In this document: positions 1 to 64,000 of the stretch, one piece after another
Position numbering within the stretch: the first letter of the stretch is position 1
Layout: each line of letters begins with the position of its first letter
Source: Candidatus Eiseniibacteriota bacterium
Lineage (GTDB): Bacteria; Eisenbacteria; RBG-16-71-46; CAIMUX01; WJJG01
Length of the DNA stretch: 64,000 nt
Assembly: GCA_023129715.1 (NCBI GenBank)
Contig: JAGMBO010000032.1
Coordinates: 22,057-86,056 of the forward strand
Direction of reading: 5' to 3'
The notes under the pieces: model-generated
Seen by the model: the letters and a program-made list of their open reading frames with translations, nothing else
The model's database searches: none
Told to the model about the DNA's origin: nothing
Made by a program: the position numbers and the translations under genes

Positions 1-70
1 CGATCCCGATTACGACAGCTGGTACAACCGCTATCCCTATGGACTCGGTGACCTGAATCGGGATCAATAC

Positions 71-3000
71 ATGAACAACGTGGGGGCAACGCAAATCCGC
101 GCCCAGTTCCCGCAGCGCCACATCACCTACCTGCTCGGCGAGCTCGATGTGCTCAGCGCCAACCTCGATGATGCTGCCCCAGCGATGATGGAGGGGCGCC
201 ACCGGCGCGAGCGGGGACGGATCTACTACAACTATCTGATTCACAAGGGCTGGAATGCCTTTGGCGACCGACGCCAGGCGTTCATTCAGGGATCGGGGCA
301 CGACAAGGACGACATGTACAATTCGGTCTGCGGTGTCTTCGCATTGTTTGCCTACAACGAAGGGTGCCTGTTCAACCCGATCACCGTGGCTGCCGGACAG
401 ACGACCTACTTGATCCAGGATGCTCTCGACGACGCCGTCCAAGGGATGACGGTTCTCTTGGAAGATGGGACCTATACCGGGCACAGGAACAGCTCCCCGG
501 TGTATGGCAAGGCGTTGACGATCCGCTCCGAGAGCCTCGATCCGGCGAGTTGCATCATCGACTGTCAGAATGCAGGCATCGGTTTCGAATTCCACTACGG
601 CGAGGACTACGCGACAGTCCTGCGCGGTGTGACGATTCGCAATGGATACACGACGAACAATGGTGCGGGGATCCTCTGCATGGACGCCTCGCCAGCGATC
701 CGCGACTGTATCATCGAGGACTGCGACGCGGGCAGCTGGGGCGGCGGGATCGCCTGCATGTATTCAGCGTCGCCGACGATCGAGCGCTGCACGGTGCACA
801 ACAACTACGCGCTGGAGGGAGGGGGCATCTACTGCCGCGAATTTTCGCGGCCGACGATCCGGCGCACGATCATCAGCGATTCACGGTTCGGAGCCGGAAT
901 CGCCAGCGACGCGAGCTCGACCCCGGCCGAGATCTCCTGCACCGACATCCACGGCAACCTGGGTGGCGACTGGACGAGCAACATCCAGTCGTTCCAGGGT
1001 GTGTCCGGGAACATCGGGGCCGATCCGCTCTACTGCGGCGCCCCTACGGATCTCCAGCTCTGCGATGATTCACCTTGTCTGGCTGTCTCGGGGGACTGCG
1101 CCCCGCAGATGGGAGGCCTGGCGGCCGATTGCGACTCGTGCGGCAGCTACGTTTGTTGCCTCCACGGAGACTGTACGGTCCACAGTTCCTGGGCGGGATG
1201 CGACGCATTGGGAGGAATATGGCATCCGGAATGGTCGGGCTGCGATCCCAATCCCTGTCCGCCGGGCGAGGGGGCTTGCTGTCAGGCGAGTGCGGTGTGC
1301 CAGATCATGAGTGAAGCCGACTGCGCCGCTGCGTCGGGGAGCTATCAGGGGCATGATACGGCCTGCAGCCCGAATCCCTGCCCCGCGGTCTGCTGCAACG
1401 ACGGGGCGTGTGAGCTGCTGGCCGAGGCCGACTGCGTGACTCCCGGTGTCTGGTACTCGCAGTGGTCGACCTGTACGGGTGCGCCGTGTGCCCTGGCGGC
1501 CTGCTGCGTCGATACCGTCTGCACCATTCTGATCGAGCAGGAGTGCCTGGATCTGGGGGGCAGGTGGCTGTACATGCAGCCTCTCTGTACGCCCAATCCC
1601 TGCAACTCTGCGGTGTGCTGCCAGGGACAGGCCTGCAATCTTTACAGCGAGGCCGACTGCATCTCGTATGGAGGCACCTGGTTCGGCGACTTGACTACCT
1701 GTGCCGACAGTCCTTGCTGGGAGGCGGTCTGCTGCTACGACGACGAGACCTGCGATGAGACTTGGGAGATGATCTGCGACGGGGTCTGGGTCGCCGACTC
1801 GATCTTCTGTGACTCGGATCCCTGCGAGCTGGGTGTGTGCTGCTCAGGCCAGGGCTGCACGATCACGATCCGCCACGAGTGTCTGATCGCCGGCGGGACC
1901 TGGTATCCCGAGTGGGACTCGTGTGACCCGAATCCCTGCCGTCTGCGCGCCTGCTGCAACGGGGGCTACTGCGGTGTCACGCTCGAGAGTGACTGTGCGG
2001 ATTTCTGGATGGAGGGGGAAGAGACCTGTGATCCGAACCCCTGTGTGGCGGGTTGCTGCATCGTGGGCGTCTGTTCGGAGCTGACCGAGGCGGAGTGCGA
2101 GACGGCGGCCGGCATTTGGCATCCGGGATTCATTTCATGCGAGCCGAATGATCCCTGCCCGGCGGTCTGCTGTTATGGGGCCGGGTCATGTGACGTCGTC
2201 ACCGCGCAGACCTGCGCGTCGTGGGATGGGACCCGGCATCCCGAGGGGCTCTCGTGCGACCCGAATCCCTGCTTCCATATCGTTTACCCTGACACCACCG
2301 GTGGGAGACCGACCCTCCAGGCGGTGATCGAGTCGATCGCCCCACCCGGAACGAACGAGGCGATTGGACTGAAGAGCGGGGTCTTTGATGTGGCCATTCA
2401 TCAGGGGAACGAGCCGGGAGGTGTCGACTACAAGGGGCGCCAGATCACGATCCTCTCCCTGAGTGGCGATCCCGCGGATTGCGTGATCGACTGCTCCGGC
2501 GGCGTGCGGGGGTTCGCCTTTCAGTCGGGTGAAGGTTTCCTCTCGAAACTGCAGGGGGTGACGATCCGCAACGGAAACGCGCCGAATGGCGGCGGGATCT
2601 ACTGCGACGGCGCCTCGCCCTCCTTGAGCAACTGCGTCGTCCGGGAGAGCCAGGCGACGGGCAACGGTGGAGGCATGTATCTACAGAACTCGAGCTACCC
2701 GAGCATGTTCGACTGCTGGTTCCTGGACAACACGGCGGGCACGGATGGCGGTGGAGTCTACGGGGGCACGAACTCGGGGGTTTGGATGCAGGGTTGCGTG
2801 TTCGCGGGCAACACGGCGGCGAACTGCGGCGGGGGGGTGTGCAGTGGAGTCACCAGCGTGGCGTCGGAGGCGAATGGCTGCACCTTCTACGGCAATTCGG
2901 CGGCGGAAGGTGGTGGGCTCTACTTCGATCCCAGCTCGGGGAGCGCGCAGCTCCAACGGGCGCTGATCGCGATGAACGCGGGAGGCGGGGGAATCATGTG

Positions 3001-5230
3001 CTTCGGAACATCGATTCCCAGCCTGTGGTGCTGCGATATCTATGGCAATGTGGGCGGCGACTGGAATGGGTTCTTCTATTCGCAGTACGGCACGAGCGCC
3101 AACATCTGGGAACACCCCCAGTTCTGCGATCCTCCGGATGCACTGACGCTGTCGATGAATTCCCCGTGTGTCGACATGATGAGCCCCTGCGGGCAGCAGA
3201 TCGGAGCCCTAGGCATCGGATGTGGCATGGTCTCCGACGATGCTGACGATCTGTCGGCCGGTGTGCTGATCACGCATCATCCACCGGGGCTGCAGTACAC
3301 CGGTGGCACACCCAGCGGGGGCTGGGGCCAGCATTATTCCGACAACTGGCAGCTTCCAGCATGCGAAGACCAGAACCCGCGGATCGACGACGATGGCAGC
3401 ACGTGCCTGATCTGGTATGTGCTGGCAGCATGGCCGGAAGAGAAGCGTTGCTGCGGTGGCGAGTTCGGGCTCGGGCCTTACGATCCCGCGCTGTTCGGCA
3501 TTCTCGACCACGGGCCAGGCTATCCGGCAGTGACGACGCAGACGCCGACGGCCGGTTGGCCGGGCCCCGACGAGGGCGTTGCCGTCTTCTCCGGGGAGAT
3601 GGGCGCGCACTACGGCAACTACGTTCCGATCTATTGGTTTGCGGGCTACACGGGCGGCGCCGGATCGGGTCAGATTCCGCTCGTGCCGAATCCCGCGACC
3701 TCCCGCGCCGGGACCTATGGCTGTGACTCCGGGGGAGGGTTCTTCGACGCGAGCTGCCTGGGCGTCTTGGGGATCAATACCGAGGGAGTCGCGTGCTGTC
3801 CGGCGCCGCCGCCCGACCATGCGGTCTGCTGTGTGGCCGGCGACTGCATGATCACCACAGTGAGCGAATGCACGGGCCTCGGTGGTGCCTGGCACGCCGC
3901 CTGGGCCTCCTGCCTGCCCAATCCCTGCCCGGCAGTCTGTTGTATGGGGGAGGGGTGTGTTCTAGCGACCTCGGCAGAGTGCGCCGGGCTGGGAGGCACG
4001 TGGTACGAGCACGAGGCGACCTGCACGCCCAACCCCTGCCTGGAGCCCGATCACTGGGCCGATCACGACGTCGGCAACCTGCGCGTCTCGATGACCGACG
4101 CCGGGAGTGTCGGCTATCTGGACGGAACACGCAGTGCAGGGTCGGGCCTCGTCTATCCGATCGACGGGGCGAATCGTCTCTGGATCGGCGGCCTCTGGGT
4201 GTCGGGGGGCAGCGACTATGTGGCCAACCGGGACTATGGCGACGATCCGAATCAGGAGTGGACCGTGTCGCTGGATCCGCCCGGATTCGTGACGGTCACC
4301 GAGCCGGGAACCTCGCATCAGGACATCCATGCTGCCTTCACCGACTCAGCGGCGGTCGTGCCGCGTGGCTGGACTGTCGAGCAGGAATCCTGGGCCTATG
4401 CGGTCAACACGAATGCGGATGATTTCATCATCGTTCGCTATCGAGTCGAGAACGAAGGCGTGATCCCGCAGCCCGAGCTCTACGCCGGCCTCTTCCTCGA
4501 CTTGGATATCGAGGGCCCCTACTCCGATCTGGGGGGTGTCGACAGCACCCGCGATCTCGTATACATGAACGACGACTCCGCCAGGGTCTATCTCGGCATT
4601 CGCGTGCTACGCGAGTCGGGTGACCCGCCGGTGGGGAACCTGAGTCTGATTCGCAACTCCCACTTCGTCTGGCCCAACGGAGGGTACATCCTGGACGCGG
4701 ACAAGTACGCCTTTCTGAGCGGCGCCGATTCCGCCCACGTGATGACGAGCACATCGGTGTCCACCGACTACGGGGTCGTTGCCGCGGTTGGGCCGTTTCC
4801 GCTCTACCCGAGTGAAGATGAGCTGGTCTGCTTCGCGATCGTTGGGGGAGAGAGCCTGCGCGAACTCCAAGCCCACGCCGATGCGGCGCAGTTGGTGTTT
4901 GCGAGCGGCTTCGCGGAGGTCGAGGAGGAGACCGCCGAGCAGATCGCAGCGCCCAACACGCGACTGCGACCCGCGCGTCCGAATCCCTTCGGGGCCCGCA
5001 CGGCGATTCGCTTCGAGCTGTCGCAGGCGGGGCCGATCCGGCTGGCGGTCTATGATGTGGGCGGACGCTGCCTGCGTACGCTGGCCTGTGGTGAGCATCC
5101 CGCGGGCCTCTACACCGTCATCTGGGACGGGCGCGACGAGCATCGCCGGGCCGTCGCAGGAGGGGTCTATTTCCTGCACTTGACGGCCGGTGAGGTCCGC
5201 GAGAATCGCCAGGTCGTTCTGCTACGCTGA
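71..5230 (+). CDS. Giant secreted protein: two right-handed parallel beta-helix (pectate-lyase-like) regions, about 12 tandem six-Cys modules (CCxxGxC...C...GGxW...CxPNPC) and a T9SS/FlgD-Ig-like C-terminal sorting domain. Probably 5'-partial, since the frame is open from nt 2.
   Basis: Long ORF with no stop upstream in frame and no signal peptide at M71. Beta-helix signature repeats (GxxxGGGIyC..., NxxxGGGI) near aa 100-330 and 700-1000. About 38-aa Cys modules at nt 1060-2280 and 3810-4045. C-terminal 85 aa (NPFGARTAIRFEL...VYDVGGRCLRTL...WDGRDEHRRAVAGGVYFLHL) matches the T9SS type-A CTD pattern. Confidence 0.8.
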   Translation: MNNVGATQIRAQFPQRHITYLLGELDVLSANLDDAAPAMMEGRHRRERGRIYYNYLIHKGWNAFGDRRQAFIQGSGHDKDDMYNSVCGVFALFAYNEGCLFNPITVAAGQTTYLIQDALDDAVQGMTVLLEDGTYTGHRNSSPVYGKALTIRSESLDPASCIIDCQNAGIGFEFHYGEDYATVLRGVTIRNGYTTNNGAGILCMDASPAIRDCIIEDCDAGSWGGGIACMYSASPTIERCTVHNNYALEGGGIYCREFSRPTIRRTIISDSRFGAGIASDASSTPAEISCTDIHGNLGGDWTSNIQSFQGVSGNIGADPLYCGAPTDLQLCDDSPCLAVSGDCAPQMGGLAADCDSCGSYVCCLHGDCTVHSSWAGCDALGGIWHPEWSGCDPNPCPPGEGACCQASAVCQIMSEADCAAASGSYQGHDTACSPNPCPAVCCNDGACELLAEADCVTPGVWYSQWSTCTGAPCALAACCVDTVCTILIEQECLDLGGRWLYMQPLCTPNPCNSAVCCQGQACNLYSEADCISYGGTWFGDLTTCADSPCWEAVCCYDDETCDETWEMICDGVWVADSIFCDSDPCELGVCCSGQGCTITIRHECLIAGGTWYPEWDSCDPNPCRLRACCNGGYCGVTLESDCADFWMEGEETCDPNPCVAGCCIVGVCSELTEAECETAAGIWHPGFISCEPNDPCPAVCCYGAGSCDVVTAQTCASWDGTRHPEGLSCDPNPCFHIVYPDTTGGRPTLQAVIESIAPPGTNEAIGLKSGVFDVAIHQGNEPGGVDYKGRQITILSLSGDPADCVIDCSGGVRGFAFQSGEGFLSKLQGVTIRNGNAPNGGGIYCDGASPSLSNCVVRESQATGNGGGMYLQNSSYPSMFDCWFLDNTAGTDGGGVYGGTNSGVWMQGCVFAGNTAANCGGGVCSGVTSVASEANGCTFYGNSAAEGGGLYFDPSSGSAQLQRALIAMNAGGGGIMCFGTSIPSLWCCDIYGNVGGDWNGFFYSQYGTSANIWEHPQFCDPPDALTLSMNSPCVDMMSPCGQQIGALGIGCGMVSDDADDLSAGVLITHHPPGLQYTGGTPSGGWGQHYSDNWQLPACEDQNPRIDDDGSTCLIWYVLAAWPEEKRCCGGEFGLGPYDPALFGILDHGPGYPAVTTQTPTAGWPGPDEGVAVFSGEMGAHYGNYVPIYWFAGYTGGAGSGQIPLVPNPATSRAGTYGCDSGGGFFDASCLGVLGINTEGVACCPAPPPDHAVCCVAGDCMITTVSECTGLGGAWHAAWASCLPNPCPAVCCMGEGCVLATSAECAGLGGTWYEHEATCTPNPCLEPDHWADHDVGNLRVSMTDAGSVGYLDGTRSAGSGLVYPIDGANRLWIGGLWVSGGSDYVANRDYGDDPNQEWTVSLDPPGFVTVTEPGTSHQDIHAAFTDSAAVVPRGWTVEQESWAYAVNTNADDFIIVRYRVENEGVIPQPELYAGLFLDLDIEGPYSDLGGVDSTRDLVYMNDDSARVYLGIRVLRESGDPPVGNLSLIRNSHFVWPNGGYILDADKYAFLSGADSAHVMTSTSVSTDYGVVAAVGPFPLYPSEDELVCFAIVGGESLRELQAHADAAQLVFASGFAEVEEETAEQIAAPNTRLRPARPNPFGARTAIRFELSQAGPIRLAVYDVGGRCLRTLACGEHPAGLYTVIWDGRDEHRRAVAGGVYFLHLTAGEVRENRQVVLLR

Positions 5231-5271
5231 GCTGGTAAGCGACGTAGCCATATACAGTTACCGTCGAGTCC

Positions 5272-5293
5272 GACGCCCCGCCGCTGGGGCGTC
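5272..5293 (+). terminator. Perfect 8-bp GC hairpin (GACGCCCC-gccgct-GGGGCGTC) 40 nt after the giant-gene stop. No U-tract follows.
   Basis: Seen directly. In a high-GC genome a terminator lacking a U-run is uncertain. Confidence 0.25.
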
Positions 5294-5396
5294 GCGTCGC
5301 GCCGGCGCACCCTGCCTGGGCCCTCACGTCGACGGGCGGGTAGCGGGATAATGGAGTTGAGCCGGTTTCGTGGATACCGTTCCACTTGGGAGCATG

Positions 5397-6310
5397 GAGG
5401 AGTCCACGATGCCCAATAGTCACTCTCCGCATCCGCCGGAACTACGCCGGCGGTTGGTTGAGCTGGTTCGCTCCGGCCGAACTCCGGAGGAACTGGTCAG
5501 GAAGTTCGAGCCCTCTGGCCAGGCCATCCGCAGTTGAGTCCGGCAGGCCGAGCTCGATGAGGGTCGCCGGGAGGACGGCCTGACGACCCCGGAGCGCGGG
5601 GAGATCCGCAAGCTCCGTCGGGAGAACAAGGTTCTCCGTGAGGAGCGGGAGATCTAGGAAAGGCCGCGGCCTGGTTCGCCAAGCAGACCGGCTCGACTCC
5701 GTCAGAATCTTCGCGTTCATGAAAGCGCACCAGGCCATGTTCCGAATCGCCACCATGTGCCGCGTGTTGGGTGTTTCCTCCAGCGGGTATTACACGTGGC
5801 TCACCCGTTCTCCATCGATGCGGGCTCGTAGGGATGAGCACCTGCTTCGACTCATCCGGGAGATCCATTCTCCGTCGGATGGGACCTATGGCGCCGCGGA
5901 TCCACGCCGAGTTGACCGCCTAGAAGATCCATGTGGGTCCCAAGCGGGTCGCTCGTCTGATGGGTGCGGCCGGCTTGGTCGGCGTCAGTCGCCGGAAGTT
6001 CGTCACGACGACCGTGCGAGACCGCGAAGCCAAGGCGGCCCCCGATCTCGTCGAGCGGGATTTCACTCGAAGGGCCCGGACGAGCTCTGGGTGGCGGACA
6101 GAAGTGGTCCCGACATCACCTATGTCCCGACCTGGGAGGGCTTCCTCTACCTCTCCGTAGTCCGGGACGTCTGGACCCGACGGATCATCGGATGGACGAT
6201 GGCCTCCCACCTCCGGACCGAGCTCGTTCTCGAGGCTCTCGACATGGCTCTCAGACAGCGGTGTCCCATCGATGTGATCCATCACTCGGATCATGGCTGC
6301 CAGTGCACGG
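5397..6310 (+). pseudogene. Degraded IS3-family transposase (OrfA HTH plus OrfB DDE integrase fragment, multiple stops and frameshifts, 3' part lost).
   Basis: Frame-hopping translation gives PNSHSPHPPELRRRLVELVRSGRTPEELVRKFEPSGQAIRS*, VRQAELDEG...LRRENKVLREEREI*, ...FAFMKAHQAMFRIATMCRVLGVSSSGYYTWL..., ...VGPKRVARLMGAAGLVGVSRRKF... and ...WVADITYVPTWEGFLYLSVVRDVWTRRIIGWTMASHLRTELVLEALDMALRQRCPIDVIHHSDHGCQ, then diverges. At least 3 stops or frameshifts and no terminal DDE glutamate region. Confidence 0.75.
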
Positions 6311-6574
6311 CGTCGTCGCGATCATCGACCTACCCGTTGCGCGGTTCTCCGGACAGGGTGGAATCGCCAGGAGAGTGGATCCCGGGGGGATGCGATGCAT
6401 CGAACCCGACCGAGATCGTCGATCCTGCACGATCCCGTGAGGACGTTTTCCCGCGACCTCCCGTCTCGGAGCGAGTATCATGTCCCTGTCCCGAAACTCA
6501 GGGGCTCTTCAAGAACGAAAGCCCCAGACCCTCCACGGAAGCCGGGCGACTCCACTAGCGAATGGGAGGTAAAG

Positions 6575-6769
6575 GTGACGACGCAAGGGAACCACTGCCC
6601 CAAGCTGAAGCATCGCCGTTCGGATGGGCCGTTGCGCTTCTGTGTGGAGTGTGGGCAGGTGGTAAATGGGAAGATTCCCAAGAGAGTCTGTACTGAAGAG
6701 GAACATGCGAAAAGACGCCTTGCCAGATCTAGGTACTGTCCGAACTGTGGTGAACAGCTTGTCAAGTAG
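6575..6769 (+). CDS. Small zinc-ribbon protein (CxxC...CxxC, 64 aa) in a local lower-GC patch. Hypothetical, possibly carried in with the IS.
   Basis: GTG start preceded by GGAGGT. VTTQGNHCPKL...FCVECGQ...RYCPNCGEQLVK. GC content drops visibly across 6540-6800. Confidence 0.4.
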   Translation: MTTQGNHCPKLKHRRSDGPLRFCVECGQVVNGKIPKRVCTEEEHAKRRLARSRYCPNCGEQLVK

Positions 6770-6822
6770 CGCTATGGGAGGGATGTCATTCTCTGCCACG
6801 ACTTGGGTATGGGCGAGGACTC

Positions 6823-7692
6823 ATGCACAGTAGCTCCCACGATCCTGCATCCGTGGTGCCAGGCGCCAAGAACTTCACCGCTTCCGGTGACGTCACTTGC
6901 GCTCTGGTGCGCATCCACGACGCGGTTCGTCGCCGGATTCGACATCTTCCTGAGGACCATGCTTCCTCCGTTGGGACTAACCGCCGCGGTCACAGGCAAC
7001 ATCTGTTCGACCTGTCTGCGGACAAGGCTGTGCTCGAAGAGTTGCAAAGTTGCTTCACGAACGCGCTCGTACTTTCCGAGGAGTCTGAGTTACGGCATCT
7101 CGGAGAGGGTTCACCCCAATGGCGCTTCGTGATCGATCCGGTGGACGGATCGGACAACCATGCCCGCGGGCTACCTCTCTCCGCGGTAAGCATTGCGGTC
7201 CTCGACCCGGAAGGTCCCCTGGCCCTGGACCGAGTGCGCTGGGCCATGGTTGGCGGTCTCGATGAGGACCAGCCCCACGTCGCGGCCAGGGACCGCGGAT
7301 GCCAGCGGGGAGATAAGCCGGTGTCGGTATCCGGGATGAGGATCCTCCGGGACGCCTTCCTGTCGTGCGAGCTCAATCACTCTGCTCCCACGCGCCGGCT
7401 GAGCGTGGTGTTTTCTCAAGCGCGCGCAGTTCGAAGCTACGGCTGCGCTTCCCGCGCGCTGATGCTGGTCGCCTGTGGCGCCCTGGATGCGCATATCGAT
7501 GTGCGAAACCGACTGACGGCGGAGAGCTTCCTGGCGGCAGCCTTCATGGTCGAGGAAGCGGGCGGGTGTGTTCTCGACCTTGATGGAAACAACTTCCAAC
7601 ACCTGACAGACCTGCGATCGACGGTCCGGATGGTGGCAGCCGCGACTCCGGAACTCGCCCATCAAATTGCGAAGGAGATCAATGAGATCTAA
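6823..7692 (+). CDS. Inositol-monophosphatase-family phosphatase (IMPase/SuhB/CysQ fold). Candidate DIPP phosphatase of the DIP pathway.
   Basis: Motifs EESE, WFVIDPVDGSDNHARG (IMPase DPIDGT motif) and a C-terminal EEAGGCV region. ATG with GGCGAGGA upstream. Confidence 0.8.
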   Translation: MHSSSHDPASVVPGAKNFTASGDVTCALVRIHDAVRRRIRHLPEDHASSVGTNRRGHRQHLFDLSADKAVLEELQSCFTNALVLSEESELRHLGEGSPQWRFVIDPVDGSDNHARGLPLSAVSIAVLDPEGPLALDRVRWAMVGGLDEDQPHVAARDRGCQRGDKPVSVSGMRILRDAFLSCELNHSAPTRRLSVVFSQARAVRSYGCASRALMLVACGALDAHIDVRNRLTAESFLAAAFMVEEAGGCVLDLDGNNFQHLTDLRSTVRMVAAATPELAHQIAKEINEI

Positions 7693-9148
7693 TACAATTG
7701 ACAGGACCGCAGCCCCCGGCCCACTGCTCGCGCCGGTGGGAAATGCGATCGGTATAGCCGGACACGCCCAGCTCTCCCCAGCCGAACTAGCGACGGGCCC
7801 CGTAGAACTGGCAGTCATTCTCGCTGCCGGCGAAGGGAATCGTCTGGCCCGACACGGGAACGGTTCGCCCAAGCCGATCGTCTCACTACTGGGGCTGTCC
7901 TTGGGCGAAAGAACCATCCTCTCCTGCCTGGAGGCGGGTATTCAGCGGTTTCTCGTGGTCCTAGGGCACGAGAAGGAGGAAGTCCGAGCCCACTTTGAGA
8001 GGATTGCCGCGCAGCGAGGCTGTGAGATTCGCTTTGTCGAGAGCTCGAACTGGCGTCTGGGCAATGGAGCGAGTGGGCTTGCCGCCGCAGAGGCCGCCGG
8101 GGAGAGGCTTTTTCTGCTCTGCATGGTCGACCATCTGCCGCGTCCAGAACTGATCCGAGCGGTGCGGTCAGCTGCCATCAATGAAGGCGAGATTGGTCTC
8201 GGCATTGACCGTGATCGAGATCAACTCTTTGACCCGGAAGACGCTACGAAGGTCACGATTGAGCATGGCAAAGTCACGCATATAGGAAAGCAGCTTGACG
8301 AATGGGACGCAGCCGATACGGGAGTGTTCTTATGTACCCGTGCCTTGTTCAGCGACCTTGCGGCGGCAGCCTCCCGCGGCCGCCATGGGCTCTCGGACGC
8401 CGTGGCGACTCTCGCCAAACGCGGGGCCGTCCGGGCCATCGATGTCACCGGTCTCGGCTGGCTCGACGTGGACACTCCCAAGGCGTGGGATGAAGCCCGC
8501 CGACGTCTCCTCTCTGGCCTGTCGGGGAAGGGTGAGGACGGCTTTGTCTCACGATTCATCAACCGGCCGATCTCGACTCGAATCTCCGCCTGGCTCTCAT
8601 CCACTTCCATTACGCCAAACCAAATCACTGGCGCCGGCTTCCTACTAGCACTCGTCGGCGCGGCGCTCTTGGCGATGGGCGAGGCGGCACTGACGATTGC
8701 CGGAGGCCTTGTGGTGCACGCAGCCTCCATACTTGATGGCTGCGACGGGGAGATCGCGCGGCTCAAACATCGGGCCACGCGGAGGGGGGCTTGGCTGGAC
8801 ACGATCCTCGATCGCTACGCTGACGTGGCAGTAGCTGCGGCGATCACGTTCGCACATGCTCGGTCCCAAGGCGACCCGCTCGTCTGGCTCGGGGGAATGG
8901 TCGCACTCGCGGGCTTCATCTTGGCCAGCTACACGACCAAAGAGTATGTGATTCGGCACGGATATCCCTACCCCAACGATATTCTCAACCGGCTCAAGCG
9001 TCGCGACCTGCGGCTCATTGTCATTTGCGTAGCCGCGGTCGCTGGGCATCCCTATGCGGGCCTGCTTGCAGTTGGGCTGCTCAGCCACGCCTGCGTATTC
9101 GGAATCCTCGTGCGGGGCTGGAAGATCGACCCAAGAGGTGCACGGTAG
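7682..9148 (+). CDS. Bifunctional CTP:inositol-1-phosphate cytidylyltransferase / CDP-inositol:inositol-1-phosphate transferase (IPCT/DIPPS, di-myo-inositol-phosphate-phosphate synthase).
   Basis: N-terminal nucleotidyltransferase G-loop AVILAAGEGNRL. C-terminal membrane domain carries the CDP-alcohol phosphatidyltransferase motif DGCDGEIARLKHRATRRGAWLDTILDRYAD. ATG 7682 has AAGGAG 5 nt upstream; the track ORF begins at TTG 7667. Confidence 0.75.
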   Translation: MRSNTIDRTAAPGPLLAPVGNAIGIAGHAQLSPAELATGPVELAVILAAGEGNRLARHGNGSPKPIVSLLGLSLGERTILSCLEAGIQRFLVVLGHEKEEVRAHFERIAAQRGCEIRFVESSNWRLGNGASGLAAAEAAGERLFLLCMVDHLPRPELIRAVRSAAINEGEIGLGIDRDRDQLFDPEDATKVTIEHGKVTHIGKQLDEWDAADTGVFLCTRALFSDLAAAASRGRHGLSDAVATLAKRGAVRAIDVTGLGWLDVDTPKAWDEARRRLLSGLSGKGEDGFVSRFINRPISTRISAWLSSTSITPNQITGAGFLLALVGAALLAMGEAALTIAGGLVVHAASILDGCDGEIARLKHRATRRGAWLDTILDRYADVAVAAAITFAHARSQGDPLVWLGGMVALAGFILASYTTKEYVIRHGYPYPNDILNRLKRRDLRLIVICVAAVAGHPYAGLLAVGLLSHACVFGILVRGWKIDPRGAR

Positions 9149-9395
9149 TCGGCTGGCCGTCTCGGGCATGACGCTGAGGCCAATCGACGCAGGCTCCGAC
9201 TGATAGGCTACCAATAGATTCCGGTGAGCAGATCCCTGCTTCTCCGGCTGTTGGGGGCGGATTCGGCTGCCGGCAGCCTGGGCAGGATGGGGGGGGCACG
9301 CTTGCAACCCCGTGGCTGATGGGGGATTGGGGACGTTTTTCGAGCCTTCAGGCGTGCAGCGGGCCCTCTCATGCCCCCAAGATGTCCATAAATGA

Positions 9396-9401
9396 TATAA
9401 T
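9396..9401 (+). promoter_or_regulatory. Extended -10 element (TGaTATAAT) in the only AT-rich patch of the 320-nt intergenic, about 70 nt upstream of the C25 peptidase start.
   Basis: Sequence aatgatataattagg at 9391-9405. No clean -35 hexamer. Confidence 0.3.
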
Positions 9402-9471
9402 TAGGATGGTTGTGGCCGTCCGGAGGGGCGTCCGGTCGGCGCAGGGAGAAACACACCCAAGGGGGAATGTC

Positions 9472-11817
9472 ATGCAGCATACGCGCCTACTGCCGGTTGC
9501 GGTCATCGCAGCCCTCTTGCTCGCGTTCGCACTGCCGGCCTCGGGGACCGCGGCCGAGGGAGCGAACGAGGGGCTCTTGGAATACACGTTGGAGTTCTCC
9601 GAGCATGAGCTCACCTTCGAGAACGCCAAGGGCTTCGATCTGGTCTCCATGGACGAGACCACGTTTCTGAGCACGCCCGGCCATCCGATGCTGCCGGTGC
9701 GCCAGATCAAGATCGCTCTACCATCAGGCCTCGTGGCAACCGGTGTCCGTGTGCTCGCCGTGGAACGCGTCGAACTGCCCGGGCGGTTTCTGGTCTATCC
9801 TGCCCAGCCGGCACGCGCAGGCAGCGATCCCAGCGCGAAGCCCTTCGTCGATCCCATCGCAGACATCTACGCCTCCAGTGAGGTGTACCCTTCTGCAGTG
9901 GTGAGTTTCGTGCATCAGACGGACTTGGCCGGCCAGGGCATCGCCGTCCTCGACGTCACCCCGCTGCAGTACGTTCCGGTGACTGGCCGTCTCTCGATGA
10001 CGACCTCACTGACGATCGGCATCGAACATGAGACCGGCCACCTCTACGGGGACTATCTGCCCCAGAACGCCGCTCCCAAGCTGCGGGCGCGCTACGAAGA
10101 GCGCATCGCCCAGATGGTCGTCAATCCCGAGGATGTCATCGTCGCGAGCGCGCCGCTGATGCGTGGCACGCGCGGGGTCGACCCGGGACAATACGATCTC
10201 GTGATCATCACCGATCCCTATCTCGAATGGGCTTTCGAGCCGCTGGTCGAGTGGAAGACCAAGAAGGGTGTGCCGACGAAGGTCGTGACCACCAGTTGGA
10301 TCTACTACACGGGTGGCTATCCGGGGCCGGAGCAGACCGATCAGATTCGTCAGTTCGTCGAGGATGCGCATGCGACCTGGGGCGCAACCTTCTTCCTGCT
10401 CGGCGGGAACCAGTACAAGGTTCCGGTCAACTACTGGGATACCCCAACGGGGATGAATCCCCCGGTTCTGCCTGAAGACGTCTACTACGCCGACTACGAT
10501 GACGACTGGACTCTCGAGGTCAATGTGGGGCGCTGGCCGATTGGCTACAGCTCGGAGGTCACCGCCCACGTGAACAAGGTTTTGACATATGAAAAGACCC
10601 CGCCGCTGACTGATTACGCGGCCCGCCTGGGGCTCTTCGGCTTCGATCTCGATGCCTCGACGCATGGCGAGGAGTGCAAGGAGTACATCGATAGCCAGTA
10701 CATCCCCGGACACATGGATGTTGTCAAGATCTACGACAGCCATGACGGCAATCATGCCGACTCGGCGATCGTTGCGATCGACTCGGGCCTCCACCTGATC
10801 AACCACATCGATCACTGCAATACGGTCGGTTTGGGCATGGGCTCAGTGAACCATGGCTGGTCGATCACCGGCGCCGATGTCCTGAATTTCGTCAATGGGG
10901 ACCGGCAGTGCATCATCTACTCGACCGGATGCTACGTCGGCGCCTTCGACAACATTGATTGCATCTCGACCGACTTCGTCAACGAGTTCGACAACGGCGC
11001 GATCGCCTTCATCTGCAATACCCGGTATGGCTGGTTCAATCCTGGCCTGTGCACGACGCTCTCGAATCTCTGGGACCGCCGCTTCTGGGGCCAACTCTTC
11101 AACCAGGAGAAGTACACACTGGGTGAGTGTTTCTCGGACCACAAGGATGTGGTCTTTCTGACGAGCAACACACATCGGTACATCTACAAGGAGTTGACCC
11201 TCTTCGGTGATCCGGAGCTGCCACTCTGGACCGATGATCCGGCCGATCTGGTCGTCACCCATGACGCGACCATCGAGACCGGCGGGGCGACGCTTGATGT
11301 GCATGTCGAAGACAGCGGCGGCGGCGCGCTTGAAGAGGTGCGCGTGTGCCTCTGGAAGGGGGATGAGGTCTATCTCGTCGACTACACGGGGGTGACGGGG
11401 GATGTGACCTTCAATCCCAACGCGACGACCGAGGGCACGCTCTATGTGACCGCAACGGTTCACAACTACCTGCCCTACGAAGGGGAGACGGCAGTGCTCG
11501 ATCCGGCGGATGTGGCCGAGGATGCGGTGGTACCGACCGTGCTGCGGCTTCACCCCAACCGCCCCAGCCCGTTCCGGACGACAACGACGATCGCCTATGA
11601 CCTACCCGCGGAGTCGCGGGTCAGCCTGCGGATCTATGATCTGACGGGCCGAGTGATGCGCTCGCTGGTCGATGACCGGATGCAGGTGCAGGGCAGCCAC
11701 GAGGTCGTCTGGGACGGACGAGATGACGCCGGGCGACCGGTGGCATCGGGCGTCTACCTGTATCGGATGGAGAGCGACGAGCAGCAGCTGACGCGTCGGA
11801 TGTTGATGCTGCGCTGA
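9472..11817 (+). CDS. Gingipain-like cysteine peptidase (family C25) with signal peptide and T9SS-type CTD.
   Basis: Signal peptide MQHTRLLPVAVIAALLLAFALPASG. C25 catalytic His (INHIDHCNTVGLG) and Cys (IIYSTGCYVGAFD) regions. C-terminal RLHPNRPSPFRTTTTIAYDLPAESRVSLRIYDLTGRVMRSL...VWDGRDDAGRPVASGVYLYRM. RBS AAGGGGGA. Confidence 0.85.
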   Translation: MQHTRLLPVAVIAALLLAFALPASGTAAEGANEGLLEYTLEFSEHELTFENAKGFDLVSMDETTFLSTPGHPMLPVRQIKIALPSGLVATGVRVLAVERVELPGRFLVYPAQPARAGSDPSAKPFVDPIADIYASSEVYPSAVVSFVHQTDLAGQGIAVLDVTPLQYVPVTGRLSMTTSLTIGIEHETGHLYGDYLPQNAAPKLRARYEERIAQMVVNPEDVIVASAPLMRGTRGVDPGQYDLVIITDPYLEWAFEPLVEWKTKKGVPTKVVTTSWIYYTGGYPGPEQTDQIRQFVEDAHATWGATFFLLGGNQYKVPVNYWDTPTGMNPPVLPEDVYYADYDDDWTLEVNVGRWPIGYSSEVTAHVNKVLTYEKTPPLTDYAARLGLFGFDLDASTHGEECKEYIDSQYIPGHMDVVKIYDSHDGNHADSAIVAIDSGLHLINHIDHCNTVGLGMGSVNHGWSITGADVLNFVNGDRQCIIYSTGCYVGAFDNIDCISTDFVNEFDNGAIAFICNTRYGWFNPGLCTTLSNLWDRRFWGQLFNQEKYTLGECFSDHKDVVFLTSNTHRYIYKELTLFGDPELPLWTDDPADLVVTHDATIETGGATLDVHVEDSGGGALEEVRVCLWKGDEVYLVDYTGVTGDVTFNPNATTEGTLYVTATVHNYLPYEGETAVLDPADVAEDAVVPTVLRLHPNRPSPFRTTTTIAYDLPAESRVSLRIYDLTGRVMRSLVDDRMQVQGSHEVVWDGRDDAGRPVASGVYLYRMESDEQQLTRRMLMLR

Positions 11818-11876
11818 TGCGCGGGGCGGGCGCGCTGCGGCCGGCGATGATGTGCCGGCGACGTGTGCCCCCAGCC

Positions 11877-13499
11877 CTAGAAAATGACCAGCGGCACCGA
11901 CTGCTGCCCGTCCGCGGATCTCAACCGGGCGAAGTAGCAGCCCCGGGACAGTGGGCGTCCCCATCGATCCCGGCCGTCCCACGGGATGTCGAGGGGCCCA
12001 GGAGAGGCCGACAGACGCCAGTGGCGTACACACCGGCCGTTGGCATCGATGATCTCAACAGCCAGCGGTCCCGATCCGGCGACGTGCAGTTCGAGGGTCA
12101 GCCGGTCCCGCGCGGGAGAGGGGACCGCGGAAATGCGCTGCACGGTGCGTGAGGGTGCCTGCGGGATCGCGCCGGGGCCGGTGCTATAGCGGGATAGATG
12201 CACCTCGTAGTTGTCTTTGTCGCCGGCGAATTCGGTCCAGGCGACCCAGGCGGCGACGGTGGCGCGGTCACCTCGTCCCGGCACGACAATCACATCGGCG
12301 CCGACAATCGAGGGGCGGTACCCGTTCTCGCCGTCGGGGAGACTGATGACGTAGTCCTCGCTCGCGCCGCTCCAGCCCGCGACCTCGAAGAACGAGAAGT
12401 GCTGCTCCTTGCTGCCCGCGGTGTCCTCCTCCTCATCCCAAACCGCGCAAGGGCCCAACGCACCACGCACGGTGACATCGGGATTGTGGGCACTGCGCCC
12501 GCCGCCTTCGTCGTGAGAGACGGGCGTATTGACCGACTCGCCGGTCCAGGTCACCCCGAGGTCAAAGGAACTCGTGGCGTAGATCTCGTAGTGATATGGG
12601 CTGCTCGTATCGAAAGAAGCCTTGTAGACGACGTGGATGCCTTCCTCATGGGAGTAGGGCGCTGCCGCGAGGGCAAGATCGCCGATCAGGGTAGGCGGCT
12701 GGCAGATCTCCCGGTCGGCGGTCGCGCTGCTCCAGGTGAGCCCATCATCACTAGAGATGCCGACGTGGACGGTTTTCTTTCCCGAGTCCCCCGTCTCGTG
12801 CCAGACGACAAAGAGATGATCCTCGCAGGCGGTGATCTGCGGATCGAGGGCGCTGGTGCCGTCGGGGAAGCTGATCACCTGGTCACCGGTCATGCCGCTC
12901 CAGGTAGCCCCGCCGTCGGCCGAGCGCGAGTAGTGGACCTCGGCAGTCTCTCCGGAGAGCTGATGCCAGACGACATGAAAAACCCCGTCGAGATCGCAGG
13001 CGATCGAGGGAATCCCGGCATCCACTGCCGTGGCGGGGTCACTCAAGATCTGATCGGCCGTCTCGCAAGACCAGGTAGTGCCCTGATCATGCGAGACGCC
13101 GAAGTGGATCTCACGCGTGCTGATCGCATCCTCGCTCCAGACGATGATGAGCGAACCGGTCACTGGATTCATGGCCGCCGCGCACTCATCGAGCATCGCC
13201 TGGCCGTCGGGGAAGCTGATCACGCGGTCGGTGAGGGAGGAACTCCAGGTCTCGCCCTCGTCGATGGAGCGACCGTAGTGGATCTCGGCATCCCAGACGA
13301 TATCCTCGGTCCAGAATGCATGCACGGCGGAACCGTCCTCGGCGGCGACAAGTTGTACGGCGCGTGCATACTTGTCGTCGTCACAGCTGATAACCTGGTC
13401 GGCATCCTGACCCGACCAGTCGGCGGCCCGGGCCTGAATGAGCGGGGCGGCCGGTAGCCAGGCGAGGAGGACCAAGCCGAGGGGCGAGAGCGTCTTCAT
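11877..13499 (-). CDS. Secreted BNR/Asp-box repeat protein (sialidase-like beta-propeller) with T9SS-type CTD.
   Basis: Signal peptide MKTLSPLGLVLLAWLPAAPLIQARA. Five or more SxDxGxTW repeats (DEGETWSS, DQGTTWSC, DGGATWSG, DDGLTWSS, DLGVTWTG). C-terminal ...AVEIIDANGRCVRHW...WDGRDRWGRPLSRGCYFARL. RBS GGAGGTG 5 nt upstream of ATG 13499. Confidence 0.8.
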   Translation of the reverse strand: MKTLSPLGLVLLAWLPAAPLIQARAADWSGQDADQVISCDDDKYARAVQLVAAEDGSAVHAFWTEDIVWDAEIHYGRSIDEGETWSSSLTDRVISFPDGQAMLDECAAAMNPVTGSLIIVWSEDAISTREIHFGVSHDQGTTWSCETADQILSDPATAVDAGIPSIACDLDGVFHVVWHQLSGETAEVHYSRSADGGATWSGMTGDQVISFPDGTSALDPQITACEDHLFVVWHETGDSGKKTVHVGISSDDGLTWSSATADREICQPPTLIGDLALAAAPYSHEEGIHVVYKASFDTSSPYHYEIYATSSFDLGVTWTGESVNTPVSHDEGGGRSAHNPDVTVRGALGPCAVWDEEEDTAGSKEQHFSFFEVAGWSGASEDYVISLPDGENGYRPSIVGADVIVVPGRGDRATVAAWVAWTEFAGDKDNYEVHLSRYSTGPGAIPQAPSRTVQRISAVPSPARDRLTLELHVAGSGPLAVEIIDANGRCVRHWRLSASPGPLDIPWDGRDRWGRPLSRGCYFARLRSADGQQSVPLVIF

Positions 13500-13613
13500 G
13501 GGATCACCTCCATGTTCGAGGTGGGCGGATTGCATAGCGCGGCTTGCGCAAGTGCGCCGTGAGGAGGATAGGTCTTTGTGCGCCCGCCTGTCAACTTGGG
13601 AGCGCGGCGTAGC

Positions 13614-14495
13614 TCAGGCCTTGATTTTCTCCAGCACTGCCGTGGGCTTGATCCGATGGCGGGTAAGGCCGACCTCATCGGCCGAGAAGCCCTGAGCGAG
13701 TCCGAGGAGCTGGAAGAAGTAGACCGGTGGAACCTCGAAGTGCTCCTTCGTCTTTCGGTTGAGCAGAAGCTGACCGGTGTCGAATGATGAGAAGCAGGTC
13801 GGGCAGATCATCCCCATGCAATCAGCTCCGCTCTTCCTTACCGAGCGCAACACGCTAGCAGTCATATCCAGGGGAAGGTCGGGGTCGATGCACGCCTTGC
13901 CGCAGCAGAGGAAACGCTCGTCATGAGTGACCGGTTCGGCCCCAATCGCCTCGATGAGCTGATGGAGGATCTGGGGATCATCGGGGTCGTCGACCTGCAT
14001 GATCGAGGAGGGCTTCAGCAAGTGACAGCCGTAGTGCAGCGCGACACGCACGCCCGTCAGGGGGCGGGTGACGCTCTCACGCACGCGATCGATGCCGACC
14101 TTCTCGCGCAACAGGACGACGATATGGCGGACGGCAATCGAACCCTGGTATTTCCGGCCGACGCGCGCGAGGCGCCGGTTGACACGCTCGCGCAGCTGCT
14201 CATCGTTGCGCAGAAGGTGATTGGCTTCGCTCAGGGTGCCGGTGCAGCCGCTGCAGACCGTGAAGATGTCGTGGCCCGCCTCCTCGGCGAGGGCCAGATT
14301 GCGGGCCGCGAGCGTGAGCCAGGCGATCTTGTCGGCGGCCTGGAAGTAGATCGGATCGGGACAGCAGGAAAACCCCTCCAGATCGATGATCTCGACGCCC
14401 AGGTTGGGAAGCGTTCGCCGGATGGCGACTTCCATCTGCGGGTACTTGATCGGGATCAGGCAACCGGGGAAGAAGATGGCCTTGATCGGCTTCAT
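13614..14495 (-). CDS. hdrB: Heterodisulfide reductase subunit B (two CCG cysteine-rich domains).
   Basis: IFFPGCLIP...CCPDP and HYGCHLLKPS...CCGKACIDP motifs typical of HdrB. Overlaps hdrC by 4 nt. Confidence 0.85.
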   Translation of the reverse strand: MKPIKAIFFPGCLIPIKYPQMEVAIRRTLPNLGVEIIDLEGFSCCPDPIYFQAADKIAWLTLAARNLALAEEAGHDIFTVCSGCTGTLSEANHLLRNDEQLRERVNRRLARVGRKYQGSIAVRHIVVLLREKVGIDRVRESVTRPLTGVRVALHYGCHLLKPSSIMQVDDPDDPQILHQLIEAIGAEPVTHDERFLCCGKACIDPDLPLDMTASVLRSVRKSGADCMGMICPTCFSSFDTGQLLLNRKTKEHFEVPPVYFFQLLGLAQGFSADEVGLTRHRIKPTAVLEKIKA

Positions 14496-15040
14496 GATTC
14501 ACTCTCCGCGGTCGAAGAGGGCGGACTGTCTCCCGGGGGCGGATCCTCCGGGGCGAGCACAGCCCGCAATTCCCCCATGTCGATCGCCGGCAGGGGAGGC
14601 AGTCCCATGCTCTCCCGCTTGCGCTTCAGGCTGGCGATCACCGGCGCGCTGCGGCCGGTCTTGAGGATCGTCTCGTAGATGGTTTGGGCCTCCTCGGGAT
14701 GCGTGCCCTCCTCGCGGGCGAGGTTCTTCAGCGCAATAATCACCTCGACGGGCCGGACGTCCTGCGGACAGCGCTCGTAGCAGTTGTAGCAATTGGAGCA
14801 TTTCCAGATCACCGATCCGGGAGCGAGGAGGGTACCCAAGTCTCCGAGCAGGGCGGTCAACATGATCTCCCGCGGATTGAAGCTGGGGAAGAAGCGTGTC
14901 GTGGGACAGTCCCCGACACATGCCCCGCATTGGTAGCAGTAGTTGACATGATTCCCGCCCAGCACGGCGAGCAGCCGCCGCCGCTGGGCGAAATCGATAC
15001 GGATGCGCTTGTGGGGGGATGCGGCTTGTTCTGCTTCCAT
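14492..15040 (-). CDS. hdrC: Heterodisulfide reductase subunit C (2x[4Fe-4S] ferredoxin-like).
   Basis: CYQCGACVGDCP and CSNCYNCYERCP cluster motifs. ATG 15040 preceded by GAGGTG. The track ORF's upstream extension is a read-through. Confidence 0.8.
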   Translation of the reverse strand: MEAEQAASPHKRIRIDFAQRRRLLAVLGGNHVNYCYQCGACVGDCPTTRFFPSFNPREIMLTALLGDLGTLLAPGSVIWKCSNCYNCYERCPQDVRPVEVIIALKNLAREEGTHPEEAQTIYETILKTGRSAPVIASLKRKRESMGLPPLPAIDMGELRAVLAPEDPPPGDSPPSSTAESES

Positions 15041-15086
15041 GGACACCTCGTCCGCCTGGTCTCGATCGGCCGGGCCGTTCGCGCGT

Positions 15087-15230
15087 CTAGCCCTTGGCCT
15101 CTTTGGTGGGCCGGATGCTGTTGCTGCGGCAGCGGGGACAGACCCGCTCGACCGGCTCGCCATCCTTCCTGTGGACCGCGGTGAATTCCAGCCCGCAACG
15201 CAGGCACCGAAACCGCCGTTCTTCCTCCAT
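15087..15230 (-). CDS. Small FmdB-family-like zinc-ribbon protein (47 aa) embedded between hdrA and hdrC.
   Basis: MEEERRFRCLRCGLEFTAVHRKDGEPVERVCPRCRSNSIRPTKEAKG. GGGAGG RBS upstream. Not in the ORF track. Confidence 0.5.
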   Translation of the reverse strand: MEEERRFRCLRCGLEFTAVHRKDGEPVERVCPRCRSNSIRPTKEAKG

Positions 15231-15260
15231 TGTTGCTCTCCCTCCCGGGTAGGGTGCCGG

Positions 15261-17783
15261 CTAGGACTTCGCCGGGCCCGCGACAGATGCCGCCGCCCCC
15301 GCGGACGATTCCGCCCGAGCGTCCGCGGCCGCCTCGCGCTTCTTGCGGGCCGCCGCACGCATCTTCTCTTTCCGCCCTTCCCGCCGCTTGCGCTCCTCGG
15401 CGAGCACCTTGCGGGTATGGGCGATCTCCTCCGCCGTCACCTGAGCTCGCGGTTCATCGAGAACGCGCATCACCTCGGCGAATTTCTGCCCCTCGGCCGC
15501 GCTGATCCACTCGAGGTGGAGGCGCTCGGGGCGGATGCCGAGTTTCTCGAGGCGGTCCCAGGCGCGTTCGACGCGCGTGACCGTCTGCCGGTTGGCATTG
15601 ATGTAGTGGCAATCGGCGAAATGGCAGCCGGAGACGAGCACCAGGGGCGCGCCCTTCTCGAAGGCATAGAGAATCAGGTCCTCCGACACCCGCGCGCTGC
15701 ACATCGTGCGCACCAGGCGCCCATGCACCGGGAACTGCAGACGCGCGGTGCCCGCGGTGTCCCCGCCCGCGTAAGAGCACCAATTGCAGGCGAAGGTCAG
15801 GAGCTTGTCCTCGGGGTGTTCGTCGAGGATCGCATCGATTTGCGCCTTGAGCTGCTCATCGGTCGAGTGGCGCATGGTGAGCGCATCCACCGGGCATTCG
15901 GCGGCGCAGCAGCCGCATCCCGAGCAGGCCGCCTCGATGATCTCGGGCACGCCTCCCCGCTGCCAGTGAATCGCATGGAAGGGACAAACGGCAGCACACC
16001 GCCCGCAGCGGATGCAGTCGGCCTCCTCGAGCAGCGGGGTGCCCGCGTCAATGCGGATCCGGCCCGCACTGAGCAGGACCTGGACGTGAGAGGCTGCGGC
16101 GCCCGCCTGGGTTACACTGTCCTTGACGTCCTTCGGAGACTCGCAGCATCCCGCCAGGAAGATGCCCCGGGTGGGGGCGTCGACGGGCTTGAGTTTGGGA
16201 TGGGCCTCGAGGAAGAAGCCGTCACTGGTGCGGCTGAGGGTCAGCAGGCGTTGGACGGTGTTGGAGTCGAGTCGCGGTCTGACGCCCACCGAGAGCACTA
16301 CCATGTCGAGTTCGTGCTGCTCCAGCTCTCCGGCCAGCGTGTTCTCCACGCGCACCCGCAGGTTCTTCGTCTGTGGGTCTTCCTCGATCTCGCCCGGGAT
16401 CCCGCGGATGTAGCGCACGCCGGAGCTGCGGCTGCGCAGGTACAGATCCTCAAATCCCTTGCCGAACGCGCGGATGTCCATGTAGAAGACCTTCGCGTCG
16501 GTATCGGGATAGTGATCCGCGAGCAGCAGCGTGTCCTTGACCGTATTCATGCAGCAGATGTTCGAGCAGTAAGGCGAGCCATAGCGCGAGGAGCGGGAGC
16601 CGACACACTGGATGAAGCCGATGCGCCGCGGTCGCTCGCCGTCGGAGGGGCGGACGAAATGCCCGGCACTGGGGCCGCCGGCGCAGATCAGCCGTTCGAA
16701 CTCCATGCTGGTGATGACGTTGTCGTAGCGGCTGTATCCATACTCGGTGATCTCGGTCGGGTCGTAGGCCTCCATGCCGGTGGCGACGATCATCGCCCCG
16801 ACATCGACCTCGAGGATCTCATCGCGCATGTCGAAATCGATGCACTTCTGTTCACAGACCTCGAGGCACTTGCCGCAGGCAATCGGGTTGTTGCCCAGGC
16901 AGTCCTCGGGATTGATCAGGTAGGCCGAGGGGACCGCTTGAGGAAAGGGAATGTAGATCGCCTTGCGCGAGGCGAGTCCCATTTGGTACTCGTCGGGAAT
17001 GATGACCGGGCAGACCTTGGTGCACTCCGCGCAGCTATTGCACAGATCCTGCTGCACATAGCGCGCCCTGCGGCGTACCTTGACATGGAAGTTGCCCACC
17101 GCGCCCGAGACGTCGATCACTTCGCTCGAGACCAGAACCTTGATCCGGGGATGCCGACCGGCATCCATCATCTTGGGTCCCAGGATTCATATCGAGCAGT
17201 CCATGGTCGGGTAGGTCTTGTCGAGCTGGGCCATCAGCCCCCCGATCGACGGCTCCTTCTCGACCAGATAGACTTGCATGCCGCCGTCGGCGATGTCGAG
17301 CGCGGCCTGGATGCCGGCGATACCGCCCCCGATGACGAGCGCCGCCTGGGTGACATCGACCTCCGGCTCGATCTGAGGCTGAAGCTCATGAGCCCGCGCG
17401 ACCGCGCTACGCACCAGGTCCTTGGCCTTCTGGGTCGCCCCGGCGGGGTCGCCCGCGTGAACCCACGAGCAGTGCTCACGGAGATTGGCCATCTCCATGA
17501 GATAGGGGTTGAGTCCCGCCTGGGCAACGCAGGCGCGGAAGGTGAGCTCGTGCATCCGGGGCGTGCACGAGGCGACCACCACGCGCTCGAGCTTGTGCTC
17601 GCCGATTGCCTTACGGATCTCGTTCTGCCCCGGGTCGGCGCAGGTGTACTTGTTGTGCACCACACAGACGACGCCGGGCAGGGACTGGGCATACTCGGTC
17701 ACCGCCGCGGTGTCGACCGTTCCGGCGATGTTGAGACCGCAGTCGCAGATAAAGACGCCGGTCCTGGGAAAGTTGTTCTCCAT
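15261..17783 (-). CDS. hdrA: HdrA-like flavoprotein with in-frame UGA (predicted selenocysteine at 17187-17189) and a C-terminal MvhD domain (HdrA-MvhD fusion). Ends in a Lys/Arg-rich tail.
   Basis: Two track ORFs (17187..17783 and 15261..17171) are one frame joined by TGA. ...[63 protein letters not shown] aligns with the archaeal HdrA motif LDKTFPT-DCSMC-ILxPK. The C-terminus carries the MvhD signature [16 protein letters not shown]...VRTMCSARV...[12 protein letters not shown]. Confidence 0.8.
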
Positions 17784-17830
17784 CAGCTCCTCTCCGTCTT
17801 GCGGAACCCTGGTTCTCGCAACTCCTCGAT

Positions 17831-19810
17831 TCAGACCTTGGTCCCCTGATCACCCACCGACTGTCCCGCTGCGGCCGCGACCCCCGCGGCGGTTGGCGGC
17901 AAGGCGTCGGCGAGCAGATTCCACAGATCGACGATCTCGAGATCGGCCGCGGGATCTTCGGTCAGGCCTTCCTGGGCGCACCGCAGGTGAATGAAGCACC
18001 CGGGACACGCCGTTACCAGGCGCCGGCCGCCGGTGGCGACTGCCTCGGCGAGACGATCGGCCTGGAAGCGCTTCGTGGCTGCATTGCAGTTGAGCCAAGC
18101 CGTATTGCCGCAGCAGACCGCGCGCTCGCGATGATGCTCCATCTCGACGAGTTCGACACCGGCGACTTCGGTCAGCAGTTGGCGCGGGCGGTCGTAGATG
18201 CCCGAATGGCGGCCCAGCCGGCAGGGATCTTGATAGGTGACCCGGCCGTCGGCGGAATCGGTAGCCATTTCGGCGAGCTCCTCGCGCAGCGCGCCCAAGA
18301 CCAAGCTCAGGTGGGTCACCTCGCAGGCGACGTTGTGGCGGTCGAGCGCATCGCGTAGGGCCACCAGGCATTCGGGGCAGAAGGTGATCACGCGCGTCGC
18401 CCCACTGGCGCGGACTTGGTCGACGACCAGCGCCTCGAGTTCGTCGGCCTCGCGGGCGTAACCGGCGAGGCGCAGGTGGTATCCGCAACAGCGCTCATTG
18501 GCGAGCAGAGCGGGCCTGATGCCCACGTGGTTGAGCAGTTGCACGGCCGAGGACATCGTGCGGGTGAGTCCCGCCCCGGTCTCGCCGCCGAAGTAGGCGG
18601 AGAAGTAGGGGCTGCAGCCCACATAGAGCAGATCGTCCGACTTGCCGCGCTGCCCATCCGCGAGCACCTCGACCTCGAGATCCTCGCTCAGCCAGCCGAG
18701 ACGTTGCTGGCGCAACCCCGGCCGCGCCGCCATGCGGCTGATCTGCTCGAAGACCCCGCCATGGGAGCAGGGCGTGACCTCGTACCCAACCTGCTGCGTC
18801 TCGCCGCCCCAGCCGCTCGCCGCTGTGGACCCGCTGGGCTGCCGGCCATCGCCTGGCTGGCCCTCCGGCGCGGCCGGGGCCGGGTCACCGTCAGTCGCAC
18901 CGGATCGGCGGGCGACCGCCTGCGCGCGGGCACTCACGATGAACTGGCCATAGTCGACGCGCACGGGACAGACCGCCTCGCAAGCACTGCAGGTCAAGCA
19001 GGTCCAGAGAGCCGGATCGTTGGCGGGGCCGGCGGCGCCTGCGGCGAAGGTCCGGGTGATCAGACGGCGCGGGGAGAAACGCTGATAGCGGGCCACCGGA
19101 CAGACGGCGGTACAGCGCCCGCACTCCAGGCAGGCGAAGACGCGCGTGGCTTCGAGGGGCGGGGTTCCCGAGGGCGCAGGTTCGTTCCGGGCATCGCCGC
19201 CGGCGTCGTTTCCCGGCGCCAGCGGGCTGCGGCCGACGCCGCGCACCGCCTCAATGAACTCGTTCATCGTCTCGGCGAAGCGAATCCCCTCGGCGGCCGA
19301 GATCCACTCGAGGCGCAGGCGTTCCGGCTCCAGTCCGAGCAGAGCGGCAAGGGCGGAGGTCTTCTCGTACTGCTCCATGGCCCGGTAGTTGCCGAACATG
19401 TAGTGGCAATCGCCCGGATGACAGCCCGAGACCATCACACCGTCGGCCCCCTGCGCGAAGGCCCGCAAGACATGGCTTGGATGCACGCGCCCCGAGCACA
19501 TCACACGCAGCAGGCGGAAGTTGGGCTCATGCTGCAGTCGCGAGACGCCGGCCGTATCGGCACCGGCGTACGAACACCAGTTGCAGGCGAAGACGAGCAC
19601 CCGGGGATCGAAGCGCTCGCCGCCCGGCTCTTCCCCGGCGCGGGCGGCTGGACGGGATTCACCCGACTTCGCCGCCCGGCTGCGCGTGACGCCCTTGGAC
19701 GCTGCGGCCGGCGCGCGCTTTTTCGTCGTGCCACGGGGCGCGGCCGCGCCCTCCTTCGCACCTGGTGTCTTCCCACTTCCTTGCGCACGTTTCTCGGTCA
19801 TACCACCCAT
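17831..19810 (-). CDS. MvhD-HdrC-HdrB fusion (HdrD-like iron-sulfur/CCG protein with N-terminal MvhD domain and basic low-complexity N-tail).
   Basis: [18 protein letters not shown]...VMCSGRV...[11 protein letters not shown] (MvhD). [12 protein letters not shown] and [12 protein letters not shown] (2x4Fe4S). [14 protein letters not shown] and [12 protein letters not shown] (CCG domains). Start at 19810 or 19801 is uncertain. Confidence 0.75.
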
Positions 19811-19823
19811 CCTGCCGGCAGCC

Positions 19824-22800
19824 CTAATGGTCCGCCCGCTCGTGAACCTCCACGGCGAAGAGATCATCGATCATCGCGGTGATCTGATCGTCGGTGAAGT
19901 GTTGTGCGGTGATCGCGCCGGTCGGACACCAAACGGCGCAGGTGCCGCATCCCTTGCAGAGCGCCGCGTTGATGCTCGCCACCAGCGAGCCGGCAGGGTC
20001 GGTCACCAGACCCGGCGCCTGGAATTCGCAGATCGACACGCAGAGACCACATCCCCGGCAGCGGTCGGGATCGACCCGGCAGGCGGTCGGCTCGAGGAAT
20101 AGCCGGCCGGCGCCGAGCAGGGCGGCGACCCGCGCGGCTGCGGCGGAAGCCTGAATCAGCGAGTCGCGGAGATCCTTGGCCCCCTGGGCGGTGCCGCAGA
20201 GCACCACACCGTCGACGCACGTCTCGACCGGGGCCAGTTCCGGGTGGCGTTCGAGGAAGAAGCCGTCGGTGCCGCGCGGGGTCTTCAGCATCTGCTGGAC
20301 GCGACCCGCCTCTTGCGCGCGGGGCACGAGACCCACGGCCAGGACAACGAGATCCACCTCTGCGATGACCTCGCCGCGCAGCAGCGTATCCTCGGCGACG
20401 ACCTCGTGCGCCCGGCCATCGCGGCCCTGAACCACAGGGGGAGCACTGGCGTCGTAGCGGATGAAGAGCGTACCCATCTCGCGGGCCTGGCGATAGCTCT
20501 CCTCGGCGCCACAGCCGACCATGCGCATGTCGCGATAGAAGATAGTCGAGTCGATGTCATGCCCGTGGAGCTGCTGTGCCTGCTTGATCGTGGTCGGGCA
20601 GCAGATGCGGGAACACCCGGGGCAACCCGTCGCCGCGGGGCGCTCCGCGGATTCGGCCCCGTCGGTGCGCGCGGCTGCGGAGTCGGCAGGATCCCGTCGT
20701 GAGCCGACACACTGGATGAAGGCGACGCGCTCGACCCCCGCGAGGCCCTCGGTGCCCTGGGCCAGCCGGGCCTCCAGCTCCACCGAGGTGATCACGTTGC
20801 GATAGGTTCGATACCCGAACTCACCCTCCGCGGGCACATAGGGGTCGGCGCCGATGGCGACGACGATCGCGCCCGCTTCGATGTCCTCCTCATCGGGGCC
20901 TGGTTCGACGGGGGTGCGGGGGGCGGGATGCTCCCCGGCGGACTCCCGGGTAGCATCCCGGGATTCCGGCTTCCCGGAGATGGTTTCCCCGGAATCCTGC
21001 GCCGGTCCCAGCCGAACCCGGAAGTTGCCGACGAAGCCGGTCACCTGTCGGATGTCGGTGGACAGCCGCAGATCGACGCCGCTCTCCGCGACACGTGCCA
21101 GCATGCTTCCAACGGCCTCCTGCGCGTCCCGTCCGTCGGGATAGAGTGAGTGAAGATCGCGCAGCAGTCCGCCCGCAGCGGGAGCGCTCTCGATCAGGGT
21201 CACCTCGAAACCGAGGGCCTTGAGATCACTGGCGGCCTTCATTCCCGGCAAGCCGGCGCCCATGACAACCACCCGGCGGCTCACACTGACCTCGATCGGC
21301 TCGAGCGGCTCGAGGCGGCGGGCGCGCGCGACGCCCATTCGCAGCAAGTCGAGCGCCTTGGCGGTCGCCTGGCCGGGGGCGGCGGCATGGACCCAGGAGC
21401 ACTGATCGCGAACGTTGACCATCTCGAGCAAGTAGGGGTTCAGCCCCGCCTCAAGGCAGTTCTGCCGGAAGATCGGCTCGTGGGTCCGCGGCGTGCAGGC
21501 GGCCACGACGACGCGGGTGAGCTTGTGCTCCTCGATCGCATCCTGGATCGCCTGCTGCGAGCTGCTCGAGCAGGCGAAGAGCTCCTCGCCGACATGGACG
21601 ACGCTCGGGAGGTCGCGGGCGGTGGCCAGGAGCGCCGACATGTCGAGAACTCCGGCGATATTGACTCCACAATGACAGAGAAAGACGCCGATGCGTGGCG
21701 CCCCATCCTCGACGGTATCGCCGCCTGCGATGCCGTGGTCGTCCCATTCGTTGGCGGCGTGTTCCTCGACAGCCGATTCACCCGCAGCCTCCGATGGGCA
21801 CGCGGTCCCCGCCGCGGCAGGGACAGGCGGCACGCCGCCGCCCAGGGAGATCGCCGCCTCGGTCGCCGCCGCCGACCCCTGAGTCACGCAGTCGGGGATC
21901 ACCTGCGGCCCGGTTGCGCTGCCACAGACGAAGACGCCGGCCCGATTGCTGGCCATCGGCCGCTCGCCCGGGCTGGTCTGGAAGAAGCCGTGGGGAGTAG
22001 TAGTGATGCCCAGACGTGCGGCGAGCTCGGCGGTGCCGTCGGTCGGCACACCGCCGCAGGAGAGAATGACCATGTCGGCAGTGAGCCGTAGCTGCTCGCC
22101 GGTCTCGGTGTTCTCGACGGCGACCTGCAGGTCATGCGAGGCGGGGTCTTCGAGGATCTTGGCGGGCCGGCCGCGCAGGAAGTGGATCCACTCGGTGTCC
22201 CGGGCGCGCCCGTAGAACTCCTCGAAGCCCTTGCCGAAGGCGCGCACGTCGGTGTAGAGAATCGTTACCGCCTCCAGGTCGGGTTCGTGCTGTTTGAGCA
22301 GCAACCCATCCTTGATCGCGTTCATGCAGCAGAAACGCGAGCAGTAGGCGCGCCCCGCCTCACCGCGCGATCCGACGCACTGTACGTAGATCAGGTTGCG
22401 GGGAGAGCCGCCGTCGGAAGGACGGCGCACATGGCCCAGGGTGGGGCCCGAGGCGTTGAGGAGGCGCTCGAGTTCCAGGCTGGTCAGGACGTTGGGATAG
22501 ACTCCGTAGCCGTAGTTGCGCAGCACGCGCGGATCGAATTCGTCGAAGCCGGTCGCGGCGATTACCGCGCCGACCTCGAGGATCCGATCCTCCGGTGTTG
22601 CATCGAGGTCGATGGCATCGCGCGTACAGGCCTTGACGCAGAGCTTGCACTGGCGGCAGAGCTCGAAATCGATCGCATAGGCGGCGGGGACCGATTGGGG
22701 GAAGGGGCGTCCGATCGCCTTGCGCGGCCCCATCCCGGCATCGAAGCGGCTGAGCCCCTCGGCGGGACAGACCTCGGCGCAGGCGCCACAGGCGGTGCAG

Positions 22801-23126
22801 CGCGCTTCATCGACCCCCGTCGGGTGCCGGCGGATGGTGGCGCGAAAGGCCCCCGCCTCACCCTCGAGAGTGAGGAGCTCGGAACAGCGCAAGATCTCGA
22901 TCCGGGGATGCCGACCGGCATCCATCATCTTGGGACCGAGGATTCAGATCGCGCAGTCCATCGTGGGAAAGGTCTTGTCGAGCTGGGCCATCCGCCCGCC
23001 CAACGACGGCGTGCGCTCTACCAGGAAGACCTGATGCTGCGCCGTGGCCAGATCCAGGGCGGCCTGGATCCCGGCAATGCCGCCGCCGATGACGAGAACC
23101 GCCCTGTCTCGGTCGCTGCCTGCCAT
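19824..23126 (-). CDS. hdrA: Tandem-domain HdrA-like flavoprotein (HdrA2-type). N-terminal FAD module has in-frame UGA (predicted Sec at 22944-22946). Second HdrA-like module lacks the Sec/Cys motif. C-terminal 2x[4Fe-4S] ferredoxin.
   Basis: The track splits it into 22944..23126 and 19824..22928. ...[37 protein letters not shown] second CxCGxNIA domain ([15 protein letters not shown]) and a second Rossmann module ([17 protein letters not shown]) follow. C-terminus [13 protein letters not shown]...[12 protein letters not shown]. Confidence 0.8.
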
Positions 23127-23143
23127 GATCCCCCTTCCTTGTT

Positions 23144-23722
23144 TCAGATGTCCGCGGCCTTGGCCGGCCCGCCCTTGGCGGCTACCGCCTCGGCGGCGTA
23201 TTGCAACCCCTGTTCGAGGGCTGAGAGGTTGAAGTCCTCGGTCCCCGCGGGCACCGAGGTGCGCACCGCTTCGCGCAGCGCCTCGACCTCAACGAGGCCG
23301 GTACAGCCGACGAGGAAGCCGAGCATGACGATATTGGCCGCCATGCGACGGCCCATCTTCTCCGCCGTGCGCGTCGCCGGTACGGAGGCGACGAAGCTCG
23401 CCTGGGCGGGCGGTGTTCCCGCGTCGACCAGATCCTGGTCGTAGAGCAGCACGCCTCCGTCAATGAGCTCCTCCGTCCAGCTGTCGTAGCCCTCCTGCGA
23501 CATCGCCACCAGGATTTCCTGACCGCGGACGTAGGGGTAGTGGATCGGTTCGTCGGCGACGACGACCTGCGCAGCGCAGGCGCTGCCGCGGGCCTCGGGA
23601 CCATAGGACTGCACCAGGGTGGCCGACTTATGGTCGTAGACGCTGGCCGCCTTCCCGAGAACGTAACCCGCCAGGACGATTCCCTGCCCGCCGAACCCGG
23701 TGATACGGATCTCTCTTCTCAT
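23144..23722 (-). CDS. korC: 2-oxoacid:ferredoxin oxidoreductase gamma subunit.
   Basis: [22 protein letters not shown]... matches the Por/Kor gamma family signature. 17-nt gap to hdrA2. Confidence 0.8.
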
Positions 23723-23742
23723 CGCGTTTGCTCCACTCGTCG

Positions 23743-24648
23743 CTAACGTCCCCGCCGCTGCGCCAGATTGGCGCCCATCCGGTCGAGGAAGGTCGGTTTC
23801 TCGATGTCGACGAACTTGCCGACGACGATCTTCTCCTGGAAGCCGATGTCGATCTCGGCGGTATTGGCGCCGTGGCGGACTTCGCAGTTGTCGTGATAGA
23901 ACTTCATCAAGTCGGTGCCGGTGCCCAGGCGATTCTTGCGCGCATAGAGCGTCGAACAGGGGGCGATGACCTCGATGAAGGAGAATCCTCGATGGCTGAG
24001 CGCCGCGACCATCGCCTGCTTCATGCGGCGCACGTGCAGGGCGGTCCAGCGCGCGACGTAGGTGGCGCCACAGGAGGCGACCAGGTGGGGGACATTGAAG
24101 GGGTACTCGCTGTTCCCGTAAGGCGAGGTCGTGGTGCGGGCGCCGTGCGGGGTCGTCGGGGCGAGTTGCCCGCCGGTCATGCCATAGATGAAGTTGTTGA
24201 CGCAGATGATCGTGATGTCGATATTGCGCCGCGCCGCATGGATCAGATGATTGCCGCCGATCGCCACCAGATCTCCGTCACCGCTGAAGACGACCACCTT
24301 CAGCTTCGGATTCGCCAGGTGCAGCCCCGTCGCAAAGGGGATCGCCCTGCCGTGGGTCGTGTGGAAGGAGTCGAGGTTGACATAGCCGGCGACCCGTCCC
24401 GTGCAACCGATGCCGGAGACCACGGCGAATCGCTCCTCGGGGATGCCGCTCTCCTCGATCGCCTCGACGAAGCTGCTGACGCAGGTGCCGATGCCGCAGG
24501 TCGGGCACCAGATGTGCGGCAGGCGATCGCTGCGCAGCAGGCGGTCCTTGGGATGCGCATGAGCCTCGCGGACATCCGGCGCCGGCGGGGCTGCGGTGTC
24601 CGATCCGCCGGCTCCTGCACCGGCCGCTGTTGCGGCTTTCTGGTTCAT
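23743..24648 (-). CDS. korB: 2-oxoacid:ferredoxin oxidoreductase beta subunit (TPP-binding).
   Basis: WCPTCGIG...GIGCTGR...VVFSGDGDLVAIGGNHLIHAARRNIDITIICVNNFIYGMTGGQ, a TPP-binding motif. Confidence 0.85.
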   Translation of the reverse strand: MNQKAATAAGAGAGGSDTAAPPAPDVREAHAHPKDRLLRSDRLPHIWCPTCGIGTCVSSFVEAIEESGIPEERFAVVSGIGCTGRVAGYVNLDSFHTTHGRAIPFATGLHLANPKLKVVVFSGDGDLVAIGGNHLIHAARRNIDITIICVNNFIYGMTGGQLAPTTPHGARTTTSPYGNSEYPFNVPHLVASCGATYVARWTALHVRRMKQAMVAALSHRGFSFIEVIAPCSTLYARKNRLGTGTDLMKFYHDNCEVRHGANTAEIDIGFQEKIVVGKFVDIEKPTFLDRMGANLAQRRGR

Positions 24649-25802
24649 GAGCTGGCCTCCTCGATTCTGGCGAGTATCGTCTCCGGATCGTGAACCGCGC
24701 CGCCGGCATGCGGCACGTGGATCGTCCTGGCGCGTCCTGCCGCGCAGCGTTCGACCTCGTAGACCATCTGACCCAGGTTGATTTCCGGGACGACGAAGCC
24801 CTTGATCCGTGTCGCAAGCTCACGGATCACGCGCTCGGGAAACGGCCAGGCGACAATCAGGCGCAGGAGACCGACCCGCCGGCCTTGCTGGCGTGCCATC
24901 TCGACGGCCAACTGCGCGACGCGCGAGGTGATCCCGTAGCAGACGACGACGACCTCGGCCTCCGCGATACCGTCGCTCTCGTAGCGAATGATCTGCTCCG
25001 CATTCTTGCGGATCTTCTCGATCAACCGGGGCACCATCCGCTGCTGCACCGGGGCGACGACTTCCGGGTAGCCCCGCTCATCATGAGTCAATCCGGTCAC
25101 GTGAATGCGGTAGCCCTGACCGGCGGCGACCATCAGCGGGACGAGGTTCTCTTCGGGTTGATAGGGGAGGTAGTCCGCGGGCGCGGCGTCGGTGATCCGC
25201 CGTTCGATGCGGGCGATCTGATCCTCCGGCGGAATGACGACCTTCTCGGTCATGTGGCCGACGACTTCATCGCTCATCACCAAGACCGGAAGGCGGTAGG
25301 TCTCCGAGAGATTGAAGGCGTCGATGGTGAGGTCGAAACACTCCTGGGGCGAGTTGGGACAGAGGGCGATGATCTCGTAGTCGCCGTGGGATCCCCAGCG
25401 GGCCTGCATCATGTCCTGCTGGCCGACAAGCGTCGGCAGGCCGGTTGAGGGTCCCCCGCGCTGGACATTGACCAGCACGCAGGGGGTCTCGGTCATCACC
25501 CCGAGGCCGAGATTCTCCATCATCAGGCTGAAACCCGGTCCCGAGGTCGAGGTCATCGACTTGCGCCCGGCCCACGAGGCGCCCAGGATGGCGCCCATCG
25601 AGGCGATCTCGTCCTCCATCTGGATGAAGATGCCTTCGACGTCTGGCATCCGCTCCGACATCCGCTCGGCGACCTCGGTGGCGGGGGTGATCGGATAGCC
25701 GGCGAAGAAGGTACAGCCGACCGCCAAGGCTCCCTCGGCCGCGGCCACGTCGCCGTTCATGAAATGCTCGCCGGTGAGGACGGCGCCCCGAGGCTCACTC
25801 AC
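24645..25802 (-). CDS. korA: 2-oxoacid:ferredoxin oxidoreductase alpha subunit.
   Basis: LTGEHFMNGDVAAAEGALAVGCTFFAGYPITPATEV... GTG 25802 preceded by AAGGAGG. 8-nt overlap with korD. The track ORF N-terminal extension is a read-through. Confidence 0.85.
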   Translation of the reverse strand: MSEPRGAVLTGEHFMNGDVAAAEGALAVGCTFFAGYPITPATEVAERMSERMPDVEGIFIQMEDEIASMGAILGASWAGRKSMTSTSGPGFSLMMENLGLGVMTETPCVLVNVQRGGPSTGLPTLVGQQDMMQARWGSHGDYEIIALCPNSPQECFDLTIDAFNLSETYRLPVLVMSDEVVGHMTEKVVIPPEDQIARIERRITDAAPADYLPYQPEENLVPLMVAAGQGYRIHVTGLTHDERGYPEVVAPVQQRMVPRLIEKIRKNAEQIIRYESDGIAEAEVVVVCYGITSRVAQLAVEMARQQGRRVGLLRLIVAWPFPERVIRELATRIKGFVVPEINLGQMVYEVERCAAGRARTIHVPHAGGAVHDPETILARIEEASS

Positions 25803-26259
25803 GGCTGGCCTCCTTCTGGCTGCGGGACGATGCTCGCTGCGCGCCTGCCGGTGGTCCGGCGGGCGGCTCCGCGGACGACTGTGCTGCCGACTGCTCGGGG
25901 GACTGCCCGGCCGACTGCTCGGGGGACTGCCCGGCCGGTTGCTCGGCGGATTGCCCGGCCGGTTGCTCGGCGGATTGCCCGGCCGGTTGCTCGGCGCCGG
26001 GGTCGGGCACATCCTCCGAGTAGATGGCGAACTCGGGGCAAATGATCTCGCAGAGGCTGCAATTGACACAGGCGTCTTCTTTGACCGGCTCGGGATAGTG
26101 GTAGCCCTTCTTGTTGTATCTCTCCGAGATGACCAGGACGTCCCGCGGGCAGTATTCGACGCAGAACCCGCAGCCCTTGCAGCGCTCGACAATGATGTAG
26201 ATGCGCCCCCGTGGCGGCATGAACTGCTGCCGGTCCAATGGCGTTCTCCAAAAGCGCAT
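25795..26259 (-). CDS. korD: 2-oxoacid:ferredoxin oxidoreductase delta subunit (2x[4Fe-4S] ferredoxin) with an unusual C-terminal octapeptide-repeat tail (AEQPAGQS x5).
   Basis: CKGCGFCVEYCP and CVNCSLCEIICP. C-terminal tandem 24-nt DNA repeats at about 25878-25999. RBS GGAAGGG. Confidence 0.75.
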   Translation of the reverse strand: MRFWRTPLDRQQFMPPRGRIYIIVERCKGCGFCVEYCPRDVLVISERYNKKGYHYPEPVKEDACVNCSLCEIICPEFAIYSEDVPDPGAEQPAGQSAEQPAGQSAEQPAGQSPEQSAGQSPEQSAAQSSAEPPAGPPAGAQRASSRSQKEASRE

Positions 26260-26307
26260 GGGTGAGCCCTTCCGTTGCCCGTCGGGGGGCGAAGTGCATG
26301 GGGATGT

Positions 26308-26841
26308 CTAGGTGCGCAGCGACATGATCAGCAGATCGTGGTTTTTCCCCTTGGTGTCCTTCACGAAGCCTTTCAACGTGCCATCCTCCTTGAAGTCGAG
26401 CTCCTCGAAGAAATGGATCACGGCGGGTTGATCGCTCATCAAATGCACCTCGATCTTTTCGAGATCCTCGGCGATGCCGTGGGCAAGGATCTGGCGGCAG
26501 AGGAATTCGGCCAGACCAGTGCGGCGGAAGTCGGGGGCCACAATTACGCGCACCTCACCGACGTGGGAGCCGAGGCCAAAGGTGCGATGCTCAATTGAGC
26601 CCTCGGCCACAATGCGCTCGCCGGCCAGGGCGACGAGCCGTAGCACGTTCCAACGCGCGGGGGGGTTCATGCGTCGCTCGACGATGTCACGCTGGGTGAC
26701 GTCGACGCGCAGGTGGAGGCGGTCTTCCTCGGGGAGCGAGCCGAAGAACTCCAATAGGGGAAACAGGTCGTCGGAGCGCAGCGGCCGAACCGCTACCACC
26801 TTGCCGTTCCGGCACTTGAGACTTCTCGGATAGCGGACCAT
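26308..26841 (-). CDS. GNAT-family N-acetyltransferase (paralog 1).
   Basis: GNAT fold pattern with acetyl-CoA binding region (RRTGLAEFLCRQILAHG). 48 nt upstream of korD. Confidence 0.65.
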   Translation of the reverse strand: MVRYPRSLKCRNGKVVAVRPLRSDDLFPLLEFFGSLPEEDRLHLRVDVTQRDIVERRMNPPARWNVLRLVALAGERIVAEGSIEHRTFGLGSHVGEVRVIVAPDFRRTGLAEFLCRQILAHGIAEDLEKIEVHLMSDQPAVIHFFEELDFKEDGTLKGFVKDTKGKNHDLLIMSLRT

Positions 26842-26860
26842 TGCCCCCTGATGTCCCTCC

Positions 26861-27460
26861 CTAGTGTCGCTCCCGCCCGTGGCCGTCCATTGCGTGCATC
26901 ATGTCTTCCAGGCGCCGCCAGAGCTTCTTGATGTTGACCGTCATCACGGCGACGTCCTTCAGTTCGCCGTGCAGGGTGCGCACATGGTCGGGCAGGACCG
27001 CCTCCGTCTGAAATCCCAGGCTCTCGGCCATACGTACCGCCGGGCGCTGCTCTTGCACCACCATCCCAAAGAGCTTTTCCACCTTGCGGCGGGTCGCCTC
27101 CTGATAGAGCCCGCTGAACATAATCGAGCCCAGCCCGCGGCCGCGGTAGGGGCGAGCGATGATGCAGCGCAGCTCGGCGGTGTGGCGCATCCATCCGTAG
27201 CGTGGCTGGGAGAGCGTGGCGTCGGCGACGATCTCATCGCCATCCAACGCCACCAGGCGCCAGTGCTCGCGGGCGTCGGTCTTTTCCATCCGGATGCGCA
27301 CATTCTCGATCTGGGCCACGTCCGTGCGGAGGAACTGGCGGTCTTCTTCGGGGAGTGCGAGAAAGAAACGGTGGGATTGCTCAAGATCCTCCTCGCGCAT
27401 CGGGCGCAGGAGAATCTCGGTGCCGTCACGTAGTTGGACGGTCTTCGGATACGCAGCCAT
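26861..27460 (-). CDS. GNAT-family N-acetyltransferase (paralog 2, tandem to the previous).
   Basis: Alignable to paralog 1 (ILLRPMREEDLEQSHRFFLALPEEDRQFLRTDVAQ vs VAVRPLRSDDLFPLLEFFGSLPEEDRLHLRVDVTQ). RGRGLGSIMF is an acetyl-CoA motif. ATG 27460. Confidence 0.65.
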   Translation of the reverse strand: MAAYPKTVQLRDGTEILLRPMREEDLEQSHRFFLALPEEDRQFLRTDVAQIENVRIRMEKTDAREHWRLVALDGDEIVADATLSQPRYGWMRHTAELRCIIARPYRGRGLGSIMFSGLYQEATRRKVEKLFGMVVQEQRPAVRMAESLGFQTEAVLPDHVRTLHGELKDVAVMTVNIKKLWRRLEDMMHAMDGHGRERH

Positions 27461-27707
27461 GCGCGACGTCCTTTTTCCGTCGGCACGCGTTCCGTCAGGG
27501 CGACCTGACCGGCCCGGAGGCCGGCGGCCGAGAAATACATCCGTCAGGATAGCCAAACCGCAAGGGGATGTAAACCCTGGAGGTTCCGCTCGCGGATGGC
27601 TCACCGCGGGAGGCCTCCGGCGGGGGGCGCGGGGCCGACAGATCTCCCCCCCCGGCCCCGGCCGGAGTCGGGTCCCGGAGCGGGTGCCCGGGCCACGACC
27701 GAGGCGT

Positions 27708-28454
27708 CTAGCGCCCCATCGCCTCCATCGGATTGAAGGTCTTCTTCTCGTATCCCTTGGGCAGTCGGAAGACTTCCCGCGGGGCCTTCTCCTCGCGGAT
27801 CTCGATCACCTCGGTGCGCTGCTTCGTCTCCTGGCCCATGACCTGCACGGTCTGTTCCTGGAGGACAATGATGCCCTTGATCTTCTGGAAGCTGCTCATC
27901 GCGTCCTTGGTGACCGGGTTGACCGAGAAGAGAGCCTCATAGAGCTTCCAGTAGAGCTTGGGGTCGACAGAGGTGTCTTCGGTCGCCCAGGCATCCATTT
28001 GGATAGTCACGAAGTTGTTCTTCATCTCGACCTGATAGAGCCGCGCGTCCCAGGAACGGATCTCCTTCGTCTGATCCGTCGGGGTGACGGTGATCGTCGT
28101 CTGCATGGCCTGCATCATCTGCTTGAACATCTGGGCACTGGGATCGTCTTCCGGGAGGACATTGGCCAGATCGATCGGCAGCGAGAGCATGACGTAGCTC
28201 TGGTCCTCGTGGTTGATCAGGTAGAATTGCGATAGATCCAGGCGTACGAGGGCGTCGGCGCCCCCGCCGGAGACGGCCAGGCGATCCGTGGAGAGCCAAA
28301 TCGTGGACGTGTCGTCCTGGGCGGTTTGGGTCTCACCCATCGCCGAGGGCAGATCCGTGTGGACGATCTGGCGGATGAGTACATCTCCGAGAGCCGGCCC
28401 GGGCAAAAGGGCCAGAGCGATCAGCCCGAGCATTATCACGCCGAAACACCGCAT
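27708..28454 (-). CDS. Secreted hypothetical protein (signal peptide, no recognizable catalytic motifs).
   Basis: MRCFGVIMLGLIALALLPGPALG signal peptide. Strong RBS AAAGGAGGGAAG. The track ORF's long upstream extension has no RBS or signal peptide and is read-through. Confidence 0.55.
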   Translation of the reverse strand: MRCFGVIMLGLIALALLPGPALGDVLIRQIVHTDLPSAMGETQTAQDDTSTIWLSTDRLAVSGGGADALVRLDLSQFYLINHEDQSYVMLSLPIDLANVLPEDDPSAQMFKQMMQAMQTTITVTPTDQTKEIRSWDARLYQVEMKNNFVTIQMDAWATEDTSVDPKLYWKLYEALFSVNPVTKDAMSSFQKIKGIIVLQEQTVQVMGQETKQRTEVIEIREEKAPREVFRLPKGYEKKTFNPMEAMGR

Positions 28455-28522
28455 TACTTCCCTCCTTTGGGCTCTTGACTCGGCCGCGCCGTGCCGCGCC
28501 GGCTGAGTCGGTGGTATCGGTC

Positions 28523-29881
28523 TCACGCCTTGCGGGAGACGGTTTCGCCGGTGCTTGCCGGCACGGCGTGATCCGCTTGGAACGCCGCCAGTCGCTGGTC
28601 GGCGAGGTCGAACTGCGATGCGTCGACGAAGGAAACACACGCCCGCAGGCCCTCTTTCCTCAGGCTGCCAGTCGATTCCAGGGTGATCGCACTGACGCCG
28701 TAGTAGAGCATCTCCATGAGCAGCTCCTGGCCGCTGAAGCCAGGATAGGCGAAGGTGAAGTAGAACCCGTCGGCGAGCGGTTCTCCCAAGTCGTTGTCAT
28801 AGACCAACGTGAATCCGTGCCGGGTGAAGATCTCCTTGAGCGCCGCAGCTCGCCGGCCATACTCGCGGGTGGTTGCCACGAAATCGAGCTCACCCGCGTT
28901 GGCTTTGCGCATCAATCCGAACAGCCCCCACTGCGAGGACTGCGGGACGCCCGAAGTCGTGCAATAGACGCCGCCATGCACGAAGGCATGGCCGACATTC
29001 TCGGTGCCGAACTTCGCCTGCAACGCCGGCGCCTTCATCTCGAGCAGTGCCGGAGAGATCACCGCGATGCCGATGCGGGCCCCGGCAAAGCTGAAGATCT
29101 TCGAGGAAGAGACAAGTAGGAAGTAGTGATCGGTATGGCTGGCAATCGTCGGCTGATAGGGGGGGTGGCCGGGGACCGAATAGTCTTGGCGGAAATCCAT
29201 GCAGAGGTAGGCGAGATCCTCGATCGCGAGGACGTCGTAGCGCGTGCAGAGCTCGCCTAAGCCGCGCAGTTCCTCTTCCTTGAGTGTGATCCAGGCGGGG
29301 TTGTTGGGGTTCGAGTAGAGCATCCCGCCGATGCGCCCGCTGGCTAACTTCTCTTCGACAGCGGCGATCAAACGGTCTCCGCGGTGGTCGGCCAGTTCGA
29401 TCGAGTCGCTCTCGAGCCCCAGGAAACGCGTTTGGCGCATGCTCACCGGGAAGGAGGGATTGAGAAAGAGGATCGTCTCCCGGCCGGGCAACCGGTTACC
29501 GGCGATCGCCTGGGCAATGAACCCGCCCTGCATCGCTCCGACGGTGGGGATGCAACACTCCGCGGGGACCTCGATGTCGAGGAAGCTCCTCATGAAACCG
29601 GCCGCCTCGGCCTTCAGCTCGGGGATTCCATCGAACGGGGGGTATCGATTGCTCACCGCGCGGTGCTCTTCTGCCTCGCGGGCCACTTGGGGGCCGATCG
29701 GGTCGTAGGGTAGATTGGGGATCCCGAACTCCATGCGGATGTAGCGCACGCCGAGCTGCTCCTCGATCAGCCAGACGAGCCGGTTCGTCTCGCGAATCGA
29801 GAGATTGGCGGGGTCGAAGCCGGTGGCATCGAGAACCGCCTGGATTCTCGCGCGGTCGAAGGGGACGTCGCCTGGGTGCAT
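28523..29881 (-). CDS. PLP-dependent aminotransferase (class I/II fold).
   Basis: ATG 29881 preceded by GAGGAGGAGG. The 1234-aa track ORF is a run-on. Aminotransferase-like core with SSSKIFSFAGARIG (PLP-lysine region). Confidence 0.7.
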   Translation of the reverse strand: MHPGDVPFDRARIQAVLDATGFDPANLSIRETNRLVWLIEEQLGVRYIRMEFGIPNLPYDPIGPQVAREAEEHRAVSNRYPPFDGIPELKAEAAGFMRSFLDIEVPAECCIPTVGAMQGGFIAQAIAGNRLPGRETILFLNPSFPVSMRQTRFLGLESDSIELADHRGDRLIAAVEEKLASGRIGGMLYSNPNNPAWITLKEEELRGLGELCTRYDVLAIEDLAYLCMDFRQDYSVPGHPPYQPTIASHTDHYFLLVSSSKIFSFAGARIGIAVISPALLEMKAPALQAKFGTENVGHAFVHGGVYCTTSGVPQSSQWGLFGLMRKANAGELDFVATTREYGRRAAALKEIFTRHGFTLVYDNDLGEPLADGFYFTFAYPGFSGQELLMEMLYYGVSAITLESTGSLRKEGLRACVSFVDASQFDLADQRLAAFQADHAVPASTGETVSRKA

Positions 29882-30178
29882 GGGGCCTCCTCCTCGGGGC
29901 TGCCTGGGTCTCGATCCGGGTGCCGGGGGTATGCGCGGTGCTCCGCCTAGCCGGTCGAGCAAAGCAGTATAGCGCTTGTGCTTCGGGGGTGCGACTGCAA
30001 ACCCTCGATCCAGAGCTGGGGCCGGCGCTGATTCAGGCAACCTGTTGAGAAGTGGTGGGTTAGAGGAGTATGCTTCGCTTGCGCGCGCTTGGCCCCGCGA
30101 CCGGGCTACTCCCCGCGGTCCTTGGAGCCGAGAGCCGGTGGGCCGGGGCGAGGAGCGCCCGGCAGGAGGAGTCGATCC

Positions 30179-31525
30179 ATGCAGAAAACGCCCGCTCAGG
30201 GGAGACCGCGGGGGGCGAGCAGCCTGGCCCCAAGGCCGCTCATCGCCGGGGTGTCGCTCGGGGTTGCCGTCATCGTCGCAATGTCGCTCGGGGTTGCCGT
30301 CATCGCCGCGGTCTCGCTCGGGGTGGCCGTCGTCAGCGGGGCGCTTGGGCTTGCCGGCGTCTCGGGGCTGCCACCCGGCGTCGCCGTCATGACCAGGGCG
30401 GCGACGCCGGTCGCTCATGCCCAGTCTGGGAGTCCGGAGTCTTCGCCGCAACCTGTGCCTCAGGCGGCGGCCGATTCGCCGCCGCTGGGCGAGCGGGACA
30501 TCGCCCGCGTTCACGTCGTCGCCACGATCGGCCAGGGCACTGTCTTCGCGACCACCCGCTCCGAGGTCTTGGAGAACCCGATGATCCGCAAGGTCGTCTG
30601 GCTCGAGGGGCCCCGCGACCCCGCGCCGTTGCTGGTCCTGGCAGGGGAAGCCACGGCGCTGCCGGGCTTGGGCGGTGCCGTTCTCGGCATGTGCGCTGGC
30701 GAGCGCCGGGAGGTTCAGATCCCGCCGGAGGAGGCCTTCGGTCCCCGGGACTCCGCGCTGGTGCGTAGTCTGCGGCGAGCCCAGCACGTGCCGCGCGAGA
30801 TGACGATGGGGCCGCGCGAGTTCTGCGAGCGTTTCGACCGGTTCCCAACGGTTGGGGATGAGTTCCCCTTGGACGACTTCATTCGAGCCGCGATTGTTCG
30901 AGTCACCGCCCAGGAGACCGAGTTGCGGCTCGCGCCCCGCGAGCCGCTGCAGCGTGAGACACGTCTCGGGCTCACCGAGATCCGAGCAACCGATACCGAG
31001 ATCATCATCGTCGTCACCCCGCGGCTCGGTGCCGCCTGGCACGATCGCGAAGGCCGCGCGGGCCGTGTCGTTGCGGTAGGGGAGACGGCCTTCCGTGTCG
31101 ATTTCAACCATCCGCTGGCCGGGAAGACGATTACCTTCGACATCGAGGTTCTCGCGCGCGTGGCGCCCGAGAGCCTGGCGGGCATGCCCTACCCATGGCG
31201 GGACGATCATGACGCGGCCTTGCAGGATGCGCGCCGGCAGGGACGGCCGGTCTTCCTGCTGCTCTGCGCAACCTGGTGTTCCTGGACCGAGGAGCTCCTG
31301 GTTCGGACCCTGGAAGAGCCGCAGATCAAGATCTTCCGCGACCGATTCGTTTGGGTCCAGATCGAGTCTGATCTCTATCCCGAGTACCGGGATCGCTATC
31401 GACAAACGGGTTCGCCGATGATCGTGCTGATCGATCGCCATGGAGAGATCGTCTATCAGAAGCAGGGGTTCCGCGAGGCGCCCGCAGTGCGCGCCGCGCT
31501 GCTCGACTGCCTGAGAATCGAATAG
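30179..31525 (+). CDS. Membrane-anchored FKBP-type peptidyl-prolyl isomerase fused to a thioredoxin-like-fold domain. N-terminal hydrophobic segment built from three 30-bp tandem repeats (SLGVAVIxAx).
   Basis: FKBP signature VVATIGQGTVFATT...GEATALPGLGGAVLGMCAGERREVQIPPEEAFG. C-terminal ...RPVFLLLCATWCSWTEELL. RBS GGAGGAG. DNA repeats at about 30243-30340. Confidence 0.65.
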   Translation: MQKTPAQGRPRGASSLAPRPLIAGVSLGVAVIVAMSLGVAVIAAVSLGVAVVSGALGLAGVSGLPPGVAVMTRAATPVAHAQSGSPESSPQPVPQAAADSPPLGERDIARVHVVATIGQGTVFATTRSEVLENPMIRKVVWLEGPRDPAPLLVLAGEATALPGLGGAVLGMCAGERREVQIPPEEAFGPRDSALVRSLRRAQHVPREMTMGPREFCERFDRFPTVGDEFPLDDFIRAAIVRVTAQETELRLAPREPLQRETRLGLTEIRATDTEIIIVVTPRLGAAWHDREGRAGRVVAVGETAFRVDFNHPLAGKTITFDIEVLARVAPESLAGMPYPWRDDHDAALQDARRQGRPVFLLLCATWCSWTEELLVRTLEEPQIKIFRDRFVWVQIESDLYPEYRDRYRQTGSPMIVLIDRHGEIVYQKQGFREAPAVRAALLDCLRIE

Positions 31526-31599
31526 CGGGAAGTCGAGTGGCTGCGGTGCAGCCCGGCGCCTGCGCACTCTGTCGGTCGTGTTCGGATTCGGTTCCGCGG

Positions 31600-32235
31600 T
31601 CACATGTTCATCAGCGATTCGGGAAGCTCCTGAAAGAGGAACTGGAACCGCCCGATCAACAGACTGACGCGCCCCATCACCGTGTAGCCGAAGGATGCCC
31701 CGAAGCCGATCATCAGGAAGGTGATCCCGACCTGGGAGATGCGTCCCAGCACTCCGGTGTGGGGGGCGCTGAAGTAGAAGTAGATCAGGATCGAGATGAC
31801 GCCGATCAGAACGATGATCGCACCGAGAAACGCGTCCCAGGGGACGGTACCGGGTTGGGGGGGGATCGTTCCCTGCAGCTGGATCAGGATCCGCTCCTGA
31901 ATCACCGAGGGAATCAGGTAGCCCGACCAGGCGGCGACGTAGAAGGCGATCGCATACCGGCTGACCCACTGCGTGCGCCGACTCAAGCGCAGCAGAATGA
32001 GCAACCCGAGAATGCCCCCGGGGAGCAGCCAGAGATCCCCCTGCTGGAAAACGGGCACAGCGAACTTGCGGATCACCGAGGCATAGAAGTAGTTGATCAC
32101 GTAGTAGCCCGCGGAGACACCGACGAGCAAGTGCTCGGCGGCGCGATAGAAGGGATTGTCGCGATAGAGCAGCGAGAAAATCGCGATCGTCAGGACCGCT
32201 GCGACCCACATCCCGATATGATCCCATATCACCAT
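31600..32235 (-). CDS. Polytopic membrane protein, unknown function.
   Basis: Six or more hydrophobic helices. No motif recognised. Confidence 0.5.
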   Translation of the reverse strand: MVIWDHIGMWVAAVLTIAIFSLLYRDNPFYRAAEHLLVGVSAGYYVINYFYASVIRKFAVPVFQQGDLWLLPGGILGLLILLRLSRRTQWVSRYAIAFYVAAWSGYLIPSVIQERILIQLQGTIPPQPGTVPWDAFLGAIIVLIGVISILIYFYFSAPHTGVLGRISQVGITFLMIGFGASFGYTVMGRVSLLIGRFQFLFQELPESLMNM

Positions 32236-32264
32236 GGTGTTCCCCCCGCCTGGGTTCGCTGCTG

Positions 32265-33194
32265 CTAGCGCTTCACGCCGTCGCCCTGCTCGCGCTTCGC
32301 GCCGCCGTCCTGCTCACGCTCCAGCCGGCGCTGGTACCGCCGCTGAAGGACGAAACCGATATTGCCGAGGATGATGAAACAGACGATCAGCAGATGGGCC
32401 ATCGATTGCGCATCCATCCCACGCAGGCCCGCTCCTTCGGTCCCGATCAGCTTCTCGTACTCGGCGGCTCCCTTCAGCCCGCCCAGGAAGCCCGAGAGTT
32501 GGCCGGTCTGGAAGTAGGGATAGATCAATACCGCCTGGATCGCCGTATTCCCGGCGATGATCCGCTGGCCGTAGCTCCCCCCCGCGAAGATGACCCAGTA
32601 CTCGGCCAGCGCGCTTCCGGTGACCGTGGCGAGCAACTCGACCTCCGCATAGCGGTCGGCCTCCTGGAGCAGCGGGAGTTCGCTGCTCGGCGTGTGGTAG
32701 TGATCGGTGGGGAAAGTCGCCTGGATGCTCTCGCCCATCCGCAGCATGGTCGCCGAGTAGTCGGGGTTGTAGCCGAGGAAGACATAGTCGGTGCCGTGGG
32801 TCTTCCCGTACTCCGCCGCCACTTCGCCGAGGATGCGTTCGGCAATGCCGGGTCCGCCCGGGTAGTCGGTCAGGGCGATCACCTGGATATCCTTGCGGAA
32901 GGCATGCCGGAGCGTGGCGATGCTCATCGGATCGAGCTCGGCCATCAGGTCGGGCTCGTAGTCGAAGACGAAGATCATCTCGTCCCCGGGCTGCAGCCGC
33001 TCAATCTCGTCGTAGTACGCCCGGGCCTCACGCGAGGTCTTGATCGGCAGATTGAGCGGGAAGATCAGCGGCAGCGCCGTTGCCACGGCGACGGCGATGA
33101 AGATCACCCGCCGGTCGACATTGGCGAGCCAGTCGTGCAGCGGGCGCCGTGGGCGGGCGGCATCGGTCTTGGATGGCCTGGCTTCGGTCGTCAT
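32265..33194 (-). CDS. N-terminally membrane-anchored protein with periplasmic domain, unknown function.
   Basis: TM near aa 30-50 and near the C-terminus. No motif recognised. Confidence 0.5.
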   Translation of the reverse strand: MTTEARPSKTDAARPRRPLHDWLANVDRRVIFIAVAVATALPLIFPLNLPIKTSREARAYYDEIERLQPGDEMIFVFDYEPDLMAELDPMSIATLRHAFRKDIQVIALTDYPGGPGIAERILGEVAAEYGKTHGTDYVFLGYNPDYSATMLRMGESIQATFPTDHYHTPSSELPLLQEADRYAEVELLATVTGSALAEYWVIFAGGSYGQRIIAGNTAIQAVLIYPYFQTGQLSGFLGGLKGAAEYEKLIGTEGAGLRGMDAQSMAHLLIVCFIILGNIGFVLQRRYQRRLEREQDGGAKREQGDGVKR

Positions 33195-33198
33195 CGGG

Positions 33199-33816
33199 TT
33201 ACGCCCCCTTGCCCAGGTAGGTGCGCTCGATTCCGGTGATGATCTTTATCGCCGTGGCCGTCATCCCGAGGCCGACGCCGATCATCACGCCGCGTTTGGC
33301 GGCGGTATTGGGGAAGTCGAGGATCCAGGTCGAGACAGAATCGATGCCGATCAACTCTCCCAGGGAGACACGCCCGAGCATGACGATCACCCCCGCGGTG
33401 AGCAGCAAGGCGGCATGGAAGTTGCGCGCGCGGAAGGCCCGGTAGGAGGCGCTGGCGACATAGAAGGCGAGGAGTGCGAACATCGTCGCCTGCATCGGCG
33501 CCTGGACATGATCGAACATCCAGGGATAGGGCCCGCGCTCGGGCGTGAAGATCAACGCCACGGCGATCATGAAGATCAGCCCGGCGACGGTGATCACCGA
33601 GTAGCCCCAGCCCTCGGCACGGCGCTCGATCTTTTTCCAGTGATAGGTGAAGAGGCTGATCACGCCGAGGATCAGCGTGATCCCGAAGACCACTTGCTTC
33701 CAGTCGAGCACGTTGTTGTAGCGGTCCCCGATCCAGGAGCTGGGCGTGAAGTGGTGGAGCAGCATGAGCACGCCGATCAGGAAGCCGAAGACGACCGGGC
33801 CCGTTTTCTTCATCAT
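33199..33816 (-). CDS. Polytopic membrane protein, unknown function.
   Basis: ATG-ATG at 33816. The track ORF begins at TTG 33867. Five or more TM helices. Confidence 0.5.
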   Translation of the reverse strand: MMKKTGPVVFGFLIGVLMLLHHFTPSSWIGDRYNNVLDWKQVVFGITLILGVISLFTYHWKKIERRAEGWGYSVITVAGLIFMIAVALIFTPERGPYPWMFDHVQAPMQATMFALLAFYVASASYRAFRARNFHAALLLTAGVIVMLGRVSLGELIGIDSVSTWILDFPNTAAKRGVMIGVGLGMTATAIKIITGIERTYLGKGA

Positions 33817-33859
33817 CTCTCCCCGAGGGCGGTCTCCCGTAGGAACCCGCCCCCTCTCT

Positions 33860-34984
33860 CTACCCAAGCCATGAACGGATGTCGATGCCGAGGAAGGACA
33901 AGATCGTCCAGAGGATCAGAATTGCCAGGATCCCCACCTTGGCGACGTCCTGGCCCTTGAGCGCGCCGAGCAGGAGCGGCTCGCGCGAGAGGTACACACT
34001 GCCCGCGTACAACTCCTCGCCGATCAGCGTGTAGTCGCAGGCGCAGATGAAAAAGGGTAGCTGCGAGTCGGAATCGGTGCCGGCGATCTGAATCGCCCCG
34101 GTGGCGTTGCCGGTCTCTGCCAAGATCAGGCTCTCGGCGTAGAAGTGACCAATGAAGAAGTTCGCCGCCGGCCGCTCGCGCATCATCGTGCCGCAGACCG
34201 CGGCGGCATACCCGAACTGGCTCTGCGTTGTGTAGTAAATGTCATTCGGGTCGTAGAGATCGGGGCGTCCGGCCTCGGTGAAAGCCTCGCGGACGACTTC
34301 CTGCGAGACGGTCATCACGATCGGGTCGCGGTTGGGCATGATCAGGCGCGTCTCGTACGCGGCCGCCTTGCGCGCCACCTGTCCGAGGATGTTGATACTC
34401 GCCACGGTGGCGACCTCTTCCATCGGATCGAGACCGGGGGAGTAGAGAATCGGGCGGCCCATCTCGGTGGCGCGTCCGACCGCTTCGTCGACGGCCTCCA
34501 GGCCCGCGATCCGGCGGATGTAGAGATCCCGCCCCCCGCGCGCGCGGGTGATCAGGACCAGGAGCGTGATGCCGAAGAGCAGGGTGGCGACAGCGGTCGG
34601 GAAACGGGCCGGCGTGAACCAGCCGGAGACCGGCTGCAGCCAGGCGAAACGCGCATCCTCCTCCGCCTGGTCCGCGACTTCCTCGGCGAGGATCTCTGGT
34701 TCGACCAGTGCGGCGGGGTCGCTGACCGCGTCGGCCTCCTGGGCTCCGGAAACGCGAGAATCGCCGAGGGTCTCATCGCCCGGCGGCGCGAGCGCAGCTT
34801 CGCCGGTGGGATGCACGGGCGGCGACTCTGCGCTGGTCGCCTGCGCAGCTGCGGGCGCCGGGCTCATGCCGGCGCCGACCGCAACGGCCAGGATCATCCC
34901 CACGGCGAGCGCCCGCCAGGGGAGTTGGCCGGCGGCGAGCAGCGTCCGCCCGAGCCTCTCTTCAGTGAGCCACGCACTGATCAT
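33860..34984 (-). CDS. Membrane protein with Ala/Glu-rich N-terminal region and a conserved soluble domain, unknown function.
   Basis: Signal/TM segment, low-complexity acidic linker, TM, then a globular region (RDPIVMTVSQEVV...FFICACDYTLIGEELYAGS) and a C-terminal TM. ATGA overlap with the symporter gene. Confidence 0.5.
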   Translation of the reverse strand: MISAWLTEERLGRTLLAAGQLPWRALAVGMILAVAVGAGMSPAPAAAQATSAESPPVHPTGEAALAPPGDETLGDSRVSGAQEADAVSDPAALVEPEILAEEVADQAEEDARFAWLQPVSGWFTPARFPTAVATLLFGITLLVLITRARGGRDLYIRRIAGLEAVDEAVGRATEMGRPILYSPGLDPMEEVATVASINILGQVARKAAAYETRLIMPNRDPIVMTVSQEVVREAFTEAGRPDLYDPNDIYYTTQSQFGYAAAVCGTMMRERPAANFFIGHFYAESLILAETGNATGAIQIAGTDSDSQLPFFICACDYTLIGEELYAGSVYLSREPLLLGALKGQDVAKVGILAILILWTILSFLGIDIRSWLG

Positions 34985-36243
34985 TTGCGCTTACCTTCCT
35001 CTCCGGGGACCAGGCGGTCGATGACCGCTGCGCCGACCGCATCGCCCCAGACGTTGACCGTCGTGCGGAAGCGGTCGAGGAACCAATCAACCGTAAGGAT
35101 GAGCCCAATGCCCTCGAGCGGCAACCCCACGGCGCTCAGGACGATGACCATCGTCACCAATCCCGCTTCGGGAATGCCGGCGGCCCCGATGGCGGCGAGC
35201 GTGGCGGTCAAGAAGATCAGCGCCTGGGCGCCGAAGTCAAGCGGGTAGCCGAGCGCCTGGGCGATGAAGATCGCCGCGACCGCCTCGTAGAGCGCGGTGC
35301 CGTCCATGTTGATCGTCGCCCCCAGCGGGGTGACGAGCATCGTCGAGCGGCGCGAGACGCCGTTGAGTTCCTCGGCGCAACGCATCGTGATCGGCAGCGT
35401 TGCCGACGAGGAGGCGGTCGACCAAGCGGTGGTCAGCGCCTCGATCATGCCGCCGGCGTAGGGCAGGATCCGCCGGCGGGCGACGAAGCGCAGGATCAGC
35501 GGGAGGACGATCAGGCCGTGGATGCCCAAGCCGATCAGGACGGTCATGAAGTACTTGCCGATCTTCAGGATCTCGGTGGTGATCCCGCTGCCCCCGCCCG
35601 CCTCGCCGAGTCGCGAGGCGACAAGCGCGAACACGCCCAACGGAGCCATCCACATGATCAGGTGGACCATCTTCATGATCGCGGCATTGACGCCGTCGAA
35701 GAAGCGGATCACCGGGCGGCCGCGCTCGCCCAAGGTCGTCACGATGCCGCCGAAGGCCAACGAGAAGACGATCAGGGGCAAGATATCCATGCGCGCGGCG
35801 GCCGCGACGATATTGGGGCTGACCAGACTGAGGACGATGTCCTGGATGCCCTTCTGCTTGTCGGCAAACGACTCGGGAAATTGCTCGGCGCCGAGGGAGA
35901 CGCCGCCCCCGGGCTGCAGGATGTTGACCATCACGATTCCGATGAGGACGGCGATCGCGGTCGTCATCAGGTAGTAGCCGATCACCAGCCCGCCCGCCCG
36001 GCCGAGCCGGCGCACATCGCCCATCTCGGCTACCGCCATGATCATCGAGGAGACGATCAGCGGGACGATCAACATCTTGAGAGCATTGAGAAAGAGCGTG
36101 CCCACCCAGGCCCAGGCGCTCATCGGCTCACCGATCAGCCAGCCGCAGAGTCCGCCGGCGAGGATCCCGGTCAAGAGGAAGCCCAACAGTAGACGTTCCC
36201 GGCTCACCGATCGGCACCCCGCTCTTCCGTAAGACGCTCCCAC
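34981..36243 (-). CDS. Dicarboxylate/amino acid:cation (Na+/H+) symporter, DAACS family (GltP/GltT-like).
   Basis: Motifs such as IPEAGLVTMVIVL, NMDGTALYEAVAAIFIAQ and TVNVWGDAVGAAVID are typical of the glutamate/aspartate transporter fold. Confidence 0.8.
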   Translation of the reverse strand: MGASYGRAGCRSVSRERLLLGFLLTGILAGGLCGWLIGEPMSAWAWVGTLFLNALKMLIVPLIVSSMIMAVAEMGDVRRLGRAGGLVIGYYLMTTAIAVLIGIVMVNILQPGGGVSLGAEQFPESFADKQKGIQDIVLSLVSPNIVAAAARMDILPLIVFSLAFGGIVTTLGERGRPVIRFFDGVNAAIMKMVHLIMWMAPLGVFALVASRLGEAGGGSGITTEILKIGKYFMTVLIGLGIHGLIVLPLILRFVARRRILPYAGGMIEALTTAWSTASSSATLPITMRCAEELNGVSRRSTMLVTPLGATINMDGTALYEAVAAIFIAQALGYPLDFGAQALIFLTATLAAIGAAGIPEAGLVTMVIVLSAVGLPLEGIGLILTVDWFLDRFRTTVNVWGDAVGAAVIDRLVPGEEGKRK

Positions 36244-37505
36244 TGGACCGTTTCCCCGCTGGGGAGGAGATCGATGTCGAGGCGCTCCAGATCAGCGCCG
36301 GGGAAGACGCAGCAGTTGCGTCCGATCCGGCAGCGACGGGGAATGCGCGCCTCCTTGCCCAGAACGGTCAGTCCCTGATCGAGATGGGTGGGGAAGGCGT
36401 GGTTGATCGCCTCGCCCAGGGCAGCGTCTCCGAGGCGGGCCTCGGCGCCGACAATCACCTTCTTGTCTGCAACGACGTGCTCGACCAGCGCGCCCTGCTC
36501 GATGCGGGCGTCGTGCAGCAGAATCGAGTCGCGCACGACGGCGCCCTCGGCAACGACCACGCCCGGCGAGAGCACGCTACCCTCGACGGTGCCGTGGATC
36601 CGGCAGCCGCGAGCGAGAGTCGCGTGCTGGACGTGCGCGCCGGGGGCGATGAACGCCGGCGGTCGGTCGCCGGGGCCGGTGACGTTCATGTTCGTGCGCA
36701 CATTCCAGTTGGGCAAGTCGAGCGGGGAATCGGGATCGAGCAACTCCATGGTCGCATCGACATAGGCTTTGACCGTGCCGACATCTTGCCAGTAGCCGCC
36801 GAAGCGGTACATCGCCAGCTTGCCCCGGTCGAGCATTGCCGGAAAGACATGCTGGGCGAAGTCGGTCTGGTGCAGCAGGCCGCAGATTTCCTCGAGTGTG
36901 CGCACGAGGATCTCGGTGTCGAAGGCGTAGATGCCGAGAGAGATCAGGTCGCTCTGCGGCTTGTCCGGCTTCTCTTCGAATCCGGTGATCCACCCGTCGG
37001 CATCGGCGATGACCGTCCCGAACTGATGGGCGTCGGATAGGGGCACCTGTTTGACCGCCACGGTCGCCTCGGCTCCCATCTGAATGTGCTGTTCGACGAG
37101 GGCGGCGTAGTCCATGCAGTAGATGTGATCGCCCGAGAGCACCAGGGTGATCTCGGGATAGGAGCGGGCGACGTAGTCGAGGTTGCGGTAGACGGCGTCG
37201 GCGGTGCCCTGATACCAATCCGAAGCCCGGGTGCCGGTATGGGGCGGCAGGATGCGCACCTCCCGCGATCGCCCGACCAGCCCCCAGCTCTCCCCGCGGC
37301 CGAGGTGCTTCGTCAGACTGTAGGGCATGTACTGGGTGAGGATCCCGGCGCGCTCGATGCCGGAATTCATCACGTTGCTCAGGGTGAAGTCGATGATGCG
37401 ATAGATGCCGCCGAAGGGCACCGCCGGCTTGGCGCGGCGCCTGACGAGCACATTCAGGCGGCTGCCGACCCCTCCGGCGAGGATCAGCGCCAGCGCGCTA
37501 CGCAT
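36204..37505 (-). CDS. glgC: Glucose-1-phosphate adenylyltransferase (catalytic subunit).
   Basis: ILAGGVGSRLNVLVRRRAKPAVPFGGIYRIIDFTLSN. C-terminal left-handed beta-helix region. Confidence 0.85.
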   Translation of the reverse strand: MRSALALILAGGVGSRLNVLVRRRAKPAVPFGGIYRIIDFTLSNVMNSGIERAGILTQYMPYSLTKHLGRGESWGLVGRSREVRILPPHTGTRASDWYQGTADAVYRNLDYVARSYPEITLVLSGDHIYCMDYAALVEQHIQMGAEATVAVKQVPLSDAHQFGTVIADADGWITGFEEKPDKPQSDLISLGIYAFDTEILVRTLEEICGLLHQTDFAQHVFPAMLDRGKLAMYRFGGYWQDVGTVKAYVDATMELLDPDSPLDLPNWNVRTNMNVTGPGDRPPAFIAPGAHVQHATLARGCRIHGTVEGSVLSPGVVVAEGAVVRDSILLHDARIEQGALVEHVVADKKVIVGAEARLGDAALGEAINHAFPTHLDQGLTVLGKEARIPRRCRIGRNCCVFPGADLERLDIDLLPSGETVQWERLTEERGADR

Positions 37506-37638
37506 ATCGAAGCGTTGTTCCAGCCGCATGCGTTTCCCGCCCGGCGTTGCCGGTGTTGACGGGTGGTGCCGGTGTCTTGCCCGGCTCCCCGTTCACCCGG
37601 GGATCCCCGCGGCGACGCCCGCCGCTGGGAGTGCGAAC

Positions 37639-38901
37639 CTAGATCCCGGCCGGATGCTCGGTCTGCGCTGCGCCCTGGCGCAGCAGCGCCCCCGGGGGCA
37701 CGATGCCTCCCCGCGGCAGCACGGCGCCATCTTCCACCCGGGCGTTCTTGCCGACGAGCGCAATCCCGCGCTGCGAGACCGATCCAGGCGTGACAGGGCG
37801 CCCGGCCGGCTCGGCGAGGCCGGCAGTCGCACCGCGGCCGATGACCGCCCGCTTGTCGACGATCGCGGTCTGCAGATGGGCCCCCGGCATGATCACCACA
37901 CCGCTGAACAGAATGCAGGCGTCGACGACCGCTCCCCGTCCCACCTGGACCCCCGGCCCGAGCACGCTGTCGGTTACGCGCCCATCCAGCAGGCAGCCCT
38001 CGCTGATCAGCGAATTCTCGACTTGCGCCGAGGTGTGGATGATCGGTGGGATTTGACGGACGAGCGAGTTGTCGTTGTTGTTCGTCCGTACGACCCAGTC
38101 ATCGATGTCGATCTTGCCGGCCAACAGGTCCCGATGGGCTTCGTAGTAGGCGTCTACGGTGCGGGTGTAGGCCCAGTAGTCGTCGAAGATGTGTCCGTAG
38201 ACCTGATAGCGAGAGAGCATCGCCGGAATCACATCGCGGCCGAACTCGACCGAGTCGAGATCCTTCATCTCGGTGAGGATCGCTTCGAGCGGCTCCATGC
38301 TGAAGACGTAGATCGTCAAGGAGACGAGGTCCCCGGGGGGATCGGAGGGCCTTTCTTCGTAGGCGACAAGCCGCTGATCGGCATCGAGCACGCCGTAGCC
38401 GAAGCGGCGTCCCCCCTCGGGAATATGCTTGAAGGCGATCGTCAGATCCGCGTCCCGCTCGATATGCTCGAGGATCAGCTGGCGATAGTCCATCGAATAG
38501 ACATGATCGCCCGAGACGATCATCGCGATGTCGGTGTCGCGGCCGCGCAGGTAGCTGAGGTTCTGATAGACCGCGTCGGCGTTGCCCCGATACCAGTCGG
38601 TCGCCTCGGCCGCGTGGTAGGGAGGCAGGATCTTCGCACCCCGATCGAGACCGACGAAGTCCCAGCTCTCACCGACGCCGATGTGATCGATCAGCGAGGC
38701 GGGGCGGTATTGCGAGAGCACGCCGACATTGGTGATCCCGGCGCGGGCCATGTTGGAGAGGGCGAAATCGACGATGCGGAAGTGTCCGGCGAAGGGCAGG
38801 GCCGACTTGGGTCGTTCGAGCGTCAGCACAGAAAGCTCGCCGACGCGGCCGCCTGCGAGGATCATGCCCGTCGTCCGGGGAAGTTTGATCCGGGATAGCA
38901 T
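37639..38901 (-). CDS. glgD: GlgC paralog with degenerate G-loop (GlgD-like regulatory subunit of ADP-glucose pyrophosphorylase).
   Basis: MILAGGRVGELSVLTLERPKSALPFAGHFRIVDFALSN (GGRVGEL instead of GGxGSRL). About 35% identity by eye to the upstream GlgC. Confidence 0.7.
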   Translation of the reverse strand: MLSRIKLPRTTGMILAGGRVGELSVLTLERPKSALPFAGHFRIVDFALSNMARAGITNVGVLSQYRPASLIDHIGVGESWDFVGLDRGAKILPPYHAAEATDWYRGNADAVYQNLSYLRGRDTDIAMIVSGDHVYSMDYRQLILEHIERDADLTIAFKHIPEGGRRFGYGVLDADQRLVAYEERPSDPPGDLVSLTIYVFSMEPLEAILTEMKDLDSVEFGRDVIPAMLSRYQVYGHIFDDYWAYTRTVDAYYEAHRDLLAGKIDIDDWVVRTNNNDNSLVRQIPPIIHTSAQVENSLISEGCLLDGRVTDSVLGPGVQVGRGAVVDACILFSGVVIMPGAHLQTAIVDKRAVIGRGATAGLAEPAGRPVTPGSVSQRGIALVGKNARVEDGAVLPRGGIVPPGALLRQGAAQTEHPAGI

Positions 38902-39151
38902 GCCCGGGCTCGGGCCTCCTCTGACACCACCGACCCCATGTCGGCATGGCGCATCATCTTATATCACAATACTTTCCGCTTAGCGACCCATTGTCAATTG
39001 TTTCTTTGCTCGCCCGTGAGCTCCCTTGAGGGGCTGACAGAGAGTTGCCGTCCGACGCTTCCGGGCCTACACTGATTCGGGCACGCCCACTTTGAGGGTT
39101 CATCCCGTGACCTTGGGGATCGACAGAGATGAGATTGTCCTTGGGGCCCCG

Positions 39152-40741
39152 ATGAAGATCAGTTCCTTCTCGATCTGCGTTCTCCTGATCTCCCTGGCGA
39201 CCTGTACCGACGACAGCACCAAGCCCGCGACCGACAGCACGCCGCCGGCTGCGATTGATGATCTCGCGATTCAAGACAGCACCGGCAATGCGGTGACACT
39301 GACCTGGACCGCTCCCGGGGACGACGGCACCGAGGACCAGGCCGCGCGCTACGATCTGCGTTGTTCGATGAGCCTGCTGACTGAGGAGGGGTGGGACACA
39401 GCGACCGTCGCGGACTCGTCTCTCGTGCCTAGGGCTGCGGGCCTCGTGGAGACGCTGACCGTTGTGGACCTCAATGACGGCACCTGGTACTTCGGGCTGA
39501 AAGCCGCCGATGAGGTTCCGAACTGGTCGGCGATCTCGAATGTGGTCAGTACGACGTTGTTGGATACCATCCCTCCGGACCAAGTGACTGACCTGGCCGT
39601 CGTATCGGTGACGGCATCCAGCGTAGGGCTGTCTTGGACCACGCCGGGCGACGACGGCCAGATTGGCGTGGCATCCGAGTACGATTTCCGCTACGCGCTG
39701 GTTCCGATCACCGAGGAGACCTGGGACAGCGCCCTGCGGGTTCAGGATGTGCCTGTACCCAGCCCTGCCGGTACTGCGGAGTTCTCCACGGTCACGGGTT
39801 TGGAGCAAGACACCGGCTACTTTTTCGCCCTCAAGACCATCGACAATGCGGACAATGAATCGACGCTGTCGAATGTATTGAGCCATTCGACCGCGAGTCT
39901 GGAGCAGCTCACCTTCAGCCCGGCGTGCGAATCTCCGGCGTGCAGAACCGTCCTGGAGGCAGACTGGTCTCCAGACGGGCTGACCATCGCATTCTCAGCC
40001 CCATGGGAGGAGGGGTTCGTCCATGGGGAACTCTATCTGATCTCCGTAGACGGAGGATCAGCTGTGCGCCTGACTGATGAGCCGGACTACGCTCGTTTCC
40101 CCTCCTGGTCGCCTGACGGAACGCAGCTTGTCTTTGTCTCCCCCCGCGCAATCAATATCGATACGATCTGGATCATGGATGCGGTTTCGGGCGGAAGCTC
40201 TACGGCGGTGGTTTCCGGAAGTTCGTCGGAAACATTGGCGGGTTGCGTCTGGTCGCCGGACGGAAGTCGTATTGCATACAGCGTCACTGCGTGGTTCGCC
40301 CAGACCATCGTGGCTTGCGATATCTACACAATTGACCTGCAAGGCGGGAACCCGAACCTCGTCCTCCATGACACGGAGTGGATCATAGGACTGGATTGGT
40401 CTCCGGACGGGTCACAGATCGTCTTCAGCTCTGCCCGCAGAGGGAATTACGATATCTGGGTCGTCCCCGCGACTGGCGGGACACCGGTCCGTTTGACGAG
40501 CGATCCTGCCGATGATTCATCCCCGGTCTGGTCTCCCGATGGTAACCGAATCGCGTTTGCATCTCTCCGTACGGGGAATAGCGAGATCTGGCTCATGAGT
40601 TCGACGGGGGAAGATCCGACGCAGCTGACCTTCGGACCCGGGAGTGAGGATGGACCATCCTGGTCTCCCGATGGCAAGGGAATCGCATTCCGGAGCCTCC
40701 AGGATTACATCGGCGACATCTGGCTTCTGCGTTGGGATTGA
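39152..40741 (+). CDS. Lipoprotein with two fibronectin type-III domains followed by a TolB-like PD40 beta-propeller.
   Basis: Lipobox LISLATC. FN3-like segments (AVTLTWTAPGDDG..., VGLSWTTPGDDGQ...). Repeated WSPDG...IAF / DIW PD40 motifs, 7 or more. Confidence 0.75.
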   Translation: MKISSFSICVLLISLATCTDDSTKPATDSTPPAAIDDLAIQDSTGNAVTLTWTAPGDDGTEDQAARYDLRCSMSLLTEEGWDTATVADSSLVPRAAGLVETLTVVDLNDGTWYFGLKAADEVPNWSAISNVVSTTLLDTIPPDQVTDLAVVSVTASSVGLSWTTPGDDGQIGVASEYDFRYALVPITEETWDSALRVQDVPVPSPAGTAEFSTVTGLEQDTGYFFALKTIDNADNESTLSNVLSHSTASLEQLTFSPACESPACRTVLEADWSPDGLTIAFSAPWEEGFVHGELYLISVDGGSAVRLTDEPDYARFPSWSPDGTQLVFVSPRAINIDTIWIMDAVSGGSSTAVVSGSSSETLAGCVWSPDGSRIAYSVTAWFAQTIVACDIYTIDLQGGNPNLVLHDTEWIIGLDWSPDGSQIVFSSARRGNYDIWVVPATGGTPVRLTSDPADDSSPVWSPDGNRIAFASLRTGNSEIWLMSSTGEDPTQLTFGPGSEDGPSWSPDGKGIAFRSLQDYIGDIWLLRWD

Positions 40742-40861
40742 GCTGCTTTTCAGAGGGTCGCCTTGACCGCCGCGAGCTCGACACGATATAATTGCATGTG
40801 GACGGCGTCTCATGCGTGGTGCAGCCATTGCCCCATCATCCTTGGTCAAGGAGGCCTCCCC

Positions 40862-43333
40862 ATGTCCAGGCTTCTCTTCCCACCGACAGTGTTCTGCGTT
40901 CTGCTCTGTAGTGTCCTTTCCGCTCCCGCCGACGCCGGGCTGATCGACCTCTCCGGCTACCATTTCGAGACGGCCGCGGGTGAGCCGTGCCTGCCCGACG
41001 AGCTGCGGCGGGTGGCGCCTTCCGCGGGAGGCTATGGCTACTACATCGCCCAGGCCGATGGGCCGGTGACGGCGGCCTGGACACGGGCGCTGGAGGAGGC
41101 GGGAGCCGTCCTCCATGGCTATGTGCCCGAATTCGCCTACCTCGTCGGCATGGGCGATGTGGCCCGCCAACGAGTCAGCGCGCTTCCCGGGACTTTCTGG
41201 GTCGGGAACTACCATCCAGCCTACGCGATCTCGCCGGGGCTCGCCGCGCAGCGCCGGGGGCCTCGAGTCCCGGACATCGACGGCGCAGATCCGGGTGAGG
41301 GCGCCGCCCGCAGCGAGTCGGCGGCGTTCGGCGCGGAGGCTATGCTGCCGCTGCGCGTGAGAGTCTTCGGCGACTTGAACGCCGAGCAGTCGGCGGCCCT
41401 CATCGAGGCGATCGAGGCACTCGGGGCCGAGATCCTCGGGACGACCGATGATGGGTTCTCGCGACGCCTTCTGCTGCGCGCCTCTCTCGAGCGGATCGAC
41501 GAACTGGCACGGATCATCGGCGTCCGTTGGATCGAGGAGGTTCCGCAGTATGTTCTGCACAACACGACCACCTGCTGGGTCGTCCAATCGAACACGGAGG
41601 GAGCGACGCCGCTTTGGGATCGCGGACTGCACGGCGAGCAGCAGATCGTCACGATGATGGACAGCGGGCTCGACTATAACAGCTGCTGGTTTCGGGACAC
41701 CGGTGGGGCGCCCCCGGGGCCGACGCATCGCAAGGTGATCGACTATGCCGTTGCCGGCGACGGCGTGGCCTTTGATGGCTGCGAGGATGGGCACGGCACC
41801 CACGTTGCCGGCACCCTGTGTGGCGATCAATCGTTCATCAACCCAGGGAACCTCGATGCCAACGGCATGGCCTATGCCGCTTGGTTGACCGTGCAGGACA
41901 TCGGCGTCGACGACGAAGATGCCTGCACCTCGGGCGCGGTGGTGCCCCCCGCGTCCCTGGTCGAGGCCTTTGAGGAGAGCCACGCATTGGGCGCGCGGAT
42001 CCACACCAATAGCTGGGGCAGCGTCACGCATGCCTACACCGGCTACAGCGTCGATGTCGACTACGCGATGTGGACTCACCCTGATTTCCTGATCTGCTTT
42101 GCCGCCGGGAACTACGGACCACTGCTGCACAGCGTCGGCGCACCGGGGACGGCGAAGAACTGCGTTACGGTGGGGGCGTGCCTGCGGGCTCCTAGCCAGG
42201 ATAACATCGCCGCCTACTCGAGCCGAGGTCCGGCGTCGGTCACCGATACCCGCCGGAAGCCGACCGTGCTGGCGCCGGGTGGCGGAGTCGGCAACGCGAT
42301 CATCTCAGCGGACAACGACATCGGCAATCCTCCCGTGGCTACTTGTCAGACCGCTCGGAGCGGGTTCTATGGCACGTCGATGGCAACGCCGGCGGTGGCC
42401 GGCATGGCGGCTCTCGTGCGGCAGTACTTCGAGTCCGGCTTCTACCCGGGCGGCATGTACGGAGGCGACGCCCCGTTGGTCCCGAGCGCGGCTCTCGTGA
42501 AGGCGATCCTGATCGCCAGTGCGAGGGACACCGGATTCCTCAATATTCCAAACGACAACGAGGGTTGGGGACGGATCCTCGTCGATGAGGCGCTCTACTT
42601 CGCCGGCGATACGCGCGAGGTCTTCGCGGTCGACCGCTCGCCCGGCCTGCTGACCGGCCAGTCGGACGCTTTCGATATCGAGATCGAATCCCCCGCTGAG
42701 GTGCTGACGGTCACGCTTGTCTGGACCGACTATCCCGGCACTGAGGGACCGGGGGTCAAGCTGGTCAACGATCTCGACCTCCGCGTGACCGCTCCCGATG
42801 CGACCGAGTACAAGGGCAACGTTTTCAGCGGAGGATCCTCGAGCGCCGACGGTGCCTACGATCGGTTGAATGTCGAAGAGTGCGTGCGTCTCCCCAACCC
42901 CGCCCCCGGTTCCTATGAGGTCACCGTGAGCGGCTACAACGTGCCCCAGGGGCCTCAGCCCTACGCCTTGGTGGTCAACGGGGCGATCGCCGACTTCCCG
43001 CCGCTCCCGCCGGCCGGCCAGGACGATGTCGCGGTGGATCCCGCCGCGCTTGCGGCCCCCCGGGTGACCGCGCGGCCCACGCCCGCCCCCGGTTGGGTGA
43101 CGCTGCACTACACCGTGCCTGCCGGACATGCCGGGATGGTGGTCCTCGAGATCCTCGACGGGTCAGGCCGGCTCGTGCGCCGCCTCATCGAGAAGGGGCA
43201 GCGCGGGGGCACCTACACCGCCAGCTGGGATGGTCGGGATGCGCGGGGCGCCCGCGTTGCCGAGGGGGTCTACTTCGCCCGGCTCGCAGCGGGTGACCAG
43301 AAAGTCACGGGCAAGCTAGTGCTGAGCCACTAG
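40862..43333 (+). CDS. Subtilisin-like serine protease (S8 family) with signal peptide and T9SS-type CTD.
   Basis: Catalytic triad contexts VTMMDSGLD, HGTHVAGTL and GTSMATPAVAGMAALV. RBS AAGGAGG. C-terminal ...VVLEILDGSGRLVRRL...WDGRDARGARVAEGVYFARL. Confidence 0.85.
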   Translation: MSRLLFPPTVFCVLLCSVLSAPADAGLIDLSGYHFETAAGEPCLPDELRRVAPSAGGYGYYIAQADGPVTAAWTRALEEAGAVLHGYVPEFAYLVGMGDVARQRVSALPGTFWVGNYHPAYAISPGLAAQRRGPRVPDIDGADPGEGAARSESAAFGAEAMLPLRVRVFGDLNAEQSAALIEAIEALGAEILGTTDDGFSRRLLLRASLERIDELARIIGVRWIEEVPQYVLHNTTTCWVVQSNTEGATPLWDRGLHGEQQIVTMMDSGLDYNSCWFRDTGGAPPGPTHRKVIDYAVAGDGVAFDGCEDGHGTHVAGTLCGDQSFINPGNLDANGMAYAAWLTVQDIGVDDEDACTSGAVVPPASLVEAFEESHALGARIHTNSWGSVTHAYTGYSVDVDYAMWTHPDFLICFAAGNYGPLLHSVGAPGTAKNCVTVGACLRAPSQDNIAAYSSRGPASVTDTRRKPTVLAPGGGVGNAIISADNDIGNPPVATCQTARSGFYGTSMATPAVAGMAALVRQYFESGFYPGGMYGGDAPLVPSAALVKAILIASARDTGFLNIPNDNEGWGRILVDEALYFAGDTREVFAVDRSPGLLTGQSDAFDIEIESPAEVLTVTLVWTDYPGTEGPGVKLVNDLDLRVTAPDATEYKGNVFSGGSSSADGAYDRLNVEECVRLPNPAPGSYEVTVSGYNVPQGPQPYALVVNGAIADFPPLPPAGQDDVAVDPAALAAPRVTARPTPAPGWVTLHYTVPAGHAGMVVLEILDGSGRLVRRLIEKGQRGGTYTASWDGRDARGARVAEGVYFARLAAGDQKVTGKLVLSH

Positions 43334-43603
43334 TTTCCCCTCGCCGCTGAGCGCGGGCCGTGGCGTCCCTGGCCGTTCTGGGGGAACCGGATGCTCATCC
43401 CGCAACCCTCGGGCTGCGTAACCTGCGCGGCCCCTTCCCGCGTAATCTCTGCCCGGGGGGCGCACAATTGGTGCCAACCCTTCCCCCGATTCCGTGTCTG
43501 TGAGGGCACAGTAGCGGCACGGCGGGGGTGGAGAACGCACGCAGCGGAAGGCTGCGTGCTCCTCCACCTCCGGCCGCGGAAGGCCGTGAATAGCGTCCGC
43601 TTC

Positions 43604-46549
43604 CTACTGTGTCAGCAGGATCTTGGTGGTCTGATTCGTCCGCCCCGCGCGGAGCCGGGCGAAGTAGATGCCCGCCTCCAGCGCCTTGCCCTGATCATCC
43701 ACCCCGTGCCATGAGACCTCATGCGTCCCCGCTCCCAGCGGCCCATTCATGAGCGTCGCCACGCGGCGGCCGTCGATCGAGTAGATGCTCAGTTGCAGAT
43801 CCCGCGCTTCGCGCAGCTCAAAGCGAAGCGCTGTGTTGGGACTTGCCGGATTGGGGTAGCTTGCCAACCGCGCCAGGCCGAGCTGCCCCGGCAGATCGGG
43901 CGACACGCTACTGGAGTAGGTATAGGTGATCTCAAGATAGGGTCGTCCGTATTCACTATACTCGCTGGCCTTGATTCCGGTGCGCGTTGCCGAGTCGTTG
44001 ACCAGCAGCACCCCGAGATTGTCGCTGGACTGATTGGCCCACTCCTGGACGAGATCGGTGATGTCGAATTCAGGATAGTAGGCCGCATTGGGAATGAGCG
44101 AACTGTCCAGCAGCACGGGATCATGGGTCCCGCCCGGGATCGTCCACGCGATATCACCTTCCAGATCACCGCTCCGTACATTCCAGCTGGCACAGCCCTC
44201 CTGATAGGAGCCGTCGGCGGTCCCCTCTTGCCACTCCTCGGTGAGACGGTACAGGTCGAGGTACTGGCCTTCCTCCCAGGAACTCACTGTCCAGCAGTAG
44301 AAGCCGATTCTCGCCTCGACAATGATCATGCCCATGACCTCCACGGGCAGATCAAAGGCGATCGCGAAATTGCACTTCGGGTCGTTCTCTACGTAGTTAT
44401 AGAGATCTCCCCCATAGTTGTACGTAGGGTACTGCGCGTCGAGGTAGGCATCCCGGCAACCATCATAGCCATCCACGCTCTGCTTCAGGACGACGAAATA
44501 GGTCTCCTCAGCAACGTACTCGGACGTTTGATTCGAATAGTCTGAATCGCCGAAATTGTTGTGGGCCTTGACCCGATAGGCGTAGGTGTGCTCGGGTGCC
44601 AGACCGGCATCAAGGTAGTCCTCCGTATCGGCCGGAAGCGTTGCCCAGACGCCGAAGTCGCCACCATCAACGGAACGTTCGAGAATGAAGCTCTCTTCGT
44701 TGGTGCTCTGATCAGTCCACGTAAGAGAGATATCGTAGCCATTCAACTTCGAGGCCAAGTCCGTCGGCGCGGCGGGGGCGGACTGAGAAATCACCGCTGA
44801 GGCTTCATTGGATGGATTGGACTGCCCATGCGCATTCGCGGCGACTACCCGGTAGGTGTAGGTCCCGTTCGGCAGGGGACCGCCTCCCAAGTTGTCGTCG
44901 AGATAGATGGCGATATCGGGCCCGACTGTATCGTAGCTGTCGTTCCACGCCCCGCCGTCCACCTGTCGCTGGATGATGAATTCATCCTCGCTATCGGCAT
45001 TATCAATCCAAGTAAGGGTAACTGTGCCCGCGGGGGAGTCGCCTTCGGCCGCCAGATCGGAGGGCGCCGGCGGGATATCGACAATGGCCGCCGCCGCCTC
45101 ATTCGACGCTGGTGATGGTCCGAAGTCATTGTAGGCCACAATGCGGTAGGTATAGGTATCCGGCGCCAGATCAGGATCGACATAGGCGGTCGCATCCTCC
45201 GGCAGCGTATCATCGTAGGCATCATCCCACGGCCCGGTACCGACGCGGCGCTGGACGATGTAGCCATCTTCGTTACTGGCGTTGTCGACCCAGGTGAGCG
45301 AGATAGTCCGATCCTGGGAGTCGGCGATCGCCGCCAAGTCCGTCGGGGCCGCCGGCGGCTCCGCGCTGGTCATCACGGCAGTGGCGGTATTGGAAGGTGC
45401 CGAATCGCAGGGGTTGCCGGTTCCATCGTCATTGAGATGGGCCACCACCCGGTAGCTGTAGGTTCCGAGCGCAAGGCCCGCATCCACATAGGTGGTTACG
45501 TCCGGGCCGACAGTGTCGAAGCCATCGTCCCACGCACCGCCATTGACCTGCCGCTGGATGATGAAACTGTCTTCATTGGTCGCGCCCGAGTTGTCCGTCC
45601 AATTGAGGGTGATCTCCTGAGCCAGGGGATCCGCATCGGCGGTCAAGTCGGAAGGCGACTCCACGCACTGATTCCACCCCGCCAGCGTAGCCCACAGCCA
45701 CCAGGCGGCATAGCCCTTGAGGTTGCCATTCAAGTGCTGGCTATGCGCTGCGCCCGAGGGCCACCAGTCAACACCCTCATCATGCGAGCCCTGCCAGTCC
45801 AACGCCCAGTTGCGATCGCGGCTGCCATTGCCATCGCTGTCATAGGCGCAATTGTCGTTGCAGAGCAGCGGCATGTAATTGACGAGGTGATCGGGATCGT
45901 AGCTCTCGATGTCCGCGAAATCGTAGAGAATACGATCATAAGTGATGCAGTGATTGCGAATGTGCTCATTGGCCAAATTGAGTATGCTCGTCTCTCCGCC
46001 GCCGTCTAGGTGCCCCGTCATGAAGACGAAAGCCACATCGGGGTAGTCGGTGATGAGGCCTTCCATGAGGTTGAGATAGATGTCGATGTTGGCGATGCTT
46101 GTCGAGGCCTGACCACACCAAGACCAAATGATGACATTGCAGTCGGGATGACCGGCTAGGTAGTTGCGGGTTGCGACCTCCCAGGCATATCTGTCCGGGT
46201 TACCGAGATCACTGGCTCCGCTGAAGGGGGTGTCTCGCAGATCAAGCGCGCCTCCGGTACCGCCGCCATTCCACAGATACATATCGGGTGTGGCGCCATT
46301 GTTGGTCATGAACGTATCCAGCTGATCCCCCTGATTGGTACCCATGCCGGAGATGATCTGGCTGCCGTGCGATGTGTGCCCATAGGCGATGTGCAGCGTG
46401 GCCTTGGCCTGTTCAATGGCTGAGTCGGGAATTTGCCAGATGTCGGCAGTGGTGTGATCAACGATGGTCGCAGAAGAGGCCGGTGCGACTACGGCCATCG
46501 CCAAGCCAAGGACAATGATTAAAGTCTGCGCAATAGATGCTGATTGCAT
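43604..46549 (-). CDS. Large secreted protein: N-terminal putative hydrolase domain, four tandem FN3-like repeats (about 95 aa), a C-terminal beta-rich domain and a T9SS-type CTD.
   Basis: Signal peptide MQSASIAQTLIIVLGLAMAVVAPASS. Repeats ...LTWTDNSGATNEDSFIIQRQVNGGAWDDGFDTVGPDVTTYVD...YRVVA x4. C-terminal ...LQLSIYSIDGRRVATL...WHGVDDQGKALEAGIYFARL. Confidence 0.75.
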   Translation of the reverse strand: MQSASIAQTLIIVLGLAMAVVAPASSATIVDHTTADIWQIPDSAIEQAKATLHIAYGHTSHGSQIISGMGTNQGDQLDTFMTNNGATPDMYLWNGGGTGGALDLRDTPFSGASDLGNPDRYAWEVATRNYLAGHPDCNVIIWSWCGQASTSIANIDIYLNLMEGLITDYPDVAFVFMTGHLDGGGETSILNLANEHIRNHCITYDRILYDFADIESYDPDHLVNYMPLLCNDNCAYDSDGNGSRDRNWALDWQGSHDEGVDWWPSGAAHSQHLNGNLKGYAAWWLWATLAGWNQCVESPSDLTADADPLAQEITLNWTDNSGATNEDSFIIQRQVNGGAWDDGFDTVGPDVTTYVDAGLALGTYSYRVVAHLNDDGTGNPCDSAPSNTATAVMTSAEPPAAPTDLAAIADSQDRTISLTWVDNASNEDGYIVQRRVGTGPWDDAYDDTLPEDATAYVDPDLAPDTYTYRIVAYNDFGPSPASNEAAAAIVDIPPAPSDLAAEGDSPAGTVTLTWIDNADSEDEFIIQRQVDGGAWNDSYDTVGPDIAIYLDDNLGGGPLPNGTYTYRVVAANAHGQSNPSNEASAVISQSAPAAPTDLASKLNGYDISLTWTDQSTNEESFILERSVDGGDFGVWATLPADTEDYLDAGLAPEHTYAYRVKAHNNFGDSDYSNQTSEYVAEETYFVVLKQSVDGYDGCRDAYLDAQYPTYNYGGDLYNYVENDPKCNFAIAFDLPVEVMGMIIVEARIGFYCWTVSSWEEGQYLDLYRLTEEWQEGTADGSYQEGCASWNVRSGDLEGDIAWTIPGGTHDPVLLDSSLIPNAAYYPEFDITDLVQEWANQSSDNLGVLLVNDSATRTGIKASEYSEYGRPYLEITYTYSSSVSPDLPGQLGLARLASYPNPASPNTALRFELREARDLQLSIYSIDGRRVATLMNGPLGAGTHEVSWHGVDDQGKALEAGIYFARLRAGRTNQTTKILLTQ

Positions 46550-47039
46550 ATTGTCTGCCCCTTTTCATGTTTCTTGCCTGTCGGGACCCAATGATCCGGA
46601 ACTGATGCAACCGGGCAAGCTCAATGAAGTGGCCACTTGGCGTAACACAATAGCATGTTCCGGGGGACCTCTGGGGTGCGATTGCCCCCACGATGTCCGA
46701 TGGATGAGTCCCCCAGATCCTATCGGTGCGGTCTGCAATGGCGGTTCCCCTGACATTTCACTGCGCTAATCATCTCTGCGGTGGGACTGCAGGAATTCGG
46801 GGGATGTGTTTGCCCCCAAGAGCGTCGTCGAAGTAGGTGATTCCAAGACCGAGGAAGTCTGGCTGCGTTCCTCGCGGATAGTATCGGCACGAGTCGCATG
46901 CGGCTCAAGGTCCGGCACGTAAATGTGCATGATTGGTGCTGTGCGGCTACTGGCCCCGACAACTGGCGCGCCGTGCCTCGCCCGCGGCCGGGTCACAAAC
47001 TCGGTGTGCAAAAGGCGAACTGGCGTGCAGAATGGTGCG

Positions 47040-48488
47040 CTACCGCTTGCGGCCGAGGTGCAGGAACCAGAGATCGTGATGCTCGCGGTGGGGCTTCATG
47101 TCGGGCAGGCGGTTGTCGTAGTCGCGCACCATGCGCGCCAACATGCCCGAGAGCCCCAGCAGAGCGATCAGGTTGGGAAAGGCCATCAGCCCATTGAAAA
47201 TCCCGGCGATATCCCAAACCAGCTTGAGCTGGATCGTCGCCCCGACCGGGATCAACAGCACGAAGATGCAGTGATAGACATGCACCGCTCGCTTGCCGAG
47301 ATGACCAAAGAGGAAGTAGACCGAGCGGTCGCCGTAGTAGCTCCAGCCGATCATTGTCGTGAAGGCGAAGAAAACGAGCCCGAAGGAGACGAGATGGGCA
47401 CCAATCCCGGGAATCGCCGCATCGAAGGCCTCCGCCGAGAGGGCCGCCCCATCGTTGCTGCTCACTCCGAGCAGCCCACTGGTGATGATCACGAGGGCCG
47501 TGATCGTACAGATCGTGATCGTATCGATGAAAGGCCCCAGCATCGAGACCAACCCCTCGCGGACGGGCTCCTTCGTCTTGGCTGAGGCGTGGGCGATGGA
47601 GGCTGAACCAAGGCCTGCTTCATTGGAGAAAAGTCCCTTCTCCACACCGAAACGCATTGCCCGGGCGATCGTGTAACCCAAGACACCCCCGCCCACCGAG
47701 GACAAAGAGAAGGCATCTCTGAAGATCATCGCGAATGCCGCCGGAATCGCATCGATCCGCACGATGAGGATCACGATTGCCGAGAGCAAGTAGAGGACGG
47801 CCATCACCGGGACGATCTTCTCCGCCACCCGTGCGATGCGCCGCACTCCTCCGATGATCACGATCGCCACGAGAACCGCCAGGACAATGCCGATCGCCAG
47901 CTTCGAGTAGGCGACGAAGCCCACCCCGCCGATTTCGAATCCAGCGGATGTGCCGAGGAGGTTGGAAATCGGATCGGCCACGGAATTTGCTTGCACCATG
48001 TTGCCGATACCGAACGCCGCGACCGCCGTACACACCGCGAACAGCCACCCGAGCCAAGGTGCATGAAGCCCATTGCGCAAGTAGTACATCGGCCCGCCGG
48101 CGACAACCCCCTGTGCATCGATTTCGCGGAAACGCAGCGAGAGCATCGCCCCAACGCCCTTAGTGCACATGCCGAAAACAGCCGTGACCCACATCCAGAA
48201 GACCGCGCCGGGGCCCCCGGCGACCAGCCCGGTCGCCACACCGGCGATATTGCCGGTGCCGATCGTGGCCGAAAGCGCCGTCGAGAGCGCCTGTAGATGG
48301 GTTGTCTCGCCCCGGTCCTGAGGGTTGTCCCAGCGGCCGGAAATCAGTGACCAGCCATGCCGGAAGAGGCGGAACTGAATGAAGCGCAGGCGAATCGTCA
48401 GGTAGATGCCTGTGCCGACGAGCACAAACATCATGAAGTAGCCCCACACCCAGCTGTTGATCTGACTCATCAGTTCCGCGAAGCTCAT
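47040..48488 (-). CDS. agcS: Alanine/glycine:cation symporter (AGCS family).
   Basis: ALSTALSATIGTGNIAGVATGL..., the AGCS signature. RBS GGGAGGA before ATG 48488. Confidence 0.85.
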   Translation of the reverse strand: MSFAELMSQINSWVWGYFMMFVLVGTGIYLTIRLRFIQFRLFRHGWSLISGRWDNPQDRGETTHLQALSTALSATIGTGNIAGVATGLVAGGPGAVFWMWVTAVFGMCTKGVGAMLSLRFREIDAQGVVAGGPMYYLRNGLHAPWLGWLFAVCTAVAAFGIGNMVQANSVADPISNLLGTSAGFEIGGVGFVAYSKLAIGIVLAVLVAIVIIGGVRRIARVAEKIVPVMAVLYLLSAIVILIVRIDAIPAAFAMIFRDAFSLSSVGGGVLGYTIARAMRFGVEKGLFSNEAGLGSASIAHASAKTKEPVREGLVSMLGPFIDTITICTITALVIITSGLLGVSSNDGAALSAEAFDAAIPGIGAHLVSFGLVFFAFTTMIGWSYYGDRSVYFLFGHLGKRAVHVYHCIFVLLIPVGATIQLKLVWDIAGIFNGLMAFPNLIALLGLSGMLARMVRDYDNRLPDMKPHREHHDLWFLHLGRKR

Positions 48489-48694
48489 GCGATCCTCCCA
48501 GCACATTCATGGGGATTCCTCCCCGCGCGCGGCAGGCCATCTCTTGCCACGACTCCGTGCCAGCCAGCCTACACTTGCATATGCACGCATTATCTGCAGG
48601 AGGATCACTCGCGGCAACCACGAAGCGGGAAAGGGCCAATGGCAGGGTAACGCGGGTTGTCTCCAATCAGGGATCCGGGGATCGCGTTCTTGGC

Positions 48695-48786
48695 GGCCGG
48701 ATCACGTCGCGCGATGCGGCCGGATCACGTCGCGCGATGCAGCGAGATCACGTCGCGCGATGCGGCCGGATCACTTCGCGCGTTTC
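48695..48786. repeat. Four tandem copies of a 23-bp unit (GGCCGGATCACGTCGCGCGATGC, copies 3 and 4 diverged) in the agcS/mntP intergenic region. Core TCGCGCGA is palindromic.
   Basis: Seen directly. Head-to-tail with no spacers, so not a CRISPR. Confidence 0.7.
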
Positions 48787-48803
48787 GGCACAGCCCAATG
48801 GGG

Positions 48804-49361
48804 CTAGCAGAACAGATGCGCGATCAGGATGCGGATACCGATCAAGAGCAGGAGGACACCGCCGGCGATCTCCATGCGCTTGCCGAAGCGGATACTCAGG
48901 CGCGCCCCGAGCCGGATGGCGACGAAGGAGAGCCCTGCGGTGATGAGACCGATCGTCAGGCAGGGCAGCAGAATCCCGACATCGAGCATGGCGAGGCTGA
49001 GGCCGACCGCGAAGGCATCGATACTGGTGGCGACCGCCAACAGAAGCAGGGCCACACCCCGGGAGGGATCGGTGCGCAGGGAGAGATCGCCGCTGCAGCC
49101 GGCGCGGATCATCCGCACGCCCACTACAAGCAGCAGCCCGAAGGCGACCCAGTGGTCCCAGGCAGCGACCCACGCGGCAAGCCGCACGCCGAGCAGCCAG
49201 CCGAGCCATGGCATGAGGGCTTGGAAAAGAGCGAAGTGGAAGATGAGCCGGAAGATCGCCCACGGTCCGCAGGCGTACCCCGCCGCCGAGGCAGCTAGTG
49301 AAACGGCGGCCGCATCGAGGGCCAGTCCCAGCGCAATGGCAAGCAGTTCTGCGAAGGGCAT
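48804..49361 (-). CDS. mntP: Putative manganese efflux pump MntP (DUF204 family).
   Basis: Six TM helices with duplicated LALDAFAV / SIDAFAVG motifs characteristic of MntP. Confidence 0.7.
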   Translation of the reverse strand: MPFAELLAIALGLALDAAAVSLAASAAGYACGPWAIFRLIFHFALFQALMPWLGWLLGVRLAAWVAAWDHWVAFGLLLVVGVRMIRAGCSGDLSLRTDPSRGVALLLLAVATSIDAFAVGLSLAMLDVGILLPCLTIGLITAGLSFVAIRLGARLSIRFGKRMEIAGGVLLLLIGIRILIAHLFC

Positions 49362-49494
49362 GCTGATGCCATAGCAGGGGTGCGGCTTGTGGGCAAGCGG
49401 AAGCCAGGGTTTCGGGCACTTCGGAAAGCCGTGTTGAGCCCGGCCATTCAGGGCGGGCTCGTCAGGCCGTCAGCACAGCCCTGCCGGCGAACGG

Positions 49495-50961
49495 CTAGTG
49501 CTTCCTCAGACGCCGGAGAATTGACTGCACGAATCCGATGGGTCGTGGTTCGCTGCGCGGCACCGGCTTCTCGCTCCGCGGTACTCGCTTCGGTCTCGCG
49601 TCCACAGCCACACCCTGGCGCGCCGGCCGGGGCTGCTCGGCTCTCCTCACCCCTGCCGCGCTCCGCTGACGACGCCGGGGAGGACGCGTGCGGCGCTGAG
49701 CGCCCTGCTGGCCGGGGTCCCCTCGTCCCGCGCTCTCGCGCTGTGCGGGGTGGTCCTCTCGTTGGCCGTCATCCCTTGGAGAGCGTCTCGTCCCGCGCCG
49801 GGGCGAGCGCTCGCGGGAGGAGGCCGGTTGCGCCCCACGGGAAGACCGGGATCCCGGTTCTTCCAACCAGGAGAGCCTCTGCGAGATCAGGCGCTCGATC
49901 GCGGCGATGGTTCCGGAGTCCTCGGGTGTCACCAATGAAATCGCCACCCCCCGCCGCCCGGCGCGGGCGGTGCGGCCAATCCGGTGGACGTAGTCCTTCG
50001 GCGAGTAGGGCAAGTCGAAATTCACCACATGAGAGACATCGTCGACGTCGAGCCCGCGGGCGGCGATATCTGTTGCCACCAGGAGGTGGATGCGTCCCTC
50101 GCGGAAACCCTCCAGGGCGCGCACGCGCTGGTCTTGCGTGCGATCGCTGTGGATGGCAGAGGCCTTGTGACCGCGCTCCGCCAGCCTTCCCGCCAGCCGG
50201 GAAGCCCCCGACTTGGTCCGGGCGAAGACGATCGTGCGCTTCATTTCCTGCTGGCGAATCAGCCGCTCCAGCGCCGACTGCTTCTGCCCGCGGGTTGTTC
50301 GCAACAGGAACTGGTCGATCTCCGCCAGCGTCGTTGCCGGCGGAGCCACCTCGATCCGCTCTGGATTCCTCAGGATGCCCTGCGAGAATCGGCGGATCCC
50401 TTCGTCCAAGGTCGCTGAGAGAAGGATCGACTGGCGCTCGCTGGGCAAGTAGTCGACGATCTCGCGAACAGCCTTGATGAACCCCATGTCGAGCATCCGG
50501 TCGGCTTCATCCAAGACGAGTATCTGCGTGTGACGGAAGTCGATATTGCCTCGCCACACGTGATCCTTCAGGCGGCCCGGCGTCGCCACCAGGATGTCGA
50601 CCCCATGGCGCAGCATCATCTCCTGAGGACCGATGGGCACTCCGCCGTAAACAGTGGTTGCTTCCAGCTCCAAGTACTTGCCATACGCCGTCAGGCTCCG
50701 GCCGACCTGGATCGCCAGCTCGCGCGTGGGCACGAGGATCAACGCCCGGAGATTTGCCCGCGGTCCTTCCGCCAGCCGGTGAAGAATGGGAAGGGCAAAA
50801 GCCGCTGTCTTCCCGGTTCCCGTTTGCGCGCAGCAAATCAAGTCCCGGCCTTCTAGGGTCTTGGGAATCGCCCGCTCTTGAATCGGTGTCGGGTGCGGGT
50901 AACCGCTTTCCTCGATTACGCGCAGGAGCTCGTCGCGGAGCCCCAACTCTTCGAATTTCAT
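49495..50961 (-). CDS. DEAD-box ATP-dependent RNA helicase with Arg-rich C-terminal tail.
   Basis: AQTGTGKT (motif I), PTRELA, DEAD (VLDEADRMLDMGF), SAT, HRIGRTARAG. Confidence 0.9.
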   Translation of the reverse strand: MKFEELGLRDELLRVIEESGYPHPTPIQERAIPKTLEGRDLICCAQTGTGKTAAFALPILHRLAEGPRANLRALILVPTRELAIQVGRSLTAYGKYLELEATTVYGGVPIGPQEMMLRHGVDILVATPGRLKDHVWRGNIDFRHTQILVLDEADRMLDMGFIKAVREIVDYLPSERQSILLSATLDEGIRRFSQGILRNPERIEVAPPATTLAEIDQFLLRTTRGQKQSALERLIRQQEMKRTIVFARTKSGASRLAGRLAERGHKASAIHSDRTQDQRVRALEGFREGRIHLLVATDIAARGLDVDDVSHVVNFDLPYSPKDYVHRIGRTARAGRRGVAISLVTPEDSGTIAAIERLISQRLSWLEEPGSRSSRGAQPASSRERSPRRGTRRSPRDDGQREDHPAQRESAGRGDPGQQGAQRRTRPPRRRQRSAAGVRRAEQPRPARQGVAVDARPKRVPRSEKPVPRSEPRPIGFVQSILRRLRKH

Positions 50962-51411
50962 CGTACCTCTTCTTTGGGCGCAGTGGATGGGGGGCATGGC
51001 CCCAGCATTCGTGCGCGTCCCCTAGGTCTAGGTAACACCCTGCTCCAACGTGTCGAGTTCGGGGAGGAACTACGAAAGGAGGGCATTCATTGCAGCGGTG
51101 GTGGAGTCTCAGATGGCTCGGGCACCGACCATCTCTGCCAATCGCTACCTATATCATTTCTACCCAGTATCGTGCAGTTGGGAGCAAGACACCAGCGTTA
51201 TCTGCTTGGCCGCTGAGAGCGGAGCGGTCCCCGTCGAGGCCTCGCTTGCCTCAACTCGTTGTGTGTGTGTGGGTTGTGCCGGAGGCGCCGTTCCGGCCAG
51301 CATCGGGAGGCAAGGGCCGGGAGGCAAGGATCCTGCGCATGGTAGGTCTGCCTGCACGACCACTGAGACACTGCGGTGGCTTGGGCAATCACCTACGAAT
51401 CGGATGGAACT

Positions 51412-51484
51412 CAGGCGTGGAGGGACTCGAACCCCCAACCTACGGTTTTGGAGACCGTTGCTCTGCCAGTTGAGCTACACGCCT
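51412..51484 (-). tRNA. tRNA-Trp (anticodon CCA).
   Basis: Manual fold: 7-bp acceptor AGGCGTG/CACGCCT, U8, D-stem GCTC/GAGC, anticodon stem ACGGT/ACCGT with loop CUCCAAA, T-stem GGGGG/CCCTC, T-loop TTCGAGT. CCA is not encoded. Confidence 0.85.
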
Positions 51485-51781
51485 AACTCGACACCAGTTA
51501 TCGGCCGCGACAGCGACCGACTGAGGCATTACTATAGGAAAGGCTGCCACCTCCCGGCAACCACGATTTGAGCCCTCCCGGCGCCGGGTGGGGGGAAGGG
51601 GCTCGGGCAGACCCCCCGGGCGCCTGCCGACAAGCCGCCGAACGCATGTCGGCAACCCGCCGAACGCATGTCGACAGGCCGCCGGTCGTCCGGCGACGGG
51701 CCGCCGGCCGGATCAGGGGAGAGGCACCCGGTGGCGGTCGCGATCTGCGGTCGAGGTCTGCGGTCGAGATCAAGAGGTGTC

Positions 51782-53530
51782 ATGCCGCAGGAGCGATTCA
51801 GAGCCCTCGACGACTTCCGCGTCCGGGCGGTCTTGGTCTGCGGGTTTCTGGGCTTGGTGAGTGCGCTTACCTTTGACCCGAAGCTCTATGTCAGCGGGGA
51901 CAACGTCGAGTACATCCTGCTCGGCCAGCGGGTGCTCCGCGAGGGGGTCCTATGGGGCAGCCGCAAGTTCCCGCCCTTCTTCCCGCTGCTCTTGAGCCCC
52001 ATCCAGGCCTTCTGGGGAATCGCCTGGGTGCCGCAGAAGATCTTCGTCTCGCTCCTTTACGTGGCGACGGGCCCGTTGTTCCTGCGCATGGCCGAGCGGG
52101 TCCTTCCCCGGCGCCTCGCGCTCCCGGTGACGGCGCTGGCCCTGATCTCGATCCCGGTGCTCGAGTTCTCGCACTATGTGATGTCGGAGGTTCCTTATCT
52201 TCTGCTCTTCACGGCCGCCCTGGTGGCCGGAGAGCGCTTGTTCAGGGTGCCGGGGGGGCAGGTATCCTGCGCCTCCGCACGGACCCGCACGGGATCGCCG
52301 GCCGCATCGCCGGTCGCGCCGCCGTCCGCATTGCCGACCTCTCCGCAGTCCGCCGCCTCACGCTCCACCACGCGCACGGCACTCCTGCTCTTCTTTCTCT
52401 TCTCCGGCTGCGCGTTCTATACCCGCAGCGTCGGTCTCGTCCTGTCGGCGGCCCTCGTCTCCCTCGCGCTCCTCGAGCGCCGCTGGCGCTTCGCCCTGGC
52501 GGGAGTCGGACTGACCGGGGTCGTCCTGATCCCCTGGATTTTCCATACCTATTTCTCGGGACTCGGGGGGGAGACCTATCTGACGCAAGTCCTGCGCATC
52601 AATCCCTACTACCCCGAGGAGGGCTTGCTGACCCCTGCCGCGCTTTTCGATCGGGTGGCCCACAATGCCGCCCGCTACTTCACCGTCGAGATTCCCCGGC
52701 TGTTGGCGCCGCTGGCGTTCGAGAGCACATATCTGCCGCGGCCCGAGGTGCACATTGCCTGGCCCGCCTATCTGTGGGGCTTGCCGCTGCTCCTCCTGCT
52801 TGCCGGCGTGTTGCGCGGGATGGTGCGCTTGCCCTTGACGACGACGGCTCTGTTGCTCTCCTTGCTTGTTTGCCTGCTCTGGCCGCCAATCTGGACGAGC
52901 GTGCGCTTCATCATTCCGCTCGTCCCGCTGCTGATTCTCTTCTTCCTTGCCGGGATCCATGCGTCGATGGGGTGGATTGGGCCGCTCCGGCGCTGGGCCG
53001 GACTTGCCACTACAGTCTTTCTGGTCCTGCTGCTTGCCCTCGGGGGACGCAATCTCCACCTCTATGATCAGGAGACCCGCGAGTATCCCCGGCCGTGGGC
53101 CTACTACTTCGAGGCAGCCCAGTGGGCCGGGGATCACCTGCCCACCGGGAGTCTAGTCGTCGACCGCAAGGCGGCGATGTTCACGCTCGTCTCGGGTCTG
53201 CCGGCGATCAGTTTTCCCCGTGAGGAAGACCCCGATCGCATGGTTGCCCACTTCCGGGAAAGGGGTGTGCGATTCGTCCACGCCTCTTCGATTCCCTATG
53301 ACGATCTGCCCCGCTTCCTCTTCCCCACGATCCGGCAGCGTCCGGAGTACTTCGCTCCCCACTGGCGGACGGAGCAGGTATCGGGGATGATGAGCGCGAT
53401 TCTCGAGTTCGATCCTGCCGGTCGTGGGGTGGGGCTTCCGGAGCACATCCGTCGGGAACGACTCGAAGACAAGGCCGCCGGTCGCGGTCCACCCAATGGA
53501 ACAACCGGGAGCAGAGCGGCCGGACCATGA
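51782..53530 (+). CDS. Glycosyltransferase family 39 / ArnT-like polytopic membrane glycosyltransferase.
   Basis: Twelve or more TM helices, dolichyl-phosphate-mannose/ArnT-like N-terminal loop, C-terminal soluble domain. RBS AAGAGGTG. Confidence 0.65.
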   Translation: MPQERFRALDDFRVRAVLVCGFLGLVSALTFDPKLYVSGDNVEYILLGQRVLREGVLWGSRKFPPFFPLLLSPIQAFWGIAWVPQKIFVSLLYVATGPLFLRMAERVLPRRLALPVTALALISIPVLEFSHYVMSEVPYLLLFTAALVAGERLFRVPGGQVSCASARTRTGSPAASPVAPPSALPTSPQSAASRSTTRTALLLFFLFSGCAFYTRSVGLVLSAALVSLALLERRWRFALAGVGLTGVVLIPWIFHTYFSGLGGETYLTQVLRINPYYPEEGLLTPAALFDRVAHNAARYFTVEIPRLLAPLAFESTYLPRPEVHIAWPAYLWGLPLLLLLAGVLRGMVRLPLTTTALLLSLLVCLLWPPIWTSVRFIIPLVPLLILFFLAGIHASMGWIGPLRRWAGLATTVFLVLLLALGGRNLHLYDQETREYPRPWAYYFEAAQWAGDHLPTGSLVVDRKAAMFTLVSGLPAISFPREEDPDRMVAHFRERGVRFVHASSIPYDDLPRFLFPTIRQRPEYFAPHWRTEQVSGMMSAILEFDPAGRGVGLPEHIRRERLEDKAAGRGPPNGTTGSRAAGP

Positions 53531-53618
53531 CCGCTGGGACTGAATTGCGTGCGCTGCACCCGCACCACGACCTGGAACGAGGACCGCGGGAGGCGGAGCG
53601 CAGCCGAGGGAGGGTGGT

Positions 53619-54485
53619 GTGTCGCACCCGCTGGGGAAACTAGAGCAACAGATTACGCGTGCCTGGGAAGCGGCGGATGGTGCTGCACGCAGCGCTGCAC
53701 GCAGCGCCGCGCGCGAGGCGGTGGAAGAGGCGGTGCGCTCCCTCGACCAGGGCGAAGTGCGCGTGGCCGAGAAGCAAGGAGAGAGGTGGATCGTCCATGG
53801 CTGGCTTCAGATGGCGATCCTGCTCTACTTCGCTCAGCACGAGGCGGAGTTCACGGAGGCGGGCCCGCTTGCCTTTCGGGACAAGCTGCCCGTCAAGCGC
53901 GACTTGACCGCACGCCAGGTCCGGGTCGTGCCGCCCGGCACGGCGCGCTACGGCAGCTTCCTCGAGCCGGGAGTCGTGCTCATGCCGGGCTATGTCAATA
54001 TCGGGGCTTACGTTGGCGCAGGCTCCCTGATAGACACATGGGCGACGATCGGCAGCGGTGCTCAGATCGGACGCGAGGTCCACATCTCCGGCGGTGTTGG
54101 GATTGGCGGAGTTCTGGAACCCCCGCAAGCCCGGCCGGTGATTGTCGAGGACGGCGCCTTTATCGGCTCGCGTTGCATTCTCGTCGAGGGGGTCTGGGTT
54201 GGCGCCGGTGCGGTACTTGGCGCCGGTTGTGTCGTCACCGCCTCGACACCGATCATCGATGTGCGTGGCCCGCGGCCGGAGGTCGGGCGCGGGCGGGTGC
54301 CGCCTGGGTGCGTGGCGATTCCGGGCACCTGGCCGCATCGTTTCCCAGCCGGTGAGTTCAATGTACCCTGTGTCCTGATCGTGGGCGAGCGCAAGGCATC
54401 GACCGATCGCAAGACACAGCTCAACGAGATCCTGCGAGAGTTCCCCCTTGTGGGTTCGCTGGGGGATGCGCCGCGAGGGGAGTAG
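53619..54485 (+). CDS. dapD: 2,3,4,5-tetrahydropyridine-2,6-dicarboxylate N-succinyltransferase (or acetyltransferase).
   Basis: Close collinearity with E. coli DapD (...RVVPPGTARYGSFLEPGVVLMPGYVNIGAYVGAGSLIDTWATIGSGAQIGREVHISGGVGIGGVLEP...). GTG start with GGGAGGG. Confidence 0.85.
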   Translation: MSHPLGKLEQQITRAWEAADGAARSAARSAAREAVEEAVRSLDQGEVRVAEKQGERWIVHGWLQMAILLYFAQHEAEFTEAGPLAFRDKLPVKRDLTARQVRVVPPGTARYGSFLEPGVVLMPGYVNIGAYVGAGSLIDTWATIGSGAQIGREVHISGGVGIGGVLEPPQARPVIVEDGAFIGSRCILVEGVWVGAGAVLGAGCVVTASTPIIDVRGPRPEVGRGRVPPGCVAIPGTWPHRFPAGEFNVPCVLIVGERKASTDRKTQLNEILREFPLVGSLGDAPRGE

Positions 54486-57394
54486 TGGGTCGACATCCCG
54501 GCAGGCGACCGGGAGAGGCCCCGCGGATGAACATGGACACGGCAAGGAAGGCGGGCTGGAAGATGGTCAAGAAGACGCCCAAGAGCGCAGCCAGAAAGAC
54601 AGCCAGAAAGACGGCCAAGAAGGCGGTCAAGAAGGCAGTCAGGAAGACGGCCCGGAAGCCTGCCGGAAGGACGGCCAAGAAGGCTGCCAAGAGGGCTGCC
54701 AGGAAGACGACCAGGACAGTTGCCAAGAAGGTCTCCAGGAAGACGGCCAAGAAGGCAGCCGGGAAGACGACCAAGAGAGCGGCGCCGAAGCGCGCCCGCC
54801 GCACTAAGGGAGCCGCCAAGAACAGCGCCGCGCGAGCTCTCGTTGGTCGCCCGGGGGCTACGCGCAAGGCTGCCGCCCGCAAGGTCGCCATCCGCAAGGG
54901 CGGCGTGCGTAAGGAGACGCGCCCGACGAAGAAGACCGCGTCCCACGCCCATGTCGATCTCGAGCGCTTCGCCGTCGACCCGGCGGATCTGCGTTGGCGC
55001 TGCGACTTCGGCGGGTTCGGTTTCGCCTCGACCGAGGAACTGCCGACCTTCGAGGGCATCATCGGCCAGGATCGGGCGATGGATGCGATTCGCCTGGGAC
55101 TGAAGATGCGCAGCAAAGGCTACAACATTTACGTGGCCGGGTATCCCGGGACCGGCAAGATGACGACGATCCGGCACCTGCTGAAAACCGTCGAGACCGG
55201 CCGCCGGATTCCGCCCGATATCGTATACGTCAACAACTTCCGCGATTCCGACATGCCGCGGGCCCTGCTGCTTCCGGCGGGCCAGGGCTGCCGCCTGCGC
55301 GACGACATGAAGACCCTGGTCACCAACGTGCAGCGCAACATCGCGCAGATCTACGAGAGCGAAGACTACAAGGAGCGCATGAAGGCGCTGATCGAGGAGT
55401 ACAAGGAGCGGGAGAAGACCTACTTGCGCGACTTCGAGGAGCGCATCCGTAAGGAGAACTTCGCCCTCATCCAAGTGCAGCTCGGTCCCTTCTCCAAGCC
55501 CGAGATCGCCCCGATCATCGCCGGCGAGCCGGTGCAGATGGAGCGCCTCGACACCCTGACGCATCAGGGCAAGTTCGGCAAGGAAGAGTACGACCGGCTG
55601 AGAGAGAAGTACGAGGACCTGACCACCGATATGGAGAAGGCCTTCAAGGCCTCCCGGAACCTGAAGCGCGAGCTGCGTGAGGCGATGGCGAAGATCCAGA
55701 AGGAGTTCGGCTCCCCGGCGGTGACCGACTACATCAAGGATCTGAAGAGCGAGTACGACGATCCCGGGGTTCTCGAGTACCTCAAGGAAGCCCAGGAGGA
55801 GATCCTCAATAACATGGAGCGCTTCACCGACGGCGACGACGGAGAAGAGCAGAAGAAGCCACAGCAGGGCCAGCCTCAGTCGGAGGCCTTGGACGACCGC
55901 TTCCGCGACTTTTCGGTCAATGTGCTGGTCGACAACTCGGCGACCAAGGAACCGCCGATGATCATCGAGACTAGCCCCAACTACCGCAACCTCTTCGGCG
56001 CCATCGACCGCGTTGTCGACCGCTCGGGCCACTGGGTGAGCGATTTCACGCGCATCAAGGCGGGAAGTCTGATGCGGGCCAATGGCGGCACGCTGGTCAT
56101 CAACCTAATGGATGCGATCGTCGAGCCGGGGGTCTGGATCGGATTGAAGCGCACCCTGAAGCATCAGAAGATCGACATCCAGAGTTTCGACCCCTTCTAC
56201 CTCTACTCGGTCTCGGTGATCAAGCCCGAGCCGATTCCGCTCGACTTGAAGGTGGTCGTCGTCGGTGACCGGCACGCCTATCACATCCTCTACAACTACG
56301 ACGACGACTTCCGGAAGATCTTCAAGGTCAAGGCCGAGTTCGACACCGAGATGCGCTGCACCGAGGAGAATGTCCAGAAATACGTCAACTTCGCGCGCAA
56401 GATCACTAGTGAGGAGAAGCTTTTGCCCCTGGATGCCAGGGGGGTCGGAGCCCTCATCGAGCACGGCATCCGCCTCGCCGGACGCCAGAACCGCCTGACC
56501 ACGCGCTTCAGCATCATCGCCGACGTGATCCGCGAGGGTGACCTGTGGGCGCGTGAGGCGCAGGCGGCGCGCATTGGGGCCGAGCACATCCACCAGGCAG
56601 TCTCGGCGCGTGACGAGCGGGTGCGGCTAACCGAGGAGAAGCTGCAAGAGCTGATCGACGAGAACGTCATTCTGATCGACACAGAGGGGGCCGAGATCGG
56701 CCAGGTCAACGGCCTCTCGGTTCTCGATCTCGGCGACTACGCCTTCGGGCGCCCCTCGCGCATCACGGCCAAGGTCTCGCTGGGCCGCGCGGGGATCGTC
56801 AACATCGATCGCGAGGCGGAGCTCTCGGGCAAGACTCACAACAAGGGCGTACTGATCCTCACAGGCTACTTCCGCAGTCTCTTCGCCGGGGAGTTGCCCC
56901 TGGCGATCAACGCCACGATCTGCTTCGAGCAGTCCTATGGCGGGATCGACGGCGACAGCGCCTCTTCGACCGAGATGTACGCGCTGCTCTCCGCCCTCTC
57001 CGGCGTGCCCCTGCGCCAAGACATCGCGGTAACGGGAAGCATGAACCAGAACGGGATCAGCCAGCCGATCGGCGGGGTCAACGAGAAGATCGAGGGGTTC
57101 TACGAGGTCTGCAAGGCGCGCGGCCTGACCGGACGGCAGGGCGTGATGATCCCGCAGGCCAACGTTCCCGATCTGATGCTCAAGCCGGAGGTGAGCGATG
57201 CGGTGCGCGCGGGCCGGTTCCACATCTACGCGGTAGAGACGATTTCCCAAGGCATCGAGATCTTGACCGGACTTCCGGCGGGCGAGCCGGCCGCGGATGG
57301 GCGCTACCCGGAGGACTCGGTCTTTGGCCGCGTCGAGCGGGAGGTGCGGCGCTTCGCCGAGCTGAGCCGCTCCTTCAAGGTCCGGGAGGAGTAG
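54485..57394 (+). CDS. Lon-like (S16) AAA+ protease with a roughly 150-aa N-terminal histone-H1/AlgP-like lysine-rich KKAAK-repeat tail.
   Basis: N-terminus ARKTARKTAKKAVKKAVRKTARK... Walker A GYPGTGKMT. Ser-Lys dyad contexts DGDSASSTE and GGVNEKIEG. The track start is GTG 54485 (first ATG is 14 codons downstream at track coordinate 54527; both starts print 1 nt lower in the sequence because of the offset noted in the summary). Confidence 0.75.
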   Translation: MGRHPGRRPGEAPRMNMDTARKAGWKMVKKTPKSAARKTARKTAKKAVKKAVRKTARKPAGRTAKKAAKRAARKTTRTVAKKVSRKTAKKAAGKTTKRAAPKRARRTKGAAKNSAARALVGRPGATRKAAARKVAIRKGGVRKETRPTKKTASHAHVDLERFAVDPADLRWRCDFGGFGFASTEELPTFEGIIGQDRAMDAIRLGLKMRSKGYNIYVAGYPGTGKMTTIRHLLKTVETGRRIPPDIVYVNNFRDSDMPRALLLPAGQGCRLRDDMKTLVTNVQRNIAQIYESEDYKERMKALIEEYKEREKTYLRDFEERIRKENFALIQVQLGPFSKPEIAPIIAGEPVQMERLDTLTHQGKFGKEEYDRLREKYEDLTTDMEKAFKASRNLKRELREAMAKIQKEFGSPAVTDYIKDLKSEYDDPGVLEYLKEAQEEILNNMERFTDGDDGEEQKKPQQGQPQSEALDDRFRDFSVNVLVDNSATKEPPMIIETSPNYRNLFGAIDRVVDRSGHWVSDFTRIKAGSLMRANGGTLVINLMDAIVEPGVWIGLKRTLKHQKIDIQSFDPFYLYSVSVIKPEPIPLDLKVVVVGDRHAYHILYNYDDDFRKIFKVKAEFDTEMRCTEENVQKYVNFARKITSEEKLLPLDARGVGALIEHGIRLAGRQNRLTTRFSIIADVIREGDLWAREAQAARIGAEHIHQAVSARDERVRLTEEKLQELIDENVILIDTEGAEIGQVNGLSVLDLGDYAFGRPSRITAKVSLGRAGIVNIDREAELSGKTHNKGVLILTGYFRSLFAGELPLAINATICFEQSYGGIDGDSASSTEMYALLSALSGVPLRQDIAVTGSMNQNGISQPIGGVNEKIEGFYEVCKARGLTGRQGVMIPQANVPDLMLKPEVSDAVRAGRFHIYAVETISQGIEILTGLPAGEPAADGRYPEDSVFGRVEREVRRFAELSRSFKVREE

Positions 57395-57421
57395 CGCGCG
57401 GGAGCAGCCCGCGTACGACGG

Positions 57422-58450
57422 CTACGCGGGCAGCTCGTCTTTGGGAAGGGCCCGCTCGGGATCGAGGCCCCGGGCCGTGAGGGCCGCGCAGAGATCGACC
57501 GGCAGCGGGGCGGTCAGGGTCAGGGCCGTTCCATCCGTGGGGTGGCGGAAGCGCAGCTGATAGGCGTGCAGGGCCTGGCGCGGAAGCCCGAGCACGGCCT
57601 CCTCCGCGGGCGTCAGAGGCTCGTCGGCGATGAATTTCAAGAAGAAGCGCTCGCTGTGCCCGTAGACCTTGTCGCCGACGATCGGCAGACCGGCGGCCTT
57701 CAGGTGGACCCGGATCTGATGGAGCCGGCCAGTCTGGGGGCGGGCCTCGACCCATGCCCACCCGGTGCCCCGATGCAGCACACGCACTTCCGTGCGCGCT
57801 GCAAGGCCATCTTCACGCACCCCGACCGCCTTGCGGATCAGACTCCCTCGCGCGGGACCCAACGGCAGATCGATGAGGAAGCGCTCCGCGCGCGGTGAAC
57901 CGTCCACGAGTGCCAGGTAGCGCTTGTTGATCTGTCGCTCACGGAACTGCCGGGCGAGCTCGGCGGTGGCCGCGCGGCTGCGGCCGAAGAGCAGGAGCCC
58001 GCTCGTCTCGCGGTCGATGCGGTGAACGATGCGCAGCTGCGGCCATTCCGGGTGCTCGGCAAGCAGCATGTGCAGCAAGGTGTGGTGGAAGTAGCGCCCC
58101 GAGGGATGGATGGGCAGGTTGCCGCTCTTGGCGACGGCGACGAGAACGGGATCGCAGTAGAGAACCTGGTAGTTGCGATCGATCGGCGGCTCGGGCCGCT
58201 TGCGCGGGACATAGCCGATGCGATCACCGCTGCGCAGCGGCCGCGCGGGACGCACCGCCGTCTCGTTGACCGTGATGCGCCCCTCGCGGATCATGCGCCG
58301 CCACTGGGTCCGCGAACGATAGGTGAAGCGGTGGGCGAGATAGCGATCCAGACGGATGCCGACATGCACGGGGGCAACCTGAGTGCGCCCGTGACGGACC
58401 CAGCCTCGGATCGTATCGCGATGCGCCTGGTTGGGGTCGGGTGTTTTCAT
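57422..58450 (-). CDS. RluA-family 23S rRNA/tRNA pseudouridine synthase (RluD/RluC-like, S4 plus catalytic domain).
   Basis: HRIDRETSGLLLFGRS (catalytic Asp motif) and YLALVDG. Start assigned to ATG 58450; uncertain. Confidence 0.75.
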   Translation of the reverse strand: MKTPDPNQAHRDTIRGWVRHGRTQVAPVHVGIRLDRYLAHRFTYRSRTQWRRMIREGRITVNETAVRPARPLRSGDRIGYVPRKRPEPPIDRNYQVLYCDPVLVAVAKSGNLPIHPSGRYFHHTLLHMLLAEHPEWPQLRIVHRIDRETSGLLLFGRSRAATAELARQFRERQINKRYLALVDGSPRAERFLIDLPLGPARGSLIRKAVGVREDGLAARTEVRVLHRGTGWAWVEARPQTGRLHQIRVHLKAAGLPIVGDKVYGHSERFFLKFIADEPLTPAEEAVLGLPRQALHAYQLRFRHPTDGTALTLTAPLPVDLCAALTARGLDPERALPKDELPA

Positions 58451-58572
58451 CGGTGGATAGCCTACCCCCGCGGGCGGGGCCTCCGCCAGCCTCGCCTCCA
58501 TGCGCCCGCGCCGGCGGTGGCACGCCGGCTCCCGTCGTTGCCCTTCCGTGCTCGACTGCCTACACTGCGCGC

Positions 58573-59526
58573 ATGGAGACGATCACCGGGGTCGTCATCG
58601 CGGTGCGGCCGCGGTGGGTACTCGCGCGCACGTCCATGGGGGAGATTGCCTGTGATGTTCCCCGGCGATTCATGCGCGGCGTGCGTGGAGAGCGCACGCC
58701 GTTGGCCGTCGGCGACCGCGGCACGATCGAGATCGACCCCAGCGGTCGGGGGCGCGTCATCAAACGGGATCCACGGCGCACGAAAGTTGCCCGGCTTGGG
58801 TCGCGGCGTCCGCTGCGCGAACATGTCATCGCCGCCAATGTCGACCAGCTGCTTGCCCTGCAGTCGATCGCCGAGCCGGACTTCAACGCCCATGGGCTCG
58901 ACCGGCTCCTTCTGTTGGGGGAAGTGGGCGGCGTGCGCCCCGCGGTCTGTTTGAACAAGATCGACTTGAACGACCCCGCGGGCACGACCGATCGGCTCGC
59001 GCCCTATCGCCAAGCCGGATACCCCTGCTTCTGGGTCTGCGCGCTCTCCGGGGAAGGACTGGACGAACTGGCCGCCTTTCTTGCCGGTCGGGAGACCGTC
59101 CTCCTGGGGCCCAGCGGGGTCGGCAAGTCGACGCTGCTCAACCGCCTGCTGCCCGAGGCGGCCCAGCGCACGGCCGAGGTCAGCAAGGCGACCGGCCGCG
59201 GCATCCATACGACCACACGCGTCGACTACCTCGACCTCCCCGGCGGCGGCGCCGTGCTCGACACCCCCGGCATCCGCACCATCCAGCCCTTTGGCATCGC
59301 GCCCGCCGAACTGGCGGTGCACTTTCCGGAATTCCGGAAAGTGCTCGGCGAATGCCACTTCAAGGATTGCCATCATGCCGGAGAGCCGGGATGCGCGGTC
59401 GCCGCGGCAGTGGCGGCGGGGCGCATTCATCCTGCGCGTTATGAGAGCTATGGCCGCATTCTGGAAGGACTAAGGTGCGACGGGCAGACGCCCGCCGCTG
59501 CGCAGGCGCATCCCGATGGCGAATAG
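58573..59526 (+). CDS. rsgA: Ribosome small-subunit-dependent GTPase A.
   Basis: Circularly permuted GTPase: NKIDL (G4) before GPSGVGKSTLLN (G1), then DTPG. Zn-finger CHFKDCHHAGEPGCAV. Confidence 0.85.
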   Translation: METITGVVIAVRPRWVLARTSMGEIACDVPRRFMRGVRGERTPLAVGDRGTIEIDPSGRGRVIKRDPRRTKVARLGSRRPLREHVIAANVDQLLALQSIAEPDFNAHGLDRLLLLGEVGGVRPAVCLNKIDLNDPAGTTDRLAPYRQAGYPCFWVCALSGEGLDELAAFLAGRETVLLGPSGVGKSTLLNRLLPEAAQRTAEVSKATGRGIHTTTRVDYLDLPGGGAVLDTPGIRTIQPFGIAPAELAVHFPEFRKVLGECHFKDCHHAGEPGCAVAAAVAAGRIHPARYESYGRILEGLRCDGQTPAAAQAHPDGE

Positions 59527-60069
59527 CTCACCCTCTTCGGGAATCGGCTCGGGCAGGCGGGCGATCCAGGCCCGCCGGTGGCCCCAGTGCAGGGCGGTCG
59601 AGCGGTCGGCGAACCAGATGTCTCCGCGGTTGCGCCAGCGCGCGTTCATCGTGTCCTCGACAATGAAGACACCCACGCCGGGGAGCATCACGTAGTCGCC
59701 GAAATCGAAGGGTGCGCCGGGCGTGAAGGTGCGCAAGAGGTCGCGCGAGAGGGCCAGGCAGCCTTGACGGACACGCGTCATCGATGCGGTCAGAAACGGG
59801 GTGCTGTCGGTTTCTCTACGGCTGCTGGTGTAGCCGGTGACGACGATCTTGCGGAATTCCAGATTGTCCCCGTGGGCGAGGGGGAGGAAGGCTACGGGCG
59901 GTGAGGCGGGAGGCGTCTCGGTATCCGTCGCCGGGCACAGGGCCTCCGCGCCCGAGGACGCAGGCACGAGCGGGCCCCTCGCAACCAACCAGCCCACGCC
60001 GATGGCGAGCAGCGCCGCGACCAGGGGGAGTCCCACGAGGATCCCTATCGTGCGTCGGCTGATCATCAT
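59470..60069 (-). CDS. 3D-domain (MltA-like double-psi beta-barrel) cell-wall-associated protein with N-terminal membrane anchor.
   Basis: KIVVTGYTSSRRETDSTPFLTASMTRV...GDYVMLPGVGVFIVEDT, with the three conserved Asp pattern. Convergent 57-nt overlap with the rsgA 3' end. Confidence 0.65.
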   Translation of the reverse strand: MMISRRTIGILVGLPLVAALLAIGVGWLVARGPLVPASSGAEALCPATDTETPPASPPVAFLPLAHGDNLEFRKIVVTGYTSSRRETDSTPFLTASMTRVRQGCLALSRDLLRTFTPGAPFDFGDYVMLPGVGVFIVEDTMNARWRNRGDIWFADRSTALHWGHRRAWIARLPEPIPEEGELFAIGMRLRSGGRLPVAP

Positions 60070-60484
60070 TCCGATTCCTGCGTCCGTTCTCCTGCTGGGG
60101 ATCTTCGTGCGGGTTGCTGCGGCCGGCCACCTGCAACTCGCGAGCATCGCATGGTTCGCTTCACTCTGACTCATGACGTCGCGGCGCGCCCTGGCGCCCT
60201 ACGGGCGAATCATACCCAGGGAGGTTGGGGAAGGTTTCCTCCTTCACGGTCGGAACCTGCGACCGGCGCATTCACGCCGACCAAGCAGCAATGATAGCCG
60301 ATTTGGGGCCTGGAGGTCAAATCTTGATGGCGCCCGGTGGCCTATGCTCTCATGAGAAAGGAGGTTGCGGCCTGAATTGGGCTTGCGGAGGGGGAGGGCA
60401 CGCCCTAAGATCATGCGTGGTGGGTTTCCTCCTTGGCTGTACGCATCACGCAGTCCCGCAAGCACGACTGGCTCGGAAGGTCCT

Positions 60485-61384
60485 ATGTCTGATTTGCCGG
60501 CGGCCTTGGCGTTTCTCGGAGTGCAAGAGCCCTTCGAGAAAGCGTCGGTGGCTGTCCTTCCCGTTCCCTACGACCTGACGACCACCTATCAGCCGGGCGC
60601 CCGCTTCGGCCCGCGCGCGATCCTGACCGCATCTCTCGATGTCGAGCTCTTCGACGACGAACTGCGCTGGGATCCGAGTCGGGCCGGGATTCATACCCTC
60701 GATCCTCTCGAGCCGATTGCCTCTGGCCCCGAGGCGATGGTGGGACTCATCGCCGGCGCGGTTCGCGGCGTTTTCCATGCCGGCAAGTTTCCTCTGCTGC
60801 TTGGGGGCGATCACTCGATCACCATCGGTGCGCTGGCCGCCGTCCACACCGACTGGGAGAATCCCTGGATTCTGCACTTCGATGCCCACGCCGACTTGCG
60901 CGAGGAGTATCAGGGCACACCCTTCAGTCATGCCTGTGTGATGGCGCGCGCCCGCGAGTCGTTCGAGTGCATGCAGGTCGGAGTTCGGAGCTGGAGCGAG
61001 GAAGAGGACGCGGTGCTGTGGGAACGCCCCGAGCGCGTGCTGCGCGTTGCCGATGTCGAGGGGAACTTGGGAACCGCGGCGGCGCGGCTCTGTGAGGTGC
61101 TCGGGGATCCGGTCTACGTGACGGTCGATCTCGACTGCCTCGACCCGGCGATCATGCCGGCGACCGGTACGCCCGAGCCCGGGGGCCTCAGCTGGCGGGC
61201 GCTGACTTACCTGCTGCGGGTTGTTGCCGAGCAGCGGCATGTCGTCGGTTTCGATGTCACCGAACTGAGTCCGATACCGGGGCTGATTGCCCCCGACTTC
61301 CTGGCTGCGCGTCTGGCCGCGAAGATGATCGGATACGTTTTTCACCCACGTCCGGACAGGCTGAGCTCGTCAGGGGGATCGTGA
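60485..61384 (+). CDS. speB: Agmatinase / ureohydrolase (arginase family).
   Basis: GGDHSIT, HFDAHADL, DLDCLDP and SPIPGL metal-binding motifs. Confidence 0.85.
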   Translation: MSDLPAALAFLGVQEPFEKASVAVLPVPYDLTTTYQPGARFGPRAILTASLDVELFDDELRWDPSRAGIHTLDPLEPIASGPEAMVGLIAGAVRGVFHAGKFPLLLGGDHSITIGALAAVHTDWENPWILHFDAHADLREEYQGTPFSHACVMARARESFECMQVGVRSWSEEEDAVLWERPERVLRVADVEGNLGTAAARLCEVLGDPVYVTVDLDCLDPAIMPATGTPEPGGLSWRALTYLLRVVAEQRHVVGFDVTELSPIPGLIAPDFLAARLAAKMIGYVFHPRPDRLSSSGGS

Positions 61385-61950
61385 TGGTACGTACCGGAGT
61401 GGACGAGTCGTTGGGGCGACGGATTCGCAAGATCCGCCAGGAGAAGGGGCTCACCCTGCGAGCGGTGCAACAGCGCGCCCGGGTTAGTGCCACGCATGTG
61501 AGTGAGATCGAGCGGAGCAAGACCTCCCCGACAGTGGGTGTGCTCGAACGCATCGCCTCGGCGCTCAGCGTGGAGGCGTCCGTGCTGCTCGACCTGCCGC
61601 CCCGCGTGGAAGCGCTGCTGCGAACGCCCGAGACACGGCGCCGCGCCTCGCTCGCGCGGGGCGGTGCCGTGATCGAGGGACTGACCCACGGTCATGGACC
61701 GGCCGAACTGGGCGTGCACCTTGTTTCCCTGACGCCCGACTGTGTGTTCCTTACCGAGAACGCTCATGAAGGCGAGGAGTTCTGCTACGTGCTCGAAGGC
61801 ATGCTCGAGGTTCGTCTCGACGGCGTGCCCTATATCGTCCGCTCTGGTGAGGCCCTGCACTTCCGACCGCGGGCCACGCACGAGGTGCGCAACCCTACCG
61901 GGGCCCCGGTGCGTTTCATCTGGGCGGGACGGCCGCGGGCCGCGCTCTAG
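61384..61950 (+). CDS. XRE-family HTH transcriptional regulator with C-terminal cupin domain (PuuR-like).
   Basis: HTH LTLRAVQQRARVSATHVSEIERSKTSPTVGVLERIASAL plus a cupin region. Start overlaps the speB stop (TGATG). Confidence 0.75.
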   Translation: MVRTGVDESLGRRIRKIRQEKGLTLRAVQQRARVSATHVSEIERSKTSPTVGVLERIASALSVEASVLLDLPPRVEALLRTPETRRRASLARGGAVIEGLTHGHGPAELGVHLVSLTPDCVFLTENAHEGEEFCYVLEGMLEVRLDGVPYIVRSGEALHFRPRATHEVRNPTGAPVRFIWAGRPRAAL

Positions 61951-61964
61951 GGAGGAATGGGAAG

Positions 61965-62567
61965 ATGCCGACCAAGCAGGTGCTCGCCCGACGGATCCGG
62001 GAAACGCGGCTCAAGCGCAAGATGACCCTGAAACAGGTTGAGCAGCTCTCGGGGTTTTCATCCACGCACATCAGCGAAATCGAACGCGGACGGACGAGTC
62101 CCACGATTGCCGCCTTGAGTCAGATCGCGCAGGCGTTAGGGAAAGACCCCTGCTACTTCATCGAGGAGCAGGAAATGGAGGACGTGGCGCTATCGGTGTC
62201 CGATCCGGAACTCTGCGCGAAAGTAGTTCGCGGACCGCTCGAGATCCAGAGCCTCTCAGCGGGCGTCCTGACGAGTCGCCTGCGGTTCTACCGTCTCCGG
62301 ATTCGCTCGCCCTTCAAGGGGCGGCTCGACGAGATCGGCGCCGGGGATGTCTGCTTCTACATGCTCGGCGGGACGCTCCAGGTGTGGCGAGGTGCCGAAG
62401 CCTTCCGGCTCGGGGCGGGCAGCAGTCTGCATGCCCAATTCGCGCAGCCCCCGGGGCTTGAGGTCACCGGCGGAGCGGCCGAGGTCTTCATCAGTGTCGA
62501 TCCCGCCGGCCTGCCCGCGGACTCGGGCACGAGCGCCCCGCCGCGTCCGGTCGGGGAACGCAGATGA
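61965..62567 (+). CDS. Second XRE-family HTH/cupin regulator (paralog of the previous).
   Basis: MTLKQVEQLSGFSSTHISEIERGRTSPTIAALSQIAQAL. Same architecture. Confidence 0.75.
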   Translation: MPTKQVLARRIRETRLKRKMTLKQVEQLSGFSSTHISEIERGRTSPTIAALSQIAQALGKDPCYFIEEQEMEDVALSVSDPELCAKVVRGPLEIQSLSAGVLTSRLRFYRLRIRSPFKGRLDEIGAGDVCFYMLGGTLQVWRGAEAFRLGAGSSLHAQFAQPPGLEVTGGAAEVFISVDPAGLPADSGTSAPPRPVGERR

Positions 62568-62571
62568 GGGG

Positions 62572-63396
62572 TTAGTCGGGGGGCGCGGTGAGTTCCTCGC
62601 CCTTGGCTTGTTGCCACGCGGCTTCCATCACCTCGAGATCGGCCTCCTCCAGATCGGTGCCTTTCCGTTCGAGCAAGGCCTCCATGCACGCGAAGCGCTG
62701 CTGGAACTTGCGCGTCGTCTGCTTGAGGAGCCTTTCCGGGTCTTCGCCGAAATGACGTGCCAGGTTGACCAGGGTGAACAGGAGGTCGCCGATCTCCTCC
62801 CGGATTGACCGGGTGCGTTCGGCCGAGGACTTCTCGCGCAACGCGCGGCCGAACTCCCGGCGTTCCTCGTCGAGCTTCTCCACGACCTGTGCGGCGTCGG
62901 GCCAATCGAAACCGAAACCGGCGGCCTTTTCTTGAACCCGGAAGGCCTCCAGTAGGGCAGGCAACGTTGGGGCACCACTCGAGAGCGGCCCCCGCCGGTC
63001 GCCCCGCCGGCGCTTCTCGGCCCGTTTGGCCGCTTCCCAGCGCTCACCCGCCTGGGCGGGAGACGGCGCCGCCCCCGGCTCGCGGAAGACGTGCGGATGG
63101 CGGCGGATCAGTTTTGTGGAGATTCCCTCGGCGACTTCGGCAAAGGTGAAGCGCGACTCTTCCTCCGCGATCGTGATCAGGAAGACGATCAGGTAGAGCA
63201 GATCCCCGAGTTCCTCGATCAGGCGCGGGCTCTCATTCGCTGCGATTGCCTCGAGTACCTCGTGCATCTCCTCGAGCAGGTAGGGCGTCAGGCTGCGAGT
63301 CGTCTGGGCCCGATCCCAGCTGCATCCATCCGGGGCGCGCAGCTGGCGACAGAGCCGGCGCAGCCCTTCCCAGTGATCGGAAGCTTGCTCGTTCAT
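62572..63396 (-). CDS. mazG: Nucleoside triphosphate pyrophosphohydrolase MazG (tandem MazG domains).
   Basis: EEMHEVLEAI...ELGDLLYLIVF and REEIGDLLFTLVNLARHFG (EExxE...D motifs, twice). Confidence 0.85.
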   Translation of the reverse strand: MNEQASDHWEGLRRLCRQLRAPDGCSWDRAQTTRSLTPYLLEEMHEVLEAIAANESPRLIEELGDLLYLIVFLITIAEEESRFTFAEVAEGISTKLIRRHPHVFREPGAAPSPAQAGERWEAAKRAEKRRRGDRRGPLSSGAPTLPALLEAFRVQEKAAGFGFDWPDAAQVVEKLDEERREFGRALREKSSAERTRSIREEIGDLLFTLVNLARHFGEDPERLLKQTTRKFQQRFACMEALLERKGTDLEEADLEVMEAAWQQAKGEELTAPPD

Positions 63397-63499
63397 GAAA
63401 TCACGCTACCATGCGCGTATCGGCGCCAGCAAGCGGTCGCGCGCACGAGGCGTGGACGGGCTTGGGCTAGCTGGGACCTCCAAGAGAACGGCGGCAACG

Positions 63500-64000
63500 A
63501 TGGACGCGATGGAACAGCGTGGCGGTCAGGCCTCCCGGCCCGGCGAGGCGGAACTCGAACAGGCTGCCTGGGAGGCGCTCGCCCGGGCGCACGCCCCCTA
63601 CTCGCGCTTCTCGGTCGGCGCTGCCCTGGAGACCGCCGAAGGGGAGCTTGTCTCGGGCTGCAATGTCGAGAACGCCTCTCTCGGGCTCGGCATCTGCGCC
63701 GAACGCGTGGCGATCTTCGCCGCCCTGGCCCGGGGCCTGACCCCCGGCGGTCGCTTGGTCGTCGTTACGCGCACGTCCAATCCGACGCCGCCCTGCGGTG
63801 CCTGCCGTCAGGTTCTGCGCGAGATCACCCCGCAGATCGAGGTGATCTCGGTTTCCGCAGCAGGCGCCCGGCGCCGCTGGCAGGTTGCGGCCTTGTTGCC
63901 CGGTGTTTCGGCGGGCCGCGCCGACGACGCGCTCGAACCCCGGCGCCTGATCGCCAAGAAACGCGATGGCGAGCGACTGAGCGGTGCCGAGATCGAGGGC
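63500..64000 (+). CDS. cdd: Cytidine deaminase, continuing in frame with no stop into a pyrimidine-nucleoside-phosphorylase-like N-terminus (3'-partial at window end).
   Basis: CAERVAIFAA...PCGACRQVL zinc motifs. Then ...RRLIAKKRDGERLSGAEIEG, resembling thymidine/pyrimidine-nucleoside phosphorylase N-termini. Absent from the ORF track because it has no stop within the window. Confidence 0.6.
   Translation, partial: MDAMEQRGGQASRPGEAELEQAAWEALARAHAPYSRFSVGAALETAEGELVSGCNVENASLGLGICAERVAIFAALARGLTPGGRLVVVTRTSNPTPPCGACRQVLREITPQIEVISVSAAGARRRWQVAALLPGVSAGRADDALEPRRLIAKKRDGERLSGAEIEG

Follow-up and report, generated by a model that had tools for sequence, protein, structure and literature searches.

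Within a 64,000-nucleotide stretch of DNA (the window) on a contig of MAG CSMAG_1556 (GCA_030629055.1; phylum Eisenbacteria; 97.8% complete), two overlapping genes, ORF1 and ORF2, appear from their sequences to form a translationally coupled cassette that probably makes a compatible solute of the inositol-phosphodiester type, with di-myo-inositol-phosphate (DIP) as the likeliest product and with a role in withstanding salt, pressure or other stress. The cassette also looks horizontally acquired. The assignment of ORF2 as a bifunctional IPCT/DIPPS-family protein, and not a PIP or archaetidylinositol-phosphate synthase, holds on sequence and modelled structure, and ORF1 is a candidate for the enzyme that dephosphorylates the intermediate DIPP.

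Features of the locus, in window positions.
Feature	Coordinates	Strand	Basis
ORF1, IMPase-family phosphatase, 289 aa	6823..7692	+	Pfam PF00459
ORF2, bifunctional IPCT/DIPPS-family protein, 488 aa from ATG 7682	7682..9148	+	NCBIfam NF041135, PDB 4mnd
Shine–Dalgarno-like AAGGAG of ORF2, within the 3' end of ORF1	7672..7677	+	read from sequence
IS3-family transposase remnant	5638..6558	+	NCBIfam NF033516, Pfam rve; public annotation: 5719-6558
Small zinc-ribbon-like ORF, four Cys pairs, after the IS remnant and before ORF1	6575..6769	+	sequence

ORF2 was originally listed with a TTG start (7667-9148, 493 aa; residue numbers below follow this form). The ATG at 7682 is most likely the true start, because the AAGGAG motif lies 5–10 nucleotides upstream of it (context ...cgAAGGAGatcaATGagatcTAA), because the public assembly record holds a 488-aa product, and because a relative with 85% identity (P0001) shares the start position. 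In a look-up for exact matches, the 488-aa ATG form was matched, and the 493-aa TTG-start form and the RsgA ORF were not. With the ATG start the two genes overlap by 11 nucleotides rather than 26. The initial annotation, which had described an IMPase-family gene overlapping the synthase gene, placed both ORFs correctly. The spacing of the Shine–Dalgarno-like motif and the 11-nucleotide overlap are compatible with translational coupling of ORF1 and ORF2. A promoter and terminator scan of positions 6400–9500 returned none above shuffled expectation. Weak zinc-ribbon Pfam matches fall in the C-terminal part of an ORF at 6293–6769, and on the Logan contig L085 a 158-aa gene is called at the position of the small cysteine-rich ORF; that ORF is not known to belong to the pathway.

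The ORF2 product matches Pfam NTP_transf_3 at residues 49–176 (NTP_transferase also matched) and CDP-OH_P_transf at residues 316–456, in a layout that comprises a cytidylyltransferase domain (approximately 48–286), a juxtamembrane helix (293–310) and six transmembrane helices (317–484). The CDP-alcohol transferase signature DGxxxAR...G...D...D, to which the initial annotation had drawn attention, is present as D357-G-C-D360-G361-E-I-A364-R365 ... G374 ... D378 ... D382, and all eight signature residues (D357, D360, G361, A364, R365, G374, D378 and D382) are invariant in the 84 of 84 family members compared. The AlphaFold model (pLDDT 86.1) also has the juxtamembrane helix and six transmembrane helices, and in this model the membrane domain stops nine residues past the last of them. 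Clarke et al. 2015 (PMC4634129) associate this layout with members of the family that act on soluble acceptors, and note that members with lipid acceptors typically have three to four more helices.

The IPCT/DIPPS identity proposed at the outset was borne out by the fusion of the two domains and by PDB 4mnd, the A. fulgidus enzyme AF0263, which was the best match in both sequence (E = 1.3e-48) and fold (Foldseek E = 5.3e-25, target-normalised TM-score of 0.86, 31% identity, rmsd of 3.4 over 444 columns). The ORF2 model also matches the T. maritima IPCT structure 4jd0 (target-normalised TM-score of 0.84), and the cytidylyltransferase domain matches IPCT structures with target-normalised TM-scores of 0.84–0.91. 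In sequence, the IPCTs of A. fulgidus (2xme) and T. maritima (4jd0) score 80.4 bits to each other, and the ORF2 domain scores 71.9 bits to the former and 75.7 bits to the latter; it is therefore as close to each as they are mutually. A locus labelled 'uncultured Thermotogae' (L039) was rejected as a close proxy of the verified T. maritima enzyme, with only 54 bits to 4jd0.

The suggested profile and BLAST comparison with characterized IPCT/DIPPS enzymes was successful in part: the full-length match to 4mnd and the match to 4jd0 support the assignment, whereas on NCBIfam NF041135 ORF2 gave a full-length match (E = 2.3e-71) at 241 bits, under the equivalog cutoff of 580, a threshold set by a profile that was built for Thermococcales and that verified bacterial enzymes may fail too. 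AF0263 exceeded this cutoff even when truncated (615.4 bits), and seven other environmental relatives of ORF2 scored 251–297 bits. Because ORF2 lies under the cutoff, and its clade well outside the verified archaeal group, we infer its product rather than read it from the profile.

Residues S421/Y422 and R446xxR449 of ORF2 align with S132/Y133 and R152xxR155 of the M. tuberculosis PIP synthase (MtPIPS), in which S132 and the RxxR motif that holds R155 bind inositol phosphate (PMC4634129). The A. fulgidus protein AF2299, the acceptor of which is unknown, has an equivalent motif in which Ala takes the place of the Ser. Taken alone, the ORF2 membrane domain scores 134 bits to AF2299 (over 186 residues) compared with 83 bits to the A. 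fulgidus DIPPS domain, and only 33 bits to MtPIPS. A PIP synthase identity for ORF2 was rejected (NF045883, 53.5 bits against a cutoff of 170), as was that of an archaetidylinositol-phosphate synthase (NF040950, 81.3 bits against a cutoff of 180), the fused cytidylyltransferase counting against both. A crude neighbour-joining tree of membrane domains, which carries no support values, places AF0263 and AF2299 inside the diversity of the family and PIPS outside it.

ORF1 was likewise confirmed as an IMPase-family phosphatase, scoring well above the cutoff of Pfam Inositol_P (PF00459; E = 5.6e-24, 85.5 bits, cutoff 27) and carrying the metal-binding motifs. LSEE (residues 84–87) and DPVDGS (105–110) are conserved in 28 linked homologues, and the longer motif form DPVDGSDN is conserved as well. 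The top NCBIfam match, the archaeal-type FBPase/IMPase family NF009321, reached 135.5 bits, under its cutoff of 264. Throughout the DIPPS-linked IMPase subfamily, ORF1 included, the canonical WDxAAG motif is replaced by TPE(S/N)(F/Y)LA(A/P), and in the HMMER alignment the metal-binding Asp of PH1897 pairs with Ser in ORF1. A conserved Glu, one position before the missing Asp of WDxAAG, may stand in for it; in fructose-1,6-bisphosphatase, Glu280 fills a comparable role. The subfamily is small: of 1.84 billion cluster representatives, no more than 38 match at E ≤ 1e-30, and the best 150 matches of an ORF1 representative search included no full-length IMPase fusions.

The phosphatase gene recurs beside the synthase gene in relatives. 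Within the subfamily to which the cassette belongs, 33 of 42 loci have an IMPase gene as the immediate upstream neighbour of the IPCT/DIPPS gene, and 13 of 34 have MIPS close upstream. A more distant subfamily has MIPS upstream in 15 of 30 loci and, in place of the IMPase, a gene for the HD-domain protein DUF4202 directly downstream of the synthase gene (21 of 35). Relatives from many phyla have MIPS–IMPase–IPCT/DIPPS operons, and single polypeptides that combine IMPase, cytidylyltransferase and phosphotransferase exist (P0073/L003 and P0067). A dedicated phosphatase, linked or fused to the synthase, is what a route by way of a phosphorylated product such as DIPP would require, and its recurrence speaks for an inositol-phosphate pathway of that type, as in DIP synthesis. 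MIPS proteins among the fetched loci, from many phyla, are 53–93% identical. No MIPS was found by tblastn with three diverse MIPS proteins on the 73-kb contig that includes the 64-kb window (best E = 0.2), nor in the flanks of the cassette in its four closest relatives (81–88% identity); the initial annotation was thus right that MIPS is not adjacent, and the absence extends from the flanks to the window and to the whole contig.

We propose that a putative MIPS gene elsewhere in the genome would supply L-myo-inositol-1-phosphate, which the N-terminal domain of ORF2 would activate with CTP to give CDP-inositol. The six-helix membrane domain would then move phospho-inositol from this donor onto a second inositol-1-phosphate to form DIPP, with D357, D360 and D378 predicted to hold the metal and D382 to act as the base. 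The ORF1 phosphatase would finally strip the remaining phosphate from DIPP to release DIP.

The same chemistry could instead yield another soluble phosphodiester, either glycero-phospho-inositol (from CDP-glycerol and inositol-1-phosphate) or an undescribed polyol-phospho-inositol, with ORF1 still removing the terminal phosphate, which we regard as unlikely. DIPPS domains reportedly also accept CDP-glycerol as a donor, a result said to be that of Rodrigues et al. 2007. Such a product would fit a clade that lies under the NF041135 equivalog cutoff and a membrane domain whose closer match is AF2299 and not the DIPPS domain of A. fulgidus; AF2299 was crystallized with CDP-glycerol (Clarke et al. 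2015, PMC4634129). The fused cytidylyltransferase of ORF2, however, is full length and within the divergence of two IPCT structures, whereas the counterpart domain of AF2299 is described as cytidylyltransferase-like only (PMC4634129); moreover, MIPS is a recurrent operon partner, and the neighbourhood clustering of relatives contained no glycerol-phosphate cytidylyltransferase. A role in membrane-lipid synthesis strikes us as quite improbable. ORF2 would then make CDP-inositol and pass phospho-inositol to a lipid alcohol (diacylglycerol, dialkylether glycerol or ceramide), as in R. marinus BEPIS or the proposed alternative Bacteroidetes cluster. A bacterial CDP-inositol-to-lipid pathway does exist, and MIPS is a cluster partner of its genes too (Jorge et al. 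2015, as cited in PMC4587543; Heaver et al. 2022, PMC9246714). Bacteroidota-like MAGs are the source of some of the related loci (L048 and L051), and in two others (L086 and L087) a PAP2 lipid-phosphatase gene adjoins the cassette. Yet in the cited descriptions separate genes encode the IPCT and the lipid transferase (PMC9246714, PMC4587543), whereas ORF2 joins the two activities in one protein, as DIPPS does. A phosphatase would be superfluous if phospho-inositol passed directly to a lipid alcohol, yet one adjoins the synthase gene in 33 of 42 loci and is fused to it in some. ORF2 has only six transmembrane helices, and lipid-acceptor members typically have three to four more (PMC4634129); the residues that go with inositol-phosphate acceptors (RxxR and S/Y) are also conserved. 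Going by published descriptions of BEPIS, a BEPIS-type identity for ORF2 is indirectly disfavoured by the IPCT fusion, the phosphatase linkage and the six helices.

A recently acquired passenger, useless in a host that lacks a source of inositol-1-phosphate, would account for the lack of MIPS on the 73-kb contig and in the flanks of close relatives, as well as for the adjoining IS remnant and the atypical GC3. We nevertheless give this very little credence: neither frame is disrupted, every catalytic motif is present and the start is coupled; the pair is kept in at least four relatives (81–88% identity) despite different flanks, which argues for selection; and MIPS may sit on another contig.

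Several features suggest horizontal acquisition of the cassette. Third-position GC (GC3) is low, at 0.68–0.70 for the cassette and the IS remnant (0.675 for the remnant by itself), compared with 0.78–0.89 for 13 other genes of the window. The adjacent transposase covers only positions 82–290 of the 369 of NF033516 (E = 4.5e-42) and scores 144.6 bits against a cutoff of 160, and is therefore a remnant, as the initial annotation had it; its match to Pfam rve spans positions 11–80 of 102. In the relatives at 81–88% identity, the flanking genes differ from those of the query, and in the crude neighbour-joining tree ORF2 groups with Planctomycetota and Acidobacteriota, not with another Eisenbacteria locus.

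Textbooks treat DIP as a mark of organisms that live above about 55–60 °C, and the initial annotation had taken the gene pair to suggest a (hyper)thermophilic or osmotically stressed lifestyle. The association with growth above about 55 °C is also reported in the literature (Goncalves 2012, as cited in PMC8397731). The thermophilic part of this interpretation did not survive. A protein identical to that encoded here was also assembled from sample RS_1.78, which comes from 1.60–1.95 m below the seafloor at a methane seep in the South China Sea, under 1153 m of water; we infer a cold habitat from the deep-sea seep setting. Relatives are spread over at least 594 GTDB species, and the 80 that were listed are nearly all uncultured MAGs from many phyla, cold-seep ones included. 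With an uncultured Eisenbacteria host in cold seep sediment, the gene pair is no sign of a heat-loving organism, and a solute made there would serve in protection against salt, pressure or general stress, not heat; the osmotic part of the earlier interpretation, or another physical stress role, could still apply. IPCT/DIPPS genes have already been published from cold deep-sea and hadal Thaumarchaeota and from hydrate-sediment Atribacteria (Zhong 2020, PMC7265257; Kerou 2021, PMC8397731; Zhang 2024, PMC10773090; bioRxiv 10.1101/536078). No report linking Eisenbacteria to DIP turned up in the literature searched, and Eisenbacteria are an added bacterial phylum on the growing published list of cold deep-sea carriers of the pathway. 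The presence of these genes must not serve to infer thermophily.

More speculatively, DIP or a close analogue might be a stress solute that is not specific to heat but widespread among bacteria of cold, deep-sea and sediment habitats in dozens of phyla, and the product of a compact cassette that moves horizontally, in which the TPE(S/N)FLA IMPase would be a dedicated DIPP phosphatase, with the uncharacterized HD-domain family DUF4202 its non-homologous replacement in the sister subfamily; we offer this tentatively and think it somewhat doubtful as a whole. The comparison of loci gives two leads: the small, distinctive IMPase subfamily is a candidate for the last, phosphatase step, and DUF4202/HD proteins appear to take its place in another branch of the family. 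If borne out biochemically, they would complete the pathway at its last step and assign a function to DUF4202.

Among known systems, AF0263 (4mnd) and the Thermococcales enzymes of NF041135 have the same fusion of an N-terminal IPCT to a six-helix CDP-alcohol phosphotransferase and align over the full length. ORF2 and AF0263 have an identical D1xxD2G1xxAR...G2xxxD3xxxD4 signature and the motifs S..DGCDGE, NR..S, SYT and RDxR in common; ORF2 differs in its limited identity (approximately 31%), its score on NF041135 (241 compared with 615 bits), its cold-seep bacterial host and its overlapping, dedicated IMPase-like partner. Of the solved membrane domains, that of AF2299 (4o6m) is nearest in sequence, with the same six-helix fold and the same motifs, but the extramembrane domain of AF2299 is only cytidylyltransferase-like, it was crystallized with CDP-glycerol (PMC4634129), and its whole-protein fold match to ORF2 is weaker than that of 4mnd (target-normalised TM-scores of 0.75–0.80 compared with 0.86). 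The closest family and PDB matches of ORF1, the archaeal-type bifunctional IMPase/FBPases (NF009321; PH1897, 1vdw; MJ0109, 1dk4; AF2372, 1lbv), share its EE and DPxDGS metal-binding motifs; ORF1 differs in falling below the NF009321 cutoff and in having TPE(S/N)(F/Y)LA in place of WDxAAG. As described in PMC9246714 and PMC4587543, R. marinus IPCT plus BEPIS and the B. vulgatus-type inositol-lipid cluster also make CDP-inositol with an IPCT-like enzyme, follow this with a CDP-alcohol phosphotransferase and cluster with MIPS; by description they differ in having separate genes, a lipid acceptor and a HAD hydrolase partner, with no IMPase (PMC9246714). A parallel in setting, drawn from published descriptions, is with deep-sea and hadal Thaumarchaeota and Atribacteria, non-thermophiles of cold, high-pressure marine habitats that likewise have a fused IPCT/DIPPS. 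The hadal archaeon has a further IMPase gene nearby, within a small genomic island, with transcripts detected at about 2 °C, and the published reading of such islands is an osmolyte or pressure-protective solute (PMC7265257; PMC8397731; PMC10773090; bioRxiv 10.1101/536078). The cassette described here differs from these in belonging to another phylum, the Eisenbacteria, and in having an IMPase gene that overlaps the synthase gene.

The second gene of the pair (ORF2) is supported at family level as a bifunctional inositol-1-phosphate cytidylyltransferase (IPCT)/DIPPS, and the most likely product of the two-gene cassette is di-myo-inositol phosphate (DIP). Both reading frames occur in the window as initially annotated, and ORF2 fuses, as claimed, a cytidylyltransferase to a CDP-alcohol transferase that carries the signature D357-G-C-D360-G361-E-I-A364-R365...G374...D378...D382 (493-residue, TTG-start numbering). 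Its top curated family is NF041135 (bifunctional IPCT/DIPPS), matched end to end (E = 2.3e-71), and a search of solved structures returned Archaeoglobus fulgidus IPCT/DIPPS (AF0263; 4mnd) first (E = 1.3e-48, residues 48-455). An AlphaFold model built with 22 homologues is confident (pLDDT 86.1, pTM 0.79) and comprises a Rossmann-like domain, a juxtamembrane helix (293-310) and six transmembrane helices (317-484), with only 9 residues beyond the last helix and residues 1-37 disordered. Foldseek ranked 4mnd first for this model (E = 5e-25, target-normalised TM-score 0.86, 31% identity) and AF2299, an A. fulgidus CDP-alcohol phosphotransferase, second (0.75-0.80), followed by the IPCTs of T. maritima (4jd0, 0.84) and A. 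fulgidus (2xme/2xmh, 0.88-0.91). The cytidylyltransferase domain scores 71.9 bits against A. fulgidus IPCT and 75.7 against T. maritima IPCT, which score 80.4 against each other; it therefore lies inside the divergence of those two structures. The transferase types that the initial annotation had set against its own reading were rejected: archaetidylinositol-phosphate synthase (81 bits) and phosphatidylinositol-phosphate (PIP) synthase (53.5 bits; membrane domain only 33 bits against the Mycobacterium tuberculosis enzyme, MtPIPS) both fall below their cutoffs and are far weaker than NF041135.

The match to NF041135 (241 bits) is far short of the cutoff of 580, whereas AF0263 cut to residues 42-420 still scores 615; seven environmental relatives all score 251-297. 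The clade is therefore only distantly related, as a sister, to the verified group from archaeal hyperthermophiles and lies outside the equivalog. Taken alone, the ORF2 membrane domain scores higher against AF2299 (134 bits) than against the A. fulgidus DIPPS domain (83), with MtPIPS last. AF2299 has a crystal structure with CDP-glycerol, and its acceptor is not known (PMC4634129). In a crude neighbour-joining tree of membrane domains, without support values, AF0263 and AF2299 fall within the diversity of the environmental family and PIPS falls outside.

In this family a membrane domain of six helices goes with a soluble acceptor, and 3-4 additional helices are usual in members that act on lipids (Clarke et al. 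2015, PMC4634129). In MtPIPS, inositol phosphate is bound by S132, K135, R155 (in an RxxR motif) and R195 (same source). ORF2 S421/Y422 and R446xxR449 align at MtPIPS S132/Y133 and R152xxR155 and are kept in 80-83 of 84 aligned family members, a pattern that would fit an inositol-phosphate acceptor. AF2299 has an equivalent motif with Ala at the Ser position, so the motif does not discriminate ORF2 from AF2299.

The IMPase-family assignment of ORF1 was borne out by its Pfam match, and its top NCBIfam match is the archaeal-type FBPase/IMPase model NF009321 (135.5 bits; cutoff, 264). ORF1 and its linked homologues form a coherent subfamily (28 aligned) with the motifs FDxxAD, LSEE, DPVDGS(D/E)N, SCELNH, VRxYGCAS and LDAHxDxRxRLTPE(S/N)(F/Y)LA; it is small: of 1.84 billion cluster representatives, 38 reach E ≤ 1e-30. 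Whereas the superfamily's first metal-binding motifs are unbroken, canonical WDxAAG is missing: in the HMMER alignment Ser stands opposite its Asp, and a conserved Glu lies one residue earlier. Fructose-1,6-bisphosphatase has Glu at the equivalent position, and by this analogy ORF1 is probably active.

Features of the window, with ORF2 domains in residue numbers
Feature	Position	Remarks
IS3-family transposase fragment	5638-6558	covers 82-290 of the 369 profile positions; 144.6 bits, cutoff 160
Small zinc-ribbon-like ORF	6575-6769	four Cys pairs
ORF1, IMPase family	6823-7692	289 aa; Pfam Inositol_P, E = 5.6e-24
ORF2 start, mechanical ORF list	7667	TTG
ORF2 start, favoured	7682	ATG
ORF2 NTP-transferase domain	49-176	Pfam; full NTP_transferase match up to 279
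ORF2 CDP-alcohol phosphatidyltransferase domain	316-456	Pfam
Large secreted proteins, FlgD_ig/Por_Secre_tail C termini	71-5230, 9319-11817, 11877-13535, 40763-43333, 43604-46549	
Heterodisulfide-reductase-like and MvhD(FlpD)-like iron-sulfur/flavoprotein genes	13614-22928 (-)	CCG, Fer4, FlpD, Pyr_redox_2
948-aa ORF	15003-17849 (+)	no Pfam match
Pyruvate:ferredoxin oxidoreductase gene	24645-26192	after the iron-sulfur/flavoprotein cluster

An AAGGAG 5-10 nt ahead of the ATG, the 488-residue form in the public assembly record and the same start in an 85% identical homologue (P0001) point to the ATG as the real ORF2 start. The ORF1/ORF2 overlap is therefore 11 nt (ATGAGATCTAA), a layout often seen in translationally coupled genes. 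The upstream neighbour is, as first described, an IS3 remnant, with partial profile cover and a score below cutoff. The small ORF between it and ORF1 lies within a 158-aa gene called in a Logan contig (L085) and is uncalled in the NCBI record.

A homology search with ORF2 returned more than 1,000 proteins, the nearest 85% identical, and when one genome was scanned per GTDB species, at least 594 species had a relative. The 80 species listed are nearly all represented by MAGs, and include Planctomycetota, Acidobacteriota, Gemmatimonadota, Krumholzibacteriota, Zixibacteria, Eisenbacteria, Nitrospirota, Nitrospinota, Desulfobacterota and Proteobacteria, as well as ANME-1, Hadesarchaea, Helarchaeota and others. 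We clustered every flanking ORF of related loci, assigned recurrent neighbours via Pfam and split the counts, which take in a small number of near-duplicates and the contig of the window itself, between loci at least 42% identical to the query and more distant loci (subfamily B). An IMPase-family gene lies directly upstream in 33/42 and 0/38, respectively; a same-strand gene for MIPS (myo-inositol-1-phosphate synthase; PF01658) within 1.5 kb upstream in 13/34 and 15/30; and a gene for a DUF4202/HD-domain protein of about 190 aa directly downstream in 0/39 and 21/35. In the query's subfamily the ancestral gene order is MIPS-IMPase-IPCT/DIPPS, and the linkage to MIPS makes inositol-1-phosphate the predicted substrate. 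Two proteins, P0073 (753 aa, L003:10001-12262, GCA_025782575.1) and P0067 (662 aa), carry IMPase, cytidylyltransferase and CDP-alcohol phosphotransferase in one chain and would be trifunctional forms of the pathway; to our knowledge, this fusion has no earlier description. From the persistent linkage or fusion to a phosphatase it can be argued that a phosphate on the transferase product has to be removed, as is the case for DIPP, the phosphorylated intermediate. No subfamily-B locus with the DUF4202/HD gene (L068:11274-11909, L061:2887-3453 and 19 others) has an IMPase partner, and its product is a candidate non-homologous phosphatase of the last step; DUF4202 is not mentioned in the literature searched.

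Other neighbours recur. Genes of glycoside hydrolase family 130 (GH130; beta-mannoside phosphorylase-like) lie near the synthase in several ANME-1, Hadesarchaea and Deltaproteobacteria loci (next to it in L042, L056, L061 and L075); in L088, an 81% identical relative of the window, two GH130 genes, accompanied by a GT4 (L088:1-2333), lie about 8 kb away. These genes might reflect a connection with mannosylated inositol solutes. In loci of Acidobacteriota, Gemmatimonadota and Krumholzibacteriota (L011, L014, L016, L017, L018, L021), the gene for MIPS, IMPase or the synthase directly follows one for an HTH_3 plus Peptidase_M78 (IrrE-like) protein of about 420-444 aa, which may be a stress-responsive operon regulator.

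MIPS is not adjacent here, as first noted: tblastn with three MIPS proteins (53-80% mutually identical across loci) found none in the window or the remaining contig ends (best E-value 0.2). Nor does MIPS adjoin the cassette in four relatives of 81-88% identity, whose flanks are unlike the window's and partly unlike one another. Positions 5638-9148 form a small compositional island, with third-position GC of 0.697 (ORF1), 0.681 (ORF2) and 0.675 (IS3 remnant) against 0.776-0.893 in 13 other window genes. ORF2 groups with Planctomycetota and Acidobacteriota, not with the other Eisenbacteria locus (L033, 47% identical). Composition, grouping and the IS remnant together suggest a horizontally acquired island of about 3.5 kb.

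The identical 488-aa protein occurs on contig DAOVPT010000022.1 (73,252 bp; GCA_030629055.1) and on a Logan contig from run SRR13892596. The former assembly is CSMAG_1556 (p__Eisenbacteria; c__RBG-16-71-46; o__CAIMUX01; f__WJJG01; 97.8% complete, 3.36% contamination) of a cold-seep genome catalogue (PMC10491686); the run is sample RS_1.78, from a South China Sea methane seep under 1153 m of water, 1.60-1.95 m beneath the seafloor. Given this deep-sea source, cold to judge by the habitat, the (hyper)thermophilic lifestyle initially proposed is unsupported. The same surprise is already in the literature: hadal and deep-sediment Thaumarchaeota carry fused IPCT/DIPPS genes (PMC7265257; PMC8397731; PMC10773090), in one hadal archaeon together with a further IMPase gene close by, within a small island, and with transcripts detected at about 2 °C (PMC7265257), and Atribacteria of methane-hydrate sediments have MIPS and IPCT-DIPPS (bioRxiv 10.1101/536078). 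No paper in the literature searched links Eisenbacteria with DIP. Beyond this, the comparisons offer modest additional value through their leads: a dedicated subfamily of IMPases, proteins that fuse all three activities, and DUF4202/HD as a candidate substitute.

Elsewhere in the window, the many large secreted proteins, among them a giant beta-helix protein rich in Cys (1991 aa on the full contig), a C25 peptidase, a BNR protein, an S8 subtilase and an fn3/CBM96 protein, suggest that this MAG has a T9SS-like repertoire for export. The 948-aa ORF is probably spurious: Pfam finds nothing in it, and most of its span is taken up by a called gene on the minus strand whose 636-aa product has Fer4/FlpD domains.

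The most serious rival to DIP is a different soluble phosphodiester, such as glycero-phospho-inositol, favoured by the affinity of the membrane domain to AF2299 and by the failed equivalog test. That the cassette is an inert passenger is unlikely, with motifs intact and the ORF1/ORF2 pair conserved. A lipid route via CDP-inositol, as in BEPIS or the alternative cluster of Bacteroidetes, is improbable: such pathways exist in bacteria (PMC9246714; PMC4587543), but direct transfer to lipid needs no phosphatase, and the known systems are described with separate genes and without an IMPase, whereas in the window the two activities are fused and accompanied by one.

Follow-up and report, generated by a model that had tools for sequence, protein, structure and literature searches.

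Previous work on gammaproteobacterial tubeworm symbionts described a tfrAB-hdrCB-korDABC-hdrA-flxDCBA rTCA operon, in which Hdr-Flx, co-expressed with korABCD, was proposed to deliver electrons directly to OGOR (Rubin-Blum 2019; Mitchell 2024). An entry 'HdrAL/POR, Sfum_0012-0018' has also been listed in Syntrophobacter (Sedano-Nunez 2018), the Syntrophobacter homologue of the cluster not having been detected in proteomes. HdrA2B2C2, which is built on an HdrA-MvhD fusion, uses ferredoxin and works without hydrogenase, whereas in class II benzoyl-CoA reductase (BCRII) an HdrA-type core is coupled to a docked low-potential enzyme, and high-potential electrons pass from an HdrD-like subunit to ETF. 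Here, a kor-hdr locus of Candidatus Eisenbacteria, a bacterium of soil or sediment, was examined within a 64-kb window, i.e. the whole stretch of DNA analysed.

The kor-hdr gene train and its products

Fourteen co-directional genes, as opposed to the 13 counted from the sequence alone, occupy positions 13614-29881, all on one strand as had been proposed, namely the minus strand. Profile-HMM annotation and structural matches (Pfam, NCBIfam and PDB) support each of the gene identities given in the sequence-only reading. Most intergenic gaps, previously stated as 0-70 nt, are indeed between -4 and 68 nt, but one of 247 nt separates the secreted-protein gene from the first GNAT gene. This gap contains a sigma-70-like promoter match (27574-27546, minus strand), so the aminotransferase may have its own transcription.

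28523-29881, minus strand: class I/II aminotransferase, 452 aa, first gene of the train (Pfam Aminotran_1_2)
27708-28454, minus strand: signal-peptide protein, 248 aa, lineage-specific, N-terminus MRCFGVIMLGLIALALLPGPALG as read off the sequence
26861-27460, minus strand: GNAT acetyltransferase paralogue 2, 199 aa (Pfam Acetyltransf_3/_1/_4)
26308-26841, minus strand: GNAT acetyltransferase paralogue 1, 177 aa (Pfam Acetyltransf_1/_7)
25795-26259, minus strand: KorD, delta subunit, 2x[4Fe-4S] (Pfam Fer4/Fer4_7)
24645-25781, minus strand: KorA, alpha subunit (POR_N and PFOR_II)
23743-24648, minus strand: KorB, TPP-binding beta subunit (TPP_enzyme_C), 4-nt overlap with korA
23144-23722, minus strand: KorG, gamma subunit (Pfam POR), ending 17 nt ahead of the fused hdrA
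19824-23126, minus strand: fused ('tandem') HdrA, predicted selenoprotein, 1100 aa, U61
22944-22946, minus strand: in-frame UGA, Sec61 of the tandem HdrA
22906-22923, minus strand: putative SECIS hairpin GGAUGCC-GGUC-GGCAUCC of the tandem HdrA, beginning 23 nt past the UGA
17831-19801, minus strand: MvhD-HdrC-HdrB (HdrD-like) fusion, 656 aa (Pfam FlpD, Fer4_8 and CCG x2)
15261-17783, minus strand: HdrA-MvhD fusion (HdrA2 type), predicted selenoprotein, 840 aa, U199 (Pfam FlpD at 662-776, with FAD and Fer4 domains)
17187-17189, minus strand: in-frame UGA, Sec199 of the HdrA-MvhD fusion
17149-17166, minus strand: putative SECIS hairpin of the HdrA-MvhD gene, same in sequence and register as that of the tandem HdrA
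15087-15230, minus strand: Zn-ribbon protein, 47 aa, CxxC...CxxC (Pfam Zn_ribbon_8 at 31.3 bits, under the 34.4 cut-off)
14492-15040, minus strand: HdrC, 182 aa, 2x[4Fe-4S] (Pfam Fer4_8/9/17)
13614-14495, minus strand: HdrB, 293 aa, last gene of the train (CCG x2), 4-nt overlap with hdrC

Among the Kor subunits, KorA is nearest to OGOR-type and 2-keto-acid enzymes rather than to POR: it scores 568 bits with NCBIfam PRK08659 (cut-off 411), its top PDB matches are 1yd7 (2-keto acid:ferredoxin oxidoreductase alpha), 8ys5 (2-oxoglutarate synthase alpha) and 6n2n (OGOR), and the PDB comparison with POR yields 55 bits only. The top NCBIfam matches of KorD (OGOR_delta) and KorB (2-oxoglutarate ferredoxin oxidoreductase beta) fall under their cut-offs, and that of KorG is the 2-oxoacid:ferredoxin oxidoreductase gamma subunit. 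KorD also carries a low-complexity C-terminal tail, (EQPAGQSA)n, with a 24-nt tandem repeat at 25892-25996.

The tandem HdrA comprises two units. The first, a thioredoxin-reductase-like FAD domain with an inserted ferredoxin domain, holds the selenocysteine matching Cys197, while the second, with an N-terminal Fe-S domain, a divergent thioredoxin-reductase-like domain and a C-terminal ferredoxin domain, is without a Cys197 equivalent. Alignment with Methanothermobacter wolfeii HdrA (5ODC_A) is in three pieces, with residues 10-382, 477-623 and 909-1090 corresponding to 146-518, 4-150 and 471-650, respectively. The label 'HdrA2 (tandem)' had been attached to this protein, yet it is the HdrA-MvhD fusion that passes the HdrA2 model (NF040770; 1139.7 bits, cut-off 1100, with 1-775 of 777 positions aligned), the tandem HdrA reaching 1005 bits. 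The HdrA-MvhD fusion consists of a complete HdrA, including the N-terminal domain and a selenocysteine for Cys197, followed by an MvhD domain. The MvhD-HdrC-HdrB fusion, which is identical to a public protein (P0001), combines a [2Fe-2S] adaptor, 2x[4Fe-4S] and two CCG domains; its MvhD part scores 155 bits against 5odc_D, and its CCG part is nearest to TfrB/LdhH/GlpC-type models, with no HdrB model of NCBIfam matched. Pfam FlpD is found in both fusions, in agreement with the two fused MvhD domains recognised earlier. The separate HdrC and HdrB score 101 bits with TIGR03290 CoB_CoM_SS_C (cut-off 160) and 307 bits with TIGR03288 (cut-off 345), respectively. HdrB aligns end-to-end with its M. 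wolfeii counterpart (5ODC_B), and the ten cysteines in its two CCG motifs are all kept; indeed, the cofactor ligands checked, namely these ten cysteines, the HdrA FAD fold and the selenocysteine for Cys197, are retained. By tblastn, the Zn-ribbon recurs after HdrA2 at the same position in approximately 30 loci, and gene calls include it in L001 and L003.

In both HdrA genes an in-frame TGA replaces Cys197 of the DCSIC-ILxPK motif, and TGA is present at this position in 95 of 99 occurrences of the motif in the window and related loci. One pair of the SECIS stem covaries (C-G 37, U-A 34, U-G 9, mismatch 1), and the two selenocysteine codons with their SECIS elements look functional. Both codons were missed in the first reading. 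Public gene callers break both genes at the TGA, the tandem HdrA being split into products of 60 and 1034 aa.

Conservation of the kor-hdr junction

The relatives compared were L003, L005 and 80 further loci, with 57 loci having enough upstream DNA to be informative for kor. The juxtaposition of kor and hdr, on whose conservation the sequence-only reading turned, is kept: 50 of the 57 have korDABG upstream in the same orientation, and the related loci come from 13 or more bacterial phyla as well as from Thermoplasmata archaea. This synteny extends far beyond chance, and the junction is not accidental. The korG-hdrA spacing is 17 nt here and a 4-nt overlap in another Eisenbacteria genome. No further neighbour is conserved in more than seven loci around the cluster. 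The 57 loci contain no Kor-Hdr gene fusion, so it is adjacency only that suggests physical docking.

The hdr portion varies. In 39 related loci the tandem HdrA is replaced by a large HdrA-like (HdrL) protein with a GltD/NfnB-like NAD(P)H module, and many relatives do, therefore, have a third partner. A separate hdrB is found in 15 of 23 tandem-type loci as opposed to 1 of 28 GltD-type loci, the latter almost never having the separate hdrCB pair. In L025 and L054 it is a GltD-like NAD(P)H module to which MvhD is fused, which shows that MvhD serves as a general adaptor.

The front end proposed to lead from amino acids to 2-oxoacids lies outside the conserved module. The aminotransferase (top PDB match 3g0t, a putative aminotransferase, 388 bits) is a lineage-specific accessory gene that recurs, at 79% identity, in the Eisenbacteria locus L003 only; likewise, the signal-peptide protein, without a Pfam or NCBIfam match, has a homologue at the same position in that locus only (49% identity). 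A single GNAT homologue adjoins korD in five other loci (L013, L018, L027, L054 and L064), and paralogue 1 shows weak PDB similarity to diamine/spermidine N-acetyltransferases. The earlier interpretation thus stands for kor and hdr as a conserved unit, but its amino-acid portion is lineage-limited.

Proposed electron flow and the absent partner module

On the most probable reading, the conserved core of korDABG, fused Sec-HdrA, MvhD-HdrD and HdrA2, here with the Zn-ribbon, HdrC and HdrB, would constitute one Kor-coupled, hydrogenase-independent flavin-based bifurcating or confurcating system, to which a probability of roughly 0.5 is assigned. The OGOR-type Kor would be the low-potential port (approximately -500 mV) of an HdrA-type assembly. 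The tandem HdrA is envisaged as an intramolecular pseudo-dimer, like BamE of BCRII, which would form the core together with the MvhD-HdrD fusion, the putative equivalent of BamF plus BamD. Kor could exchange electrons with the HdrA ferredoxin-like domains, via KorD directly or via ferredoxin, in the manner of Fwd docked on Hdr in methanogens or BamBC docked on BamE. At high potential, the port would be formed by the CCG proteins, with a thiol/disulfide couple or an ETF-like acceptor as substrate, although to our knowledge these bacteria are without an obvious CoM/CoB equivalent, which counts against such a port. In the 39 relatives with the GltD/NfnB-like module, a third, mid-potential port would be NAD(P)H. 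In the window type this port may be replaced by a second CCG site, within an HdrA2-HdrC-HdrB sub-complex that, on the model of Methanosarcina HdrA2B2C2, could serve as a reduced-ferredoxin:disulfide oxidoreductase; however, no mid-potential donor or acceptor was identified in this window's version, which counts against a three-port scheme.

The data do not fix the direction of flow. [quoted passage not shown] OFORs are reversible, and the same complex could feasibly operate reductively, with the HdrA flavin bifurcating, low-potential electrons directly entering Kor as a 2-oxoacid (2-oxoglutarate) synthase that carboxylates succinyl-CoA, and the CCG proteins passing the exergonic branch to a disulfide or other acceptor. 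Such a scheme has been published for the operon of the tubeworm symbionts, with its co-expressed kor genes; there are structural precedents in which Hdr supplies low-potential electrons to a docked enzyme that fixes CO2 or works at very low potential, and the aminotransferase could equally serve biosynthesis, yielding glutamate. It is nevertheless a rather unlikely account of this locus, given that the window encodes neither ATP-citrate lyase nor a thiol:fumarate reductase flavoprotein, that relatives have citrate synthase as opposed to ATP-citrate lyase, that secreted peptidases and importers for amino acids or dicarboxylates abound in the window, and that this version encodes no mid-potential donor module.

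The lack of an MvhAG, Fdh or Flx module noted in the sequence-only reading was confirmed, in that the whole 64-kb window contains no hydrogenase, formate dehydrogenase or Flx/NuoEF genes, and relatives have no conserved Mvh, Flx or Fdh module alongside. The train is bounded upstream by a divergent FKBP/thioredoxin-like gene and downstream by a non-conserved secreted BNR protein and then a convergent C25 peptidase, which excludes an operon partner just beyond the window. An MvhAG-type hydrogenase, formate dehydrogenase or Flx/NuoEF-type NADH module might still be encoded elsewhere, making this an ordinary Mvh/Flx-Hdr complex that only happens to be next to kor. MvhD is a hydrogenase or Flx adaptor in all solved complexes, an MvhD-HdrD relative from archaea (L006) clusters with NiFe hydrogenase subunits, an MvhG-like gene occurs in L022, and Zixibacteria RBG-1 is reported to combine Mvh/Hdr, PFOR and OGOR within a single large cluster. 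The idea is improbable, however, since an MvhG-like gene lies within 10 kb in only 2 of 83 loci, one of them without kor, the neighbourhood of the cluster has no conserved partner family, HdrA-MvhD fusions are functional in the absence of a hydrogenase, and MvhD is joined to the GltD-like module instead in the two loci described above. The claim that a canonical partner is missing holds for this locus, but HdrA2B2C2 provides a precedent and 39 relatives have a built-in NAD(P)H module.

That kor and hdr encode independent enzymes sharing an operon for regulatory convenience, with Kor reducing bulk ferredoxin as the 2-oxoglutarate oxidoreductase of the TCA cycle and Hdr serving an unrelated thiol-redox function, would fit the lack of subunit fusions and of detection in Syntrophobacter proteomes, but is very unlikely in view of a junction kept across phyla and archaea while its surroundings change, the 17-nt gaps or 4-nt overlaps, the low-potential Fe-S chemistry common to both partners and the kor-hdrA adjacency in the independently described gammaproteobacterial operon.

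Comparison with described systems

A Kor-coupled bifurcating or confurcating system at this locus would not be entirely new, and the description of the wiring as 'undescribed' was too strong given the tubeworm-symbiont operon and the Syntrophobacter HdrAL/POR entry. More than a dozen phyla retain the kor-hdr pairing, its proposed role being read from sequence. The complementary loss pattern of the two tandem HdrA units matches that of the fused HdrAs described in ANME and of BamE. The tubeworm-symbiont operon shares the kor-hdrA adjacency and differs in its flx module, which is absent from the Eisenbacteria window. The cluster described here is a partner-less version of an already known, uncharacterised arrangement.

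Gene content and limits of the train

Because the high G+C content of the window (60–70%) inflates the number of spurious open reading frames, third-position G+C served as the first criterion for choosing genes and profile matches as the second. On this basis, 14 genes were found to lie head-to-tail on the minus strand, from 29881 down to 13614.

Genes of the train in order of transcription (all on the minus strand) and basis of assignment
Aminotransferase, first in transcription order; profile match
Signal-peptide protein of 248 aa, second in transcription order; no family match
Two GNAT paralogues, between the secreted protein and korD; profile match
korD, korA, korB and korG, following the GNAT genes in that order; profile match
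Fused HdrA of 1100 aa, following korG; profile match
MvhD-HdrC-HdrB fusion of 656 aa, following the fused HdrA; profile match
HdrA-MvhD fusion of 840 aa, following the MvhD-HdrC-HdrB fusion; profile match
Zn-ribbon protein of 47 aa, following the HdrA-MvhD fusion; profile match below the cut-off
hdrC and then hdrB, closing the train; profile match

The train observed in the sequence-only reading is confirmed by these gene models and profile matches, as are the identities that it gave to the genes, but its count of 13 genes and its gap range of 0–70 nt require correction, since intergenic distances extend from -4 to 68 nt with the single exception of a 247-nt gap ahead of the first GNAT gene. 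Upstream of the aminotransferase gene lies a divergent gene for an FKBP/thioredoxin-like protein, and downstream of hdrB the next genes are one for a secreted BNR/FlgD_ig protein and one, convergent, for a C25 peptidase. Membership of the BNR/FlgD_ig gene (11877-13535) in the operon was considered and ruled out, as the gene is not kept in locus L003, from another Eisenbacteria MAG, and a promoter-like site occupies the gap; the gene that follows hdrB in L003 is on the opposite strand. A scan for terminators and promoters was uninformative with respect to operon limits, terminator-like sites not being enriched (6 observed versus 7.4 expected) and only four consensus-level promoter matches being returned.

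No hydrogenase, formate dehydrogenase, Nuo/Flx, Rnf or ETF genes are present in the window. More specifically, the window encodes neither MvhA nor MvhG, the NiFe hydrogenase subunits of MvhADG-HdrABC; no NuoE/F-like or Flx-type protein of an FlxABC module was encountered among the scanned window ORFs; and genes of AOR or NuoEFG-like type, such as belong to class II benzoyl-CoA reductase, are likewise missing from the window. The absence of Mvh, Fdh and Flx components noted in the earlier reading therefore stands for the window, and an MvhG-like sequence was found in only 2 of 83 related loci. Nor does a canonical partner lie just beyond the train as part of the same operon, the flanks being occupied by the FKBP/thioredoxin-like, BNR and C25 peptidase genes.

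The remaining genes in the window encode peptidases, dicarboxylate and alanine symporters, sugar-nucleotide transferases, a helicase and a Lon-like protease. The symporters (sodium:dicarboxylate, SDF family, 34981-36291, minus strand; sodium:alanine, 47040-48506, minus strand), together with the peptidases, point to an amino-acid- or peptide-consuming lifestyle. Five large secreted proteins end in FlgD_ig, comprising, in order, beta-helix (2-5230, plus), C25 peptidase (9319-11817, plus), BNR (11877-13535, minus), S8 peptidase (40742-43333, plus) and fn3/CBM96 (43604-46564, minus) proteins, which suggests that a sorting or anchoring signal at the C-terminus is common to them in this lineage. 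An rve-family integrase/transposase is listed in the public gene table at approximately 5719-6558 (plus), between the beta-helix gene and an inositol-phosphatase-like gene. Three ORFs with coding-like third-position G+C, of 652, 211 and 309 aa (51572-53530, plus; 31600-32235, minus; 32265-33194, minus), had no Pfam match at the thresholds used; a DUF6754 protein (33860-34984) adjoins Pfam-less ORFs. The large Lon-like protease (54356-57394, plus) has AAA_32, LonB lid, LonC helical and Lon_C domains.

Tandem repeats were also observed in two genes. The 3' part of korD contains a 24-nt tandem repeat (25892-25996, minus strand; 4.4 copies, 95% match), which encodes a low-complexity (EQPAGQSA)n C-terminal tail of ~65 aa on KorD that is missing from the KorD proteins of L003 (114 aa) and of the Bacteroidota MAG locus L005 (91 aa). 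The N-terminal coding region of the FKBP/thioredoxin-like gene carries tandem repeats with periods of 30 nt and 27 nt (3.2 and 2.0 copies; 30235-30368, plus).

Identity of the Kor and Hdr proteins

The kor genes encode a complete four-subunit 2-oxoacid:ferredoxin oxidoreductase by Pfam content, with POR_N and PFOR_II domains in the alpha subunit, a TPP-binding beta subunit, a POR gamma subunit and a 2x[4Fe-4S] delta subunit. KorA exceeds the cut-off of the generic 2-oxoacid:acceptor oxidoreductase alpha model PRK08659 of NCBIfam (568 bits against 411); the beta, gamma and delta subunits remain under equivalog cut-offs. The nearest solved structures to KorA are the P. furiosus 2-keto-acid enzyme, 2-oxoglutarate synthase and the Magnetococcus OGOR, with only 55 bits against the POR structure, and the best models and PDB matches are 2-oxoglutarate or generic 2-oxoacid enzymes, POR and VOR scoring far lower. 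Specificity for 2-oxoglutarate thus seems likely from these similarities. It is also favoured by the genes that accompany the cluster in relatives, where citrate synthase is found in six and malate dehydrogenase in four, which provides a TCA-cycle context for the cluster.

Each of the two hdrA genes harbours an in-frame TGA (22944-22946 and 17187-17189), a feature absent from the earlier account of the train. The frame runs on through each TGA as ...TMDC(A/S)[15 protein letters not shown]..., and in alignment the codon corresponds to Cys197 of the motif DCSIC197IL in M. wolfeii HdrA. Across the window and the 83 related loci the motif was recovered 99 times, with TGA in 95 cases and TGC in four. 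A hairpin, GGAUGCC-GGUC-GGCAUCC, is situated 23 nt 3' of each UGA. In both genes a UGA that stands where Cys is conserved thus lies ahead of a hairpin of the bacterial SECIS type, with an apical loop of GGUC type; the loop resembles that of the E. coli fdhF SECIS. One pair in the stem is C-G in 37 sequences, U-A in 34, U-G in nine and mismatched in one, and this variation is a compensatory change (C-G to U-A) across coding positions. Since an Rfam scan of 11500-32500 gave no match, SECIS included, the element is shown by folding and covariation. The genes selA, selB and selD and a tRNA-Sec are absent from the window. Because public gene callers take the Sec codon for a stop, the fused hdrA is recorded as fragments of 60 + 1034 aa and the HdrA-MvhD gene as fragments of 198 + 636 aa, and in public records both genes are therefore mis-annotated as split. 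Given that HdrA is already known as a selenoprotein family, the Sec codons amount to an annotation correction as opposed to a discovery.

The HdrA-MvhD fusion passes the NCBI HdrA2 model NF040770 over its full length (1139.7 bits; cut-off 1100), which identifies it as the counterpart of Methanosarcina HdrA2. The protein aligns over the whole of the HdrA2 and HdrA models and has the defining domains of HdrA, with Sec replacing Cys197, and a FlpD domain at 662-776. The architecture is that of the HdrA2B2C2 subclass, i.e. HdrA with a C-terminal MvhD, followed by hdrC and hdrB, with no hydrogenase genes in the window. An end-to-end alignment of the standalone HdrB with 5ODC_B, the HdrB of M. wolfeii, shows that all ten Cys residues of the two CCG motifs are retained, and domain matches define HdrC as a 2x[4Fe-4S] protein. 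Both score under the equivalog cut-offs of TIGR03288 and TIGR03290, a shortfall that is expected for a non-methanogen.

The fused HdrA aligns with canonical HdrA in three pieces that together cover all of the HdrA domains: residues 10-382 comprise the TrxR-like FAD domain with its inserted ferredoxin domain, 477-623 the N-terminal Fe-S domain and 909-1090 the C-terminal ferredoxin domain. The Sec equivalent to Cys197 is in unit 1, which is missing the N-terminal domain; unit 2 comprises the N-terminal Fe-S domain, a divergent TrxR-like domain and the C-terminal ferredoxin domain and lacks an equivalent of Cys197. The same complementary domain pattern in fused HdrAs was described by Chadwick et al. 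The possibility that an NAD(P)H site is concealed in unit 2 was considered and rejected; only the FAD-type Rossmann start of this unit resembles GltD, the HdrA-type motif FIQCVGSR stands at the second-Rossmann position, and there is no Fer4_20 domain. In the MvhD-HdrC-HdrB fusion, the MvhD adaptor part scores 155 bits against 5odc_D, and the CCG domains match TfrB-, LdhH- and GlpC-type models best, as opposed to HdrB. The second part of the protein is classed as HdrD-like, and the fusion is referred to below as MvhD-HdrD.

Conservation of the kor-hdr gene order

Relatives of MvhD-HdrD run into the thousands: of the candidates that were scored, 3429 reached E<=1e-10; at E<=1e-30 there were 424 clusters at 50% identity; and at least 561 loci were confirmed in one-genome-per-species contigs. 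Gene order was compared by tblastn of the window proteins against 83 loci; 57 of them, in which the upstream DNA extended to 7 kb or more, were informative. In 50 of these 57, korA is found within 9 kb upstream on the same strand, and in two more it is slightly farther away or inverted. The kor-hdr juxtaposition is therefore borne out as a conserved unit at the level of gene order. L003 has an order identical to that of the window from the aminotransferase to hdrB, minus the GNAT genes, and the 17-nt gap between korG and hdrA in the window is a 4-nt overlap in L003. The Bacteroidota MAG carries korDABG, a fused Sec-HdrA, MvhD-HdrD, HdrA2, hdrC and hdrB. Carriers include members of the Eisenbacteria, Bacteroidota, Ignavibacteria, Zixibacteria, Calditrichota, KSB1, Marinimicrobia, Gemmatimonadota, Planctomycetota, Armatimonadota, Chloroflexota, Leptospirales and Thermoplasmata archaea, together with many Desulfobacterota, including the isolate Desulfoprunum benzoelyticum. 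The coupling of Kor and Hdr is thus real as a conserved gene order, and, as far as the window shows, a canonical partner is lacking in this lineage. A Kor-Hdr gene fusion, sought as a sign of physical association, was seen in none of the 57 loci.

Outside the core the neighbours vary. When the flanking ORFs of the 83 loci were clustered, no additional family was common to more than seven loci, and no hydrogenase, Fdh, NuoEF, ETF, DsrC or ferredoxin gene emerged as a conserved neighbour. The aminotransferase and secreted protein recur in Eisenbacteria only; the amino-acid front end envisaged for the module is accordingly a lineage-specific addition and not part of it. Five loci (L013, L018, L027, L054 and L064), which come from Planctomycetota, Calditrichota and KSB1, have a single GNAT homologue beside korD. 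Members of this family share 31-40% identity and are mostly in divergent orientation, with a tandem duplicate in the window (26308-27460, minus strand); Kor is an acyl-CoA producer, and the GNAT family recurs beside its korD gene. Separately, two archaeal-looking JGI metagenome contigs (L006 and L007) encode a distant MvhD-HdrD relative of ~40% identity within a cluster that lacks kor and has, besides hdrCB and two free mvhD genes, five or more hdrA-like genes and genes for NiFe hydrogenase subunits; here the Hdr parts of the window are paired with a hydrogenase in place of Kor.

The loci follow two layouts. The fused HdrA is present in 30, and in 39 its place is taken by a protein of ~1100 aa or by a 775-aa MvhD fusion, with an intact GltD/NfnB-like module made up of Fer4_20, a complete Pyr_redox_2 and the NAD(P)H Rossmann domain Pyr_redox ('HdrL' type). 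The occurrence of the latter in 39 loci indicates that a third partner, NAD(P)H, is recognisable in many lineages. Of 23 fused-HdrA loci, 15 have a separate hdrB; of 28 loci of the GltD type, only one does. It appears that the version in the window has swapped the NAD(P)H partner for a second CCG site.

Proposed mechanism and comparison with known systems

The best-supported reading is that Kor would provide the port for low-potential electrons in an assembly of HdrA type that bifurcates or confurcates. The fused Sec-HdrA and MvhD-HdrD would form a BamDEF-like core, HdrA2, HdrC and HdrB a second, HdrA2B2C2-like unit, and the CCG proteins the high-potential port, with the ferredoxin-like domains of HdrA exchanging electrons with KorD or with a ferredoxin. 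We infer this mechanism by analogy with the solved Hdr-Fwd and BCRII complexes and HdrA2B2C2, and from synteny. With regard to direction, the aminotransferase, peptidases and transporters in the window and the citrate synthase of relatives lead us to lean towards 2-oxoacid oxidation; the published gammaproteobacterial model operates in the reductive direction (PMC6315080; PMC11636981). A more ambitious version, to which we assign a probability of only about one in five, is of a widespread supercomplex with Kor docked directly on the Sec-HdrA pseudo-dimer; in the form encoded by the window, its flavin-based bifurcation or confurcation would involve only the 2-oxoacid/acyl-CoA couple and two different thiol/disulfide (or ETF-like) sites, without an H2, formate, F420 or NAD(P)H port or free ferredoxin. 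Were this so, the complex would represent a novel class of bifurcating enzyme linked to 2-oxoacids, and bacterial HdrB-type sites would gain the physiological partner that has long been sought for them. If Kor is wired directly to a bifurcating flavin, the energetics assumed for this anaerobic TCA/reverse-TCA step would change in many uncultured lineages, and the principle of a docked low-potential enzyme, so far demonstrated for Fwd and BamBC, would be extended.

Few candidate electron-bifurcating enzymes are as widespread as the HdrA-type proteins, yet outside the methanogens a donor, an acceptor or a thiol substrate has been assigned to hardly any of them. The present cluster, from Desulfobacterota to Planctomycetota, Chloroflexota, FCB phyla and Thermoplasmata, pairs them with a readily assayed Kor, offering an experimental handle with 2-oxoglutarate and CoA in one direction and NAD(P)H or thiols with succinyl-CoA and CO2 in the other; cultured carriers exist. 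It is very widespread, it encodes two selenoproteins, and it provides a route by which the function of Hdr-like complexes in bacteria can be assayed.

The coupling of Kor to Hdr put forward in the sequence-only reading is upheld by gene order, although the claim that such wiring is undescribed is not, given precedents in a tubeworm-symbiont operon, a Syntrophobacter cluster and the Zixibacteria RBG-1 paper, which placed OGOR, PFOR and Mvh/Hdr within one large cluster. The concept is not new, and the kind itself is known, if still uncharacterised. No paper was found that analyses an Flx-less, hydrogenase-less kor-hdr cluster or its distribution; the D. autotrophicum HRM2 and D. multivorans genome papers and the N47 paper make no mention of a kor-hdr link, and a search for literature on Eisenbacteria or Phycisphaerae with Hdr gave nothing relevant.

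With MvhADG-HdrABC of hydrogenotrophic methanogens (PDB 5ODC and others) the window shares the HdrA, HdrB, HdrC and MvhD folds and cofactor ligands; it differs in having no MvhA/MvhG, in the fusion of MvhD to other subunits, in a duplicated and fused HdrA, and in belonging to a bacterium without CoM/CoB. HdrA2B2C2 of Methanosarcina acetivorans, which operates without a hydrogenase, takes electrons from reduced ferredoxin to reduce a disulfide and bifurcates from F420H2 (Yan 2017, PMC5296606). The window likewise has an HdrA-MvhD fusion, HdrC and HdrB and no hydrogenase, but the archaeal enzyme uses F420H2 and CoM-S-S-CoB, neither cofactor being known in Eisenbacteria, and the HdrA-MvhD of the window is a selenoprotein co-encoded with Kor, a second, fused HdrA and MvhD-HdrD.

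In tubeworm symbionts and Thioflavicoccus mobilis, an rTCA operon is arranged as tfrAB-hdrCB-korDABC-hdrA-flxDCBA-aclBA (Rubin-Blum 2019, PMC6315080; Mitchell 2024, PMC11636981); Hdr-Flx was proposed to pass NADH electrons straight to OGOR and thiol:fumarate reductase, and the genes behave as a single operon in transcriptomes (PMC6315080; PMC11636981). The two systems agree in gene order to the extent that a four-subunit Kor immediately precedes hdrA and that hdrC and hdrB belong to the operon as well. Neither an NADH-dehydrogenase module (FlxABCD) nor thiol:fumarate reductase nor ATP-citrate lyase, all of which that operon encodes, is present in the window, which has instead the fused Sec-HdrA, the MvhD-HdrD fusion and an additional HdrA-MvhD. 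The 'HdrAL/POR' cluster of Syntrophobacter fumaroxidans (Sfum_0012-0018), seven genes for an OFOR, HdrA and HdrL, was listed and went undetected in proteomes (Sedano-Nunez 2018, PMC5947623). It fits the korDABG-HdrL-MvhD/HdrD-HdrA2 layout of the 39 related loci, which include Syntrophobacter MAGs, and its gene count and taxonomy lead us to infer that it has the HdrL layout; unlike the window, it would lack separate hdrCB genes and encode HdrL, with its GltD-like module for NAD(P)H.

An architectural parallel for the proposed core is drawn with the Bam system (class II benzoyl-CoA reductase) of Geobacter metallireducens, in which cryo-EM revealed BamE as a fused HdrA dimer with one bifurcating FAD; together with the MvhD-like BamF and HdrD-like BamD it forms a core that delivers low-potential electrons to a docked enzyme, and the module contains selenocysteine (preprint 10.64898/2026.04.10.717634). 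Since the PDB copy searched contains no BamE, BamD or BamF sequences, the comparison is of architecture, from the preprint's description. Common to both are a fused HdrA with complementary domain loss, an MvhD-like adaptor and an HdrD-like protein, the MvhD-HdrC-HdrB fusion of the window equating to BamF plus BamD in a single polypeptide. Unlike the Bam system, the window has no BamBC tungsten enzyme and no BamGHI, and its Sec residues occupy the Cys197 position of HdrA, whereas that of the Bam system resides in the MvhD-like subunit.

Follow-up and report, generated by a model that had tools for sequence, protein, structure and literature searches.

An in-frame TGA in an hdrA2-type gene of a Candidatus Eiseniibacteriota bacterium as a probable selenocysteine codon with a SECIS-like hairpin

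The hdrA2-type gene (HdrA fused to MvhD) at positions 15261..17783 (minus strand) of the window, i.e., of the whole 64,000-nucleotide stretch analysed here, raises the question of whether the TGA that interrupts it ends translation or is read as an amino acid. It had been claimed in an earlier note that the open reading frames 17187..17783 and 15261..17171 share one frame and are parted by a TGA alone, and the sequence agrees: among the 840 codons of the gene (UGA included), the TGA at 17189..17187, codon 199, is the sole internal stop. Public annotation takes this TGA as a stop and lists two products of 198 and 636 aa. The answer favoured here, to which we assign a probability of roughly 0.9, is that the TGA is a selenocysteine (Sec) codon, probably decoded via a hairpin located downstream.

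On either side of the TGA, the domains of HdrA and MvhD are all complete. Pfam identifies FAD/Pyr_redox, Fer4, and FlpD domains, and homology to HdrA extends over the full length of the protein, from the N-terminal Fe-S domain through the thioredoxin-reductase-like FAD domain to the inserted and C-terminal ferredoxin domains (PDB 5ODC_A, residues 6-652, E=2e-230). With Cys placed at codon 199, the product scores 1139.7 bits against the NCBIfam HdrA2 model NF040770 (cut-off 1100). In alignments, the UGA (17187..17189, minus strand) falls on Cys197 of 5ODC_A and on the residue printed 'x' at position 197 of 9sfi_A, which upholds the claim that the TGA occupies a conserved HdrA cysteine and gives the predicted motif C196-S-I-U199. 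Cys is found in this column in the full-length family members P0014, P0025, P0007, and P0013 and in the HdrAs of the PDB, and the database ORFs P0001 ('MLDAGRHP') and P0019 ('MVDVGRHP') start just 3' of it, a pattern expected of mis-called Sec genes. The wording 'active-site cysteine' holds for the conserved Cys position; 'active-site' is imprecise, as the residue forms the second position of a C-x-x-C/U motif within the FAD domain. TGA is the terminator of 11 of the 28 confident genes in the window, so any recoding would be local rather than genome-wide. When the window was scanned for pairs of ORFs joined by a TGA (at least 80 codons on each side), protein-like flanks were found at two HdrA sites only; the remaining pairs were G+C-rich spurious frames or real gene ends.

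The candidate SECIS apical hairpin, GGAUGCC-GGUC-GGCAUCC, lies at 17149..17166 (minus strand), with stem arms at 17166..17160 and 17155..17149 and the loop at 17159..17156. As had been noticed at the outset, the 7-bp stem is perfect and begins about 20 nt 3' of the UGA (20 nt to the first stem base), and the GGUC loop is that of the E. coli fdhF SECIS, located downstream of UGA codon 140; the distance from the UGA to the loop is 27 nt (17186..17160). The hairpin is present in the minimum free energy (MFE) fold (-14.1 kcal/mol for a 36-nt segment and -23.2 for 60 nt), and the mean MFE over 116 homologues is -11.75. In the bacterial SECIS model, an apical loop of 3-9 nt, with G at position 1 or 2, usually followed by G or U, caps an upper stem of 4-16 bp, the UGA is 16-37 nt from the loop, and the MFE is -7.5 kcal/mol or lower (PMC13188914 Fig. 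2). The HdrA hairpin agrees with this model in all sequence and fold features (loop of 4 nt, stem of 7 bp, distance of 27 nt, -14.1 kcal/mol). By itself, it is weak evidence, because its fold z-scores against shuffles reach only -1.3 to -1.9 in this 65% G+C sequence and because 20 of the 1635 TGA trinucleotides in the window (1.2%) precede a perfect stem of 7 bp or more under loose SECIS criteria. Among those 20 sites, a GGTC tetraloop occurs at the two HdrA sites only, and a search of the window for further copies of the hairpin, which might mark more selenoprotein genes, returned none beyond these two. An Rfam scan of the window at gathering thresholds gave no match to a SECIS family, and a permissive scan of 17100..17230 (E<=10) gave nothing on the coding strand; ROSE_3, on the opposite strand of that interval (E=1.8), was dismissed as a chance match. 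A conserved lower helix was also considered and rejected: the single-sequence folds of the two paralogs pair different flanks, and RNAalifold retains only the apical stem of 6-7 bp.

Comparison with related loci was based on the best 80 of 553 relatives, which share 65-82% identity and carry about 15 phylum labels. In all 80 loci, TGA is present at the HdrA codon, the frame is open on both sides of it, and the same hairpin follows; many of the related genomes carry the TGA twice. Among these best 80 of 553 relatives (species-level genomes), no Cys variant occurs at either HdrA gene of the cassette. A separate assembly of run SRR13892596 likewise contains the TGA at the first HdrA site. Across about 15 phyla, the consensus hairpin, GGAUGYC-GGUC-GRCAUCC, is almost invariant. 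In 116 distinct sequences, 96.6% of the stem cells are paired; in the loop, GG is invariant, the third base is U in 115 sequences (one has GGC), and the fourth is C in 110 sequences, with A in the other 6. Appreciable covariation is limited to one stem pair, 41-48 (C-G in 74 sequences, U-A in 26, and U-G in 15), at which a GCC-to-GTC change (Ala to Val) is compensated by a synonymous CGG-to-CGA change; the other pairs are invariant or nearly so and are thus uninformative for structure. Third codon positions within the hairpin are frozen (GAT, NNC, and CAT each in 116/116 and GGT in 115/116), with 0-0.07 bits at synonymous sites, compared with 1.4-2.0 bits at flanking four-fold sites. The Cys-type paralogs L037:9840 and L043:10682, which served as a negative control, do not have the hairpin. 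The TGA stands on a conserved Cys, recurs in a second paralog, and is conserved in 80 of 80 relatives; together with the covariation and the frozen synonymous sites, this is far beyond chance.

The second paralog is a tandem (fused) HdrA gene of 1100 codons at 19824..23126 (minus strand). Its UGA, at codon 61 (22944..22946, minus strand; predicted Sec61), also aligns with Cys197 of 5ODC_A, and the hairpin at 22906..22923 (minus strand) matches the first one exactly. The two paralogs share 36 identical nucleotides (columns 25-60 of alignment A1) and differ at synonymous sites on both sides of this stretch. With respect to 5ODC_A, residues 10-382 of paralog 2 correspond to residues 146-518, residues 477-623 match the N-terminal domain (4-150), and residues 909-1090 correspond to 471-650. 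This arrangement suggests that the tandem fusion acts as an intramolecular heterodimer. It resembles the description of tandem HdrA in ANME in that the Cys197 equivalent (here Sec61) belongs to a module that lacks the N-terminal domain; however, the module order is reversed, as the module with the N-terminal domain comes first in the ANME description, and the ligand position is occupied by Sec rather than by Cys.

It is reasonable to ask whether the TGA could still be what the public gene calls make of it. Their two products of 198 and 636 aa would fit a genuine stop in a pseudogene, and since the sequence comes from a metagenome-assembled genome, a Cys codon (TGC or TGT) might have been altered by a sequencing or assembly error. 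Neither a decaying gene nor an error accounts readily for a TGA that recurs in 80 of the best 80 of 553 relatives (twice in many), that reappears in an independent assembly, and that stands in an intact frame, highly conserved on both flanks, with a conserved covarying hairpin downstream; the comparative data leave such explanations next to no chance, and they may be regarded as effectively refuted. On the split-gene reading, translation would stop at the TGA and restart at the ATG at 17171..17169, which is 15 nt past the TGA and is the position at which many database ORFs begin, the two polypeptides would assemble into HdrA, and the hairpin would serve termination-reinitiation or mRNA stability. 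Nonetheless, the break would then fall inside the C-x-x-C motif of the FAD-binding domain, precisely where Cys-type homologues have Cys and M. maripaludis has Sec. Moreover, ILGPK, the product of the five codons that separate the ATG from the TGA, is conserved as protein in 116/116 sequences while its synonymous sites are free to vary, indicating that these codons are translated, and in 47 of the 116 sequences the codon after AAG is GCC instead of ATG, so that the restart codon is gone. A split gene is thus extremely unlikely.

The hairpin itself might have no function as RNA and might be kept through conservation of the peptide MDAGRHP or through gene conversion between the paralogs. Indeed, D, G, R, and H never vary among the aligned proteins, and both paralogs have the identical 36-nt stretch in common. 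However, the Asp codon in the hairpin is always GAT (116/116), whereas an upstream Asp codon is GAC in 91 sequences and GAT in 25, and the Gly codon in the hairpin is GGT in 115 of 116, whereas an upstream Gly codon is found with all four bases; such frozen synonymous third positions are not explicable by protein constraint. Where Ala has become Val, a synonymous change in the Arg codon restores the base pair, and Cys-type paralogs with a similar peptide (..SRHPNIE) have no hairpin, which makes a hairpin without RNA function a very remote prospect. If the UGA is translated, it could also be read as something other than Sec, by a near-cognate Trp, Cys, or Gly tRNA, by a suppressor tRNA, or by Cys-tRNA(Sec) via SelB, with the hairpin acting as a general stimulator of read-through. 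What speaks for such a reading is that no Sec machinery was found on the 73-kb contig: selA, selB, selD, and tRNA-Sec were sought in the window and at both contig ends, NCBIfam scans of 30 window proteins revealed no sel genes, tblastn with E. coli SelA, SelB, and SelD gave no match in the window, the sole tRNA that ARAGORN detected in the window was a tRNA-Trp, and 60 related loci yielded no tRNA-Sec. On the other hand, TGA normally terminates other genes of the window (the 11 of 28 mentioned above), Sec is already known from this position of HdrA (PMC13518236), the hairpin conforms to the SelB-type SECIS model and bears the fdhF loop GGUC, and selD and selB adjoin the cluster in two relatives. 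These two, L013 and L014, are the only related loci in which sel genes were found; the genes adjoin the same cluster and comprise selD as a NifS-SelD fusion (398 bits, cut-off 125) and the C-terminal part of selB (in L014 at 13173..14423, plus strand). Decoding of the UGA as an amino acid other than Sec is therefore judged highly improbable.

The reading of the TGA as a Sec codon, proposed earlier together with the SECIS-like hairpin, is supported by the Cys197/Sec197 column, by the fit to the SECIS model, and by membership in a known selenoprotein family; the accompanying statement that HdrA is a known selenoprotein is borne out for both methanogens and bacteria (PMC1794560, PMC2702500, PMC13518236). 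Decoding would presumably take the route that is canonical in bacteria. With the ribosome at UGA199, the 18-nt hairpin, which starts 20 nt downstream, would still be outside the ribosome. The C-terminal domain of SelB may bind the hairpin through its GGUC loop, and SelB-GTP would then compete with release factor 2 by bringing Sec-tRNA(Sec) to the A site, after which translation would run on through the remaining 641 codons. UGA61 of the tandem HdrA would be decoded by the same device. The product would carry the motif C196-x-x-U199 in its thioredoxin-reductase-like FAD domain. Reports differ on the role of the residue equivalent to position 197 of HdrA: a crystal structure shows it as fourth ligand to the [4Fe-4S] cluster that belongs to the other protomer's N-terminal domain (PMC9012536), whereas in the cryo-EM map of the M. 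maripaludis enzyme it is seen as a Sec-Cys selenylsulfide (PMC13518236). By homology, residue 199 might either be a ligand of the N-terminal [4Fe-4S] cluster of the partner protomer or form a reversible Se-S bond with the neighbouring Cys, and in either role it would lie on the route of electrons between the bifurcating FAD and the clusters of the ferredoxin side.

The genes around the two hdrA genes described below all lie on the minus strand. Between the two lies a 678-aa MvhD-HdrC-HdrB-like fusion (17831..19867; Pfam FlpD, Fer4_8, and two CCG domains, with NCBIfam matches), whose position is syntenic in relatives. Downstream of the first gene are hdrC (14492..15040; Pfam Fer4 dicluster; TIGR03290 at E=5e-29, under the family cut-off) and hdrB (13614..14495; two Pfam CCG domains; TIGR03288 at 307 bits, under the cut-off of 345), and between hdrA2 and hdrC there is a publicly called 47-aa zinc-ribbon ORF (15087..15230; Pfam Zn_ribbon_8) with a tblastn match in 15 related loci. 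Directly upstream of paralog 2, in the same orientation, are the gamma, beta, and alpha genes of a 2-oxoacid:ferredoxin oxidoreductase (OFOR; 23144..26192; Pfam POR, TPP_enzyme_C, POR_N, and PFOR_II), a neighbourhood that is kept in relatives. The fixed Sec position in both HdrA genes, the lack of Cys variants among the best 80 of 553 relatives, and the shared hairpin invite the speculation that the OFOR/tandem-HdrA/MvhD-HdrCB/HdrA2/HdrC/HdrB cassette is an obligately selenium-dependent module, which we regard as a tentative and rather doubtful idea. If it were true, Sec at this HdrA site, where it might serve a [4Fe-4S] cluster as selenolate ligand, would not be replaceable by Cys in this type of enzyme, and horizontal transfer would have spread the cassette along with a SECIS that very divergent SelB proteins can read.

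Judged from sequence comparison, the gene is very probably a mis-annotated addition to the known HdrA selenoprotein family. As Sec in HdrA is already well known, the finding leaves the understanding of Sec decoding and of HdrA unchanged. Nonetheless, recognising the Sec codons restores two complete subunits of flavin-based electron bifurcation and implies Sec decoding in an uncultured Eiseniibacteriota-like bacterium and in many relatives from other candidate phyla; a library search for papers on Eisenbacteria together with selenocysteine gave no match. If Sec is decoded, the ferredoxin-linked Hdr module would depend on selenium. The near-invariant hairpin also offers a simple nucleotide signature by which mis-called HdrA selenoprotein genes could be recovered from metagenomes; as it is matched by no Rfam family, an RNA family model could be built on it.

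Sec197 has been described in the HdrA of M. maripaludis (PMC13518236; PDB 9sfi), and the Sec-HdrAs of Methanococcus maripaludis and Methanocaldococcus jannaschii belong to the same family as the protein considered here, with the same residue position and the same C-x-x-U motif in the FAD domain. An MvhD/VhuD module is associated with HdrA in both cases, although here MvhD is fused to HdrA. The archaeal hdrA genes have an archaeal-type SECIS in the 3'-UTR (PMC13188914), whereas the hairpin described here is of the bacterial type and lies inside the coding sequence; moreover, those hosts are methanogens, whereas this one is a non-methanogenic bacterium. The HdrA2 of Methanosarcina (an HdrA-MvhD fusion, NF040770) has the same domain architecture, but the named family is archaeal, and its function as a CoB-CoM heterodisulfide reductase is not transferable because the bacterium is not known to make these coenzymes. 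In bacteria, Sec-HdrA has been reported from Deltaproteobacteria and Clostridia, including Syntrophobacter fumaroxidans, Syntrophus, Desulfobacterium autotrophicum, and Moorella (PMC1794560, PMC2702500). These systems are similar in having multiple copies per genome, hdrA-hdrA fusions, and co-located genes for MvhD/FrhD and HdrB/C-like (GlpC) proteins. They differ in the host lineage, which here, to judge by the nearest relatives, is Candidatus Eiseniibacteriota, in that the MvhD and HdrCB-like proteins are encoded here without an in-frame TGA, and in the linkage of the cluster, here to a 2-oxoacid:ferredoxin oxidoreductase instead of a hydrogenase.

With regard to the RNA element, the E. coli fdhF SECIS is likewise a coding-region hairpin 3' of a UGA; the GGUC tetraloop is identical, and the upper stem is again rich in G+C. 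However, a U is bulged out of the upper stem of fdhF, and the minimal fdhF hairpin begins 11 nt past the UGA, whereas the HdrA hairpin has no bulge and begins at 20 nt; the loop starts 18 nt after the UGA in fdhF and 27 nt after it in HdrA. The fdhF element also has an extended lower helix, compared with a perfect 7-bp stem and no conserved lower helix found in HdrA. The HdrA hairpin would work like the fdhF SECIS but is no copy of it.

The gene hdrA2, which encodes an HdrA-MvhD fusion (17783..15261, minus strand), comprises 841 codons with one internal stop, a TGA at codon 199 (17189..17187, minus strand). The open reading frames 17187..17783 and 15261..17171 thus form one frame, of which this TGA is the only interruption, and the earlier note was correct in its positions and description of both the TGA and a hairpin at 17166..17149. 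With cysteine set at codon 199, the 840-residue product contains FAD/pyridine-nucleotide-disulfide oxidoreductase, ferredoxin, and FlpD (MvhD) domains. It exceeds the cut-off of the NCBIfam HdrA2 model (1139.7 vs. 1100 bits) and matches the crystallised HdrA 5ODC_A over residues 6-652 (E=2e-230) and MvhD chains over residues 658-779. In the public record DAOVPT010000022.1 (L086, L088), the contig of MAG GCA_030629055.1 of which the window is a part, the gene is split into products of 198 and 636 aa, i.e., the putative selenocysteine (Sec) codon has been annotated as a stop.

The TGA falls, as had been proposed, on a conserved cysteine of HdrA. Codon 199 aligns without gaps with Cys197 of 5ODC_A, with the cysteine in ...DCSMCIL... 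of the PDB HdrA chain 8rvu, and with residue 197 of 9sfi_A, given there as a non-standard residue ('x'), in agreement with the Sec197 described for Methanococcus maripaludis HdrA (PMC13518236); the local motif in hdrA2 is C196-S-I-U199. The wider HdrA family includes Cys forms, and in a 50%-clustered protein library the full-length members P0014, P0025, P0007, and P0013 carry cysteine in this column. Two other entries, P0001 ('MLDAGRHP...') and P0019 ('MVDVGRHP...'), start just past it, as is typical of mis-called Sec genes. The term 'active-site cysteine' used in the earlier note is approximate, because the literature does not agree on the chemical role of this residue: Cys197 of the crystallised enzyme provides the fourth ligand to the [4Fe-4S] cluster held by the N-terminal domain of the partner protomer (PMC9012536); for M. 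maripaludis, the cryo-EM map seems to show a bond between Sec197 and a Cys, and its authors proposed that a thiol-selenol relay links FAD with the N-terminal-domain cluster (PMC13518236).

The hairpin GGAUGCC-GGUC-GGCAUCC (17166..17149, minus strand) begins 20 nt after the UGA. The bacterial SECIS model (PMC13188914, Fig. 2) specifies a loop of 3-9 nt with a G in its first two positions, a stem of 4-16 bp, a UGA-loop distance of 16-37 nt, and a minimum free energy (MFE) of -7.5 kcal/mol or lower; with a loop of 4 nt (GGUC), a stem of 7 bp, a UGA-loop distance of 27 nt, and an MFE of -14.1 kcal/mol, the hairpin agrees with the model in all four respects. By itself, it is weak evidence in a sequence of 65% G+C. 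The fold z-scores of the region are -1.3 to -1.9, an Rfam scan of the hairpin returned no family match, and perfect stems of at least 7 bp (loose criteria) follow 20 of the 1635 TGAs in the window, the GGTC tetraloop occurring among these only at the two HdrA sites.

The question of the TGA in hdrA2 is decided by comparative evidence. In a scan of species-representative genomes, the best 80 of 553 related loci (65-82% identity, approx. 15 phylum-level labels, the nearest labelled Candidatus Eisenbacteria, i.e., Eiseniibacteriota) all have TGA at the codon that aligns with codon 199, and in 34 of them an upstream tandem-HdrA paralog has it as well. A near-invariant hairpin is common to these 80 loci across many phyla. 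When 116 distinct 81-nt segments are aligned, 96.6% of the stem cells are paired, compared with 25-57% in slid registers; the base pair between columns 41 and 48 is C-G in 74, U-A in 26, and U-G in 15 segments, a GCC-to-GTC (Ala-to-Val) change being paired with a synonymous CGG-to-CGA change, and the observed covariation score was reached by no shuffle. No Cys forms were seen in the 80 loci other than two more divergent, third HdrA-like paralogs in the flanks of L037 (approx. 9840) and L043 (approx. 10682), in which the codon is TGC (...TLDCSQCILTP...) and the downstream GGUC hairpin is missing. Such uniform Sec at an orthologous codon across the 80 closest genomes, together with the shared hairpin, is mildly unexpected.

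Conservation of the hairpin through protein constraint alone is contradicted by the compensatory CGG-to-CGA change and by frozen synonymous sites within the hairpin (GAT 116/116; third base C of GCC/GTC 116/116; GGT 115/116; CAT 116/116; 0-0.07 bits). The neighbouring Gly, Pro, and Leu codons on the upstream side and the Pro codon on the downstream side are free to vary (1.4-2.0 bits), and the Asp codon four codons 5' of the TGA is GAC in 91 and GAT in 25 segments. The constraint is thus on the RNA rather than on the protein. A sequencing error or a pseudogene is excluded as the source of the TGA, which is kept in all of the best 80 of 553 loci and found again in an independent assembly of SRR13892596. 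Global reassignment of TGA in this organism is also excluded, because TGA ends 11 of the 28 confident genes in the window. A true division of hdrA2 into two genes, as in the public gene calls, is contradicted because the five codons that lie between the TGA and the following ATG keep their amino acids while their synonymous sites vary freely; moreover, this first ATG is replaced by GCC in 47 of the 116 sequences.

An NCBIfam scan of 30 proteins from the window detected no SelA, SelB, or SelD, the E. coli sequences of these gave no tblastn match in the window, and none of the three was found in the 9 kb of contig beyond it; the single tRNA in the window is tRNA-Trp. Indirect support comes from two related Ignavibacteriaceae MAGs (L013 and L014) in which the TGA and the hairpin are both present: a fusion of NifS (cysteine desulfurase) and SelD (734 aa; TIGR00476, 398 bits; cut-off, 125) and the C-terminal portion of SelB are encoded at most 6 kb from the hdr cluster, directly beside hdrA(Sec)-hdrC-hdrB (L013, 10970..14423; L014, 10976..14423). 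By analogy with the canonical bacterial pathway (PMC13188914), the GGUC loop would be bound by SelB-GTP-Sec-tRNA(Sec) while the hairpin is still folded outside the ribosome with UGA in the A site, and Sec would be inserted in competition with RF2.

A scan for TGA-joined frames revealed one other credible case in the window, at 22946..22944 (minus strand). This TGA is codon 61 of 1100 in paralog 2, a tandem (fused) HdrA (23126..19824, minus strand) whose ATG start follows a purine-rich (AAGGAAGGGGG) stretch resembling a ribosome-binding site. Its hairpin (22923..22906, minus strand) has the same sequence as that of hdrA2, within 36 nt that are identical between the paralogs and on both sides of which synonymous sites differ. 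In the Logan assembly of SRR13892596, contigs L087 (end 11101) and L089 (end 2136) break within this stretch, a short exact repeat that evidently causes k-mer assemblies to fragment at the locus. The first module of paralog 2 aligns with residues 146-518 of 5ODC_A, with the TGA on Cys197, and residues 477-623 constitute an HdrA N-terminal domain; a counterpart of Cys197 is absent from the second module. The same complementarity between Cys197 and the N-terminal domain has been described for fused HdrAs (PMC9012536), which suggests that Sec61 serves the cluster within the internal N-terminal domain.

Both genes belong to a co-oriented cluster (13614..26192, minus strand) in the order 2-oxoacid:ferredoxin oxidoreductase (OFOR) alpha, beta, and gamma, tandem HdrA, MvhD-HdrC-HdrB-like fusion, hdrA2, 47-aa zinc ribbon, HdrC, and HdrB. 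The same order is found in related loci L002, L003, L005, L013, L014, and L033 and is kept across several phyla, although the zinc ribbon is not a constant member; this conservation suggests that OFOR is functionally linked to the Hdr module. The cluster is flanked by several very large secreted-type proteins (71..5230, 9319..11817, 11877..13535, and 43604..46549; beta-helix/NosD-like, C25 peptidase/PorU-like, and BNR) with FlgD_ig-like or T9SS-type C-terminal domains. The window also contains an IS3-family transposase ORF (5638..6558, plus strand; NF033516, E=4.5e-42, under the family cut-off; assigned to Pfam rve by the public gene call), two adjacent glucose-1-phosphate adenylyltransferase paralogs (glgC/glgD-like; 36204..38901, minus strand), and a 1234-aa ORF (28523..32227, minus strand) that matches PLP-dependent aminotransferases only around residues 825-1070, its N-terminal approx. 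800 residues having no NCBIfam match. At 6823..9148 (plus strand), an inositol-monophosphatase-like gene precedes a fusion resembling bifunctional inositol-1-phosphate cytidylyltransferase/CDP-inositol inositolphosphotransferase (241 bits, under the 580 cut-off), which hints at di-myo-inositol-phosphate or inositol lipid synthesis.

As the earlier note stated, HdrA is a known selenoprotein family; its Sec forms are well documented in methanogens as well as in Deltaproteobacteria and Clostridia (PMC1794560, PMC2702500). Sec-HdrA was described in 2006 at the latest, and bacterial copies in which hdrA genes are fused were among those known (PMC1794560). The literature library searched contains no publication on selenocysteine for the Candidatus Eiseniibacteriota lineage. 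Judging by its sequence, hdrA2 is most probably a new, mis-annotated case of this known family. Its GGUC loop is identical to that of the E. coli fdhF SECIS (NC_000913.3; UGA at codon 140), as had been claimed, but the fdhF element has a bulged U and a spacing of 18 nt vs. 27 nt here.

Follow-up and report, generated by a model that had tools for sequence, protein, structure and literature searches.

The por-hdr operon and its HdrA genes

The window, by which we mean the whole 64,000-nt stretch of DNA analyzed here, carries a ten-gene operon on its minus strand (13614-26259) in the order porD-porA-porB-porG, an hdrA fusion, an mvhD-hdrC-hdrB fusion, an hdrA-mvhD fusion, hdrC and hdrB, with both hdrA fusions predicted to encode selenocysteine (Sec). 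We refer to the hdrA fusion that follows the por genes as paralog 2 and to the hdrA-mvhD fusion as paralog 1. Upstream of paralog 2, the delta, alpha, beta and gamma subunits of a 2-oxoacid:ferredoxin oxidoreductase (23144-26259, minus strand) were identified from the Pfam models POR_N, PFOR_II, TPP_enzyme_C and POR, from NCBIfam and from the gene calls of locus L081. The MvhD-HdrC-HdrB fusion gene (17831-19867, minus strand; Pfam FlpD, Fer4 and CCG) lies between the two HdrA paralogs. Public annotation places a 47-residue zinc-ribbon (Zn_ribbon_8) open reading frame (15086-15229, minus strand) between paralog 1 and hdrC, and the operon ends (13614-15040, minus strand) with an HdrC-like gene (14492-15040) and an HdrB-like gene (13614-14495), both assigned from Pfam (Fer4_8, CCG) and the L081 gene calls. 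No hydrogenase gene was identified in this operon.

By synteny, the order of the operon is kept gene for gene in about 15-20 MAGs labeled as Acidobacteriota, Planctomycetota, Ignavibacteria, Gemmatimonadota, Deltaproteobacteria and others (loci L002, L003, L006, L007, L010, L012, L014-L019, L021, L022 and L080).

Paralog 1 (15261-17783, minus strand) is an HdrA-MvhD fusion gene of 840 codons, counting codon 199 as Sec. Its frame, read from 17783 to 15261, contains a single internal TGA at 17189-17187. The translation matches residues 6-652 of the solved HdrA of Methanothermococcus thermolithotrophicus (5ODC chain A, hereafter 5ODC_A; E = 1e-231) and then runs on into an MvhD domain, as judged by a match to MvhD chain D and by Pfam FlpD. 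The alignment to 5ODC_A is ungapped around the TGA, which falls on Cys197, so that codon 199 (17187-17189) occupies the canonical Sec position of HdrA.

Paralog 2 (19824-23126, minus strand) starts with an ATG at 23126 behind a Shine-Dalgarno-like GGAAGGGGG. On translation, the frame from 23126 to 19824 shows one internal stop only, the TGA at 22946-22944, and with this TGA read through the gene comprises 1100 codons including Sec61. Codon 61 (22944-22946) also aligns with Cys197 of 5ODC_A, in agreement with the sequence-only reading, which had reported the same in-frame TGA in both paralogs. Pfam domains in the protein are FAD/Pyr_redox and Fer4. The match to 5ODC_A (E = 2.8e-211) falls into three stretches: residues 10-382 correspond to 5ODC_A 146-518, the FAD domain bearing the TGA; residues 477-623 correspond to 5ODC_A 4-150, the N-terminal cluster domain; and residues 909-1090 correspond to 5ODC_A 471-650, the C-terminal ferredoxin domain. 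This three-piece match identifies paralog 2 as a fused double HdrA. Both the HdrA and the HdrA2 models of NCBIfam match paralog 2, the protein scanned, below their curated cutoffs (HdrA2 with E = 1.9e-302), and no equivalog assignment follows from them. Homology to the HdrA family holds for both paralogs.

The first half of paralog 2 has the Cys197 equivalent (as Sec) and no N-terminal cluster domain; the second half has the cluster domain but lacks a cysteine at the corresponding site. One HdrA contributes Cys197 as a ligand to its partner's N-terminal [4Fe-4S] cluster, and fused or tandem HdrAs with such complementarity between Cys197 and the N-terminal domain are known from ANME HdrA3/4 and Moorella HdrA (Chadwick et al. 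2022, PMC9012536). The arrangement in paralog 2 is complementary in the same way, which suggests a predicted intramolecular version of the HdrA dimer contact. Unlike in the ANME and Moorella fusions, the half bearing Cys197/Sec comes first, making paralog 2 a permuted double HdrA of reversed order.

Outside the operon, a FlgD Ig-like domain forms the C terminus of five large predicted proteins, namely a beta-helix protein (71-5230), a C25 peptidase (9319-11817), a BNR protein (11877-13535), an S8 subtilase (40763-43333) and an fn3/CBM96 protein (43604-46549). This ending resembles a common C-terminal tag for sorting or secretion. An open reading frame with an rve integrase core domain (5638-6558) adjoins the gene for the large beta-helix protein and is possibly a transposase or insertion sequence.

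The 36-nt run shared by the paralogs

The window contains exactly two copies of the 33-mer singled out in the sequence-only reading (22931-22899 and 17174-17142), with 0 copies expected by chance (100 shuffles). That reading had placed the 33 identical nucleotides right behind the TGA. Their exact identity stands, while their position does not: counting the U of UGA as +1, the 33-mer begins at nt +16, and the full identical run is 36 nt long, from nt +13 to +48 (22899-22934 in paralog 2 and 17142-17177 in paralog 1, both minus strand). The 9 nt separating it from the TGA contain two synonymous differences between the paralogs. These synonymous differences lie 1 and 4 nt upstream of the run, and amino-acid changes begin directly downstream of it. 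No longer identical stretch exists between the two genes, the next ones measuring 23, 14 and 13 nt, and the flanking coding sequence has diverged as the sequence-only reading described, with 57.7% nucleotide identity over aligned codons and 46-50% amino-acid identity, depending on the region aligned.

The 12-residue peptide encoded by the run is also identical in both paralogs. The nucleotide identity is therefore partly that of the protein sequence, and the extra information lies only in 10 degenerate codons. All 10 of these match, compared to 57.6% of the identical degenerate residues elsewhere in the alignment, and the chance of all 12 codons of the run matching by codon usage alone is ~2e-4.

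Within the run, a candidate SECIS hairpin (22906-22923, minus strand, in paralog 2) extends from nt +24 to +41, with stem arms GGAUGCC and GGCAUCC closing a GGUC loop. The same 18 nt, recognized by sequence identity and folding, lie at 17149-17166 (minus strand) in paralog 1. The predicted fold has a 7-bp stem and a 4-nt loop with an energy of -12.3 kcal/mol (26-nt core). For DNA of 65% G+C, this folding is not unusual in single sequences, with z-scores against shuffles of -1.0 to -1.6 (-1.6 for the 26-nt core). Because thermodynamics alone is unpersuasive at this composition, the case for a SECIS rests on comparison with related sequences. Rfam searches of the window (gathering threshold) and of 22800-23000 (E up to 10) returned a tRNA-Trp and two chance-level matches, and no SECIS family.

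TGA and cysteine sites in related HdrA genes

For the comparison, the HdrA core was scanned against one genome per species, and the best 80 loci of ~600 or more pattern matches were taken. The site motif P-T/S-x-D-C-x-x-[X]-I/V/L-L/M/I yielded 103 sites in these 80 loci and the window together, at which the codon in the Sec position is TGA in 61, TGT in 21 and TGC in 21. The 59 TGA sites other than the window's own two come from several phyla. Of the 61 TGA sites, 53 are followed by a hairpin that keeps the register and 6 or more of the 7 pairs of the window hairpin; its loop is GGUC in 51 and GGUA in two. In the remaining 8 TGA sites, which together make up a single Anaerolineae clade, another hairpin takes this position. 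By comparison, the full 7 pairs and the GGUC loop are each absent from all 42 Cys sites in the best 80 loci, including those that encode an identical peptide. Mean folding energies between +16 and +50 are -12.1 kcal/mol at Sec sites and -5.4 kcal/mol at Cys sites.

Codon choice follows the same division. In the 53 main-type Sec sites, codons +8, +10 and +12 are GAT, GGT and CAT without exception (53/53 each), and codon +9 is GCC in all 40 that encode Ala. Other conserved degenerate residues between -20 and +40 have codon entropies of 0.5-2.4 bits in these sites, and in the Cys group the hairpin codons themselves have entropies of 1-2.5 bits. The contrast between synonymous identity inside and outside the hairpin that the sequence-only reading anticipated is seen both within the window and across the 53 orthologues. 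Likewise borne out, given the hairpin-free Cys homologues with the same peptide, is its proposal that the RNA hairpin is conserved beyond what the protein demands, even with part of the identity owed to identical protein.

Covariation is thin, as most stem positions are invariant and invariance alone says nothing on pairing; genuine compensatory changes exist but are few. At pair 29:36, 40 of the 53 main-type sequences have C:G, 9 have U:A and 4 have U:G, with an Ala to Val change coupled to a change from CGG to CGA. RNAalifold applied to all 61 TGA sites gave no structure because the 8 Anaerolineae sequences carry a register-shifted hairpin; on the 53 main-type sequences it gave a 6-bp core that is kept in 53/53.

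The Anaerolineae hairpin has arms UGACGC and GCGUCA around a GGC loop and spans nt +24 to +38, at the same distance from the UGA and in a register shifted relative to the GGUC hairpin (L026, L028, L032, L034, L035, L037, L048 and L055; peptide ILAPKMVDAARHP). In this clade, the predicted structure is kept while the sequence is replaced. A separate case is locus L010 (15385-15444), where C:G has taken the place of G:C at the outermost pair 24:41, a change that replaces Pro by Arg in the protein (RHRN, not RHPN). Here, RNA structure appears to have shaped the protein sequence.

Five Dehalococcoidia genes (L042, L052, L068, L070 and L072) have TGT or TGC and branch inside the Sec-containing paralog-1 clade. 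Their peptide is still MMDVGRHP, but the codons used, GAC GTG GGC CGT CAC, make the hairpin impossible. This group looks like a putative switch from Sec to Cys followed by decay of the SECIS.

We note two further features near the UGA. The Ile codon preceding it (codon -1) is the rare ATA in 74% of the 53 Sec sites, compared to ATC in 61% of the Cys sites with Ile there; the window genes differ from each other, with ATA in paralog 1 (17190-17192) and ATC in paralog 2 (22947-22949). The ATA may reflect a context effect on UGA recoding. In addition, paralog-2-type genes that encode GPKAM (e.g., L004, L007, L012 and L015-L017) have a second small hairpin, GGCC-NNAA-GGCC, at +10 to +21 between the UGA and the SECIS hairpin. 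It is absent from the window genes, both of which encode GPKMM.

Searches for further sites returned little. No third site in the window emerged from a covariance model trained on the 61 sites, its two matches being training members that score by construction. A search of all loci scanned for a TGA with a GGU[C/A]-loop hairpin outside HdrA gave two matches, both of which look spurious. When the window was scanned for in-frame TGAs flanked on either side by an open frame, with GC3 typical of coding sequence and a hairpin resembling a SECIS, seven matches were obtained, five of which were rejected as antisense frames or stop/start overlaps of adjacent genes, and only the HdrA sites lie in real genes.

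The duplication that produced the two paralogs is old. Identity between the two window paralogs is 50%, compared to 70-73% between each of them and its orthologues in other phyla, and about 15-20 other genomes contain this pair of TGA genes in the operon, spaced ~5.2 kb apart. In a neighbor-joining tree of 102 sites, a paralog-2 clade (25 Sec, 0 Cys) stands apart from the paralog-1 clade. Among the best 80 loci and the window, TGA together with the hairpin is found in 25/25 members of the paralog-2 clade and in most of the paralog-1 clade. The sequence-only reading had named two patterns that would speak against it, TGC/TGT orthologues without hairpin conservation and a much longer tract of gene conversion. 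Neither emerged: the clades are as just described, and the identity is confined to 36 nt between diverged flanks.

We considered the hypothesis that a short, recent gene conversion between the paralogs, whether or not the hairpin is functional, produced the 36-nt identity. The length of the run relative to the other shared stretches is consistent with such an event, as is its extension a few codons beyond the hairpin on each side. Moreover, the two hairpins differ by at least one base in 13 of the 18 other genomes with both paralogs, so full identity is not the rule. These differences also imply that the paralog hairpins evolve separately. However, the tract is tightly bounded by synonymous differences on one side and amino-acid changes on the other, each paralog is closer to its orthologues in other phyla than to its partner, and the flanking identical codons (CCC, AAG, CCC, CGG and ATC) are mostly common ones. 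Most directly, the exact 18-nt hairpin recurs at 28 of the 61 TGA sites across many phyla and the exact 36-mer in an unrelated Anaerolineales MAG (L043), indicating that selection suffices to yield the sequence repeatedly and that gene conversion is not needed. We consider conversion improbable. The identity of the paralogs is instead the outcome of a double constraint, of peptide and RNA structure, on the same bases, and recent exchange is not required.

Somewhat less probable still is that the identity is a by-product of the identical peptide and a G+C-rich codon bias (GC3 of the window, 79%) with no RNA element involved. The shared peptide fits this explanation, as does the 23-nt identical run, which lies just upstream and has no hairpin. 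However, three fixed hairpin codons, GAT, GGT and CAT, end in U against the GC3 bias, with GGT accounting for just 13% of Gly codons in the window. The final U of GAU and that of CAU each pair with the A of the other codon, and GGU contributes its U to the loop. In addition, Cys homologues spell the same peptide with other codons, as the Dehalococcoidia genes do, and synonymous entropy reaches zero only at the hairpin codons and only in TGA genes.

Probable selenocysteine decoding and its implications

Taken with the comparison of the best 80 loci, these data favor a functional SECIS over two independent pseudogenizations, as the sequence-only reading had argued from the two genes. We consider it very probable, from sequence comparison, that both TGAs are selenocysteine codons of HdrA-family flavoproteins and that the shared 18-nt hairpin is a functional bacterial SECIS. 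By the established bacterial mechanism, the ribosome would reach the UGA while the hairpin ~20 nt downstream is still folded, the GGUC loop would be presented to the elongation factor SelB carrying Sec-tRNA(Sec), and SelB would deliver selenocysteine in place of termination by release factor 2. Homology predicts that the inserted Sec would replace Cys197 of HdrA, which, from the thioredoxin-reductase-like domain, would ligate the [4Fe-4S] cluster at the N terminus of the partner HdrA module. The genes would then encode an Hdr-type complex that bifurcates electrons and contains a selenium-ligated cluster.

The UGA might instead yield a standard residue such as Cys or Trp, through near-cognate decoding or reassignment of the codon, with the hairpin only slowing the ribosome. 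This explanation could draw on the search for Sec machinery, whose outcome also counts against the selenocysteine reading: selA, selB, selD and tRNA-Sec were found neither in the 64-kb window nor in the flanks of 43 loci (the TGA-bearing loci and L081), and ARAGORN detected no tRNA-Sec in the window or the 43 loci. Nevertheless, we regard it as very unlikely, as TGA is the normal stop of 12 of the 30 Pfam-supported genes in the window, the only two credible in-frame TGAs in the window both fall on a Cys that is a known Sec position, and the hairpin has a G-U loop motif of the SelB type. Least credible of all, to the point of being negligible, is that both genes are inactivated by nonsense mutations or genuinely split, as implied by public gene calls (DAOVPT010000022.1, GCA_030629055.1) that cut them at the TGA into products of 60 + 1034 and 198 + 636 residues, since the same codon is TGA at 59 other sites in many phyla, both frames are intact over 840 and 1100 codons with no frameshift and with full-length matches to a solved HdrA, and the 1034- and 636-residue calls begin at an internal Met within a conserved domain.

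Compared to known elements, the hairpin has the features of a bacterial SECIS. In the bacterial consensus model (Zhang and Gladyshev, restated in PMC13188914), the upper stem measures 4-16 bp and carries an apical loop of 3-9 nt, of whose first two nucleotides one or both are G, in most cases with another G or a U next. The loop lies 16-37 nt from the UGA, and the minimum free energy is at most -7.5 kcal/mol. The window hairpins have a 4-nt loop on a 7-bp stem, the loop sequence G-G-U-C, a spacing of 27 nt (+4 to +30) and an energy of -12.3 kcal/mol, a value whose shuffle z-score is just -1.6. They fall outside the narrow description of the E. coli fdhF type, as the stem has no interruption and starts 20 nt past the UGA. 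As in fdhF, the hairpin lies just downstream of the UGA and its apical loop offers the G and U that are the SelB contacts in fdhF. The E. coli fdhF loop is also GGUC. Unlike the window hairpins, the fdhF element has a bulged U (U17) in its 5′ arm, its stem starts 11 nt after the UGA, and its loop G-U is at +23/+24 rather than +32/+33. The predicted element thus fits the general bacterial SECIS model and is not a copy of the E. coli element.

HdrA is an established bacterial selenoprotein family, with members in Syntrophobacter fumaroxidans, Syntrophus aciditrophicus, Moorella thermoacetica and others (Zhang et al. 2006, PMC1794560). As in the window, UGA replaces a conserved Cys in those genes, genomes may hold several Sec-HdrA copies, hdrA-hdrA fusions occur, and the SECIS lies within the coding region just after the UGA (PMC1794560). 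In contrast, the deltaproteobacterial operons are arranged glpC-hdrA-frhD-frhG-frhA with hydrogenase subunits (PMC1794560), whereas the window genes follow a 2-oxoacid:ferredoxin oxidoreductase, and their host is an uncultured bacterium with an unclassified MAG as its nearest relative among those sampled. Archaeal HdrA has a single Sec at about position 200, which is canonical (Mariotti et al., PMC4989117). The archaeal selenoproteins (Methanococcales, Methanopyrus and Asgard archaea) share the Sec position, at ~residue 200, with the window genes, but the SECIS elements of archaea are located in untranslated regions and differ in shape, compared to the bacterial-type hairpin inside the reading frame here.

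The window HdrAs are thus ordinary examples of a selenoprotein family recognized since at least 2006, and they leave our knowledge of Sec decoding unchanged. The por-hdr operon context is the sole part for which we found no published description, in a literature search that was limited and far from exhaustive. Tentatively, and with more doubt than confidence, we suggest that the operon might encode an undescribed complex coupling 2-oxoacid oxidation to Hdr-type flavin-based electron bifurcation, in which a selenium-ligated [4Fe-4S] cluster would be obligatory.

For the family, these genes offer a clean natural experiment on overlapping constraints, in which the same peptide is encoded with or without a hairpin depending on an upstream UGA versus UGY alone, and the putative 18-nt SECIS is nearly sequence-invariant across several phyla. 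For the organism, the split of both HdrA genes at the TGA is a correctable annotation error; the two selenoprotein genes occupy 10597-13899 and 15940-18462 in the coordinates of locus L081. The same splitting likely affects orthologues in other MAGs. With gene calls split at the TGA, two full-length selenoproteins, and with them a dependence on selenium, may go unnoticed when the metabolism of these uncultured lineages is reconstructed.
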